Of a DNA stretch of 64,000 bases, positions 1 to 64,000 are shown piece after piece (the first letter of the stretch is position 1; each line of letters begins with the position of its first letter). Location of the stretch: the NCBI GenBank assembly GCA_010909165.1, contig VJWM01000106.1, positions 992,001 through 1,056,000 on the forward strand, given 5' to 3'. The position numbers and the translations under genes are program-made. This stretch comes from Anthoceros angustus. Lineage: Eukaryota; Plantae; Anthocerotophyta. Under the pieces are notes generated by a model, which saw nothing but the letters and a program-made list of their open reading frames with translations, had not been told where the DNA came from and made no database searches.

Positions 1-1149
1 CATATTCCTTGCATATTATAGTGTATTCTTAGGATAAGCTCAAGTAATATGCTTTGGCATATTCCTTTATTAGTGTATTCTTAGGATATTTGCATCTTTG
101 ATGCCAATAGGATATCTTAGGAATATGCCGATGCAGGGCTAGTATATATAGACCCTTCCATTGAGGACAAGCTCGGATCATAGCTTGTCCTCTAGATATC
201 TAATGCAAGAGGCGTTGTGAGGAGGCCAAAGCTATGACTCAGAGGCGATGTGTGAGGAATTTGCGTGTTGTTCGTGGGAGAGTGTGTTTGTGCCACGATG
301 CTACTCCCTCCTGTTGTTTATTGGTTTGCACCTATATATCCGCGTATTAGATTTGTTTGCTTGGTTGCTGGTTGAGGAAGTGCTTATATGAATTCAAGTG
401 CTTACCTCGTGCGACAGATCCTTAGCTCTCGTGTTGAACTTCAGCTTTTCCTCCCATGTCCTCGCTGCGAGTACGCTACCTGTACTTTGTGAATTTTTTG
501 CTAAGAAAGAATACCTTTGTACCACCTCATAAATGTATCATACGTACATATGATACTTATCTGATGTATCCTGTATAGTAAGCATACTCAGCTGCCCAAC
601 TATCTACTGGCTCTTAGTCCACTGGAGTAGCGTGTCCTTGAATCTTCAACATGATGCATTGACCCGACTGGGACTCTATTATGCACTTCCTCCTAAGAAT
701 GCAATTGAATCTTACCTCAATGTGAAATGTGAGAGTTAGTTCTTATTTGTGCAAGTGCAATTGTTTTTGTAGGCAGAGTGTGTGAAATGCTTGCTTGTTG
801 CTCTACAAATTGTGCTTGAGAAAGGAACAACAAGCTCCTAAAAATGCCATGCACAAGAGTGCCTGAGAGTGTTCACTCTACCAGCCCCTTTTATAACTGG
901 ACGATTGACACATCCCTGAAGATCGGAAGGCTCGGTGCATCGCACGCTGTCACGGAATGAGCATTCTACATGCCAAAAAGGGAAACGTACTTCATGGGTT
1001 GGCCTGGCATGCCGGCCTAGGAATTTAGACTAAATTCATGAGTTTTGTCATGAGTTTACGAGCTAGGACCATAGACGGTGGGTGTTTTTGATCCTTTTTT
1101 AGACGATTTCATTTTACAAAAACAATACTATGAAAAAAGAAAGATAGAT

Positions 1150-1685
1150 AAAAATATCCTTAAATTAAAGATATTCAATTTTCGAGCACACAAGGCTTAC
1201 GTTAAATATTACTTAACTCGGAATCTCCAAATACACCGACAACAACTAGTGGCCAAGTTTCGTTGCAGGGACCACAAGCTCGAAGTGGTAACAAAGAGGA
1301 AGCATAAGGAATGTGCACAACATATCTGCCAGCAATGCTTTGTGGATGAAGTGGAAGATGAAGAACATTTTGTTTCACTTGTCCTGTAACATTTCAAGAT
1401 CAATGAGCCCAGTTACCCATGGACCTTGTACAACGCCATTCCCTGAAACAGCTAATGCAAAAAGCACCCATGCACTTTGCACTCTACCTACAATGTATCG
1501 AGACAATAAGGGCAAAGCCAACTGAGACAATGTAAAATATTATATTAAATTATTAAAATTATGTAAATAAAATAATTATGCATCCAATCGCCGTCGTCAC
1601 GGGGTGTGTGACAATCACTGCGACATGTAAATGAATGAATGAATGAATGAATAAATGAATGAATAAATAAATAAATAAATAAATA
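1150..1685 (+). mobile_element. 5'-truncated non-LTR retrotransposon (LINE) 3' remnant with microsatellite tail
   Basis: ORF 1078-1389 ends in 'FRCRDHKLEVVT...ICQQC..DEVEDEEHFV', resembling the CCHC-type C-terminus of LINE ORF2 (RTEX/L2-like). It is followed by a 3' UTR-like stretch ending in (AATG)n(AATA)n at 1629-1685. Confidence 0.6.
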
Positions 1686-1834
1686 GAGCTCTAGAGTCCA
1701 TTGAGGGATAAGTTATATGAGTGATGTTTATTTTAGCATCTTTATCCGATAAAAGTTTGAAATATTCTATGTGAAGAGACTATATTTTTATGATAATTGT
1801 TTATAATACTATCACATTTCATTTGACATTGATA

Positions 1835-2299
1835 TCAAAACATTGTTCTTCTACAAAGTGGACAAGATTGTTGTCTTTGAAGCCATTGCAAAATACAGCT
1901 CTCATGAAAGGTATGTCTGCAACATCGCAATCTACATATACGATCACCTTGTTCTTGAGTTTCTATACATATACTACATATTTGATGTGGAATTTGGAAA
2001 TCAAGAATTTGAGTGATAAGGTTGCCACAAGAATATTGAAAAAGATCATGATGTTGCTCTGGAGGTGGCCTGCGTAGAATTTGATTCAAAAAATTCTCCA
2101 TTTGACTTTGTAGATTGCTTATGTCGTTTTGCAGTTCATTTCGCCGATTCGCCCTTTCAATTTGCCAATTCTCCCGTTCATTTTGCCAATTCTCCATTTC
2201 ATTTCGCAGATTCCCTATTGCATTTTGTAGATTCTCTATTTCAGTTGTAATCCTTGCAAACATTTCTTGTGAATTCTCAAAGTTGCTTCCATTCCACAT
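1835..2299 (-). CDS. Coiled-coil + RING-H2 (C3H2C3) zinc finger protein, putative E3 ubiquitin ligase, intronless
   Basis: 154-aa ORF with CSIC...CRH.FHESC...W....SCPLCR RING-H2 ligand spacing and an N-terminal heptad-rich Q/E/N helix. TATATAA on the minus strand lies about 170 bp upstream (~2469-2475). Confidence 0.85.
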   Translation of the reverse strand: MWNGSNFENSQEMFARITTEIENLQNAIGNLRNEMENWQNERENWQIERANRRNELQNDISNLQSQMENFLNQILRRPPPEQHHDLFQYSCGNLITQILDFQIPHQICSICIETQEQGDRICRLRCCRHTFHESCILQWLQRQQSCPLCRRTMF

Positions 2300-3514
2300 C
2301 TTTCAATCAAAGTCTTGAGAAGATTGAGCCTCACGATAATGTTGTCCCTCTGTTAGATCTCCCTTACAAAGCTCACTTCCAATTTCATATGATCGAAGTT
2401 GTCATAGTCTCTAGACTCAAGTCCCAAAACCATGTGAAGCAATTGACTCTCTAAGACTACCTCACTCCTTATATAGGGAAGAGAACTTGTTCTTGTTTAG
2501 GAATTTTTTTTAAACCTTAAGTTTTATTCTATTAAATCCTTACTTACTATTAATAATAAATTTATCAAATTTAATCTAATGGTTTCAATTATAACATTCC
2601 ACACAATGCTGAATATCCAACTATGCTAATTGATGAGAATGTTGTTCACGATGAAGGCAATGTTGTTAATTTGAGCACAATGAAAATGTGGAGACCAAGT
2701 ATATACCCATAGAGGAAATGTGGCAAGCAGAAGAAGTGGATTAGAATGTTATAGAGGAAGTGATAGTATTGGCGACACCACAAGTCGCAGAGGAGGATGC
2801 ATTGAAAGGTGTGGAGACAATCAAGTTGTATCGGATCCAGCAGCCTTGGGACAATACAAAGGCATTGGAGCTACTTTGCGCAATAGAAGAAGTTATCCTT
2901 GATACAACGGTCTTTAGAGCTGCTTCGATCAATAGAAGAAATCATCCTTGAGGCTTTGGAGCTATATCATTCATTAAAAAACATCATGCATACACTTCAT
3001 AGTTGCTCCCTAGAACTCATGGTGCTGGAGTCTATAGTGTTGGGCAGTGCTTCTTGTAGAGGAAAAAATATTGCTGGTTCTCATATCAAAGCAATGGACT
3101 AAAAGTATCTTTAGTGAATATTTTAATAATTAAGATAATTGATAATTTTATTTTATTTTAGGTGATGTGTTCTATTGCTACATCTTGACGATAAATTATT
3201 CGCTCACTACTGCAATGGGGGATCCATCGGATCCATCTCAGTTAGCAGCAGCACTCTAGATTCCTCGTTCAGCTGTGCTTGCTCTCAGCTAGCCGGGATT
3301 GCTGGTCCATGCAGTCCACATAGCACGTGGATCTCGGAAGCCCACAGACAGTTGAAGAAAAATCGCGGTTACGAGTAGGAAACAGTCCGTCGTACCTTCG
3401 TCTCCATGGAGACGGCCTCTGATGAGTCCACGCCCATGCTTCATGTCTGAATTGCCCACAAGAAGCACCGCTTAAATACGGGACTGTGCGTGGAATAATG
3501 CTGTTCCGGCTGGC

Positions 3515-6475
3515 ATGGCCTTGTCCCACATGCCGCTTTCGGATGCTCATGCTCCGGGTTCCGGAGTCGTGAAGGCTGAAACCGTAAGAGGACTATGTCA
3601 GCATCGGCAGCTCAATGAGGCTGTTGAGGCTCTAGGAGTTCTGGTGCACACAGACTGTCATGTCTCCACGTCTCTGCTGTATGCGGTGCTGAAGGGATGT
3701 GTGGGTAGGAAGGATCTGACTCTGGGTCGCAGAGTTCATGCTCTCAGTGTGAAGAAGGGGTATGAGTCGGACACGTTCTTGTGCAACCACATCCTACGGA
3801 TGTATGCTTCTCAGGGCAGGTTGCAGGAGGCTATGGATGTGTTCACCACGGTTGACAGACCAGATGCCTTCACGTGGTCTGCCATAATTTCTGCACACGC
3901 TAGACATGGGCAGGATAGGCAAGCCTTGGAACTGTATCATCGGATGCGCAGGTCATGTGTGACGCCCGATGGGCATGTTTTTGTAGCAGCCCTGCAGGCT
4001 TGTGCAAGGGGAGCAGACTTGGAGTCCGGGCAGCAGGTGCACGCTGATGTGTTGGCTAGTGGCCTTGAGCGTGACTTGTTTGTGCGAAATTGCTTGATTG
4101 ACATGTACGCAAAATGTGGCAGCTTGAAAGACGCGCAGAGAGTGTTCGTCGGACCTGGGGAAAGGGATGCAGTGACTTGGAATGCTATGATAACGGGGTA
4201 TTCCCAGCAGGGCATGGGGCAGAATGCCCTTCGTCTTTACACGGTTATGCGAGAAGAAGGAATCGTGGAACCCAATGCTGTGACTTTTGTGTGTCTCCTT
4301 CAGGCATGTGCATGTGTTGGTGCACCGGCTTTGGAGAAGGGGAAGGAGCTTCATGGACAAATTAAAGAACTAGGACTTCAGGCTGATGTGGTTATGGCTG
4401 GGAGCCTTGTGAACATGTATGCGAAGTGTGGCAGCCTCGTGGATGCCCGGGGAGTGTTTGATGGACTGGGTCAGAAGAATGTGGTGACTTGGAGTACCAT
4501 GATAGCAGGATATTCTCAGCAGGGACTGGGGCAGGAAGCTCTGCAACTTCACGGCAGTATGCAAGAAGAAGGCATTGCTGCTCCTGATTCTGGGACATTT
4601 GTCTGCCTTCTGCAGGCATGTGCAAGTGTGGGCACCCCGGCTTTGGAGATGGGAAAGAATCTTCACTCGCAAATTAGAAAACAAGGACATGAAGCTGATG
4701 TGTTTGTAGGCAGCAGTTTGGTGAGCATGTATGCAAAGTGTGGCAGCCTGGAAGACGCCCAGAGGGTGTTTGACGGACTTTGTCAGAAGGATGTCGTGAC
4801 GTGGAATGCCATGATTTCAGGGTATTCCCAGCAGGGCATGGGCCAGGAAGCCCTTCGTCTTTACAGTGCTATGCAAGAAGATAGCAATGCTGTACCAAAT
4901 TCCGTGACATTTGCCTGCCTCCTGCAGGCATGTGCATGTGTGGGCACCCCAGCGTTGGAGATGGGGAAGCAGCTGCATTCGCACGTTAAAGAACGAGGAC
5001 AACAAGCTGATCTTTTTGTAGCCAACAGTTTGGTAAACATGTATGCAAAGTGTGGCGGCATCAAGGATGCCCAGAGACTGTTTGACGGCCTTGGTCAGAA
5101 AGACATCGTGACATGGAATGCCATGATCGCAGGGTATTCCCAGCAGGGCATGGGCCAGGATGCGCTTCATCTCTACAGTGTTATGCAGGAGGCACCTGGC
5201 ATCGCTCTACCTAATTCCATGACATTTGCGTGTCTCCTTCAGGCATGTGCCAGTGTGGGCACACCAGCATTAGAGGAGGGGAGGCAGCTTCACTTCCAAA
5301 TCAGAGAACAAGGACATGATTCCGATGTGTTTGTAGCCAACGGTTTGGTCAACATGTACGCCAAGTGTGGCAGCTTGGAAGATGCCGAGAATGTGTTTGA
5401 GGGACTTGTTCAAAAGGACGTGGTGACATGGACTGCTTTAATTGCAGGATATTCCCAGCAAGGCATGGGCCAAGAAGCCCTTCGTTTGTACAGTGCTATG
5501 CAGGAAGATGGGAAGACGGTACCTGATTCCGTGACATTTGTGTGCCTCCTACAGGCATGTGCGAATGTTGCAGCTTTGCATTTGGGACGGCAGCTACACG
5601 CACAGATCGAAGAACAAAGGCTTCAAGCGGATTCCTTTGTAGCCCACAGTTTGATAAACATGTATGCTAAGTGTGGGAGCATGGTTGAAGCACAGGAGGT
5701 GTTTGATGCATTGCCCCAAAGAGATGCTGTAGCCTGGAATGCATTGATTGCAGGATACAGTGGCCTAGGAGAGAGTAAGGAGGTCTTTGAGTCCGTTCTC
5801 AGGATGAGGGACTGTGGAATACAGCCAGACAGCATCACGTTCCTTGGTATATTAATGGTATGCAGTCATACGGGTCAAGTGAACAAGGGGCAGGAGTACT
5901 TCGACGCCATGAGCAGACACTACGGCATCGCAGCCTCGGTGGAGCACTACACATGCATGGTTGATCTCTTGGGTCGCGCAGGTCGACTGAATGAGGCAAA
6001 ATCATTGGTAAATACAATGCCTGTACCTCCCAATGCTGTGGTTTGGCACACTCTGTTGGGTGCTTGCAGAAAGTGGAGCAATGTGGAGGTTGGACGCCAT
6101 GCCTTTGATGAGTCACTGAAGCTGGATGAAAAAGATGCTGCAGCGTATGTGTTGATGTCCAACATATACACCAGTGCCCAGATGGGGGAGCAGGCACAGG
6201 AGATGCAGGCGAGGAGAAAAAGCATCCGGGCATGGAAGCAGGCGGGTCAGAGCTGGTGGACGGACATGGACGGGATGGTGCATAATTTCCTAGTCGGGGT
6301 TAGGAAGAGCCCAGCTAGGCCCAAACTCTTACGTTCCAATTTGAATAACGCAGCATATCCCCAACATCTGCCCTCGATACCAACTGACATTGATGATATA
6401 AAGCAATATCATTTGCGTGGGCTTAGCCAGAAGCTGGCTACAACTCATGCTCTAAACGAAGCGGTCTCCCTATAA
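3515..6475 (+). CDS. PLS-class pentatricopeptide repeat protein (E1-E2, WW-type PG box, truncated/degenerate DYW), organellar RNA editing factor-like
   Basis: 986-aa ORF of P-L-S triplets (VTWNAMIAGYSQQG / VTFVCLLQACA / SLVNMYAKCG), with S2 'HYTCMVDLLGRAG', E1 'W.TLLGACR', E2 'AAAYVLMSNIY' and the box 'KQAGQSWWTD..G.VH.F.VG'. It ends 'HLRGLSQKLA', a degenerate HSEKLA. Confidence 0.95.
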   Translation: MALSHMPLSDAHAPGSGVVKAETVRGLCQHRQLNEAVEALGVLVHTDCHVSTSLLYAVLKGCVGRKDLTLGRRVHALSVKKGYESDTFLCNHILRMYASQGRLQEAMDVFTTVDRPDAFTWSAIISAHARHGQDRQALELYHRMRRSCVTPDGHVFVAALQACARGADLESGQQVHADVLASGLERDLFVRNCLIDMYAKCGSLKDAQRVFVGPGERDAVTWNAMITGYSQQGMGQNALRLYTVMREEGIVEPNAVTFVCLLQACACVGAPALEKGKELHGQIKELGLQADVVMAGSLVNMYAKCGSLVDARGVFDGLGQKNVVTWSTMIAGYSQQGLGQEALQLHGSMQEEGIAAPDSGTFVCLLQACASVGTPALEMGKNLHSQIRKQGHEADVFVGSSLVSMYAKCGSLEDAQRVFDGLCQKDVVTWNAMISGYSQQGMGQEALRLYSAMQEDSNAVPNSVTFACLLQACACVGTPALEMGKQLHSHVKERGQQADLFVANSLVNMYAKCGGIKDAQRLFDGLGQKDIVTWNAMIAGYSQQGMGQDALHLYSVMQEAPGIALPNSMTFACLLQACASVGTPALEEGRQLHFQIREQGHDSDVFVANGLVNMYAKCGSLEDAENVFEGLVQKDVVTWTALIAGYSQQGMGQEALRLYSAMQEDGKTVPDSVTFVCLLQACANVAALHLGRQLHAQIEEQRLQADSFVAHSLINMYAKCGSMVEAQEVFDALPQRDAVAWNALIAGYSGLGESKEVFESVLRMRDCGIQPDSITFLGILMVCSHTGQVNKGQEYFDAMSRHYGIAASVEHYTCMVDLLGRAGRLNEAKSLVNTMPVPPNAVVWHTLLGACRKWSNVEVGRHAFDESLKLDEKDAAAYVLMSNIYTSAQMGEQAQEMQARRKSIRAWKQAGQSWWTDMDGMVHNFLVGVRKSPARPKLLRSNLNNAAYPQHLPSIPTDIDDIKQYHLRGLSQKLATTHALNEAVSL

Positions 6476-6990
6476 TGTCAGGATTGCGGGTTTGCAGATT
6501 TCTAGAGCGTCTTCGAGGATTAAATCTGGAGGAAGCAGATTAGGAAGGCTAATCGGCCCTTGAAATCAAGAACCCACATCGGTCCCCACATGAGATCGCT
6601 GTCGCCATATCGAGTTTGCATTTTGGCATTTGATGCTTTCTCAGCTTCACAACATACATTCTAGCAAGTCTTGCAGCTCTGTGATTGCAGCTCTGCGATT
6701 GCAGCTCTGTGATTTCAGCTCTGAGCCGTTCCCTTATGCAATCCTATGGCCAACATTTGAGAGGGAATATTACTTGATGGTGCACAAGACCTCCACAATC
6801 AAGATCTCCTGTATGACTATCAGGCGAGCTGATCTCTGCACAACAATTTTGTCTGGGGAGGAAGAACTTAACTAGTCGATGCTAGATACACCTCTGTTGA
6901 AAGCTCCTCTGCTCTTGTGCGTCATAGAAATGTATCAAATTTCAGATAGTGCTCTTGCATCCATAGGCTCAGCGCGTGTTCCTATGGGCC

Positions 6991-9306
6991 ATGTTCTTTT
7001 GGAGGTTAAGAGGTATTCTAGGAAGAGCTCCTGCTTACCTGAATTCCAGGAAGCAACCTTTGGCACGCAAGCAAGCCGCCAGGTGCGGCACCTTTGCAAG
7101 AACGCGAGCCCGTCCAAGCGGATCCCTGCCTGGAGACGGACCTTCCAGCAGGGTCAAGCCTGCAGAATACGAAAGGGTCGTCACAGCTGGAACTGTGAGC
7201 AAGCTATGTCATGAGGGCCATCTCAGTGATGCTGTTGAGGCTTTGGGAGTTCTTGTGCAGACAGATGGTTGTGTCTCCACGTCTATCTTTTACACAGTCT
7301 TGAAGGAATGTGTTGTTAACAAGGACCTCGTACTGGGTCGCCGAGTCCATGCTTTGGCGGTGCAGAATGGGTATCAGTGGGACACGTTCATGTGCAACCA
7401 CATCCTGCGAATGTATGCTTCTCATAGCAGATTGCAAGATGCTATGGATGTGTTCACCATGGTTGCCAAACCAGATGCCTACATGTGGTCTTCCATCATT
7501 TCTGCACATGTTAAACACGGAGAAGACAAGAAAGCTTTACAACTGTACCGTCGGATGCGCAGCTTGAGTGTGAAGCCAGATGGGCATGTATTTGTGGCAG
7601 CCCTCCAGGCTTGTGCTAGGGGAGCGGACTTGGAAAGTGGGCAGCAGGTGCATGCTGATGTGTTGGCTAGTGGGGTTGAGCCTGATTTGTTTGTATGTAA
7701 CTGCTTGGTGGACATGTATGCAAAGTGTGGCAGCTTGAACGACGCGCAAAGAGTGTTCGACGGGCTTCTTGTGAAAGATGTGGTGACCTGGAGTGCCATG
7801 ATATCAGCGTATTCTCAGCAGGGCATGGGCCAGGAAGCAATTCGTCTGTACAGTGCCATGCAGGAAGATGGCTTGGCTGTACCCAATTCAGTGACATTTG
7901 TGTGCCTCCTGCAGGCATGTGCAAGTGTGGGCACACCAGCGTTGGAGAAGGGGAAGCAGCTTCATGTACAAATTCGAGAACGAGGACACGAAGCTGATGT
8001 GTTTGTGGCCAACAGTTTGGTAAACATGTATGCAAAATGTGGCTGCCTACAGGATGCCCAGAGGTTGTTCGACGGACTTTGTCAAAAAGATGTGGTAACA
8101 TGGAATGCCATGATAGCCGGGTATTCTCGGCAGGGCATGGGGCAGAAAGCTCTTCAGATGCATAGTGTTATGCAACAAGTTGGCATCGCTGTACCCGATT
8201 CTGTGACATTCGTGTGCCTCCTGCAGGCGTGTGCAAGTGTGGGCACCGTGGCCTTGGAGAAGGGAAAGGAGCTTCATGTGCAAATTGGAGAACGAGGGCT
8301 TCAAGGGTGCGTGTTTGTGGCCAACAGTTTGGTCACCATGTATGCTAAGTGTGGTAGCTTGGAAGACGCCCAGCGAGTGTTTGACAGACTTGATCAAAAG
8401 GATGTGGTGACATGGACTGCTCTACTTGCAGGATACTCCCAGCAGGGCATGGGTCAGGAAGCCCTTCATCTGTACAGTGCCATGCAACAAGACGGCGTGA
8501 TTGTACCTGATTCTGTGACATTTGTGTGCCTCCTGCAGGCTTGTGCAAATGTGGCAGCTTTGAATCTGGGACGGCAGCTTCATGCACAGATTGAAGAACA
8601 AAAGCTCCTAGGGGATGGGTTTGTTGCCCACAGTTTGATAACCATGTATGGGAAGTCTGGGAGTATGGTTGATGCACAGCAGGTGTTCGAGGCATTGCCC
8701 AGAAAAGACATTGTGGCCTGGAATGCACTAATTACAGGATACAGCGGCCAAGGACAGAGCAAGGAAGTCTTTGACTTGGTTCTCAGAATGAGCGAGGATG
8801 GCACACAGCCAGATGGAATCACCTTCCTTGGTTTATTAACAGTATGTAGTCATACGGGTCTAGTGGACAAGGGGCGACAGTACTTTGAGGCTATGAGCAG
8901 AGACCATGGCATTCCCCCCACAGTGGAGCACTACACATGCTTGGTGGATCTCCTGGGCCGTGCAGGCCAACTGGATGACGCACTGGCTTTGGTAACGACC
9001 ATGTCTGTGCTGCCTAATGCTGCGCTTTGGCTCACTCTCTTGGGTGCTTGTCAAAAGTGGAGCAACGTGAAGGTGGGACAGCATGCTTTCAATGAAGCAG
9101 TGAAGCTAGACAACAGAGATGCCGCAGCCTATGTGTTGCTGTCAAACATTTACAGCGGTGCCCGGATGTGGGAGCAGGCACATGAGATGCAGGTGAGGAG
9201 AAAAAGCATCAAGGCATGGAAGCAGCCGGGTCAAAGCTGGTGGACAGATATGGAAGGGATTGTGCATAGCTTTTCGGTTGGAAGGCAAATACATGTATCT
9301 TCCTAA
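6991..9306 (+). CDS. PLS-class PPR protein (E1-E2, WW-type PG box, truncated before DYW core) with Arg/Ala-rich N-terminal organellar targeting-like peptide
   Basis: First in-frame ATG at 6991 within ORF 6976-9306. PLS triplets. The C-terminus is 'KQPGQSWWTDMEGIVHSFSVG' followed by a stop after 8 aa. Confidence 0.95.
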   Translation: MFFWRLRGILGRAPAYLNSRKQPLARKQAARCGTFARTRARPSGSLPGDGPSSRVKPAEYERVVTAGTVSKLCHEGHLSDAVEALGVLVQTDGCVSTSIFYTVLKECVVNKDLVLGRRVHALAVQNGYQWDTFMCNHILRMYASHSRLQDAMDVFTMVAKPDAYMWSSIISAHVKHGEDKKALQLYRRMRSLSVKPDGHVFVAALQACARGADLESGQQVHADVLASGVEPDLFVCNCLVDMYAKCGSLNDAQRVFDGLLVKDVVTWSAMISAYSQQGMGQEAIRLYSAMQEDGLAVPNSVTFVCLLQACASVGTPALEKGKQLHVQIRERGHEADVFVANSLVNMYAKCGCLQDAQRLFDGLCQKDVVTWNAMIAGYSRQGMGQKALQMHSVMQQVGIAVPDSVTFVCLLQACASVGTVALEKGKELHVQIGERGLQGCVFVANSLVTMYAKCGSLEDAQRVFDRLDQKDVVTWTALLAGYSQQGMGQEALHLYSAMQQDGVIVPDSVTFVCLLQACANVAALNLGRQLHAQIEEQKLLGDGFVAHSLITMYGKSGSMVDAQQVFEALPRKDIVAWNALITGYSGQGQSKEVFDLVLRMSEDGTQPDGITFLGLLTVCSHTGLVDKGRQYFEAMSRDHGIPPTVEHYTCLVDLLGRAGQLDDALALVTTMSVLPNAALWLTLLGACQKWSNVKVGQHAFNEAVKLDNRDAAAYVLLSNIYSGARMWEQAHEMQVRRKSIKAWKQPGQSWWTDMEGIVHSFSVGRQIHVSS

Positions 9307-9880
9307 GTGAGGATAGACGGATCTGTTCCACATTTTCCATCTGGGTACAGCGAGCAAATGTCTATTGGACATGCCCCAGACAACAAGCCTGAATCGACCC
9401 CGTAACGAACGTGAAAAAAATCTGCAGTTCCCGGTTGATGACTTCACATTCTCACAGCGTTAATGCCGACATGAACTTTGAATGCCATCTGCATGGACCG
9501 AAGTTGAATACATGTGAAGGAGGTTGGGAATCTTGTTGTAAGTATGTACCAGTGGTAGTGAAACCTTGTGACTAGCTGCCTACACGCCCGGCAGCTTGCA
9601 TGCATGATGATGCAAAACTTTTTGTGCTCAACCCATCACCTTGTGGTTGCTGATTTGTAATTTCACTGTCAGATGTGAAAGGGTCTGCATCCGAGCATTC
9701 TGGAAGCCGACGCCTGCTCGGTCAATCAAGTCTGCAGCTCAGGAGGGAAGCCACTGACGACCTGCGGAATGTCCGTGACGGCTCGCTCAAGCTTCTTCTC
9801 CGACATGACAATTCTTGGTTTCCCAGTCAGTTCTATCAGACGGGTCTGTAGACATTGTAGCCGGCGTGTTCCTGCGAGAC

Positions 9881-12800
9881 ATGCCTGTGCGGAGGTTAAT
9901 AGGTATTCCAGGAAGAGCTCCCGCTCGGTTGAATTCGAGGAATCAATTGTTGGCATTCAACCAAGCCGCCGGGTGCAACACCTCTGCAAGAATCCCAGCC
10001 CTTTCAAGCGGGTGTCTGGCTGGAGACGGACTTTCCAGCTGGCCGGGCGATCCTGACCCTCACAGGCCTCCGGGATACGAAAGGGTCGTCACGGCTGAAA
10101 CAGTGAGCAAGCTATGTCATCAAGGCCAGCTCATTGAGGCTGTTGAGTCGTTGGGAGTTCTGGTGCAGACAGACTGTTGTATATCGAGATCTCTGTTTTA
10201 CGTTGTCCTGAAGAGATGTGTTGTAAGTAAGGATCTCGTGGTGGGTCGCCGGGTTCATGCTTTAGCGGTGCAGAATGGATATCAGACGGACACGTTCCTC
10301 TGCAACCACATCTTGAGGATGTATGCTTCCCATGGCAGACTGGGAAACGCGATGGATGTGTTCACCATGGTTACTGAACCGGATGCTTATATGTGGTCTT
10401 CCATAATTTCTGCGCATGTTAAACATGGAGAAGACAAACAGGCCACACAACTGTACAATCGGATGCGCAGGTCGAGTGTGAGGCCGGATGGGCATGTATT
10501 TGTGGCAGCCCTTCAAGCTTGTGCAAGGGGAGCAGACCTGAAAACTGGGCAGCAGGTGCATGCTGATTTGTTGGCCACTGGGGTTGAGCCTGATTTGTTT
10601 GTCTGTAATGTCTTGGTGGACATGTATGCAAAGTGTGGTAGCTTGGAAGACGCTGAGAGAGTGTTTGATGGACTCCGTGTGAAAGATGTTGTGACGTGGA
10701 GTACCATGATAGCTGGGTATTCTCAGCAAGGCATGGGCAAGGAAGCACTTCATCTGTACAGTGTCATGCAAGACGATGGCATGGCTGTGCCCAACCCGGT
10801 GACATTTGTGTGCCTCTTGCAGGCATGTGGAAGTTTGGGGACAGCGGCGTTGGACAAGGGGAGGCAGCTTCATGCACAGATTAAAGAACGAGGACATGAA
10901 GCTGATGCTTTTGTAGCCAACAGTTTGGTGAACATGTATGCCAAGTGTGGCAGCTTAGAGGATGCTCGCGGGGTGTTTGATGAACTTGTTCAAAGAGATG
11001 TGGTAACATGGAATGGCATGATAGCAGGGTATTCCCAGCAGGGCATGGGACAGGAAGCCCTTCATATGTACAGTGTTATGCAAGAAGAAGGCATATCTTT
11101 GCCCAATTCTGTGACATTTGTGTGTCTTCTGCAGGCCTGTGCAAGTTTGGGTACTGTGGCATTGGAGAAGGGGAAGCATCTTCATGCACAGATAAAAGAA
11201 CTAGCACTTCAAGCTGATGTGTTTGTTGCTAGCAGTTTGGTAGATATGTATGCAAAGTGTGGCAGTCTAGAGGATGCTCATGGCGTGTTTGACACCCTTG
11301 ATAACAAAAATGAGGTGACGTGGAGTGCCATGATAGCAGGATATTCCCAGCAAGGCATGGGTCAGGAAGCCCTTCGTCTGCACATTGATATGGAAGAAGA
11401 GGGCATTATTGCAGCCGATTCTGTCACATTTGCATGCCTCCTGCAGGCTTGTGCAAGTGTGGGTACCCCAGCTTTGGAGAAGGGGAAGAAGCTTCATGCA
11501 CAGATTAGAGAACAGGGACATGAGGCTAATAACTCCATAGCCAACAGTTTGGTAAACATGTATGCAAAGTGTGGCAGTCTAGAGGATGCTCAGAGTGTGT
11601 TTGAGAAACTTGGTGAAAAAGATGTGTTTACTTGGACTGCTCTAATTGCAGGATATTCCCAGCAGGGCATGGGGCAGGAAGCCCTCCGTCTTTACAGTGC
11701 TATGCAACAAGACAGCAACATTACTCCTGATTATGTGACATTCGTTTCCCTGCTGCGGGCCTGTGCGAGTGTGGGCACCCCAGCTTTGGAGAAGGGAAAG
11801 CAGCTTCATGCACAAATTAGCCAACGAGGACACCAAGCAGTTGTGGTTATAGCTGACAGTTTGATAGACATGTACACAAAGTGTGGCAGCCTAGGGGATG
11901 CTCAGAGGCTGTTTGACGGACTTGGCCAAAAGGATGTCAAGATATGGAATGCTATGATTGCTGGATACTCCCAGCAGGGCATGGGCCAGGATGCCCTTCA
12001 TCTCTACATTGCTATGCAAGAAGAAGGCATTGCTATACCCAGTCCCATTACATATGTTTACCTCCTGCAGGCGTGTGCAAGTGTGGGCAGCCCAGCTCTG
12101 GAGACGGGGAAGCAGCTGCATTCGCAAATCAGAGCACGTGGACATCAAGATGATTTGATTGTGGCCAACAGTTTGGTGAACATGTACGCAAAGTGTGGCA
12201 GCCTAGAGGATTCGGAGAGAGTGTTTTATGGACTTGGTCAGAAAGATGTTGTGACATGGACTGCGCTAATTGCAGGATATTCCCAGCAGGGCAGGGGCCA
12301 GGAAGCCCTTCGTCTTTACAGTTCCATGCAAGCAGATGGCATGGCTGTACCCGATGCTGTGACATTTGTGTGCCTCTTGCAGGCATGTGCTAGTGTGGGT
12401 GCCCCAGCCTTGGAGAAAGGGAGGCAGCTTCATTTACAAACTAGAGAGCGAGGTCTTCAAGGCAATACATTTGTCGCCAACAGTTTGGTAAACATGTATG
12501 CAAAGTGTGGCAATGTGGAGCATGCCCGGAGAGTCTTTGATGGACTCGGTCAGAAGGATGGGGTGACGTGGAATGCCATGATAGCAGGGTATTCCCAGCA
12601 GGGAATGGGGCACGAAGCCCTTCGTCTCTACAGTGCAATGCAAGAACACAGCATGGCTGGACCTGATTCCATGACATTCGTCTCCCTCCTGCAGGCATGT
12701 GCAAATGTCGCAGCCTTGCATCTAGGACGGAAGCTACATGCACAGATTGAAGAACAAGGGCTTCAGGCTGATGCGTTTATAGCAGGCAGTTTGATAAACA

Positions 12801-13519
12801 TGTATGGGAAGTCCGGGAGCATGGTCGATGCACAGCAAGTGTTCGAGGCATTGCCAGGAAGGGACGTCATTGCCTGGAACGTGCTATTTGCAGGGTACAG
12901 CAGCCAAGGAGACAGTGAAAAGGTCTTTGACTTGGTTCTCCGAATGGCAGAGGACGGAATACAGCCGGATGGCATCACGTTCCTTAGTGTACTCACAGCA
13001 TGCAGTCATGCAGGTCTAGTGGACAAAGGGCAGGAGTACTTCGACTCTATGAGAACACAACACGGCATCACCCCAACTCTGGAACACTACACCTGCATGG
13101 TGGACCTTCTGGGCCGTGCAGGCCGACTGCACCAGGCTCTAGCATTGGTAAGCACAATGCCTACACTACCCAGTTCCTCAATTTGGCACGCTCTCCTGGC
13201 TGCTTGTCGAAAATGGAGCAACGTTGAGGTCGGACACCATGCCTTCGCCGAAGCAATGAAGCTAGACAAGAATGATGCCGCAGCATACACGTTGATGTCA
13301 AACATATACACCAGTGCCCGGATGTGGAAGCAGGCCCAGGAGATGCAGTCCAGGAGAATCCAAATCAGGGCATGGAAGCAGCCCGGCCAGAGCTGGTGGA
13401 CAGACATGGCTGGACTGGTGCACAGTTTTCTGGTTGGAAATGAAAAGCATCCCAAGAGTCGAGCAATGCTGAAACATGTAGCTTCCAGAAGGCAAGTCAC
13501 TGGCACCCATATCTCATGA
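9881..13519 (+). CDS. Long PLS-class PPR protein (E1-E2, WW-type PG box, truncated in DYW N-terminus) with targeting-like N-terminus
   Basis: First in-frame ATG at 9881 within ORF 9815-13519. About 10 PLS triplets and 'KQPGQSWWTDMAGLVHSFLVGNEKHP'. The N-terminus is homologous to that of the 6991 gene. Confidence 0.95.
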   Translation: MPVRRLIGIPGRAPARLNSRNQLLAFNQAAGCNTSARIPALSSGCLAGDGLSSWPGDPDPHRPPGYERVVTAETVSKLCHQGQLIEAVESLGVLVQTDCCISRSLFYVVLKRCVVSKDLVVGRRVHALAVQNGYQTDTFLCNHILRMYASHGRLGNAMDVFTMVTEPDAYMWSSIISAHVKHGEDKQATQLYNRMRRSSVRPDGHVFVAALQACARGADLKTGQQVHADLLATGVEPDLFVCNVLVDMYAKCGSLEDAERVFDGLRVKDVVTWSTMIAGYSQQGMGKEALHLYSVMQDDGMAVPNPVTFVCLLQACGSLGTAALDKGRQLHAQIKERGHEADAFVANSLVNMYAKCGSLEDARGVFDELVQRDVVTWNGMIAGYSQQGMGQEALHMYSVMQEEGISLPNSVTFVCLLQACASLGTVALEKGKHLHAQIKELALQADVFVASSLVDMYAKCGSLEDAHGVFDTLDNKNEVTWSAMIAGYSQQGMGQEALRLHIDMEEEGIIAADSVTFACLLQACASVGTPALEKGKKLHAQIREQGHEANNSIANSLVNMYAKCGSLEDAQSVFEKLGEKDVFTWTALIAGYSQQGMGQEALRLYSAMQQDSNITPDYVTFVSLLRACASVGTPALEKGKQLHAQISQRGHQAVVVIADSLIDMYTKCGSLGDAQRLFDGLGQKDVKIWNAMIAGYSQQGMGQDALHLYIAMQEEGIAIPSPITYVYLLQACASVGSPALETGKQLHSQIRARGHQDDLIVANSLVNMYAKCGSLEDSERVFYGLGQKDVVTWTALIAGYSQQGRGQEALRLYSSMQADGMAVPDAVTFVCLLQACASVGAPALEKGRQLHLQTRERGLQGNTFVANSLVNMYAKCGNVEHARRVFDGLGQKDGVTWNAMIAGYSQQGMGHEALRLYSAMQEHSMAGPDSMTFVSLLQACANVAALHLGRKLHAQIEEQGLQADAFIAGSLINMYGKSGSMVDAQQVFEALPGRDVIAWNVLFAGYSSQGDSEKVFDLVLRMAEDGIQPDGITFLSVLTACSHAGLVDKGQEYFDSMRTQHGITPTLEHYTCMVDLLGRAGRLHQALALVSTMPTLPSSSIWHALLAACRKWSNVEVGHHAFAEAMKLDKNDAAAYTLMSNIYTSARMWKQAQEMQSRRIQIRAWKQPGQSWWTDMAGLVHSFLVGNEKHPKSRAMLKHVASRRQVTGTHIS

Positions 13520-13919
13520 AAGGAACGACTATCATTTGCGTGAACAAAGCAACACGCTGGTGACCGCATGTTTTCCCTAATAGCAGCCCATTAGTGTGCA
13601 ATCCCATCACCATCCCTCTCTGGTGGCTGGCGACCTCATGGTAATTAAAATGAAGTACATACTACCTCCAGACCTATTCTAGAAAAGAATTTCGACCTAC
13701 ATAGGTCTGTATAGGTAGTAGGCATCGATACTACCTAAACAATTTATTGCAATTTGGTGCAAGTTCAGCACGGTGAGCTCGCAACGAGGGAGTCCTGGGC
13801 GTATTTGATTGTAGACCGTGTTCTATCGACCTTGCCCGTCCCTCGATTGTTGCCCTCCTGGGGTGTGGACGCCCGGAATAACCCTGAAGACGTCGTGCGG
13901 AGCTGTCGGGTGTGGCACT

Positions 13920-14744
13920 ATGTCTCCGGTAGTGGGGCTGCGGAAGCATAGAGATCCTCTGAGCTCCTTTTTTGTAAGGGGTCCCATTGTCAATCAGGGG
14001 CATGCGCAAGCAGCGGAAACAGCAGAGGGCAGGGCTGAGCATCAGGGCGGTCCTCGTGCTGGTGCTTACATTTTGACCGGAAACAATATTGGGTTCCAGG
14101 TGAGACGGGTGTCGCTGATTTCGAGGTGCCGCAGATGGATTGAGACTTTCCTGCAAGGGGCCTTAATCGTGTGGAGAGGTTGTAAGCATGGGATGAATTG
14201 TCTGGTGATGTGCAGCTGCTGAAGAAGTCAGGGTGGAAGGAAGGCTCAGGCCTTGGAGCATCAGAGCAGGTTAGGGTTCTGAGTCATGGAGAATGTTGTT
14301 TTGGTCTGGTTTATGATTTAGAGTTGTTTATATTTCTGAAGAGGCTGAATGGAGTGGTGTTGCTTCTTTGTTGCAGGGAATTGTTGCTCCGGTAGAGCCT
14401 CGAATCAAAACTGGACGGGAGGGTATAGGATCTTCGAAAGATGATACTCACAATATTTATGTAGCTTCTACAAGACCTCCGCCGAACCTCCAGGTGAGTC
14501 TGTCGTTGCCCGGAGTACAACTTTTGAGTGGCCGTGGCTTGTGTCATATTGTAGGGCCTTTGGTTCTTGTTCTGACCTAGAGATGGTTGCTCCTCAGAGC
14601 CTCAAGAAGGAGAAGGAGAAGCAGGAGAAGCGGTCGAAACGGTCGAGGAAGAGAGCAAGAGAAGCTCTAGAAGAGCAGATGCGCATGACAGTGGTACAAC
14701 AAGAAATCGATTTCCGGAGGGAATTCTGGCCTGACAACGTCTGA
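13920..14744 (+). CDS. G-patch domain protein, 4 exons: join(13920..14099,14216..14269,14377..14493,14598..14744)
   Basis: GT-AG splicing gives 'GNNIGFQ|LLKKSGWKEGSGLGASEQ|GIVAPVEPRIKTGREGIG' (G-patch consensus), then a basic coiled tail ending FRREFWPDNV. The start codon is the least certain part. Confidence 0.85.
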
Positions 14745-15567
14745 TAGGTCAAGGGGTTCCGTTTTGCCTGAAAATCCAGACGGATCTCTATCTGCTGTAA
14801 GCAACTGTTCTAAAACTAGCTGTCCTCTCGATTTGTAGCAATTTTAGCTTGCCGTGTGGCTGACTATGAGATTGTGAAAAGGTGTGGGAGGATTCGCAGG
14901 CTGTCTGTATCTAAGTGAGTCTGTGCTGCTTTAAGACTGAAGAGGAGACCCGTGTCACAGCGGTTGGCGAATGCGGTAGACCCTTGCATGGCTTTTCGTT
15001 TTTTCACCATTCTGGCTGGTTTCACTCCACAATTCACTCTCTGTATGCTAATTTGAGCCCGTTCGTAACCAGGTCTATTCAAGGTTCAAGGGAGGTGACT
15101 GAGGCAAAGCGTAGTGGTGGGTTTGAAGAGAGTGCCAAACGGCTGGCCCCAAGTCCTCCGCAGGTGGAGAAACTATGTATAGGTCTAGTTTGCACGGAAG
15201 GGGGCGGAAATAGTCGCATATGCTCCGGAGGAGAAATTACAGATCGAGTTCCGATGAAGACGGATGGATGGACCTACTTAGCGCATATCCAATGTGACGG
15301 AAATTTTCGCAGACATATTCTCTCCTGCCATCTGGGAAAGACGATGTATAGGATAGGGAAATCAGCACCCTTGCTGAAGATTTCTTCCCCGGGTTTGTTC
15401 TGATATATTTTTAAAATATTAAATTAAAAAATCTGGGAAAGGCACACAGTAGTAACGGTATTGGTGAAATAGAAGTAGAAAAGCGAAAAGTTGAAAAAAG
15501 GTACAAGTGAAATAAGGTAGAAAAGTGAAAAGTTAAAAAAGGTAAAAAGCTAAGTTAGTAGCTGCCC

Positions 15568-15928
15568 TGTTAAGAAGATGCATGTGTTGCATGTTTCATG
15601 CAATCTCTTGTTAGAAAGGAATTGCTACAGCCACAAATGAAGAGCTGCCTAGAGAGGACTCTTAGTGATTAGTGGTCTGTAAGAATCCCTAGATTTAGCA
15701 GCTGCCTAGTTAAGGTCAGGCTGCGGGATATATAAGGGCTAGAGCAAGGGCTTTGAGGAACAAATGGGACTCACTCTTTGAGAGAGCGGGCAAGTGTGCG
15801 CTGCAAGCCTTGTGTTGAGAGAGTTGTGGAGAGCTAGCTAGTGAGCTTGTCATGGAATCAAGGGCAGTAGCGAGTTGGGGGTAGATAGCCAGATTCCATC
15901 GTTGTATTCTTGCAATAAAGAGCAACAC
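15568..15928 (+). mobile_element. Possible solo-LTR
   Basis: Begins TGTTA and ends CAACA, with internal TATATAA (~15730) and AATAAA just before the end. No clear target-site duplication. Confidence 0.35.
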
Positions 15929-17834
15929 CTCGAGGAGGTGACCTGCGAGTCGTCAGTGGATGGCGGGCTACTTGGAGCTTAGTGCTGTGTTGTGAGGTTG
16001 AGAGCGTTGAGAATCGTGCAAGTCTCTTGTGGAGTGAATTGGCGGGGGCATCCACATTTTTGGGGCATCCACATTGGGCATCCACATTTTTTTAGGGTTG
16101 TGGACAGAGAGAAATAGTCCCGCCACATACGACGAAACTATTTCGGTATGTCATGCATGACCACATCAATCAGGGCTGCGCCCCCCCGGTGTCCCGATGT
16201 CGTCAACCTACCCCATGATGCACGAAAAGATTTCACGATACACAGAAACTTTTATTCTCTCGGGTTTAGGGTTGCGTTTTGGTCATTTGCGTTGCCGCGC
16301 CATTGCGGCACGGGGCTCCATATGTCAGTGGTTGCGTTAGCGCTGCACTCACCGTTTGCAATTGCGTTCGTTTGCAATTGCGTTTGTGCTGCATTCATCG
16401 TCTGTGTTTGCAGCGCGGCTGAGTGCGTTTGCCCTCACGTACAATGCTGCAGTGTTTAGCATTGGCTGCATACAAGGCTGCAACGTTTCTTAGGCAACAG
16501 GTTTCTTAGGCCTGTTGCCTATGGGGGTGCAATATGTGTCTTGGTTGCAACGTTTCCTAGGCCTGCCCCCTATGGGGGTGTAGTATGTGTCTTGGCTACC
16601 TGTTTAACATGTATGTGTGGTGATCAGAATCTTAAAACCCTAAAGAAGAAAACATGTGCATGACACAATCGGAACACCAGGCCTATGATCGTGTCATACA
16701 AAGTTTTTGCCCCGCATACGAACCTACAGAAGCTGATGTGGCACATATTATACGTGTATTTGAAAGATGCCGTGGCATATTTCGGTAGCATACACCCAAA
16801 AAAAAGAAAGTCACAGACACACTCCCGTGTGACCAGATCGGTATTCCACAGACCGGCTTTGGGGTTTTGTCCATTGGTTATGTTTTTTCATTGGGTTTTT
16901 GTTTTCTTACTTTTTATTACTATTTTATTTTATGTTTGGATAAACATTTAATTAAAATATTTAAAATAATATAAATATTTTACATAATATGTAAAATAAA
17001 ATCTTCTATCAAAAGTAATCGTGGTCTAAATTACTCTCATACGTGAATTATGCACACCGTTAAACTTAATGAAAAAGCTTGGCCCTCGGGTTAAAGCATC
17101 TACCCATTTGCAGTTTGGTAGTAGTCATGGACGACCGCGGGTCCGCGCCCCGTTTCATCGTCGAATGTGCGGTCCCCCGTCAAGTCCGCGCCGTTAGAAA
17201 TGACGCTGGTCCATCCGTATGTGACTCGGAAGTCGGGTGACGGGAGGGAGTCATCCCGGGGCGGGGACCCCAGTGGCACTACCGGAGAGGCTTTTTCTTT
17301 TTGCAAGGCTTTTTTCTTTTTATAGTACTTACCTACCACCGTAGATAGGTGCTGTAAGGTGCTGAAGAGGTACTATAAGTGACTTTAGATATTCTTTCTT
17401 TACTGTAACCCTTGAGGTCTCTCTTTCATGTTCTTTAGTGGTAGTGGGTTCACCCCATTTTCTCTTTCCTTAATAAAATCTATCTATGAAAAAAAATGAA
17501 AAAAATGTTGGTACGTACCTGGCTGGGCCTTATGCCCCCTACTTATTACCCATGTAGCGGGGTGGCTTGCCCGACACTGACCTATGTAATTAAAGGATAA
17601 TAAGCGTGTTAAAAGGTGGGATGCCCAATTCTTGCCGTGGCGGTGGTTTGCCTTGTGGGAGTTGGAAGCCCCTTGGCGAAAGCGACATCGGCGAGCGTGA
17701 AATGGCGGTAGAAACAAGACTGTGGCTGGGCCAGAGTGACAAGTTCACGGGGGCGGAAACACGATTCCACGACCCACAGCGCAATTTCCTTTCGCTGGCC
17801 GGTCACTTGTGGGGGTGCCCCTTCTTGACAGCCC

Positions 17835-17895
17835 TGCCTGGGCTGGCCTGGCGTGTCGGGGCCTGGCCTGGCGTGTCGGGGCCTGGCCTGGCGTG
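17835..17895. repeat. ~20-bp GC-rich tandem repeat (ctggcctggcgtgtcggggc) x~3
   Basis: Direct inspection. Confidence 0.7.
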
Positions 17896-18427
17896 ATGCT
17901 GGGCTGCCTTCAGTCACGAAGGCGGGGAGGGGAAGCCGCGGCCCTCCGCCTGCTGCGCCGAGCCGGCTGGCGATGCCCGCCTTCGCTGCACCGTGGGCCT
18001 GCCGCGGACTGCAGTTTTGGCGCCAATCCCCGATCTTCTTGGCCGTCGTTTCCCGGCAGGAGAATCGCTTGCCGGTGAGCAGCTTTGCGCAATTCCGGAA
18101 TTCCTGTGGCTGGAGCTGGAGGCTCTCGTACGGATGCTACTCTAGGGGGGAAGATTCTGACGGTGAGGAATAAGGATCCGTGGTTGCCAAGGTTTGGCGG
18201 ATTTGAGGCTTTGGAAGGGTAGGGAGCTGGGGGCGGCGGAAGGGGAAGGTTTGTGTTGAGTGGGAAGTTTCTATTTGCAGGTGTGAATTGCTCCGAGATC
18301 GGCAAGATTGCTTCGGCTATGTATGTCTGAGCGGATTACAAGAGACTAGTAGTCGGGAAGACTGCTGCTCGGGCCGGTGTGGTTGGATTTGTTTTGCGCG
18401 AGTGTGTATAGTTGGATTTGAGGCTTT

Positions 18428-20469
18428 ATGGGGGAGCCTGGTCTGAAGGACAGGTACAGTCATCGGTCCAAGGTGGATTTGGGGGTGGAGGAATTGGTAG
18501 AGCACCAGGGAATTGGAGTGGAGCAGCGCAAGAGAAGATTCCGGGACGTTTGCACGGCTTTCGTCTTCGCGTGCTGCGTGGCTGCGCTTTTGACAGTGTG
18601 GAGTTGGCAGACGTCTGGTGCGTTTCTGATTTATCGGATGTTGTGTGCAAGGTGGCATCGTTCCTTTCGGATTTGGGCTTGATGGCAGAATTTGTTTTTG
18701 TGGTTGTAGGCTCGCCGTCTCCTCTAGTGATACGAAGGGATCGGCTTGGAGAGAGGCTCCATGTGACTCAGGACAACGGCCTTGGAGCTTTGCTATACGA
18801 GGCAACTCGCGGCCCGGTAATTGAAGATGTGGTCGCGCTTTCCAACCAAGCTTTACTGCTGCTTCTCACTTTGCCGCACGGATTTCACCTCCCCCGGAAA
18901 GGAAGGCTTTCTTGCTTTTTCGGGAACCAAACGTTCACGGAAGTGCTGAGCGCGGAGGTGTACAAGTCAAGGCATGGCGCTGTTAGGTGTCCGTATCCGA
19001 GTGCGGGATCCGTGTGGACGGCTAGGAATGTGACGGTGGTGGTCGACAACGGCGCTGCGTCCTATCCAGCCAAATTGGCGTACAGGAAGCCACTGACATG
19101 GAACTTTCTCGTGTATGATATCTGGTCCACACAAGGAGATGTCGTTCTGTTTGCGAAAGGCCTTAAGCATATCAGGGACCGTGATGGCTTGCTGTCAGTC
19201 CAGTGCGTTTATGATGGAAAGGTCCATGTATCCGTCACAGATGCTGCTCAGGAGGTGTTCAGGTGTCCCCATCCAGATGCGTCTGAAAGAGAGGAACTTT
19301 TGGGTCAACCTGTGACTCTGAAGGTGCAAGGCGTGCTTGTGCCGTCAGTCGTCAGGTATGAATGTGATAACAAGGTGCTGAAGTATGGTAGTACATCTCG
19401 GCACTCGGGGCCAGGCGTTGTGTCCCATGGCAATGAAGAGTACGCCCCTCTAGCTGCAGCGGGGTGTCAAGACGATGTGCCAGGTGGTGCAGAATCGAGA
19501 GCTTTGCACACAGGTGGTGGTACCGAGAAAAAGCACTTCCTTTGCTCCTGCAACCTCATAAGGGATGGAGCCAAGTTTCTCAAGGAGTGGGTTACGTACC
19601 ACTCGCATCTGGGGGTAAGCAAGTTTTTCTTCTACGACAACAACAGTGACGATGAGATTGAGGATGTCACTGCAGGGTTGGTCTTCAGCAATTATCAAGT
19701 AACAAGAGTCATTTGGCCCTGGATCAAAAATCAAGAAGCTGGATTTGGGCACTGTGCTCTTTTGGCAGCGCAGGAATGTACTTGGATGATGTACGCCGAC
19801 GTGGACGAATACGCTTTTCCGAAAATGTGGCTTAACTTATCCTCTCCTGCATCGATCAGTGGGAAGCAAAAAGAAAGCTGTTCGATATCTATTGCGGGTC
19901 CTCGTGGGGACAGCAGAAAAAAACAGGAGGGACCTCTAGTATCCCTCATCCAAGAGGCTGCCCTGTATGGGCAGGACCTGAAAAAGGTCGGACAAGTGTC
20001 TCTGTACTGCCGAGACTTTGGTCCTTCGGGTCTTATGGCTCATCCTGTTCAGGGTGTGACAGTGGGGTATTCTTGCAGACTCAATGCTTCTCCTAGGCAC
20101 AAATCCATCGTGCTCTTGGAGGCCATTGACAAATCACTGAGAAACGTGATTCACCATTTCGAGTTGGGTTCTGACTATCGCACTGTCAAATTGCTCACAA
20201 ACAAAGCAGTGTTCAACCACTATAAGTTTCAAGCATGGGATGAATTCAAGTCGAAGTACAAGCAACGGGTGTCAGCATATGTCCCAGATTGGACAGATTC
20301 CAAATCCTCTAATTCCCAAGACAAGGCTCCTTTGCTTGGCAATACAGCAGTGAGGCCTGATGATTGGGAAACGCAGTTTTGTGAAGTAGAAGATACTGCG
20401 TTGAGAGATTATGTACTGAAGGTGTTTGCAGTTTGCAATGAGCCAGAGCCAAGAATGATTTGGCAATGA
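18428..20469 (+). CDS. Glycosyltransferase family 92 (DUF23) type II membrane protein, 2 exons: join(18428..18617,18710..20469)
   Basis: Exon 1 encodes a basic tail plus TM helix (RKRRFRDVCTAFVFACCVAALLTVWSW). A phase-1 GTGCGT...TTGTAG intron joins it in frame to the long ORF carrying 'FLKEWVTYHSHLGV..FFFYDNNSDD', 'W.MYADVDEY' and 'NHYKFQAWDEF'. Confidence 0.9.
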
Positions 20470-21294
20470 GTGGCGGTTGCTGGCATGCCCTTGGCTTTTC
20501 AATATCAGGAGGTAATGGTCACGTTGCTTTCTGCAGAGCGGTACGATTGTTTCTTGCCAACTTACCGTCTTTCGGGCACTCATGAACTGTTCAAATGCTG
20601 GCATGCTGGGGTTCTCCTGAGAGTATTTGGACAGTTCACATGTGCGCACATGCCGTTTGGACACGAGTTTCGGTACATAGGTTAGATGATATTTTTAATA
20701 CTTCATGAGGGTCATGGCACGTTGTCAACCGGAGAGACATTCTTCACACCTGGCAATATTTAGTGGTGTAATTTATCATTCGCAGGAAATAAACCTAAAG
20801 CGTCTTTAGTGGACTACAACAGATTCCTCTTCCGAGAGTAGGTACCTAAATAAGAGAGTAGGTACCTAAATACATACTCCGAGCAGGAGAGCTTACACGG
20901 GACGAGGTTTTAAAATGAGAGTCTCATCCGGTAAGAGAGCTTTGAAAGAATACCATGGCGTAGTCTCCTGTTGATGCTTCAAGCCCGCATGAGGGCGCAG
21001 CTGCTATAGTGAGGAGGTGTGCCCAACGCCCATGGCCTGGGAAAGTGGTGTGTTGAGTCAAATCACAGCCATTCCTTGTATACGTCGTATGCGAATTATA
21101 AGGTGAGAAAAAGTGTGTGTAAGGAGGCAAGTTGTAAGCTTAGGTAATACCTATCTTGCAAGTCGAGATGCCTTTTAAGGAAAAGATACCATCCCAACGT
21201 TGGATGCTCCTGGATGGCTTTTTAGAAGGAGGAGTTTGGCGTAAGATCCACTCCTGTGATGTTCTTCAACAAGTAATGTGAGCACACGAACTAT

Positions 21295-21545
21295 AACTCT
21301 GCACATCTGCTCCTTCTGTGCCTCTGCACATGTGTTCTGCAAATCTGTTCCTCCTGAGCCTCTGCACATTTGTTCTATTCCTTCTGTGATGTGATGTGAT
21401 GTGTGTGCCTCTGCACATCTGTTCCTTCTGTGATGTGATGTGTGTGCCTCTGCACATCTGTTCCTTCTGTGATGCGATGTGTGTGCTCCGAGCACCCTCT
21501 TCTTTCTGTGATGTGATGCTATGTGGTGTGTGCTTCGAGCACCCT
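21295..21545. repeat. ~39-bp tandem repeat (tgtgtgcctctgcacatctgttccttctgtgatgtgatg-like) abutting the truncated alpha-kinase
   Basis: Repeated units are visible and translate as (SQKEQMCRGTHIT)n on the minus strand. Confidence 0.8.
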
Positions 21546-21559
21546 TGCCTCTTCTTCAT

Positions 21560-22921
21560 CTTCTTGTTAAATTCTGTGGCTATCTGTCCAGACACAGTTT
21601 GCACCTCCATCTGCTCCAGATACCGCTCTTTCTGGTGAAGATCCGAGCTCTTTGCAGCCAAAGGCACCTTGAACCTCTTGACCACCGTGGGAAAGGATGT
21701 TCCTGCCGAGACATTTATTACCTGCGCATCATAAGACCGAGCTCCACCTGCACTGAATGGGGGTGGTGCAATCTGCACATAAACCGTTGGCATCGGTTCC
21801 AATTCTAGATTCTTCCGGAAGCCAGTCTCTCCAGAAGGTGATGCAAGGACTCGTAGAACTTGCCCCTCAAGTGCTGCACATTCCGAGAGGGAATTTTCCT
21901 CCACTCCGGAATCTCAGGCTGCACTGCTTCCCAAACGTACTTGTCAGGGCGGCCGCTTGGTTTGCCAAGGCCGCTCAACGTACTGGATATGGTCTCGTTG
22001 GAGACCGCCACCACCTTCAGCGGTATGTCGCTGATGTTGTCGAAGAGCTCCAGCTGAAGCCACCCTCCTTCCACCTCTTTCTGGAATTCCCTCACCATCT
22101 TCTTAGTAGACTTGTTCAGGTGACAGAATGTGTAGGTTGAAATTTTGCACCGATCACGCAAGGTCCGTAGGTGAAGGCCAATGTCCCGATGCCGCGTGTC
22201 CCCATCCAGATATCTGTCTCCACCTCCGTCATGAAACCGTTTGCCATGGCAAGGAGCGTCACCAACGTGAATCAATACACGATTAGCAGCCTGCCAGCTC
22301 AAATTGGCCACATCCTCAAGGCCACTGAAAACGTTCTCCGCTAGATCGCCGCCACCAGATGCTTTCACATCTGACAGAGCCCTGACGAAGACGCTGCGTT
22401 CACCTCGAAAGCTGGTGGTGAAAGCACATGACTTGTGGGAGGCATCGTCGTAATCCCGGTAAGACGCGAACGCCACACGCAGCTTGGACTGAGGATGTGC
22501 TTGCGCGATGCCCTCCGCAACAGAAGCCACCTCATCCTTCACCATATCTGGGCCCTGTAGCATACACCAGGAAGGCAAGGTCCTGCGCCTGCGCCTTGCG
22601 GATGATGATGCTGAGCTATGCCTTGCGGTTCTGCGTTGCTTCCTTGTGATGCCATTGTAGGTACAACAGCCGCTCATCATCGAGAGCCAGCTCAGCTTCC
22701 ACTTTGGCCAGCTCCTGGCGTGTTTGAGAGGACGCAGGGTCCCGGGCCGTGCCGCTGCTGGGACTGCTTCTGCTTCTGCTGGTCGTCACAGTCGGTGAGA
22801 AGTTTGCTTCAAGCATCTCCAGTTTTAGCTTCAGCTTCTCCAATTCCAACCTCGTACTGATCCTGGTTGCGGATCTGCCCTCACAAGAATTCTCCTCAAT
22901 GGCCGGCAGTCGGGACGCCAT
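21560..22921 (-). pseudogene. Coiled-coil + vWA + alpha-kinase paralogue 1 (kinase truncated after the N-lobe)
   Basis: N-terminal coiled coil (22616-22927), then an in-frame TAG and 'QDLAFLVYATG' (altered MIDAS). vWA body 'LRVAFASYRDYDD...GGGDLAENVFSGL...LIHVGDAPCHG'. Kinase start 'VQIAPPPFSAGGAR...VVKRFK...EVQTVSGQIATEFN'. Frameshifts present; the C-lobe is replaced by a tandem repeat. Confidence 0.85.
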
Positions 22922-23189
22922 GGCCACACAGCTTGCTGCAATTGCGAATAAATGCGAGGATGTTGGAGCGTGTTTCAGTACACAGCTGCGCCCCCTTCAG
23001 CAGCAGCGGATGCAAGCTGCTGGAAGTGCTAACGACCGCCGCCAATGGCGGTCCCGCCGCCGCCAGAGCCTCTAATCGACCTGTAAACTGGAACCCATGC
23101 CATTGAGGCCGACGGTGCGGACGCCGAGGCCAGGTCGTCACGGGGAACGTCCGTCCGGTTCTGGATTGGACATCCACTCAATACATGCA

Positions 23190-23750
23190 TGAATGGACAT
23201 GCCCCATCCTGGTGACCTGCCAACTGCCCACATGCAACCTTGAATTCGTCGAAGATGGATCACCCTGGAGATCGTATTAAAGGCGTTCTCAACGTCCACT
23301 TGCAGGGCAGGACCCCGCAAAAGCCAAGGATTCGTAGCTCCTCGGAGTAGCAATACTAAATTGGTGAAAGGAGATGGCCTCCCTCACAGCAATAGAGTGA
23401 AACAAAAATGCCTCCCTCACAGCAATAGAGTGTACCCCGGAACGCAAAAATGCCTCCCTCACAGCAATAGAGCGTACCCCGGAAGTGGGCTTTTCTACAG
23501 CCAACAACCGACTTGGCCCCCTAAACTTGAGAAATGCGAAAAGGAGTCTCCCCCTAGCCACATAGGCTAGCATAATGAACAATTCCAAAAAAACCGCTGG
23601 AGGGTCCTCGGGAGTGAAGCAGTCCCGGAGGTGGTCATAGACCATTCCCGACATACCCCTGAAGAAAAAGGCAAAGCAGAGGTCAGGGCCCGACCAAAAC
23701 CGGCCTGTCGAGAGTAAAGGGCTCCCTTTTGTTATTACTGCAGGAGCCCA
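23190..23750 (-). mobile_element. Fragment of CRE-like (early-branching, RLE-type) non-LTR retrotransposon reverse transcriptase
   Basis: Minus-strand translation gives 'GMSGMVYDHLRDCF', 'SRLLAVEKPTSGVRSIAVREAFLR', 'HQFSIATP' and 'LQVDVENAFNTISR', which are RT motifs 0-3 typical of CRE/SLACS-like elements. It contains an internal triplication. Confidence 0.65.
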
Positions 23751-23764
23751 ACCACCAAGCAAAG

Positions 23765-24090
23765 GACTGCAAAACAAGACTAGCCGGATACAGATCCAAA
23801 AAGAAAAGTGAAAGGCTTCAAAGAACTGCAAGACAAGACTAGCCGGGATATAGATCAAAAAGAAAAGTGAAAGGCTTCAAAGAACTGCAAAACAAGACTA
23901 GCCGGGATACAGATGCAAAAAGAAAAGTGAAAGGCTTCAAAGAACTGCAAAACAAGACTAGCGGAGATACAGACCCAAAAAGAAAAGTGAAAGGCTTCAA
24001 AGAACCGCAAAACAAGACAAGCCGGAATATGGATCCAAAAAGAAAAGTGAAAGGCTTCAAAGAAGCGCAAAACAAGACTGGTAGACTTTA
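23765..24090. repeat. ~60-bp tandem repeat x~5 (aaaagaaaagtgaaaggcttcaaagaactgcaaaacaagactagccggatacagatcc)
   Basis: Direct inspection. Recurs at ~41170-41480 and ~55995-56300. Confidence 0.9.
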
Positions 24091-24559
24091 AGAAGGAAAT
24101 CATCCAAGCCAATCAAGTCAGCCGGAAGGACCAAGAACATATCTTCGTGTACTTCACGCAAGAGGTCGTGTACTTGATCGTTGACTCGGTGAAGCTATAA
24201 TCTTCTTTAATTTCTCAAGCTATGAGGTATTGCTAGTGGGACACTCGATGACATGCCTCCAAATATTTTGACCAAAGGATTGACTTTAGATAAACATATT
24301 ACGTTTAGCGATATGCTAGGCTTAAGAGAGTAATATCGATGTGTTGAATGGGAATATTAAAATCTATACGATTGGTGCAACACATCCCATATTAAAGTTC
24401 ACTTAATAAGTCCTACAAGTGTATAGGACAAAATGGACAAAAATAGGATCTAATAAGTTCATACCCACCGAGATTGTCAAGGCGAACGGCTAAATATGTA
24501 TGCATAGCACACCTTTTCAGCATATGGAGGCTCGGATACCATGCCTGTTTGCCCCACCC

Positions 24560-25125
24560 GAATATACGCATGTCTCCATATTCATCATCAAAATCATGAA
24601 ACGCCTGCCATGGCAAGGAGCGTCCGGAATGTAAAGTAGAACGTAAAGAATGTAAAGAATGCTTTACATTCCGGAGGTTCGAGAGCGTGGAGCCTTAGCC
24701 TTCCATCTCAAATCAGCCACGCTCTCGAAGCTTAAGCCACTGAAAACATCTTCCCCGTATCGCCGCCGCCGCCAGTTGCTTCCACACCCAATGGCCTTCA
24801 TACTCATGCTCCTGTAGCATCCACCAGGAACGCCACGTCCAGCGCCTGCTCCTTCTGGATGACAATGCTGAGCTCAGCCTGGCGGCTCCGCGTTGCCTCT
24901 TGGTTATGTCGTTCCAGGGACGAAAGCCGCTCATTCCTAGCAGCGAGCTTGGTTTTCACCATAGCCAGCGCGCTTGTGCTGGAAGTACTTCTGCTTAGCC
25001 GCTCGTCTTAGTCGATGACGTGCTCATTCCAGCCATGGCCAGTTCGAGCCTCCGCTTCCTCAACGATCTGGCCTCCCAATAGGCCTCCGCATCTCCGGCA
25101 GCTAGGAGCTCCACGAGTCCGCCAT
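24560..25125 (-). pseudogene. Internally deleted coiled-coil/vWA paralogue 2 (no kinase)
   Basis: Remnants 'LSIVIQKEQALDVAFLVDATG', 'EDVFSGL...VADLRWKA' and 'DAPCHG.RFHDFDD', with stops and deletions. Confidence 0.75.
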
Positions 25126-25670
25126 CGCCAGACCTGGATCCACCTCCCAGATGCGGCAATTGCGAACGAGTTCGAGGACGGTCGCGCGCATTCCTTTTCG
25201 CCTGATTTCTACTTGAGCCTACGCCCCATTCTGCTTCAAACGTACGAGCGTGCGGGGCAGTCAGGTAACTGATTGTTACTGATCTTACTGCTTCAGCCGT
25301 GAAGCCATTAAAACAAGTAATGGACGGAGGGATTTGCGAATGTTACGGGATCATTACAAAGTTTCTCAAGGACCGGGTAACGTTCCACGTTCTACTCAAA
25401 TTCTCCCGCATCCACCGGGGTTCACATCCTGCGGTGCTCTGGAGACTATGAATCCTCCGTAAATTCTAGCTGTTTGCATTCTGGAAAAGCTGCCGCACTA
25501 CAAACACAAACGACGGTTCGGGTAAAGCGATGCAAGGATGGCTGCTATCATCTACCCAAAATTTGGAAGCATCCAATCCAGCAAAGTAAGCACTTAACAA
25601 CCCTACAAGCCTCTGCCTTACAATCCCTACACCCCTCTAAAAATCCCTACAACCATCTGCCTTAACATGC

Positions 25671-27434
25671 CTATGCCAGCACTGTACCTGACTTAGTGTA
25701 ACCATTCATGCTCGGCTTCAGCTTTAGAGCTCGGCACACATCGTTGCATTTGTGCGTTTTGTAAAAGAGGTCAAATCCCGCTTCTCCCAAGTTTGTCGTG
25801 GTGAAGCGCAACAAATCCTTGCTGTGTATGGCTGGATCACACAGCCAAAACTCGTTCTCGCCGTTTGAACTTCGCACTCGCACGCCCTGGAGGTCAGTCA
25901 CCATGAGGTGACCTTTCGACCTTCATGCGTCCAGTGACTAAACGCCTGCAAGGTAGCAGCGTAATCTGCCGTATTTACATATCCAGCATTATTCGAATAC
26001 TTTATCCATGTCCCTTTCAGAAATTTCTCCTTGTTGTAGAAAAGGCATGGCCCGCCGGATGCACCTTCCACATTGAGAGTTGTTACCATGGAGAACGTCA
26101 CCTGCTTAGCCCCTACCAGGTTCCTCATCTTCTCGTTAAATTCTGTGGCCATCTGTCCAGACACAGTTTGCACCTCCATCTGCTCCAGATACCGCTCTTT
26201 CTGGTGAACATCCGAGCTCTTTGCAGCCACAGGCACCTTCAACCTCTTGAGCACTATGGGAAAGGATGTTCCTGCCGAGACTTTCGTTACCTGCGCATAA
26301 TAAGGCCACCGCATAGCTCCACTTCCAATGAACGGATGTGGTGCTATCTGCACATAAACCGTTGGCATTGGCTCCAGTTCAAGATTCTTGCTGGAAGCCA
26401 GTCTCTCAAAAGCTGATCCAAGGAGCCGTAGAACTTGCCCCTCAACTGCTGCGCAATCCGAGAGGGAATTTTCTGCCAATCTCGGGGAATCCCAGGCTGC
26501 ACCGTCTCGAAAACGGACGTGTCGGGCGGCCTTTCGCTTTGCCAAGACAGCTCAATGTACTGGATATGGTCTCGTTGGAGACCGCCACCACCTTCAGCGG
26601 TATGTCGCTGATGTTGTTGAAGAGCTCCTGCTGTATCCACCTCCCTCCACCTCTTTCTGAAATTCCGTCACCATCTTCTTAGTAGACTGGTTGAGGTGAC
26701 AAAATGTAGCTTGAAATTTTGCACCGATCGCGCAATGTCCGAAGCAGAACGCCGATATCCCGAACCAGCTTGTCCCCGTCGGCGTACCTGTCTCCTACCC
26801 CGTCATGAAACCGCCTGCCATGGCAAGGAGCGTCACCAATGTGAATCAACACACGATTAGCTGCCTGCCAGCTCAAATTGGCCACATCCTCTAGGCCACT
26901 AAAACATCTTCCGCATCATCCAGGCCAGCGCCGGATGCCTTCACTTCTGACAGGGCTGTGACCAAGACGCTGCCATCACCGCGGAAGCTGGTGGTGAAGT
27001 CACACCTCTTGTAAGGGGATCGTCGTAATCCCGGTAAGACGCGAACGCCACTCGCAGCTTGGACTGAGGATGTGCTTGCGTGATGCCCTCCGCCACAGAA
27101 GCCACCTGGCCTTGCGGATGATGATGCTCAGCTCAGCCTTGCGCTTCTGCGTTGCATCCTTGCGGTGCCGTTCCAGGTAAGACAGCCGCTCATTCTTGGC
27201 TGGGAGCTGAGCTTCCACTATGGCCAGCTTCTGGCGCGTTTGAGAGGATGCAGCGTCCCTGGCCGCGCTGCTGCTGGCACTGCTTCTGCTGCTGCTGCTG
27301 CTTGTCTCACTCGATGAGATGTTTGCTTCGAGCTTCTGCAGTAGCAGCTTCAGCTTCTCCAATTCCAACCTCGTTCTGGTCCTGGTTGCGGATCTCCAAT
27401 AGCTCTCCTCAATGGCCGGTAGTAGGAACGCCAT
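25671..27434 (-). pseudogene. Coiled-coil + vWA + complete alpha-kinase (eEF2K/MHCK/VwkA-like) paralogue 3
   Basis: Contains all alpha-kinase hallmarks: 'PFIGSGAMRWPY', 'IVLKRLK', 'KYSNNAGYV', 'LQAFSHWTHE', 'MVTDLQGV', 'LCDPAIHS', 'NLGEAGFDLF', 'HKCNDVC'. vWA 'LIHIGDAPCHG' is present. The MIDAS segment is deleted with a frameshift near 27110. Confidence 0.9.
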
Positions 27435-27774
27435 GGAGTTTGCTGCAATTGCGAATAAATGCTAGGTTGTTGGAGTTTTTCACTACGCAGCTCTGCCCCT
27501 TCTGCAGGCGGCGGAGGGAAGCTTCTGGAAATGATAACGGCCGCCGCCAACGGCAACCCGTTGCCGCTAGACCATTAAGAGCCTGCAATCGAGCTGTAAC
27601 CTGCAACGCTGCTTAAGGGCAAAGCCTGCAGGCCATTGGGGCCAAGAGTACGGACGGCGAGGCCACGTCATCACGGTGAACGAACGAACGTCCTCCGGAT
27701 TTGAACAGGATGTCACTCCACACATTACATGCATGCATGTATGTCCTCCTTCGGCGCTAAAGCTCAAGGTGGCC

Positions 27775-28140
27775 TCATCCTGTTGAGGGTGTGACTGTGG
27801 GTATTCTTGCAGACTCACAGCTTCCCCTAGGCACAAATCCATCGTGCTCTTGGAGGCCATTGACTGGTCACTGAAAATCGTGATTCACAACTTCGATTTG
27901 GGTTCCAAAGTGCTTACAACAACGCACTGTTCAACCACGATACGTTTCAAGCTTGGGATGTAATAAAATCGAAGCACATACAAGAAAGTTCAACCACGAT
28001 ACGTCTCAAGTTCGGTATGTATTCAAATCGAAGAACATACAAGCAACGGGTGTCAGCACATGTTCGAGATTGGACGGACTCCAGATCTTCTAATTCCCAA
28101 GACAAGGTTCCTTGGCAGTACAGCTATGAGGCCTGATGAC
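27775..28140 (+). pseudogene. Duplicated 3' fragment of the GT92 gene
   Basis: High nucleotide similarity to ~20040-20365 (catcctgtt.agggtgtgac...aggcacaaatccatcgtgctcttggaggccattgac...aattcccaagacaagg), with a small internal duplication. Confidence 0.85.
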
Positions 28141-28259
28141 TGAAAAGAGCAGTAAGGCCTGATGACTGAGAAAGGCAGTGATGAGACTGCTGCTATCATG
28201 TACCGCAAAATTTGAAAGCATGCGCAGCCATCTAGCGAAGCAAAACATAATCCACAACT

Positions 28260-29230
28260 CTACGTGCCTCTGCCATACGATCCCACTGCCTTTAGCTTCA
28301 GAGCTCGGCACACATCGTTGCACTGGTGTGTTTCGTAGAAGAGCTTAAATCCTGATTCTCCCATGTTCGTCTGGGTGAAGCGTTGTAAATCTTGCTGTAG
28401 ATGGCCGGATCACTGAGCCAAAACTCGTCCTCCGACCCTGGGTTCTGCGCTCGCACACCCTGGAGGTCACCCACGATAAGGTGACCTTTAGACCTTTCAT
28501 ACGTCCAATGAGTGAACGCCTGCAAGGAATGAGCGTAATCGGACTTATCCACATATCCGCTATTGCAGGAATACTTCTTCCATGATCCTTCGAGAGGTTT
28601 CTCCATGTTGTAGAATTTGCACGGCTCCCCGATGCACCTTCCACTTGGAGGGTTGTGACCACGGAGAACGTCACCCGTCTTGCCCTGGCAGGTTCCTCGT
28701 CCTATCATTGAATTCGTCGGCCAATCGTGCACTCACTACTTGCACCTCCATTTGCGCTAGATACCGCGCCTTATCCAGGCGTGCAGGCCCCGGCACCTTG
28801 AAATTCTTCACCACCATCGGAAATGGTGTCCCTGACGAGTCATTCATTACCCGGGCATGAAAAGGCCACCTATTAGCCCTTCATTGCTGAATGGGTTTGG
28901 AGCAACCTGAAGAGCAATTGCTGCGATAGCTTCCAGTTCAAGATTCATGCGGGATTCCAGTCTGGCCAAAAGGTCATCCAAGGAATCGTAAACCTTGAAA
29001 CTGAATTGCTGCGCCTTGTGATAGGGAATCGTTTCCCAGTTCGGTTCCACTACTGGTTTCGGCGCCGCAGTGCCCATGTCGGGGCTTCACGTTGTTTCTT
29101 GGTGACTGGTTATGTCGTTCCCGGTAGGGCAGCCGCCTCCAATACCAGTCCTGTATTTGCAAATCCGGCCTCACTGTAGCTCCGCGATGCACAGCAGCTA
29201 GCTAGAACTTCCAGGAATCCGCCGTCGCCA
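28260..29230 (-). pseudogene. Alpha-kinase paralogue 4 (vWA deleted)
   Basis: 'QVAPNPFSNEG', 'MVVKNFK', 'KKYSCNSGYV', 'LQAFTHWTYERSKGHLIVGDLQGV', 'LSDPAIYS' and 'HQCNDVC' spread over several frames. Only a short remnant of the N-terminal region lies upstream. Confidence 0.88.
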
Positions 29231-29364
29231 CAGTGGTACAGACGTCGATGTACAACCCGGTGGCGGAAATTGCGAACACTGAAGTCCGAGACAGTGAAGC
29301 GCATTCCTTTCCTCGCCTCATTTCTAAGCCGCGCCAGCGTTTCGTTACTCTTAAGCTTTAAGCC

Positions 29365-29520
29365 ACTGAGGCTTGAGCTTCTAATTACGCCCTTGAGCTT
29401 ACGCCAACTCCTGAGGCTGAGCTACGCTTGAGCGTATAATCACGCCCCTTGAGCTCACGCCGCCTACTGAGGCTGAGCTACTCTGCTACACTTGAGCTGA
29501 TAATTACGCCCCGTTCTGCT
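29365..29520. repeat. Degenerate tandem repeat (ctgaggctgagctac / attacgccc units) upstream of kinase paralogue 4
   Basis: Direct inspection. Copy at ~46775-46930. Confidence 0.6.
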
Positions 29521-29945
29521 TCGGACGTACCAGCGTTACGCATAAGAGGCAGGTGACGATGGGCCGGCCTATCCGTGTCAGGTCCACCCGCCAATCCACT
29601 AATGACGCCATCGACGCTGGGTAGCTCGGTATGGGCAGGGCCAGAAAATAGGTTGGGCAAAGTGTTTCTCTTCTGCCCAGACTTTGGTCCATCGGGCCGT
29701 GTGCAACGACGGGGTGTGCACATTCCTGGGAATGTGGTGTGCTAACTCGAATCATAGCAACTACGGCGTGTACACATAAGGAGCGACTCCGTCACAGCCT
29801 GTCCATCAAAACTCCGCTAGCTATCCGTAAACCCACTCATGAACAAATCAGGGTTGGGGAGATGGGACGGCTGTTATCGTCTATGGCAAAATTTGAAAGC
29901 ATCCCATCCAGCAAAGCAAAACCTTCTAGAAACTCATATATCTTC

Positions 29946-32900
29946 TGTTAAAATGATAGCATTAGCCCTTAGGGCACGCTGAAGAGCAAGGCTACAAGCA
30001 GAACATTTAGAAAATATCAGATCACTTAGAGAGCAAAGGAATCTTAAAGAAGCAGGAGAAAACTTGTGGCATTACGGTTGGAACGTTACCTGCGGTGTCC
30101 TGCTGCTAATTGGGGAAGAAATTCTCTTAAGAGGTCACATTGACCTAACAGAGTACGATTGGTCTTATCTGCAAGTTGAATTTTTGTTTCACCAACCATG
30201 AAGAAACAGTTCACTACAACCCCGGCGTAATTGCCCCAATTTCCCATGAAACTCAAGCGACAAGTCACATCTTGCCTAGGAAACCTAAGCCGCCAACATG
30301 GCCTCTACCAACTTCCATCCGCAAAAGACATAGAAGACACCCACAATTCCGTAATTGAAAATTGAATGGACCAACCACATGCCCACATAAAATCTCCCCA
30401 ACGAACGTCTGAGTCCTTATTACTATGCAAATAGAAAATATCTACCCTACTCGAAACAGTTTTCGAGTCTAGAAACCAGACACACACAAGATGTCAACCT
30501 CTCACCTCTCCTTGTCCAAGGAGGACAAGTTCGATGGCAGCAACACAATTTCCATACTGGAAATTGGGATGACCAACATCCTCAAAGAGCGCAAGCTGGG
30601 CTACGTCGGGGTAGGCAACCCCGCCCCCATACCTTTCCCAGCAGAACCCAAAGAAGACAAAGACGATCGGAGGACCACAACCAACAAGCTAAAATGTTCT
30701 CATGCAAAGCATGAAGCAAAACACCGTCCAAGAATTCGAGGGGCACACGGTAGCGGCTGACACCTGAAATCTATGACGCCCACGACATTATGCATACAAT
30801 ACACACCATCAAGAGCTACCTCGGCCTCCGCATGGCGAGGGTGACCATGTGGACCACCATGCAATGGTGTTTGAGCACAGCGGTGAAGTTCCGGGCCCTT
30901 GGCTTCAACATCCCGAGGAGCTCCTAGTAGCAGTGCTATCAACACTAGCGGAATCGTGGGTGGCCGTGCAAAGCTTACAGGGCATTCAACCTCTAACAAC
31001 AAGGTACTGCTATGCTTACGAGGAAGGCCGCGGGAAGGTCTTCGCTCACGCCGGAGAACCCTCCTCCAGCAGCGCCTTCTTCACAGAAAGAGGGAGGCAA
31101 CGAGGTCGCGGACGAGGCAATTTCCGGGGAACAAACCGCGGCACCCCTAGAGGACGGGGCTTCTTTCCCAGCCGTGGCAGAGGTACACACAACCCTTCAT
31201 GGAAGCCCGTCTGCGGCTACTGCAAAATCCCTGGACACACATACGAGGAATGCCGGAAAAGATTAGGCTCTTCTAACAACTACAGAAATCAACATTCGGA
31301 TGGCCTTAACCATGCAAATGACACTCCAAGGCTTTCTTTACTCACGTTAGCCATGAAACACCACCTCAAAGACACCTCCTCTTGACTCTTGCAGCTTTTT
31401 TCAGCACAAGGAACAAGCACATGTACATAGATTGAGTCAGACATGACTCCCCACAAGGAATACTTCACAAGCCTCAACCCTACAAAGACAATCCAACTTT
31501 GTTAGCCTTGGTGACAACTCCAAACACCACATAATAGGGTCGGATCAGAGACCTAAGCGTCCAACCTAATTCAACCATGCAAATTTCGACGTCCTCTTAG
31601 TACCGGACTCACCAAAATCTCTTTTTGCGTAAGGTTGATCAGGATGCTACGTTTGTTTTGGAGATGGCCATTGCGTCATAGAAACCCCACAAGGCGATCC
31701 GACACAGGCGACCTTAAGAACGATGATTTGTACCACCTACGGGTTAGCCACCCTCTTCACTCTCTGGCACGAGACAAAATCGACCTTTCTCGCACGCCAC
31801 TTGGGCACATGAACGTCAGAATGCAGGATATGATTAAAACACAAGCTGCTCATGGTATTCCTCTTACCAATATCGAGGACTTCGGTATCTGCGACGCATG
31901 CTCCCTCGGCAAGAGTCACCGCTCAGCCTTCCCTAAGGCATCCTACACACGAGCTACCAAGCGGCTTCAGTTAGTGCATTCCGACCTATGCGGGCCTTTC
32001 AAACGATCCCTATTTGGATATACATATTTCATGCTGGTAATCGACGACTTCACTCGATTCACCGTTATATACATCCTCAAGAACAAGGCCCAAGCATTCC
32101 CATGCTTTAAAGAGTACAAGATATGGTCGGAGAAGCAACGGTGACACCTTACTGCCTCGGATCGAGCGGTGGTGAATCTTGCTCCACCCAATTTTCCACC
32201 TTCCGCAAGGAACACGACATTCATCGGATTACCACTCCACACACCTCTCCTTGTCCAAGGAGGACAAGTTCGATAAAACACAATTTCCATACTGGAAATT
32301 CGGGATGACCAACATCCTCAAAGAGCGCAAGCTGGGCTACGTCGGGGTAGGCAACCCCCGCCCCCATACCTTTCCCAGCAGAACCCAAAGAAGACAAAGA
32401 AGGCGGGAGGACCACAACCAACAAGCTAAAATGTTCTCATGCAAAGCATGAAGCAAGGCACCGCCTCGAGGGACAGCCACGGTGACACTGACACCGCATG
32501 AAATCTATGACGCCCACGACATTATGCATACAATACACACCATCAAGAGCTACCTCGGCCTCCGCATGGCGAGAGGTGACCATGTGGACCACCATGCAAT
32601 GGTGTTTCGAGCTGACGGTGAAGTTCCAGGCCCTTGGCTTCAACATCCCCGAGGAGCTCCTAGCAGCAATTCTGCTATCAACACTACCGGAATCGTGGGT
32701 CAGCGTCGTGCAAAGCTTACAGGGCATTCAACCTCTAACAGTCAACAAGGTACTCAGTGCTATGCTTACAGAGGAAGGCCGCAGGAAGGTCTTCGCTCAC
32801 GCCGGAGAACCCTCCTCCAGCAGCGCCTTCTTCACAGGAAGAGGGAGGCAACGAGGTCGCGGACGAGGCAATTTCCGGGGAACAAACCGCGGCACCCCTA

Positions 32901-35900
32901 GAGGACGGGGCTCCTTTCCCAGCCGTGGCAGAGGTACATACAACCCTTCATGGAAGCCCGTCTGCATCGCAAAATCCCTAGACACACATCGAGGAATGCC
33001 GGAAAAGATTAGGCTCTTCTAACAACTACAAATCAACATTCGGATGGCCTTAACCATGCAAATGACACTCCAAGGCTTTCTTTACTCACGTTAGCCATGA
33101 AACACCACCTCTAGCACACCCTCGGCTCTTGTAGCTTCCTTTTCAGCACAAGGAACATGCAGTACATAGATTAGGACATGACTCCCCAAGGAATACTTCA
33201 CAGGCCTCAACCCTACAGCACAATCCAACTTTGTTAGCCTTGGTGACAACTCCAAACACCACATAATAGGGTCGGATCAGAGACCTAAGCGTCCAACCTA
33301 ATTCAACCCTGCAAATTTCGACGTCCTCTTAGTACCGGACTCACCAAAATCTCTTTTTCATCGTAAGGTTGATCAGCCGGTGGATGCTACGTTTGTTTTG
33401 GAGATGGCCATTGCGTCATAGAAACCCCACAAAATCGGTGCCAGCGACCTTAAGAACGATGATTTGTACCACCTACGGGTTAGCCACCCTCTTCACTCTC
33501 TGCGCATGCGGAGACAAAATCGACCTTTCTCGCATGGCTTGGGCACATGAACGTCAGAATGCAGGATATGATTAAAACACAAGCTGCTCATGGTATTCCT
33601 CTTACCAATATCGAGGACTTGATCTCTGCGCATGCTCCCTCGGCAAGAGTCACCGCCTTCCCTAAGGCATCCTACACACGAGCTGGCGGTTAGTGCATTC
33701 CGACCTATGCGGGCCTTTCAAACGATCCCTATTTGGATATACATATTTCATCGGTAATCGACTTCACTCGATTCACCGTTATATAAATCCTCAAGAACAA
33801 GGCCCAAGCATTCCCATGCTTTAAAGAGTACAAGATATGGTCGGAGAAGCAACGGTGACACCTTACTCGCCTCGGATCGGTGGTGGTGAATCGCTCCACC
33901 CAATTTTCCACCTTCCGCAAGGAACACGACATTCATCGGATTACCACTCCACACACCTCTCGGCAGAATGGGGTCGCGAGCGGATGAACCGAACTATACA
34001 AAATTGCTAGCCATGCTTATTCATGCACGCTCAAATCCCTCTGGCGAGGCGATGCGACATCTTTGTCTACATTGGTAATCGCACAATTACCTCATCCTCT
34101 CACAGGCACTCCATATGCTCACGGCAGACAGAAGCCGGATTTATCCTCCTTGCGGGTCTTGTGCTCCGTGTATGCTCATGTTCCCAAGGTTATCGTGACA
34201 AAACTCGACAACAAGGCACAAAAGCTTACATTTATCGGCTTCACCAACGGATCAAAGGATACAAGCTAATCCACCCTCAAACGCACAAGGTGACCCATTC
34301 TCGACGTCACATTTCTTGAGGATATGTCTGACCCCACATCCGGTGGGAGTTTCTTCACAATCTAGGCGATGATGGCGACAATGGCTCCATGGACTTCTCG
34401 CCGCCACTTTCCAAGACACCGCCAAACCCGCCCAGCCTCGGCCCTCCACTCGGCCCGTGCCACACCCCACGGCCCCTACGCACGGCCCCTTATCACGGCC
34501 CGCTCGGGACACACCACAACCCATCACATTGAGATTTCGACACGATCTTGGCCCCTCACTGCCTCAGCGCCCTCAAGCCCAGCGCCATGGCTCTCGGGCG
34601 AAGGCAGTGCCGCGAGATGCGGAGGACGATGACCTCCATTATAGCAGCCCTGCAGGTGCGCACCCGGGACACCCTCAATCCGACAATTTCGATCCAGGAG
34701 AGCTCGGCGAGCGCCACCGCAGATCAGGCACCCCACAACTGGCGCACGAGCACGGCACTCGGTCTTCCTCACCGGCATCCCCATGGCTGCAAACCCCGCG
34801 CTCTCAACAATCAGCGCCCTGATCACTTGCAGGTAGCCGGGACACCTCTCGGCAGAATGGGGTCGAGCGGATGAACCGAACTATACAAATTGCTAGCCAT
34901 GCTTATTCATGCACAGCTCAAATCCCTCTGGCGAGGCGATGCAAAGATGTCACATTGGTAATCGCACAATTACCTCATCCTCTCACAGGCACTCCATGCA
35001 TTGGAGGCAATAAGCGGATTTATCCTCCTTGCGGGTCTTGTGCTCCATGTATGCTCATGTTCCCAAGGTTATCGTGACAAAACTCGACAACAAGGCACAA
35101 AAGCTTACATTTATCGGCTTCACCAACGGATCAAAGGATACAAGCTAATCCACCCTCAAACGCACAAGGTGACCCATTCTCGACGTCACATTTCTTGAGG
35201 ATATACAGCCACATCCGGTGGGAGTTTCTTCACAATCAGACAAGCGATGGCGACAATGGTTCCATGGACTTCTCGCCGCCACTTTCCAAAGACAACCGCC
35301 AAACCCGCCCACCGCCTCCACTCGGCCCGTGCCACGCCGGCCCCTACGCACGGCCCCTTATCACAGCCCACAGACACACCACAACCCATCACATTCGGAG
35401 ATTTCGACACGATCTTGGCGCCTCACCTCACAAGCCCCAAGAGCGCCATGGCTCTGAGCGGCGGGGCTGTAGCAGTTCGCAGATCGCGGATCCGAGGACG
35501 ATGACCTCCATTATAGCAGTGCGCACCGGACACCCTCAATCCGACAATTTCAACACGAGAGCTCAAGAAGGCGAACGCCCGCCACAGATCGGGCACACCC
35601 CACAACTGGCGCACGAGCACGGCACTCGGTCTTCCTCACCAAGATCCCCATGGCTGCAAACCGGCGCTCAATCAGCGCGCCGATCACTGCGGCCCGGGAC
35701 CTCGACTTGGGACCGGATCGACCTCAGATGGCACACAAGCTATATGTGCCTCTCGAGGCATGGAGGCAGCCACGGTACTGACATGGTACTTATTCACAAC
35801 TCAACTCTCCTACACTTACAGATGCGGGCTCTTCTCCACACACGGCAGTTCAAGTCCTGGCTTTTCAACAAATTGCTCAACAAACATCTGGACATCATCC

Positions 35901-38900
35901 CGATTCCCCAGAGGCAAACCAACATATATACTTTGAGTTTTCTAATTATAATAATCCAGATATTCAATCAACAGATACTCAAGATGACAACAATATTTCT
36001 GATCCTCATTTTGAGAGCATACATGAGGTTATTCCACACCACTGATACCACCCAGCCTAGACGTAGGCAATCCCAGCTGTTCCGCAACGGTCGAGATACA
36101 CCGATATTCTCCTACTAATGGCAAGATCCTAAGAGCAATATAGCATATTGTCTTAATGCAGTAGACCAATTTGTCCACCGCTAGCTATCGAAGCAATAAC
36201 GCCACAAAGAACTGGAAGCAAGCAATCAGTCGAACTAGAATCCCTAGAAGCCAATAAAACTTGGACTCTAACTCTTCTACCTAAGGACAAAAAATTGGTA
36301 GGAAGTAAGTGGACCTTTAAAATTAAATTAAATGTCGATGTATAGAAAGATATAAAGCTAGACTAGCTAAGGGATATTCACAAAAATATGGTTTTGACTA
36401 TGACGAAACCTTTAGTCCTCGTTTCAAAATAACTTCACTTAGAATCCTCTTAGCTTTGGCATCTCATCACAACTATGAACTAATGCAACTTGATATTAAG
36501 GATGCTTTTCTATATGGCGACCTTGATCACATTATTTATATGGAGATTAGGAAGGATACATGTTCGTGATAAGAAGCATAATGCTTGCTTATTATTGAAA
36601 TCCTTATACGGACTTAAGCAAAGCGCCATGAAATGGTATCACAAGTTAGATGTCACCTTAAGGAGCTAGAGTTCACTAAGCTAAACTCGATAGCAACATT
36701 TATATCAAGAGACTAGGTAATGAATTCATTGTCTTAGGAGTATCGTAGATGACATAGTTCTTATGTCTAATACTAAGGCTATTTTAGAAAATACCGAACT
36801 ATACAAATTGCTAGCCATGCTTATTCATGCACGCTCAAATCCCTCTGGCGAGGCGATGCGGCGCATCTTTGTCTACATTGGTAATCGACAATTACCTCAT
36901 CCCTCTCACAGGCACTCCATATGCAACTTGGGCAGTAAGCCGGATTTATCCTCCTTGGTCTTGATTGCTCCATGTATGCTCATGTTCCCAAGGTTATCGT
37001 GACAAAACTCGACAACAAGGCACAAAAGCTTACATTTATCGGCTTCACCAACGGATCAAAGGATACAAGCTAATCCACCCTCAAACGCACAAGGTGACCC
37101 ATTCTCGACGTCACATTTCTTGAGGATATCACCCATGCCACATCCGGTGGGAGTTTCTTCACAATCAGAAATGATATGGCGACAATGGCTCCATGGACTT
37201 CTCGCCGCCACTTTCCAGTATGACCGGACCTCGGCCCTCCACTCGGCCCGTGCCACGCCGGCCCCTACGCACGGCCCCTTATCACGGCCCTCGGGACACA
37301 CCACAACCCATCACATTGAGATTTCGACACGATCTTGGCGCCTCACTGCCTCAAGCCCAGCGCCATGGCTCTCGGGCGAAGGGGCGGGGTGGCTCGCGAG
37401 ACCGCGATCCCGAGGCGATGACCTCCATTATAGCAGCCTGCAGTGCGCACAGGACACCCTCAATCCGACAATTTCGATCCAGGAGAGCTCGGCGACGCCG
37501 CCACAACAGATCGGGCACACCCCACAACTGGCGCACGAGCACGGCTCGGTCTTCCTCACCGGCATCCCCATGGCTGCAAACCCCGGCGCTCTCAACAATC
37601 AGCGCCCTGATCACTTGCAGTAGGCGGCCGGACACCTCTCGACTTGGGACCGGATCGACCTCAGATGGCACACAAGCTATGTATACCTACTCGAGGCATG
37701 GCGCCAGGACTCTGACATGGTACTTATTCACAACTCAACTCTCCTACACTTACGGATCTGCTCTTCTCCACACGGCTCAAGTCCGGCTTTTCAACAAATT
37801 GCTCAACAAACATTTGGACATCATCCGATTCCCCAAAGGCAAACCAAAATATATACTTTGAGTTTTCTAATTATAATAATCCGATATTCAATCAGATACT
37901 CAAGACGACAACAATATTTCGATCCTCATTTTGAGAGCATACATGAGGTTATTCCACATCAACTTGATACCAAGCTAGGCGGCGTGTCCAGCTTCGCAGT
38001 CGATACAGATATTCTCCTACTAATGGCAAGATCCTAAGAGCAATATAGCATATTGTCTTAATGCAGAGACCAATTTGTCCTAGCTATCGAAGCAATAACC
38101 GCCCAGAGGAACAGAAGCAAGCAATCAGGTCAGAACTAGAATCCCTAGAAGCCAATAAAACTTGGACTCTAACTCTTCTACCTAAGGACAGAAAATTGGT
38201 AGGAAGTAAGTGAACATTTAAAATTAAATTAAATGCTAACGGTAGTATAGAAAGATATAAAGCTAGACTGGTAGCTAAGGGATATTCACAAAAATATGGT
38301 TTTGACTACGACGAAACCTTTAGTCCTGTTCTGAAAATATCTTCACTTAGAATCCTCTTAGCTTTGGCATCTCATCACAACTATGAACTAATGCAACTTG
38401 ATATTAAGACAGCTTTTCTATATGGCGACCTTGATCACATTATTTATATGGAGATTAGGAAGGATACATGTTCGTGATAAGAAGCATAATGCTTGCTTAT
38501 TATTGAAATCCTTATATGGACTTAAGCAAAGCGCCATGAAATGGTATCACAAGTTAGATGTCGTTAAGGAGCTAGAGTTCACTAAGCTAAACTCGAGATA
38601 GCAACATTTATATCAAGAGACTAGGTAATGAATTCATTGTCTTAGGAGTATCGTAGATGACATAGTTCTTATGTCTAATACTAAGGCTATTTTAGAAAAT
38701 AGATCTATGCTAGCTAAGCGTTTCTCTATGACAACTTGTAGAGAACTTTCTTCTGCTTAGGCATGTTCTAAGAGATAGAAACGCTAGAAGCATCCTTATT
38801 CACCAGTCCAAATACATCCAAGAGATTCTAACCAAGTTTAAGATGTTAGACGCTAAACCCATCTCTACACCCATGGAAATGAATCTTAAGCTTAGCAGGG

Positions 38901-39855
38901 AAGCGGACCAACAGGATGATACCTCCACTACTACTCCTCCTCCTTATTCCTCAGCGGTCGGGAGTCTTATGTATCTTATGGTTTGCACCAGACCAGATCT
39001 ATCCTATTCAGTGGGAGCCTTGTCACAATTCCTATCACACTCAAGCTCATTGAAGGCGGTTAAGAGGATACTCGGATACTTAAGAGCAACCCCGGACCTA
39101 GGGTGCTCTACCAATCACATATCAAACAAGGAGAGCCTTTACAACTAGAAGGTTTTAGCGACGCCGGCGGGCCGGCAACGTCGGCGATAGGAAGAGCACA
39201 AGCAGCTATGTATACCTACTCGAGGCACAACAAGCTGGAGCAGCAAGAGGCAATTGGTACTCACTCAACAGGCTGAGTATTGCTCTTTAACACATGCTTG
39301 TAAAGATGGACTTTGGCAACTTCTACAACTTTCGGAGTTAGGCGAAATGCAAAGGATCCCAGGCCTCTCTATTGCGATAACCAGAGTGCTATTGCACTCA
39401 CGTATAATCCAAAGTTCCACGCAGACGAAGCACATAGAGGTGCAATTTCACTTCATAAGGCAAGTAGTTGATGAAGGCAAGTTTATAGTTGTTTATTGCC
39501 CGACAGATGGCCGGGACGTGCTTACGAAGCACTCAGCTCGATCAAGCATCAAGAACACGTGAAGAATATGGGACTAAGAAGAGTCTCGGTTACACACAAA
39601 GCTTAGCAAAGTTTGCACACATATATATATATATATAGCCTAAGGACTACATGCTAAGTGGGAGTGTTAAATGATAGCATTAGCCCTTAGGGCACGCTTC
39701 ATTATTTAAGTCATTAGAGCTCAAGCGCCACCTTGAATGGTCACCATTCAAACGGTTCTGACAACACCGCTTGGGCAATGGCCAAGCCTACATTCGAACA
39801 TTCTCTGTACTCTTATGCAATCTAATGTAAGATCCACACGCATCAGTTCTTCACA
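29946..39855 (+). mobile_element. Ty1/Copia LTR retrotransposon, family 1, copy A (5' LTR/PBS partly deleted, internal duplications)
   Basis: TSD TCTTC (29941-29945 / 39856-39860); TG...CA termini; 3' LTR 39665-39855 preceded by PPT AAGTGGGAG. gag zinc knuckle CGYCKIPGHTYEEC, integrase LVHSDLCGP, RT 'LYGLKQ' and RNase H occur in Copia order. Confidence 0.95.
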
Positions 39856-40224
39856 TCTTCTATGAATATCTTACGAAATCAATAGGATTGAAAACGAGGA
39901 TTATATAAGCCCAAGCCCGCCTAGGTATAGATATAATGTGTAAAGTGTGTCCGTGGATGTTCTTAGGACCTAATATGGTTAGTGCATATAACCCATATCG
40001 TATTGAGAGTTATATTCTCTCTCAATAAAATCGCTCTTGTCTTTATCTAGTTGCATCCGTTGATGTGTATGAATATATGGTCCTTCCATCCCAGCGAGAC
40101 ATAAATAAAGTTGTTGTTGTTGTTGTTGTATCAATATGGGTGTAATATTGGTGTGACATCCACACTAAAACCGGAGGACGCTCGATCAATCAAAACCCGA
40201 ATGATCGCTCGTTCCCCATTCCCG

Positions 40225-40455
40225 TGATGACGTGACCTCGGCATCCGCTCGCTTGACCCCCAAATGTCCAGCAGCTTTGCCTTAAACGTAGCGTGGCGTG
40301 ACCTCGGCATCCGCTCGCTTGACCCCGATGGCTTGCGAGCTTTGCGTTTAACGCGCGGCGTGGCCTCGTGCTTTGCCTTAACGCGGCGTGGCCTCCGTGC
40401 TTTGCCTTAACGCAGTGCGGGTTATAGGTCGATTGCGAGCTTTGCCTTAACGGCG
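40225..40455. repeat. ~29-bp tandem repeat (gctttgccttaacgcggcgtggcctccgt) in the upstream region of the inverted vWA fragment
   Basis: Direct inspection. Copy at ~55075-55260. Confidence 0.65.
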
Positions 40456-40479
40456 TAGCGGCGGCGGGTTGCCGTTAGC

Positions 40480-40730
40480 GGCGGCGTTATCATTTCAGTT
40501 TCCCTCCGCCACCGCAGAAGGGACCGAGCTGCGTGGTGAAACAAGCTCCAACAACCTAGCATTTCCGCGCATCCTCAAACGCGCCGTGGCCATAGTGGAA
40601 GCTCACCAAGACCAAAGGCTACTGCCTGAATGGCACCACAAGGATGCAACGAGCGCAAGACCAGCCGAGCATCGGCATCCGCAAGGCGCAGCTCGACCTT
40701 GCCTTCCTCGTGGATGCTACATTGAGCATG
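40480..40730 (+). pseudogene. Inverted 5' fragment of vWA-kinase paralogue 5
   Basis: Plus-strand 'EWHHKDAT...IRKAQLDLAFLVDATLSM' (vWA beta-1/MIDAS), interrupted by the CRE-like fragment. The upstream sequence is homologous to that of paralogues 1 and 3. Confidence 0.75.
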
Positions 40731-41160
40731 CTACTTGCAAGGCGTTGGGACTCCAGGACCCCCAAAAGCCACGGATTCGTAGCTCCTCGGAGTAGCAATA
40801 CTAAATTGGTGAAAGGAGATGGCCCCGAACTACTTTTTGAGCTGGATGGCAATGTTGCATCGACAAGCTGCAAAATGCCTCCCTCACAGATAGAGCGTGC
40901 CAAGTGGGCTTTTCTGACCAACAACCGACTTGGCCCCTAAACTTGAGAAATGCGAAAGGAGTCTCCCCTAGCCACATGGCTAGCATAATGAACAATTCCA
41001 AAAACCACTGACGGGTCCTCGGAGTGAAGTAGTCCGGAGGTGGTCATAGACCATTCCCGAAATACCCCTAAAGAAAGACGCATAAGCGAGAGGTAAGGGC
41101 CACCAAAACCGGCTGTCGAGAGTAAAGGGCTCCCTTTGTTATTCTCAGGAGCCCAACCAC
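40731..41160 (-). mobile_element. CRE-like non-LTR RT fragment (unit 2 copy)
   Basis: Homologous to 23310-23750. Confidence 0.6.
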
Positions 41161-41169
41161 CAAGCAAAG

Positions 41170-41480
41170 GGCGCAAAACAAGACTAGCGGATCTGATCCA
41201 AAAAGAAAAGTGAAAGGCTTCAAAGAAGCGCAAGACAAGACTAGCGGGATATAGATCCAAAAAGAAAAGTGAAAGGCTTCAAAGAAGCGCAAAACAAGAC
41301 TAGCCGGATACGGATGCAAAAAGAAAAGTGAAAGGCTTCAAAGAACGCAAAACAAGACTAGCGGGATATAGATCCAAAAAGAAAAGTGAAAGGCTTCAAA
41401 GAACCGCAAAACAAGACTAGTAATATGGATCCAAAAAGAAAAGTGAAAGGCTTCAAAGAAGCGCAAAACAAGACCGGTAG
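41170..41480. repeat. ~60-bp tandem repeat x~5 (unit 2 copy)
   Basis: Same unit as 23765-24090. Confidence 0.9.
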
Positions 41481-41969
41481 ACTTTAAGAAGGGAAATCAT
41501 CCAAGCCAATCAAGTCACCAAGGACCAAGAACATATCTTCGTGTACTTCACCGCAAGAGGTCGTGTACTTCAAGATGCGTTGACTCGGTGAAGCTATAAT
41601 CTTCTTTAATTTCTCAAGCTATGAGGTATTGCTAGTGGGACATACATCGATGATGATGACATGCCTCCAAATATTTTGACCAAAGGATTGACTTTAGATA
41701 AACATATTACGTTTAGCGATATGCTAGGCTTAAGAGAGTAATATCGATGTGTTGAATGGGAATATTAAAAATCTATACGATTGGTGCAACACATCCCATA
41801 TTAAAGTTCACTTAATAAGTCCTACAAGTGTATAGGACAAAATGGACAAAATAGGATCTAATAAGTTCATACCCACCGAGATTGTCAAGGCGAACGGCTA
41901 AATATGTATGCATAGCACACCTTTTCAGCATATGGAGGCTCGGATACCATGCCTGTTTGCCCCACCCGA

Positions 41970-42533
41970 ATATACGCATGTCTCCATATTCATCATCAAA
42001 ATCATGAAACGCCTGCCATGGCAAGGAGCGTCCGGAATATGTAAAGTAGAACGTAAAGAATGTAAAGAATGCTTTACATTCCGGAGGTTCGAGCGTGGAG
42101 CCTTAGCCTTCCATCTCAAATCAGCCACGCTCTCGAGGCTTAAGCCACTGAAAACATCTTCCCCGTATCGCCGCCGCCGCCAGTTGCTTCCACACCCAAT
42201 GGCCTTCATACTCATGCTCCTGTAGCATCCACCAGGAACGCCACGTCCAGCGCCTGCTCCTTCTGGATGACAATGCTGAGCTCAGCCTGGCGGCTCCGCG
42301 TTGCCTCTTGGTTATGTCGTTCCAGGGACGAAAGCCGCTCATTCCTAGCAGCGAGCTTGGTTTCACCATAGCCAGCGCGCTTGTGCTGGAAGTACTTCTG
42401 CTTAGCCGCTCGTCTTAGTCGATGACGTGCTCATTCCAGCCATGGCCAGTTCGAGCCTCCGCTTCCTCAACGATCTGGCCTCCCAATAGGCCTCCGCTAT
42501 CTCCGGCAGCTAGGAGCTCCACGAGTCCGCCAT
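41970..42533 (-). pseudogene. Deleted vWA paralogue 2 (unit 2 copy)
   Basis: Near-identical to 24560-25125. Confidence 0.75.
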
Positions 42534-43078
42534 CGCCAGACCTGGATCCACCTCCCAGATGCGGCAATTGCGAACGAGTTCGAGGACGGTCGCGCGCATT
42601 CCTTTTCGCCTGATTTCTACTTGAGCCTACGCCCCATTCTGCTTCAAACGTACGAGCGTGCGGGGCAGTCAGGTAACTGATTGTTACTGATCTTACTGCT
42701 TCAGCCGTGAAGCCATTAAAACAAGTAATGGACGGAGGGATTTGCAGAATGTTACGGGATCATTACAAAGTTTCTCAAGGACCGGGTAACGTTCCACGTT
42801 CTACTCAAATTCTCCCGCATCCACCTGGGTTCACATCCTGCGGTGCTCTGGAGACTATGAATCCTCCGTAAATTCTAGCTGTTTGCATTCTGGAAAAAAG
42901 CTGCCGCACTACAAACACAAACGACGGTTCGGGTAAAGCGATGCAAGGATGGCTGCTATCATCTACCCAAAATTTGGAAGCATCCAATCCAGCAAAGTAA
43001 GCACTTAACAACCCTACAAGCCTCTGCCTTACAATCCCTACACCTCTAAAATCCCTACAACCATCTGCCTTAACATGC

Positions 43079-44840
43079 CTATGCCAGCACTGTACCTGAC
43101 TTAGTGTAACCATGCATGCTCGGCTTCAGCTTTAGAGCTCGGCACACATCGTTGCATTTGTGCGTTTTGTAAAGAGGTCAAATCCCGCTTCTCCCAAGTT
43201 TGTCGTGGTGAAGCGCAACAAATCCTTGCTGTGTATGGCTGGATCACACAGCCAAAACTCGTTCTCGCCGTTTGAACTTCGCACTCGCACGCCCTGGAGG
43301 TCAGTCACCATGAGGTGACCTTTCGACCTTTCATGCGTCCAGTGACTAAACGCCTGCAAGGTAGCAGCGTAATCTGCCGTATTTACATATCCAGCATTAT
43401 TCGAATACTTTATCCATGTCCCTTTCAGAAATTCTCCTTGTTGTAGAAAAGGCATGGCCCGCCGGATGCACCTTCCACATTGAGAGTTGTTACCATGGAG
43501 AACGTCACCTGCTTAGCCCCTACCAGGTTCCTCATCTTCTCGTTAAATTCTGTGGCCATCTGTCCAGACACAGTTTGCACCTCCATCTGCTCCAGATACC
43601 GCTCTTTCTGGTGAACATCCGAGCTCTTTGCAGCCACAGGCACCTTCAACCTCTTGAGCACTATGGGAAAGGATGTTCCTGCCGAGACTTTCGTTACCTG
43701 CGCATAATAAGGCCACCGCATAGCTCCACTTCCAATGAACGGATGTGGTGCTATCTGCACATAAACCGTTGGCATTGGCTCCAGTTCAAGATTCTTGCTG
43801 GAAGCCAGTCTCTCAAAAGCTGATCCAAGGAGCCGTAGAACTTGCCCTCAACTGCTGCGCAATCCGAGAGGGAATTTTCTGCCAATCTCGGGAATCCCAG
43901 GCTGCACCGTCTCGAAAACGGACGTGTCGGGCGGCCTTTCGCTTTGCCAAGACAGCTCAATGTACTGGATATGGTCTCGTTGGAGACCGCCACCACCTTC
44001 AGCGGTATGTCGCTGATGTTGTTGAAGAGCTCCTGCTGTATCCACCTCCCTCCACCTCTTTCTGAAATTCCGTCACCATCTTCTTAGTAGACTGGTTGAG
44101 GTGACAAAATGTGTAGCTTGAAATTTTGCACCGATCGCGCAATGTCCGAAGCAGAACGCCGATATCCCGAACCAGCTTGTCCCCGTCGGCGTACCTGTCT
44201 CCTACCCGTCATGAAACCGCCTGCCATGGCAAGGAGCGTCACCAATGTGAATCAACACACGATTAGCTGCCTGCCAGCTCAAATTGGCCACATCCTCTAG
44301 GCCACTAAAACATCTTCCGCATCATCCAGGCCAGCGCCGGATGCCTTCACTTCTGACAGGGCTGTGACCAAGACGCTGCCATCACCGCGGAAGCTGGTGG
44401 TGAAGTCACACCTCTTGTAAGGGGATCGTCGTAATCCCGGTAAGACGCGAACGCCACTCGCAGCTTGGACTGAGGATGTGCTTGCGTGATGCCCTCCGCC
44501 ACAGAAGCCACCTGGCCTTGCGGATGATGATGCTCAGCTCAGCCTTGCGCTTCTGCGTTGCATCCTTGCGGTGCCGTTCCAGGTAAGACAGCCGCTCATT
44601 CTTGGCTGGGAGCTGAGCTTCCACTATGGCCAGCTTCTGGCGCGTTTGAGAGGATGCAGCGTCCCTGGCCGCGCTGCTGCTGGCACTGCTTCTGCTGCTG
44701 CTGCTGCTTGTCTCACTCGATGAGATGTTTGCTTCGAGCTTCTGCAGTAGCAGCTTCAGCTTCTCCAATTCCAACCTCGTTCTGGTCCTGGTTGCGGATC
44801 TCCAATAGCTCTCCTCAATGGCCGGTAGTAGGAACGCCAT
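43079..44840 (-). pseudogene. Coiled-coil + vWA + alpha-kinase paralogue 3 (unit 2 copy)
   Basis: Near-identical to 25671-27434, with the same MIDAS deletion but different single-base indels. Confidence 0.9.
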
Positions 44841-45179
44841 GGAGTTTGCTGCAATTGCGAATAAATGCTAGGTTGTTGGAGTTTTTTCACTACGCAGCTC
44901 TGCCCCTTCTGCAGGCGGCGGAGGGAAGCTTCTGGAAATGATAACGGCCGCCGCCAACGGCAACCCGTTGCCGCTAGACCATTAAGAGCCTGCAATCGAG
45001 CTGTAACCTGCAACGCTGCTTAAGGGCAAAGCCTGCAGGCCATTGGGGCCAAGAGTACGGACGGCGAGGCCACGTCATCACGGTGAACGAACGAACGTCC
45101 TCCGGATTTGAACAGGATGTCACTCCACACATTACATGCATGCATGTATGTCCTCCTTCGGCGCTAAAGCTCAAGGTGG

Positions 45180-45546
45180 CCTCATCCTGTTGAGGGTGTG
45201 ACTGTGGGTATTCTTGCAGACTCACAGCTTCCCCTAGGCACAAATCCATCGTGCTCTTGGAGGCCATTGACTGGTCACTGAAAATCGTGATTCACAACTT
45301 CGATTTGGGTTCCAAAGTGCTTACAACAACGCACTGTTCAACCACGATACGTTTCAAGCTTGGGATGTAATAAAATCGAAGCACATACAAGAAAGTTCAA
45401 CCACGATACGTCTCAAGTTCGGTATGTATTCAAATCGAAGAACATACAAGCAACGGGTGTCAGCACATGTTCGAGATTGGACGGACTCAGATCTTCTAAT
45501 TCCCAAGACAAGGTTCCTTGGCAGTACAGCTATGAGGCCTGATGAC
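45180..45546 (+). pseudogene. GT92 3' fragment (unit 2 copy)
   Basis: Near-identical to 27775-28140. Confidence 0.85.
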
Positions 45547-45665
45547 TGAAAAGAGCAGTAAGGCCTGATGACTGAGAAAGGCAGTGATGAGACTGCTGCT
45601 ATCATGTACCGCAAAATTTGAAAGCATGCGCAGCCATCTAGCGAAGCAAAACATAATCCACAACT

Positions 45666-46640
45666 CTACGTGCCTCTGCCATACGATCCCACTGCCTTTA
45701 GCTTCAGAGCTCGGCACACATCGTTGCACTGGTGTGTTTCGTAGAAGAGCTTAAATCCTGATTCTCCCATGTTCGTCTGGGTGAAGCGTTGTAAATCTTG
45801 CTGTAGATGGCCGGATCACTGAGCCAAAACTCGTCCTCCGACCCTGGGTTCTGCGCTCGCACACCCTGGAGGTCACCCACGATAAGGTGACCTTTAGACC
45901 TTTCATACGTCCAATGAGTGAACGCCTGCAAGGAATGAGCGTAATCGGACTTATCCACATATCCGCTATTGCAGGAATACTTCTTCCATGATCCTTCGAG
46001 AGGTTTCTCCATGTTGTAGAATTTGCACGGCTCCCCGATGCACCTTCCACTTGGAGGGTTGTGACCACGGAGAACGTCACCCGTCTTGCCCCTGGCAGGT
46101 TCCTCGTCCTATCATTGAATTCGTCGGCCAATCGTGCACTCACTACTTGCACCTCCATTTGCGCTAGATACCGCGCCTTATCCAGGCGTGCAGGCCCCGG
46201 CACCTTGAAATTCTTCACCACCATCGGAAATGGTGTCCCTGACGAGTCATTCATTACCCGGGCATGAAAAGGCCACCTATTAGCCCTTCATTGCTGAATG
46301 GGTTTGGAGCAACCTGAAGAGCAATTGCTGCGATAGCTTCCAGTTCAAGATTCATGCGGGATTCCAGTCTGGCCAAAAGGTCATCCAAGGAATCGTAAAC
46401 CTTGAAACTGAATTGCTGCGCCTTGTGATAGGGAATCGTTTCCCAGTTCGGTTCCACTACTGGTTTCGGCGCCGCAGTGCCCATGTCGGGGCTTCACGTT
46501 GTTTCTTGGTGACTGGTTATGTCGTTCCCGGTAGGGCAGCCGCCTCCAATACCAGTCCTGTATTTGCAAATCCGGCCTCACTGTAGCTCCGCGATGCACA
46601 GCAGCTAGCTAGAACTTCCAGGAATCCGCCGTCGCCACAG
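45666..46640 (-). pseudogene. Alpha-kinase paralogue 4 (unit 2 copy)
   Basis: Near-identical to 28260-29230; ORFs 45704-46012, 45751-46254 and 46254-46484. Confidence 0.88.
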
Positions 46641-47355
46641 TGGTACAGACGTCGATGTACAACCCGGTGGCGGAAATTGCGAACACTGAAGTCCGAGACA
46701 GTGAAGCGCATTCCTTTCCTCGCCTCATTTCTAAGCCGCGCCAGCGTTTCTCGTTACTCTTAAGCTTTAAGCCACTGAGGCTTGAGCTTCTAATTACGCC
46801 CCTTGAGCTTACGCCAACTCCTGAGGCTGAGCTACGCTTGAGCGTATAATCACGCCCCTTGAGCTCACGCCGCCTACTGAGGCTGAGCTACTCTGCTACA
46901 CTTGAGCTGATAATTACGCCCCGTTCTGCTTCGGACGTACCAGCGTTACGCATAAGAGGCAGGTGACGATGGGCCGGCCTATCCGTGTCAGGTCCACCCG
47001 CCAATCCACTAATGACGCCATCGACGCTGGGTAGCTCGGTATGGGCAGGGCCAGAAAATAGGTTGGGCAAAGTGTTTCTCTTCTGCCCAGACTTTGGTCC
47101 ATCGGGCCGTGTGCAACGACGGGGTGTGCACATTCCTGGGAATGTGGTGTGCTAACTCGAATCATAGCAACTACGGCGTGTACACATAAGGAGCGACTCC
47201 GTCACAGCCTGTCCATCAAAACTCCGCTAGCTATCCGTAAACCCACTCATGAACAAATCAGGGTTGGGGAGATGGGACGGCTGTTATCGTCTATGGCAAA
47301 ATTTGAAAGCATCCCATCCAGCAAAGCAAAACCTTCTAGAAACTCATATATCTTC

Positions 47356-50300
47356 TGTTAAAATGATAGCATTAGCCCTTAGGGCACGCTTCATTATTTA
47401 AGTCACTAGAGCTCAAGCGCCACCTTGAATGGTCACCATTCAAAACGGTTACGCACAACACCGCTTGGGCAATGGCCAAGCCTACATTCTGAACATTCTT
47501 TGTACTCTTATGCAATCTAATGTAAGATCCTCGAACGACGCTCTTCACATGGTATCGAGGACGCCGCCTCGCTCTACCTATCCAGCCACCCCATGACATC
47601 CATACGCGTCTCCTCATCATGCCTGGAGCCATAAGGCGCCAACGCCTCGAAAGAAGAGCAAGGCTGCAAGCAGAACATTTAGAAAATGTCAGATCACTTA
47701 GAGAGCAAAGGAATCTTAAAGCGGAGAAAACTTGTGGCATTACGGTTGGGCGTTACTGCGGTGTCCTGCTAATTGGGGAAGAAATTCTCTTAAGAGGTCA
47801 CATTGACCAACAGAGTACGATTGGTCTTATCTCAAGTTGAATTTTTGTTTCACCAACCATGAAGAAAGCGATTCACTACAACCACGGGCGTAATTGCCCC
47901 AATTTCCCATGAACTGCCAAAGAAGTCACATCTTGCCTAGGAAACCTAAGCCGCCAACATGGCCTCTACCAACTTCCATCTGCAATAGACATAGAAGACA
48001 CCCACAATTCCGTAATTGAAAAATTGACAGAACTGGACCAACCACATGCCCACATAAAATCTCCCCAACGAACGTACAAAGTCCTTATTACTATGCAAAT
48101 AGAAATATCTACCCTACTCAGAAACACAGTTTTCAGAGTCTAGAAACCAGACACACACAAGATGTCAACCTCTCACCTCTCCTTGTCCAAGGAGGACAAG
48201 TTCGATGGCCAGCAACACAATTTCCATACCTGGAAATTCAGGATGACCAACATCCTCAAAGAGCGCAAGCTCTGGGGCTACGTCGGCGGGGTAGGCAACC
48301 CCCCAGTCCCCATACCTTTCCCCGCAGCAGAACCCAAGAAGACAAAGACGATCGAGGACCACAACCAACAAGCTAAAATGTTCTCATGCAAAGCATGAAG
48401 CAAGGCACCGCCCGAGCTCGAGGGGGACATCTGCATGACATAACAAGATGAAATCTATGACGCCCACGACATTATGCATACAATACACACCATCAAGAGC
48501 TACCTCACCTCCGCATGGCGAGGGTGACCATGTGGACCACCATGCAATGGTGTTTCGAGCCCGGTGAAGTTCCGTGCCCTTGGCTTCAACATCCCGAGGA
48601 GCTCCTAGTAGCAATTACGCTATCAACACTACCGAATCGTGGGTCGGCGTGCAAAGCTTACGAGGGGCATTCAACCTCTACCAACTTCCATCCGCAAAAG
48701 ACATAGAAGACACCCACAATTCCGTAATTGAAAAATTGACAGAATCGACCAACCACATGCCCACATAAAATCTCCCCAACGAACGTCTGAGTCCTTATTA
48801 CTATGCAAATAGAAATATCTACCCTACTCAAACAGTTTGAGTCTAGAAACCACACACACAAGATGTCAACCTCTCCCTCTCCTTGTCCAAGGAGGACAAG
48901 TTCGATGGTCCAACAACACAATTTCCATACCTGGAAATTCGGGATGACCAACATCCTCAAAGAGCGCAAGCTGGGGCTACGTCGGCGGGTAGGCAACCCC
49001 AGTCCCCATACCTTTCCCAGCAGAACCCAAAGACAAAAGGCATCGAGGACCACAACCAACAAGCTAAAATGTTCTCATGCAAAGCATGAAGCAAGGCACC
49101 GTCAAGGCTCGAGGGGGACAGCCACACAGTACGCAGCAATGGACACATCTATGACGACGTGTGCATACAATACACACCATCAAGAGCTACCTCGGCCTCC
49201 GCATGGCGAGGGTGACCATGTGGACCACCATGCAATGGTGTTTCGAGCTGACGGTGAAGTTCCAGCCCTTGGCTTGTCCCGAGGAGCTCCTAGTAGCAAT
49301 TACGCTATCAACACTAGCTAATCGTGGTACAGGCAAAGCTTACGGGCATTCAACCTCTAACAATTCAACAAGGTACTCGGTGCTATGCTTACGAGGAAGG
49401 CGCAGGAAGGTCTTCGCTCACGGAGAACCCTCCTCCAGCGCCTTCTTCACGGAAGAGGGAGGCAACGAGGTCGCGGGCGAGGCAATTTCAGGAACAAACC
49501 GCGGCACCCCTAGAGGACGGGCTCCTTTCCCACCGTGGCGAGGTACATACAACCCTTCATGGAAGCCCGTGCGGCTCGCAAAATCCCTGACACACATACG
49601 AGGAATGCCTAAAAGATTAGGCTCTTCTAACAACTACAAATCAACATTCGATTGGCCTTAACCATGCAAATGACACTCCAAGGCTTTCTTTACTCACGTT
49701 AGCCATGAAACACCACCTACAGCACACCTCGGCTCTTGTAGCTTCCTTTTTTCAGCACAAGGGAACATGCAGTACATAGATTCCGAGCTCAGACATGACT
49801 CCCCACAAGGAATACTTCACAAGCCTCAACCCTACAAAGACAATCCAACTTTGTTAGCCTTGGTGACAACTCCAAACACCACATAATAGGGTCGGATCAG
49901 AGACCTAAGCGTCCAACCTAATTCAACCATGCAAATTTTAGACGTCCTCTTAGTACCTGGACTCACCAAAAATCTCTTTTCGTAAGGTTGATCAGCCGGA
50001 TGCTACGTTTGTTTTGGAGATGGCCACTGCGTCATAGAAACCCCACAAGGCGATCTGATTGCCACAGGCGACCTTAAGAACGATGATTTGTACCACCTAC
50101 GGGTTAGCCACCCCTCTTCACTCTCTGCTGGCACACAGAGACAAAATCAGACCTTTCTCTGGCACGCCCGGCTTGGGCACATGAACGTGCAGAGAATGCA
50201 GGATATGATTAAAACACAAGCTGCTCATGGTATTCCTCTTACCAATATCGAGGACTTCGGTATCTGCGACGCATGCTCCCTCGGCAAGAGTCACCGTCGG

Positions 50301-53300
50301 CCTTCCCTAAGGCATCCTACACACGAGCTACCAAGCGGCTTGCTTAGTGCATTCAACTATGCGGGCCTTTCAAACGATCCCTATTTGGATATACATATTT
50401 CATCTTGTGTAATGGCGACTTCACTCGACTCACCGTTATATACATCCTCAAGAACAAGGCCCAAGCATTCCCATGCTTTAAAGAGTACAAGATATGGTCG
50501 GAGAAGCAAGCGGTGACACCTTACTGCCTCGGATCGACGGCGGTGGTGAATCGCTCCACCCAATTTTCCACCTTCTGCAAGGAACACGCATTCATCGATT
50601 ACCACTCCACACACCTCTCGTGAGAATGGGGTCGGAGCGGATGAACCGAACTATACAAAATTGCTAGCCATGCTTATTCATGCAGCTCAAATCCTAGGCG
50701 AGGCAAAGATGTCTGTCTACATTGGTAATCGCACAATTACCTCATCCCTCTCACAGGCACTCCATATACTGACAGGCAATAAGCGGATTTATCCTCCTTG
50801 CGGGTCTTGGTGCTCCCTGTATGCTCATGTTCCCAAGGTTATCGTGGACAAAACTCGACAACAAGGCACAAAAGCTTTTTGCTCGGCTTCACCAACGGAT
50901 CAAAGGATACAAGCTAATCCACCCTCAAACGCACAAGGTGACCCATTCTCGACGTCACATTTCTTGAGGATATCGACCACCACATCCGGTGGGAGTTTCT
51001 TCACAATCAGAGCGATGACGACAATGGTTCCATGGACTTCTCGCTCGCCACTTTCCAAAGACAACCGCCAAACCTCACCGCCCTCCACTCGGCCCGTGCC
51101 ACCACGCCGGCCCCTACACCCCTTATCACACCTCAGACACACCACAACCCATCACATTCGGAGATTTCGACACGATCTTGGCGCCCCTCACTGCCTCGGC
51201 CCCTCAAGCCCCAAGAGCGCCATGGCTCTGAGCGGCGGGGGCAGGTGCTCGCAGATCCGATCCGGAGGCGATGACCTCCATTATAGCAGCCCGCAGTGCG
51301 CACAGGACACCCTCAATCCGACAATTTTCCACACGCCGGAGAGCTCGGCGTGACGCCGCCACAACAGACGGGCACACCCCACCCGGCGCATGAGCACCAC
51401 TCGCCTTCCTCACCAAGATCCCCATGGCTGCAAACCGGCGCTCTCAACAATCAGCCGCGATCACTTGCAGGGCGGACACCTCGATTTGGGACCGGATCGA
51501 CGGCGGTGGTGAATCTTGCTCCACCCAATTTTCCACCTTGCAAGGAACATTCGGCAGATTACCACTCCACACCTCTCGGAGAATGGGGTGTGAGCGGATG
51601 AACCGAACTATACAAAATTGCGGGCTAGCCATGCTTATTCATGCAGCTCAAATCCCTCGGCGAGGCGATAGATCTTATCTACATTGGTAATCGCACAATT
51701 ACCTCATCCCTCTCACAGGCACTCCATATGCAACTTGGACGGGCAATAAGCGGATTTATCCTCCTTATGGTCTTGGTGCTCCGTGTATGCTCATGTTCCC
51801 AAGGTTATCGTGGACAAAACTCGACAACAAGGCACAAAAGCTTCATTGCTCGGCTTCACCAACGGATCAAAGGATACAAGCTAATCCACCTCAAACGCAC
51901 AAGGTGACCCATTCGCGACGTCACATTTCTTGAGGATATACGACCACATCCGGTGGGAGTTTCTTCACAATCAGACAACGATGGCAATGGTTCCATGGAC
52001 TTCTCGCTTGGCCACTTTCCAAAGACAACCGCCAAACCTGACCTCGGCCCTCCACTCGGCCCGTGCCACCACGCCGGCCCCTCGCACGGCCCCTTATCAC
52101 GCCCGCTGGACACACCACAACCCATCACATTCGGAGATTTCGACACCGTCTTGGCGCCCCTCACCCTCAGCGCCCTCAAGCCCCAGCGCCATGGCTCTCA
52201 GGAAGGGGGCAGTGCACTCGCGGGACCGCGAGATGGAGGCGATGACCTCCATTATAGCAGCCCCCAGCGCACAGGACACCCTCACAATTTCGATCCACGG
52301 CCGGAGAGCTCGGCGTGACGCCGCCACGCAGGCGGGCACACCCCACAAGGCCGCGAGCGGCACTCGGTCTTCCTCACCGGCATCCCCATGGCTGCAAACC
52401 GGCGCTCTCAACAATGGCGCCCGATCACTTGCGGAGGACACCTCGACGCAGGACCGGATCGGACCTCTGTATGGCACACAAGCTATATCGGCACTCGAGG
52501 CATGGAGGCATGACACCAAGACAGGCATGGTACTTATTCACAACTCAACTCTCCTACACTTACAGATCGGCTCTTCTCCACACCGCAGCTCAAGTCGGCC
52601 AACAAATTGCTCAACAAACATTTGACATCATCCCGATTCCCAAAGGCAAACCAAAATATATACTTTGAGTTTTCTAATTATAATAATCCGGATATTCAAT
52701 CAACAATACTCAAGACGACAACAATATTTCGATCCTCATTTTGAGAGCATACATGAGGTTATTCCACATCAACTGATACCACCCAGCCTAGGCGTAGGCA
52801 ATCCCGGCTCCAATGCAGTCGACATAGATATTCTCCTACTAATGGCAAGATCCTAAGAGCAATATAGCATATTGTCTTAATGCAAACAGACCAATTTGTC
52901 CTCGCTAGCTATCGAGGCAATAACACCACGGAAGGAACATTGGAAGCAAGCAATCAGTCGAACTAGAATCCCTAGAAGCCAATAAAACTTGGACTCTAAC
53001 TCTTCTACCTAAGGATAGAAAATTGGTAGGAAGTAAGTGGACATTTAAATTAAATTAAATGTCTTTAGTATAGAAAGATATAAAGCTAGACTAGCTAAGG
53101 GATATTCACAAAAATATGGTTTTGACTATGACGAAACCTTTAGTCCTGCTCAAAATAACTTCACTTAGAATCCTCTTAGCTTTGGCATCTCATCACAACT
53201 ATGAACTAATGCAACTTGATATTAAGATGCTTTTCTATATGGAGACCTTGATCACATTATTTATATGGAGATTCCGAAGGATACATGTTCGTGATAAGAG

Positions 53301-54698
53301 AAAGCATAATGCTTGCTTATTATTGAAATCCTTATACGGACTTAAGCAAAGCGCCATGAAATGGTATCACAAGTTAGATGTCACCTTAAGGAGCTAGAGT
53401 TCACTAAGCTAAACTCGAGATAGCAACATTTATATCAAGAGACTAGGTAATGAATTCATTGTCTTAGGAGTATACGTAGATGACATAGTTCTTATGTCTA
53501 ATACTAAGGCTATTTTAGAAAATACCAACTATGCTAGCTAAGCGCTTCTCTATGACAACTTGTAGAGAACTTTCTTCTGCTTAGGCATCAGTTCTAAGAG
53601 ATAGAAACGCTAGAAGCATCCTTATTCACCAATCCAAATACATCCAAGAGATTCTAACCAAGTTTAAGATGTTAGACGCTAAACCCATCTCTACACGCAT
53701 GGAAATGAATCTTAAGCTTAGCAGGGAAGCGGACCAACAGGATGATACCTCCAATACTACTCCTCCTCCTTATTTCTCAGCGGTCGGGAGTCTTATGTAT
53801 CTTATGGTTTGCACCAGACCAGATCTATCCTATTCAGTGGGAGCCTTGTCACAATTCCTATCAGCCCCTACTCAAGCTCATTGGAAAGCGGTTAAGAGGA
53901 TACTCAGATACTTAAGAGCAACCCCGGACCTAGGGCTGCTCTACCAATCACATATCAAACAAGGAGAGCCTTTACAACTAGAAGGCTTTAGCGACGCCGA
54001 CTGGGCCGGCAACGTCAACGATAGGAAGAGCACAAGCAGCTATGTATACCTACTCGGAGGCACAGCAACAAGCTGGAGCAGCAAGAGGCAGTGTGGTCGT
54101 GACTCACCAACAGAGGTGAGTATTGCTCTTTAACACATGCTTGTAAAGATGGACTTTGGCAACTTCTACAACTTTCGGAGTTAGGCGAAATGCAAAGGAT
54201 CCCCAGGCCTCTCTATTGCGATAACCAGAGTGCTATTGCACTCACGTATAATCCAAAGTTCCACGCGGGACGAAGCACATAGAGGTGCAATTTCACTTCA
54301 TAAGGCAAGTAGTTGATGAAGGCAAGTTTATAGTTGTTTATTGCGACGAGATGACGCGGACGTTTACGAAGCACTCAGCTCGATCAAGCATCAAGAACAC
54401 GTGAAGAATATGGGACTAAGAAGAGTCTCGGTTACACACAAAGCTTAGCAAAGTTTGCACACATATATATATATATATAGCCTAAGGACTACATGCTAAG
54501 TGGGAGTGTTAAATGATAGCATTAGCCCTTAGGGCACGCTTCATTATTTAAGTCATTAGAGCTCAAGCGCCACCTTGAATGGTCACCATTCAAAACGACA
54601 AGACAACACCGCTTGGGCAATGGCCAAGCCTACATTCGAACATTCTCTCGACTCTTATGCAATCTAATGTAAGATCCTCGAACGATCGCTTCTTCACA
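47356..54698 (+). mobile_element. Ty1/Copia LTR retrotransposon, family 1, copy B (both LTRs)
   Basis: LTRs 47356-47549 and 54507-54698 (TG...CA), TSD TCTTC, PBS TGGTATC(A)GAG (tRNA-iMet-like) at 47550 and PPT AAGTGGGAG. gag 'KFDG..FHTWKFRM', 'WHARLGH', YVDD and 'FSDADWAG' are present. Confidence 0.96.
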
Positions 54699-55309
54699 TC
54701 TTCTGAATATCTTCGAAATCAATAGGATTGAAAACCGAGGATTATATAAGCCCAAGCCCGCCTAGGTATAGATATAATGTGTAAAGTGTGTCTGCAGGTG
54801 CTTATGTTCTTAGGACCTAATATGGTTAGTGCATATAACCCATATCGTATTGAGAGTTATATTCTCTCTCAATAAACTGACTCTTGTCTTTATCTAGTTG
54901 CATCCGCTGATGTGTATGAATATATGGTCCTTCCATCCTTAGCGTATAAATAAAGTTGTTGTTGTTGTTGTTGTATCAATATGGGTGTAATATTGGTGTG
55001 ACATCCACACTAAAACCGGAGGACGCTCGATCAATCAAAACCCGGAATGATCGCTCGCTCCCCATTCCCCGTGATGACGTGACCTCGGCATCCGCTCGCT
55101 TGACCCCCAAATGTCCAGGCTTTGCCTTAAACGCGCGCGTGGCGTGACCTCGGCGTCCGCATTTTGACCCTGATGGCTTGCGGCTTTGCCTTAACGCGGC
55201 GTGGCCTCCGTGCTTTGCCTTAACGCAGCGTGGCCTCCGTGCTTTGCCTTAACGCAGGTGTTATAGGTCGATTGCGGTGCTCCAGAGCGGCAGCGGGGTC
55301 TGCTGGCGG

Positions 55310-55560
55310 CCGCTATCATTTCGAAGTTTCCTCCGCCACCGCAGAAGGGGACCGTGAGTGAAACAAGCTCCAACAACCTAGCATTTCCGCATCCTCTCAA
55401 ACGCGCCAAGTCGCCATAGTGGAAGCTCACAGACCCAAGAATGAGCACGCCTTACTCGGAATGGCACCACAAGGATGCAACGCAGCGCAAGACTGAGCGA
55501 GCATCGCATCCGCAAGGCGCAGCTCGACCTTGCCTTCCTCGTGGATGCTACATTGAGCAT
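55310..55560 (+). pseudogene. Inverted 5' vWA fragment, paralogue 5 (second copy)
   Basis: Homologous to 40480-40730; 'IRKAQLDLAFLVDATLSM'. Confidence 0.7.
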
Positions 55561-55985
55561 GCTACTTGCAAGGCGGTGGGACTCCAGGACCCCCAAAAGC
55601 CACGGATTCAGAGCTCCTGAGTAGCAATACTAAATTGGTGAAAGGAGATGGCCTCGAACTACTTTTTGAGCCGGATGGCAATGTTGCGTGACAAGCTGCA
55701 AAATGCCTCCCTCACAGCGATAGAGCGTGCCGGAGTGGGCTTTTCTACAGCCAACAACCGACTTGGCCCCTAAACTTGAGAAATGCGAAAGAGTCTCCCC
55801 AGCCACAGTGGCTAGCATAATGAACAATTCCAAAAACATTTGGACGGGTCCTGGAGTGAAGTAGTCCCGAGGTGGTCATAGACCATTCCAAATACCCTAA
55901 AGAAAGACGAAAGCAGGTAAGGGCCACCAAAACCGGCTGTCGAGAGTAAAGGGCTCCCTTTGTTATTATCGCAGAGCCCAACCAC
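55561..55985 (-). mobile_element. CRE-like non-LTR RT fragment (unit 3 copy)
   Basis: Homologous to 40731-41160. Confidence 0.6.
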
Positions 55986-55994
55986 CAAGCAAAG

Positions 55995-56300
55995 GGCGCA
56001 AAACAAGACTAGCCGGACAGATCCAAAAGAAAAGTGAAAGGCTTCAAAGAACAAGACAAGACTAGCCGGATATAGATCCAAAAGAAAAGTGAAAGGCTTC
56101 AAAGAACGCAAAACAAGACTAGCCGGGATACGGATGCAAAAAGAAAAGTGAAAGGCTTCAAAGAACTGCAAAACAAGACTAGCGGGATCTGGACCCAAAA
56201 GAAAAGTGAAAGGCTTCAAAGAACCGCAAAACAAGACTAGCCGGAATATGGATCCAAAAGAAAAGTGAAAGGCTCAAAGAAGCGCAAAACAAGACTGGTA
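55995..56300. repeat. ~60-bp tandem repeat x~5 (unit 3 copy)
   Basis: Same unit as 23765-24090. Confidence 0.9.
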
Positions 56301-56789
56301 GACTTTAAGAAGGAAATCATCCAAGCCAATCAAGTCGACGGAAGGACCAAGAACATATCTTCGTGTACTTCACCGCAAGAGGTCGGTACTTCAAAGACGT
56401 TGACTCGGTGAAGCTATAATCTTCTTTAATTTCTCAAGCTATGAGGTATTGCTAGTGGGACATACACGATGTGATGACATGCCTCCAAATATTTTGACCA
56501 AAGGATTGACTTTAGATAAACATATTACGTTTAGCGATATGCTAGGCTTAAGAGAGTAATATCGATGTGTTGAATGGGAATATTAAAAATCTATACGATT
56601 GGTGCAACACATCCCATATTAAAGTTCACTTAATAAGTCCTACAAGTGTATAGGACAAAATGGACAAAAATAGGATCTAATAAGTTCATACCCACCGAGA
56701 TTGTCAAGGCGAATCTAAATATGTATGCATAGCACACCTTTTCAGCATATGGAGGCTCGGATACCATGCCTGCTTGCCCCACCCGAATA

Positions 56790-57308
56790 TACGCATGTCT
56801 CCATATTCATCATCAAAATCATGAAACGCCTGCCATGGCAAGGAGCGTCCGAATGTAAAGTAGAACGTAAAGAATGTAAAGAATGCTTTACATTCGGAGG
56901 TTCGAGAGCGTGGAGCCTTAGCCTTCCATCTCAAATCAGCCACGCCTCAAGCTTAAGCCATCGAAAACATCTTCAGACGCCGCCGCCAGCTTGCTTCCAC
57001 ACCCAATGGCCTTCATACTCATGCTCGTAGCATCCACCAGAACGCCACGCCCGTACCGCTCGGATGACAATCGAGCTCACTGGCGGCTCCGCGTTGCCTC
57101 TTGGTTGTCGCTCAGGATCGAAGCTCATTCCTAGCAGCGAGCTTGGTTTTCACCATAGCCAGCGCTTGTGCTGGAAGTATGCCAGCCGCCTTAGTCGATG
57201 ACGTGCTCATTCCAGCCATGGCCGATTCGAGCCTCGCTTCCTCAACGATCCGGCCTCCCAATAGGCCTCCGCTATCTCCGGCAGCTAGGAGCTCCACGAG
57301 TCCGCCAT
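56790..57308 (-). pseudogene. Deleted vWA paralogue 2 (unit 3 copy)
   Basis: Homologous to 24560-25125. A Copia of family 2 is inserted just upstream. Confidence 0.7.
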
Positions 57309-57325
57309 CGCCCGGACACGGATCC

Positions 57326-60300
57326 TAATGCTTTATTAGCTTTATTTCGCTATCTGTGGATCATGGAGATGGCAAGAGAGCAGAATCTGGAAGAATGATT
57401 TGTCATTGATTATCAAGTAAGGTAACATCAGGTTCTTAAATAGCAGAGTGGTAACTGTCTAACTGTTCTAACTCGGAAATGCTAACTACGAACTACATTT
57501 GTAACATGCTTCAACTGCATGATTACCAGAATGTAAATCCCAATACTCCCACTTAGTGAGCATTTGGAATAGAACTGTACATACTAGAACTTGTAGCTAA
57601 TGGCATTCAAGCCCTGAAGATAAAAAGGAATGATTCCTCATGCTTGAGTTCATAATCACATGTGCACCAGGACATGAGTCTCTATACCACACATGCTGAA
57701 GGAAAACATTAATAGAAAGAGAACATCTTCACGCCTGCGCTGGCCCTCCCTGTCACCAAGATGTTCGCCATTGCTCCAATCCTCTTCTACATGATTGGAC
57801 TTCAAGCTCCATAGTGGCCTTTGTTGTCTCGGATGTACAAGAATACGTACTTACAGAAACTCTAAAATGAGGTGAAGCAAGGTACAAAAGGACTCAAAAC
57901 AACCAGTGAGAAGAGAAGGGAAATTCTAGTGATCAGCTCCCACTGGGTGACAAGAGTAGGAAAATTCTAGTGAGCTTTTCCCTCCTTTTCTACTGAAGGG
58001 ATATCACACACACCTATAGCAATGACATGTTTCTCATGAACTGTCTTGGTCAAGGCCTTCGTAAGCAAGTCTGCAGTATTTTCACTTGTAGGAACATAAG
58101 ACACACTTACCTCCTTGCTGTCACAACCTTTTATAAAATGATGAGAGATCTCTATGTGTTTTGATCTCGCATGAAATATGTGGATTTTGGACAAGGCAAT
58201 AGTATTGGTTGTCGCACCACAATTGAGTAGGGCCTGGTTGGAGTTGTCGTAGGCCTGTCAAGAAACTTCTGACCCATAAAATTTCCTTGGCAGCCTGCGT
58301 CATGGCCCCATACTCTGCCTCCGTAGATGATAGACAGATGGTGTTCAGCTATTTAGAAGACCAAGATATCGGAGATGCTCCAAGGAACATACAATATGCT
58401 GCCACACTCTTCCTGGTGTCTGGGTCACCCGCCCAGTCCGCATCGCAGTAGGCTGTGAGTTGAAGACCATCCTTATGCCTACAAAACCGCAATCCCTTCC
58501 TTGAAGTACCTTTCAAATATCGAAAAATCCTCTTCACTGCCGTCCAGTGAGCAAGGCCTGGGTTTTCTAGAAACCGGCCGATGCACTATGCCTCTCGTTA
58601 TATCGTCGGGTCCGGTTTGACAAGTAAATGAGTGACCACCGCCTATATGGCTTAGTAGCCATTTCAAGTTTTTCTGCTTCTAAACTAGGACATTGCCAAT
58701 GAGGCTTTCTCCTACACTCATGGGGGTAGAGGCAGGATCGCATCGCCATATTGAACCTCTGCAAGAGCTGGTGCACAAAGTGCTCTTGATGTATATCTAT
58801 AGTACTATCTTTGTTGTTGAAGTGGAACTGGACCCCTAAAGAGAAAGTGAGCTCTCCTAGATCTGTCATTTCGAATCTAGAAAGTAGAACTTGCTTAACC
58901 TTATTCATCAATCAACAACCACTGGTAAAGGAGCAGCAACAGCAGTGGGTAAGCATCCCCCCTGTGATCCCATAGGAGGATCATTCTCAAAAAGAGAGAC
59001 AGTTGAAGTGTCATCAGAGTGAGAAGGAACACCATAGATTGAAGGAGGATCTGGCTGAGAAGTGGGAAGCAAATTGGCAGCATGGCGTTGCAGCAATACA
59101 GATTCCTTGAAAACAACACTGCGAGCTATGGTGAGTTGGTAGAGGGATCAAAAGTTTGTACCCTTTTACATCTTGAATAGCCCACAAAATATGTCGAGTT
59201 GCTTTGGAGTCGAGCTTGGTCCTCAAGGCGATGGCACAAGCGCATATGCGAGAGATCCAAAGATTCAAGATGCTTCACTCGAGGTTTGTTGCCATCCATC
59301 TTTCATATGGAGTCACTTGACCAAGCTCCTTGGAAGGCGACGGTTTTGCACATAATTTCGCCATAAGGGCCTCACCAATACCCTCGTGTCAATCCAGCAA
59401 AATTTAAGGAGGCCAGAGTGGCTTCCTGTAAAGTCCTGTTCTTACGTTCTGAGAAAGAGTTACGCTGGGGTGTAGGAACAAAGTGAATTGATGTTGGATG
59501 CCCTCGGCACAAAATGAAGCAAAAGCACTTGGTATACTCGCCTCCATTGTCGCTGCGAAGTGTGCGAACCTGAGCTCCAGTTTGTCTTTGTGCATAAGTG
59601 ACATATTGCTGAAAACAGTCCAGGGTCTCACTCTTGTGGCGAAGAGGAAACATTGTACAAAATCTGCTCCACTCATCTATGAAAGTTAGGAAGTAAGAGG
59701 CACCGCCAAATGAAGTTGTTGACATGGGTCCGCAAATATCACGTGAATGGTCTAGGAGCCTGTAGCCTCGAGGGAAATCGGTCCTTAAAGGTAACGACAT
59801 TTTACTAAGCTTGCAAGCTTCACAAAAGGTGGATCCTCAAAATGAAAATCAAGGGGTTCACGAAAGCTCTCGCCTTTGTTCGAAGAAGATATTGGAAATT
59901 CACATGACCAAGCCTACAGCAAAAGCCGGGTGGCAAAATCGTTGTTGGGACACACTAAGGGCTAAAGTGGATCTAACATCCAATAAATACACTCATTGTA
60001 GGGAGTCCCGGAACTGATTTTTACCATCCTCATAGAAGAAATGATACAACCTCTAGTGTCGAAGCACACTCGGCAATGGTGTTCTTGAGCTAGCTTCATT
60101 ACTGACATGAGGTTTTTGTCATGGTGGCACAAACAATACGCGATAATGAGTCGCCAAGGGGTTGGTAATTCTATAGTAATCCAACCCTTAATGGAAAGAC
60201 CGATTGCCTCCCAAAAGCACAAATTGCTTGTCATCCCCTGGAGTGAAGTGGTGAAAGACTTTCTATCAAAGCGGATGTGGTGGTTGCCTGAATCTAGGAA

Positions 60301-63300
60301 CCGGTATCAAAGAGGTTTGAATGATGAAAGACAAACGCTAAAATGGTGGGCTGCTTAGCTTTGTGAGATAGGTTGCTTTCGGTGGGGAGAATCCTCACGA
60401 GGCTCTCCACTCTCTTTTTCTGCCTTTCTCAAAGTGCCCGGTATCTTACACGTGACATGTAAGAGACTTCTTGAGTGTTGGGGAACCTTTGCGCTGTCCC
60501 GAGAATGAAAACCTCGACCTCGCCTCATCCACGAAAGCCGCCTCTTGAAGAAAATAACACCTTCGTTGCTTGTAGTGGCTCCACGTGTCTTGTGAAGACC
60601 ATGTGCACGCTCTTGAGGAGTGCACCCAAAACTTCTTCGAGGTAATGTCGTATCCGGCTGCACCGCTTGCCGCAGATGGTTGCATTATGGCTTCCAACAA
60701 AATTTTGATAGCTTTCGAGCGAGGCTATGGTACGGCTTGTACCTCGGTGAGGGTGTTTCCACAGTAGGCCAAATTGGCTCTACAAGTCCGAAACTTGTTG
60801 ATGTAAGCTTCGACAGGCTCCTCGTCCTTCATCCTCAAGTTGAAAAAATCCCTATACGCGTGTACTAGGGATGTTGAGCTCTTATCTTGGTAGATCTGCT
60901 TAAACACCTTCCACACATCAGCAGCATTGACAGCTCCTATGGTGTGAGGGATCATGTTTCTATCCAGGGCAGAAATAAGAATAGACCTAGTGCGTCTATC
61001 TTTGCGTTCCCACTCAAGTTGTTGATCAGCACTTCTAGCGGGAGCTTTTACCTTTGGGTCTGACCCATCTGCAATCTGCATAAGCTCATGCTCTTCTAGG
61101 ATCTGGGTCAGTCTTAATGCCCAGATGTTGTAGTCAACACCATTGAACCTATCTTTATCTCTGAATTCTATTTTAAGAGGAGCTAAAGGTGTTGGATTTG
61201 CCATGGCTGCAGGACGGTTGAAGAAAACCTGACTAGTTCTATACAAAACAGCGTCTGTTTAGAAAGGGGTTTCTCCTGTCAAAAGGGGTTTTGGAAAAAA
61301 TCCCAACCCTCTTTCGCCGGAAACTGAAGTTGGTTTGGTTTTTGTTGGTTTTTGTAGGTGTTCATCCATCGGTTTCGGGCATTCTCGGCTCGGCACCACT
61401 TCTGTCGAGTCATTTACACATGTTGGCGTATATACTCGAGTTCATGGCGATTTAGTCGGTGTGATGAAGGGCGATGACCTCATTGTTCCATAATTTCGTC
61501 ATGTCCATAGTTTACGCATTTTGTGTGGTTTTGTATGTTTTGTATACTGGGGCCTAGGCGCATAAGTGCGTGCCTAAACAATGCTATGTGCAAACTTGTA
61601 CATGCACTGCAAAAAGAACGCTAAAATGATCTTCTAATGGGAAGCATGTCCTTTTGGCGGTCGAGGATGTCGAACTCCGACAAAATAACAAGTAGCGTAC
61701 ATCGAGAGGTTCACCTAGACCACTCTATATACCTATCCTATGCCCTAATGCGACGAAGAACACCCTATCCCCTTTTTATTCTTTACGGTGTTTCTCTCTT
61801 TCGGTGACCTAATAAGTTATCATCAAACATGCCGGGGGCCCGGTGGGTGAACAAGTGCATGCACTGGTAGCAGGTCTGGCACACAAGTGCATGCACCACG
61901 GGCAAGGGGCCGGGTGCGCGCACCGAGGGGCAAGGGGCCGGGTGCGCACTTGTGCGCGCACCATGGGGCAGGGGCCGGGTGCGCACTTGTGCACGCACTG
62001 GGATGCCGGTGCGCACACCAGCGCGCACCGAGGGGCAAGGGGCCGGGTGCGTGCGCGCACGCGCGCCGCACTGTGGGCAAGGATGCCGGTGCGCGCACCG
62101 AGGCAGGATGCGGTGCGCGCAGAGCAGGATGCCGGTGCGCGCACCGAGGCAGGATGCCGGTGCGCGCACCAGCGCGCACTGGGGCAAGAAGGCCTGCCGG
62201 GAGCATGAACCCAAATGGTTCATGCCTCCTAGTGCATTCAGACGGTTCATCCAAAGAAAAAAGAGCAAAAAGTCTTTAAAATCCTAAAACCCTTAAAAAT
62301 TACAAAAAGTCCAGTTTTTGAGGTGCGCGCGCAAGTCGACTTGCTCTAAAATTTTGACAAATTTTGCATTTTTTGTATTTGTTTTGATATTTTGTTGTTT
62401 TAAAGGGGTTCCTTTTGGCGTTTTCAACCTTTTTGTGCAGCACCCTAATGTGGATATGTTCTTATCTTTACTTAACCCTCATCTTTTTCTAGTGGTTAAA
62501 ACTTTGAACTAGTAGTGAGAACCTTTTGCATCTTTTGAATCTAAAGACGCGTGGGCCCGACTCTAAGTGCAGACCATGCCACTCATTCTCGCACTAGGCG
62601 TGGATCAAGAGCATCAGGCCAAAGAAGATATTATTGTCCCAATGTCTAAGGAACAAAGTCTTGTAAAATTCTCGGAGCGAGAGTATAGTCATAGGATTGA
62701 CTAGTATGAATGAAAGGTAGGTGCGCAAACAAGTTTGCGCACCAGTAATACAGCAAGCCCTAAAAACTCTAAATGTTTGTATACGTCCAACACCTAGCAA
62801 TGATTGCGGATGTTGGAGACTGTTTAGATGTAAGTGCGCGCATAAGTTTCTTGTGAATGTCTAGTTTGAAAAAGCCGAGCGAGAATGGGACTTTAGGTTT
62901 TGCCACGTACTTGCAATCTACAATCTCAAATAACGTGTATCAAAACAATTATTCAAAAGGTTGCGGGTAACATGTCCGCAGAGAAATATCAAAAAGCGAT
63001 TATAGTGCGGATTTTTCAAGTGCAAAAGGGTCCGCCAAGTCTCAGTGTGCAAAAGGGGTTTGGGAGAAACCCTTTCTAAATGATTGCACAAGAGGGCTGC
63101 CGGAGAAAAATCCCACCGTAGTACTCTATGTGCTCAAACAGAAAGGAAAGATCATGCACTTCATCCTCTGAATCTGAGTCCGAGACATCTTGCATAAGCT
63201 TGAGTAATGTCTGCTCTTAATGAGAAGAGCTTCCACTGCTGGAAGCAGCGTGGATTGAAGAGTCTTTTTGGATGAAGTTGCGGCAGATGATGTCAAGAAT

Positions 63301-63953
63301 GTGGAGGCTTCCAGACATTTTCTTGATCAAGTCAGACTGAGCATTTGCGCATTGCTGGAGTTCAGCGAGTTGAAGACGGTGGCCGAGTGCCTTCTTGGGG
63401 TTTGCTTGTCAACGTCCTTTCTCGATCCTTGAGAAATCTTCTTGCCGCTCCAACAATTACTCCTGGGAGCTCGAGGCTGTTATCGTTGAGCAAGGAGTGG
63501 ACTCTCTCAATCTTGTTAGGCTGTGATGTGGAGCGCTCCAATCGCTCTTCAGCTTGACAATCTGGGCACAAGAGAGGGCGGCGAGGAATTGGCTTGGCGT
63601 TGCGTCTTGGGGATGAGACCACGCCTTTTCTCTCTGTCATTTTCCCTCGCGAATGATGCCACTCACTTGTCCGCACCGCGTTCCTGCGATCAACATCCAA
63701 AAATCAGATCCGGGCTCTGATACCATAATGCTATTAGCGATAGCTGCATTCTGCTATCTGTGGATCACAGGAGATGGCAAGAGAGAGCACATAATCTACA
63801 GAAGAACAGATTTGTCATTGATTATCAAGTAAGGTAACATCAGGTTCTTAAATAGCACAGGAGTGGTAACTGTTCTAACTGAAAATGCTAACTACCAGAA
63901 CTACATTTGTAACATGCTTCAACTGCATGATTACCAGAATGTAAATCCCAATA
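57326..63953 (-). mobile_element. Ty1/Copia LTR retrotransposon, family 2, non-canonical TA...TA LTRs, RT core deleted
   Basis: Direct repeats 57326-57545 and 63726-63953; TSD GATCC (57321-57325 / 63954-63958); PBS TGGTATCAGAGC (63714-63725, minus); PPT AAGTGGGAG. gag 'RFNGVDYNIWALRL', integrase 'DICGPM...IDEWSR...LRSDNGGEY...ERKNRTL' and RNase H 'YCDADWAGD' are present. Confidence 0.95.
61830..62200. repeat. GC-rich degenerate tandem repeats (ggtgcgcgcaccgaggcaggatgcc-like) inside the Copia-2 leader
   Basis: Direct inspection. Explains the overlapping low-complexity ORFs at 61783-62287. Confidence 0.8.
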
Positions 63954-64000
63954 GATCCACCTCCCAGATGCGGCAATTGCGAACGAGTTCGAGGACGGTC

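Follow-up and report, generated by a model that had tools for sequence, protein, structure and literature searches.

The cluster of coiled-coil, vWA and alpha-kinase genes in the hornwort Anthoceros angustus raises the question of what these genes are, how they arrived in a land-plant genome, and whether they form a living, rapidly renewed array of the kind known for plant immune receptors. The window analyzed here is a stretch of 64,000 nucleotides (contig VJWM01000106.1, positions 992,001 to 1,056,000). The best overall explanation, to which we give a probability of about 0.7, is that these are VwkA-type alpha-kinases of an old green-lineage family with vertical inheritance. Local duplication beside a GT92 gene would have produced five paralogues, most of which have died since, and the multiplicity of a 15-17 kb piece may be partly very young duplication and partly assembly noise.

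Organization of the array

A sequence-only reading of this window had proposed about ten loci from about five paralogues on both strands. The analysis confirmed ten loci, which belong to five paralogues (A to E); only fragment E lies on the plus strand. The features are as follows (D', B', C' and E' are repeats; coordinates are those of the window):

18412-20469, plus strand: GT92 glycosyltransferase gene, intact, tail to tail with A
21555-22921, minus strand: paralogue A, pseudogene comprising a coiled coil, a Ser-rich linker, a vWA domain and the kinase N-lobe
24578-25140, minus strand: paralogue D, coiled coil and vWA stub with an internal deletion, relic
25671-27434, minus strand: paralogue B, coiled coil, partial vWA domain and an alpha-kinase that retains every catalytic and zinc motif
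27774-28153, plus strand: decayed copy of the GT92 3' end, between C and B
28260-29077, minus strand: paralogue C, alpha-kinase of ~270 aa that consists of the kinase alone, has an in-frame ATG of its own and retains the catalytic motifs
29946-39857, plus strand: Copia LTR element 1, TG..CA ends, 5-bp target duplication TCTTC
40389-40730, plus strand: paralogue E, inverted 5' relic without a start codon, ending directly after DLAFLVDATLSM
41976-42549, minus strand: D', repeat of D
43079-44840, minus strand: B', repeat of B with the identical vWA deletion
45666-46484, minus strand: C', repeat of C
47356-54698, plus strand: second copy of Copia element 1, same insertion site, other stutters
55231-55561, plus strand: E', repeat of E
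56780-57325, minus strand: D'', noisy third copy of D
57326-63953, minus strand: Copia LTR element 2 with a 5-bp target duplication (GGATC), which interrupts the 5' end of D'' and of no other D copy

PLS-type PPR genes are also present in the window and, together with the gene tree described below, point to a non-seed land plant. Copia elements sit between the loci, in agreement with the earlier description of the array as riddled with transposable elements. The first copy of Copia element 1 contains internal stutters of 1.7-1.9 kb and a shortened 5' LTR.

As assembled, none of the ten loci is intact. Paralogue A carries a stop at 22618-22616, a D to Y change in the MIDAS motif and a frame-breaking deletion near 22549, and it lacks the kinase C-lobe. 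The vWA domain of B is missing ~24 codons, comprising strand beta1 and the DxTxS motif, i.e. the metal-binding strand. Several small frame breaks are found in the assembled B, and 3-4 single-base breaks in C. A, D and E are dead and B is damaged. Instead of ten turning-over paralogues, the array shows local duplication and loss among five, at most two of which may code. Two alternative gene models were rejected: the end of A at an intron (the conserved site has no donor, and no C-lobe lies between A and the GT92 gene), and E as the start of an intact gene (the start codon is absent, and it stops at a repeat junction).

Identity and domain architecture

The Pfam Alpha_kinase model (PF02816) matches pieces of B (E=1.2e-21, 78 bits) and C (E=4.3e-20, 73 bits; cut-off 21.3), which confirms them as real alpha-kinase genes. 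The VWA_4 match is weak (E=0.006) and falls on a piece of A. The proposed VwkA-type architecture is upheld by the collinearity of A and B with full-length relatives that score for both VWA_4 and Alpha_kinase; within this window, these two paralogues show the VwkA-type order, in which a single gene encodes a vWA domain followed by the alpha-kinase at the C-terminus. By fold, a Sphagnum relative matches eEF2K, MHCK-A, TRPM7 and ALPK1, as well as integrin vWA domains.

The catalytic lysine and glutamate, the DLQG and DP aspartates, the NxG loop and the zinc ligands H..H..C..C are all present in B and C, with DPAIY in place of DPAIH in C, and these two are the sole window copies with the catalytic residues kept. 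The motifs listed in the sequence-only reading occur at the places described, but none of the loci has the full set: the DLAFLVDAT-type motif is limited to fragments D and E (in A its first D is replaced by Y, and in B the strand is missing), and B and C alone carry the motifs of the kinase C-lobe. Accordingly, no full-length copy in the window retains an intact MIDAS, which is altered in A, a copy that also has a break, deleted in B, lost with the whole domain in C, and confined to fragments in D and E. The motif is intact in the relatives, and the DxTxS, GGD and IAD elements of the vWA metal-ion site are conserved across land plants.

From this anatomy, we infer that the intact protein would be a soluble Ser/Thr alpha-kinase, in which the variable arm, Ser-rich and with short coiled-coil repeats, may set self-association or location, and the vWA domain may bind a partner via its metal-ion site, binding that would gate the C-terminal kinase. 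Paralogues B and C could then be kinases that have escaped vWA control or in which this control has changed.

The same layout of N-terminal extension, vWA domain and C-terminal alpha-kinase is found in Dictyostelium VwkA and in related proteins of fungi, protists and invertebrates, and Sycon and amoebozoan proteins share motifs with the plant family. In contrast to VwkA, the plant genes group in a separate clade, have a repeated coiled-coil arm and occur in local clusters with domain loss. The alpha-kinase fold and catalytic motifs are also common to human ALPK1, eEF2K, the TRPM7 kinase and Dictyostelium MHCK-A, but the analysis revealed neither the sugar-binding domain of ALPK1 nor a channel, calmodulin-binding or WD40 part. 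The earlier comparison with the immune sensor ALPK1 holds for the common fold and for nothing beyond it; since the closest sequence with a solved structure belongs to an Entamoeba alpha-kinase, the fold is uninformative on immunity.

Distribution and origin of the family

The family was found in ferns, mosses, liverworts and chlorophyte algae (the named relatives are from Adiantum, Sphagnum, Physcomitrium, Ceratodon, Riccia, Calypogeia and chlorophytes), which does not support a hornwort- or bryophyte-specific family. Identity to these relatives over the B kinase piece reaches up to 50%, and searching for homologues of the vWA frame of A (proteins of 160-510 aa) turned up no close relative. 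Seed plants gave no match in the homologue searches, but these are lossy, one having missed a protein of its own query alignment; therefore, absences prove little, and absence from seed plants, Marchantia, lycophytes and streptophyte algae is unproven.

In a careful tree of 36 rows (LG+G4; long, partial and redundant rows omitted), A, B and C form one clade (99/97) that joins the ferns as its nearest relatives (97/98), then all land plants (100/99) and chlorophycean algae (96/92). The outgroups were the Sycon 'vwkA' and Synstelium proteins in place of Dictyostelium discoideum VwkA, and relative to them all plant genes group together. An earlier quick-search tree had the same shape. The position of the window copies, nested among land-plant genes next to chlorophyte algae, supports retention from an ancestor and speaks against recent horizontal gain; likewise, searches sensitive to close relatives only, one of them with a single protein as query, found no relative among viral and prokaryotic contigs.

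The genes of the relatives have full frames and 4-5 introns at positions common to mosses and liverworts, whereas the window copies are mostly broken and lack family introns 2-4. The term 'intronless' is borne out for these introns only; every window copy reaching the conserved site of intron 1 is broken at or across it. The missing introns, together with the poor polishing of the array compared with the clean PPR and GT92 genes, could be explained by a contaminant, a chimera or a recent transfer from a fungus or protist. We consider this explanation very improbable, because decayed GT92 3' fragments within the repeat unit tie the array to a host gene and make it native to a land-plant chromosome, the nesting among land-plant genes is strong, and a moss genomic copy (L010) likewise lacks introns 2-4. 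Both the identity as a VwkA-type alpha-kinase family and its old, vertical history in the green lineage are thus highly probable.

Repeats, assembly noise and selection

Half of the ten loci arise from the repetition of a single 15-17 kb segment, which contains D, B, C, a Copia element and E and occurs two to three times. Over 4.5 kb, only 1 substitution and 14 small indels separate B and C from their copies, so the copy number appears to be partly an effect of noisy assembly. There are 56-132 gap openings per 100 mismatches between segment repeats vs 0-10 between true paralogues, a signature of long-read error. An entirely artefactual origin of the repeats was rejected: Copia element 2 is found in D'' alone and its insertion site is empty in D and D', so the repetition is not wholly an artefact. 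True lesions and sequencing errors were told apart by context only. The single-base breaks in B and C are mostly located within short base runs or next to them, and these may be errors; the large deletions, stop and truncations in A, D and E are not products of read errors. This state of the array, with most copies dead and the multiplicity divided between duplication and assembly noise, is probable.

Pairwise dN/dS is 0.32 (0.20-0.47) for A-B and 0.47 (0.33-0.69) for B-C, and ranges by region from 0.23 to 0.69, never exceeding 1, at synonymous distances of 0.3-0.65 among paralogues. With values of 0.3-0.5, the diversifying selection anticipated from the sequence-only reading is not shown. The vWA domain, conserved as much as the kinase N-lobe (52% vs 53% identity), is not a hypervariable sensor.

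These data bear on the possibility of a live immune-type array, in which many intact sensor kinases would turn over fast and the roles of sensor and helper would fall to full-length and single-domain partners. It would account for the domain-loss paralogues (kinase-only C here, and a kinase-less head-to-head gene near a TIR-LRR gene in Ceratodon) and for a tandem array in Adiantum, and the single-base breaks of B and C would be compatible with it if they are errors. We regard it as unlikely, given lesions in A, D and E beyond what read errors make, the vWA deletion common to B and B', nearly identical repeats carrying the same lesions, and dN/dS below 1.

Possible roles

Some features of an NLR-like locus are present in this window, namely local gain and loss of paralogues with domain loss and transposons (three of the five paralogues are dead, and there are two Copia insertions). 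Similar clusters that have lost domains are found in Adiantum, Riccia and Ceratodon; in Ceratodon, a chromosome-9 copy is paired head to head with a kinase-less gene, and a TIR-LRR gene lies 5.7 kb away. This recurrence, in one case beside an immune gene, keeps defence plausible. No kinase-only gene like C was confirmed among the other relatives. Judged from this behaviour in genomes, intracellular surveillance is tentatively the most likely single role for the clustered copies. Against it are dN/dS below 1, the conserved vWA domain, an immune gene in only one of the six neighbourhoods of relatives (and none in this window), and the single Physcomitrium gene found in homologue searches (XP_024402664), which is alone among housekeeping genes and whose protein was seen in 113 Logan contigs.

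An alternative is a housekeeping kinase that acts like Dictyostelium VwkA, which locates to vacuole or Golgi membranes and is activated by Ca2+/calmodulin, properties known for Dictyostelium only (PMC2827801; PMC1420674). The working gene would be elsewhere in the genome, and the cluster would be duplication debris in a transposon-rich stretch. The short branches of the moss orthologues, their housekeeping neighbours, and the three dead paralogues of five with B damaged are all consistent with this proposal. Purifying selection on the B and C kinases over a long divergence with all catalytic residues kept, and independent local expansions in fern, liverwort and moss genomes, make it somewhat doubtful.

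A motile-cell gene for flagellated sperm or zoospores would explain the presence in algae, bryophytes and ferns and the apparent absence from flowering plants: all named plant matches are from lineages with flagellated cells, and the lossy searches gave none from seed plants. However, 113 Logan contigs are more than expected of a sperm-only gene, and VwkA relatives occur in the non-flagellated Dictyostelium and Neurospora (PMC1420674), so this role is improbable.

A plant kinase joined to vWA is known from wheat Lr9 (WTK6-vWA) and the grass kinase-vWA proteins; Lr9 confers resistance, and a decoy or sensor role was proposed (PMC10260399), a convergent case in favour of surveillance. These proteins have conventional receptor-like kinase domains, a C-terminal vWA domain and a separate origin, and the likeness is one of analogy or convergence rather than homology. 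A broader surveillance reading, in which non-seed plants would combine a conserved single-copy gene with fast-turnover clusters whose full-length, kinase-only and vWA-only partners serve as sensor and helper, is distinctly unlikely, as is its extension that seed plants lost this system and grasses evolved it anew in the form of kinase-vWA fusions like Lr9.

Significance

A 2005 survey reported alpha-kinases to be completely absent from green plants (PMC1261164). The family was described earlier as possibly new; we found no study of a plant alpha-kinase in the literature, but strictly it is not undescribed, as the Physcomitrium protein is already listed in RefSeq under the name alpha-protein kinase vwkA-like. 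With most copies dead and an unreliable assembly, the window is a poor handle on the family; what it contributes is a pattern of local expansion and domain loss that is seen again in other non-seed plants. The family, extending from chlorophytes to ferns and apparently lost in seed plants, represents an unstudied branch of the plant kinome that is testable at once in Physcomitrium.

Composition of the array

The coiled-coil, vWA and alpha-kinase genes of the window have the architecture of the Dictyostelium VwkA type, which is widespread in eukaryotes. A motif scan located the vWA and alpha-kinase motifs named by the sequence-only reading at 22.2-55.6 kb, and its estimate of about ten loci from about five paralogues agrees with the ten loci and five paralogues (A-E) identified by self-comparison and tblastn. 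Primes denote repeats of a paralogue.

Features of the window (paralogue loci from self-comparison and tblastn)
1835-2299, minus: coiled-coil and RING-H2 ORF, 154 aa (Pfam zf-RING_2, E=3e-11), upstream of the PPR genes
3515-13519: three intact tandem PLS-class PPR genes (986, 776 and 1234 aa) with E motif, ending shortly past the PGQSWW box; frames stop short of a full deaminase domain
21298-21555: 39-bp tandem repeats, starting at the cut-off of A a few codons past the family intron-4 site; possibly one terminus of an inserted element
21.5-29.1 kb, minus: A, D, B, C
40.4-40.7 kb, plus: E
Downstream of E, in this order: D', B', C', E', D''
23290-24100, 40754-41480 and 55585-56300: block containing 59-60 bp tandem repeats plus a short retroelement-like ORF without a Pfam match, bounding each repeat unit on the left; E stops precisely at the junction with it
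57326-63953, minus: Copia element 2

The Pfam kinase matches of the B piece (E=1.2e-21) and the C piece (E=4.3e-20) lie far over the cut-off. The vWA piece from A matches VWA_4 weakly (E=0.006), which is frequent for the vWA domains of this family.

State of the copies and introns

The state of each copy was read from a frameshift-aware alignment against an intact relative and from a motif table, and by these none of the ten loci is intact as assembled. Paralogue A has a stop within the coiled coil and a tyrosine (Y) in place of the first aspartate of the MIDAS metal-ion site with a frame-breaking deletion directly after it, and it lacks the kinase C-lobe. Only short relics remain of D and E, the latter missing its start codon. 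B, like B', has lost ~24 codons with vWA strand beta1 and the DxTxS motif, which correspond to the predicted first vWA strand (residues 23-31) in the model of a Sphagnum relative; its kinase retains all catalytic and zinc motifs. C encodes a kinase only, with an in-frame ATG at 29077 and its catalytic residues retained, and arose by internal deletion, since the upstream DNA still resembles the 5' end of D. Small indels account for the remaining breaks in B and C, most of them in or adjoining short base runs. Four different paralogues have a break at, or extending over, the phase-0 intron site that the family conserves after DxTxSMQ (22549, 27115, 24811 and 40730).

Four intron positions are common to mosses and liverworts. 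The description of the gene as intronless holds for introns 2-4, which are absent from the window copies; a loss of intron 1 as well is only possible, since its site is hit or spanned by a break in each of A, B, D and E. A moss-like genomic locus (L010) likewise lacks introns 2-4 and has an intron-like stretch before the intron-1 site; its 497-aa frame (341-1834) begins at that site, with no later intron.

Duplication and probable assembly noise

Over 4,489 columns, the only differences between the block of B and C and its copy are one substitution and 14 indels, each of 1-2 bases. Gap openings per 100 mismatches amount to 56-132 in all repeated blocks, versus 0-10 in true paralogue pairs (A-B, B-C, PPR genes), and the PPR and GT92 glycosyltransferase genes adjoining the array provide 11 kb of frames without a break. 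The Copia element between C and E occupies an identical site with the same TCTTC target duplication in both units, with differing internal stutters. We infer that these patterns stem from long reads left unpolished in the repeats. Pointing the other way, Copia element 2, with a GGATC target duplication, lies within D'' and is missing from both D and D', which requires no fewer than two different copies of this part. Its LTR ends are TA at both sides, not TG..CA, and its primer site is of the tRNA-iMet type; besides a GC-rich repeat leader it has a ~1.7 kb stretch ahead of gag, where a 112-aa ORF has no Pfam match.

Duplicated or over-assembled alike, the repeats share their lesions and do not count as genes evolving independently. 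For the five paralogues themselves, the proposed birth and death is real (dS 0.29 for A-B and 0.65 for B-C).

Origin in the host lineage

In both units, C and B are separated by decayed copies of the GT92 3' end, which indicates that local duplication of the GT92-kinase junction gave rise to the paralogues; these fragments also link the array to a host gene and speak against a contaminant or chimera. Homologue searches found relatives in Adiantum, Sphagnum, Physcomitrium, Ceratodon, Riccia, Calypogeia and many chlorophytes, with no seed plant among the named matches. In the maximum-likelihood tree, A, B and C form one clade (99/97) that groups with ferns and one transcript (97/98) within land plants (100/99), next to chlorophycean algae (96/92); a second tree is concordant. 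This nesting, together with the lack of matches in viral and prokaryotic contigs in searches sensitive to close relatives, disfavors the suggested horizontal acquisition, and vertical descent within the green lineage fits the sequences best.

Predicted fold and possible roles

The predicted fold of the Sphagnum relative runs from a helix through the vWA domain and a linker to the alpha-kinase (mean pLDDT 77, pTM 0.50, a value that leaves the packing of vWA and kinase domains unfixed), and has structural matches to eEF2K, MHCK-A, TRPM7, ALPK1 and integrin vWA domains. The MIDAS residues are retained across land plants in the motif table, and the N-terminal arm consists of Ser-rich coiled-coil repeats in variable number. 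The protein would be a soluble kinase whose activity is controlled when a partner binds its vWA domain in a metal-dependent way.

A surveillance role of the clustered copies has a probability of about 0.35. It is suggested by a tandem array in Adiantum nelumboides (members ~10 kb apart, one of them a short vWA-only model), by clustered copies in Riccia and Ceratodon, and by a locus on Ceratodon purpureus chromosome 9 (L004, 1-13083), where a full-length vWA alpha-kinase and a kinase-less paralogue of 527 aa (coiled coil and vWA) stand head to head, 5.7 kb from a TIR-LRR gene. Wheat Lr9, a kinase-vWA fusion of separate origin from plant alpha-kinases, can confer resistance (PMC10260399). However, dN/dS is elevated yet below 1 for A-B (0.32, 0.20-0.47) and B-C (0.47, 0.33-0.69), contrary to the expected diversifying selection, and vWA variability is not above that of the kinase N-lobe. 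The Physcomitrium gene, found in 113 Logan contigs, is slow-evolving and sits amid housekeeping genes, while Dictyostelium VwkA is calmodulin-activated and works at the contractile vacuole and Golgi. A housekeeping kinase whose clustering is neutral is only slightly less probable than surveillance, and a role in motile cells is improbable. One Riccia sorocarpa member (L003, 10001-13443) is annotated with ubiquitin-like repeats C-terminal to the kinase, which may be a gene-model fusion.

Alpha-kinases have been stated to be absent from green plants (PMC1261164). The sequence-only reading suggested that the family may be undescribed; we found no study of plant alpha-kinases in the open-access literature, but the Physcomitrium protein is already named alpha-protein kinase vwkA-like in RefSeq. 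The window thus holds a real cluster, mostly decayed and partly over-assembled, of a green-plant kinase family that is unstudied but catalogued.
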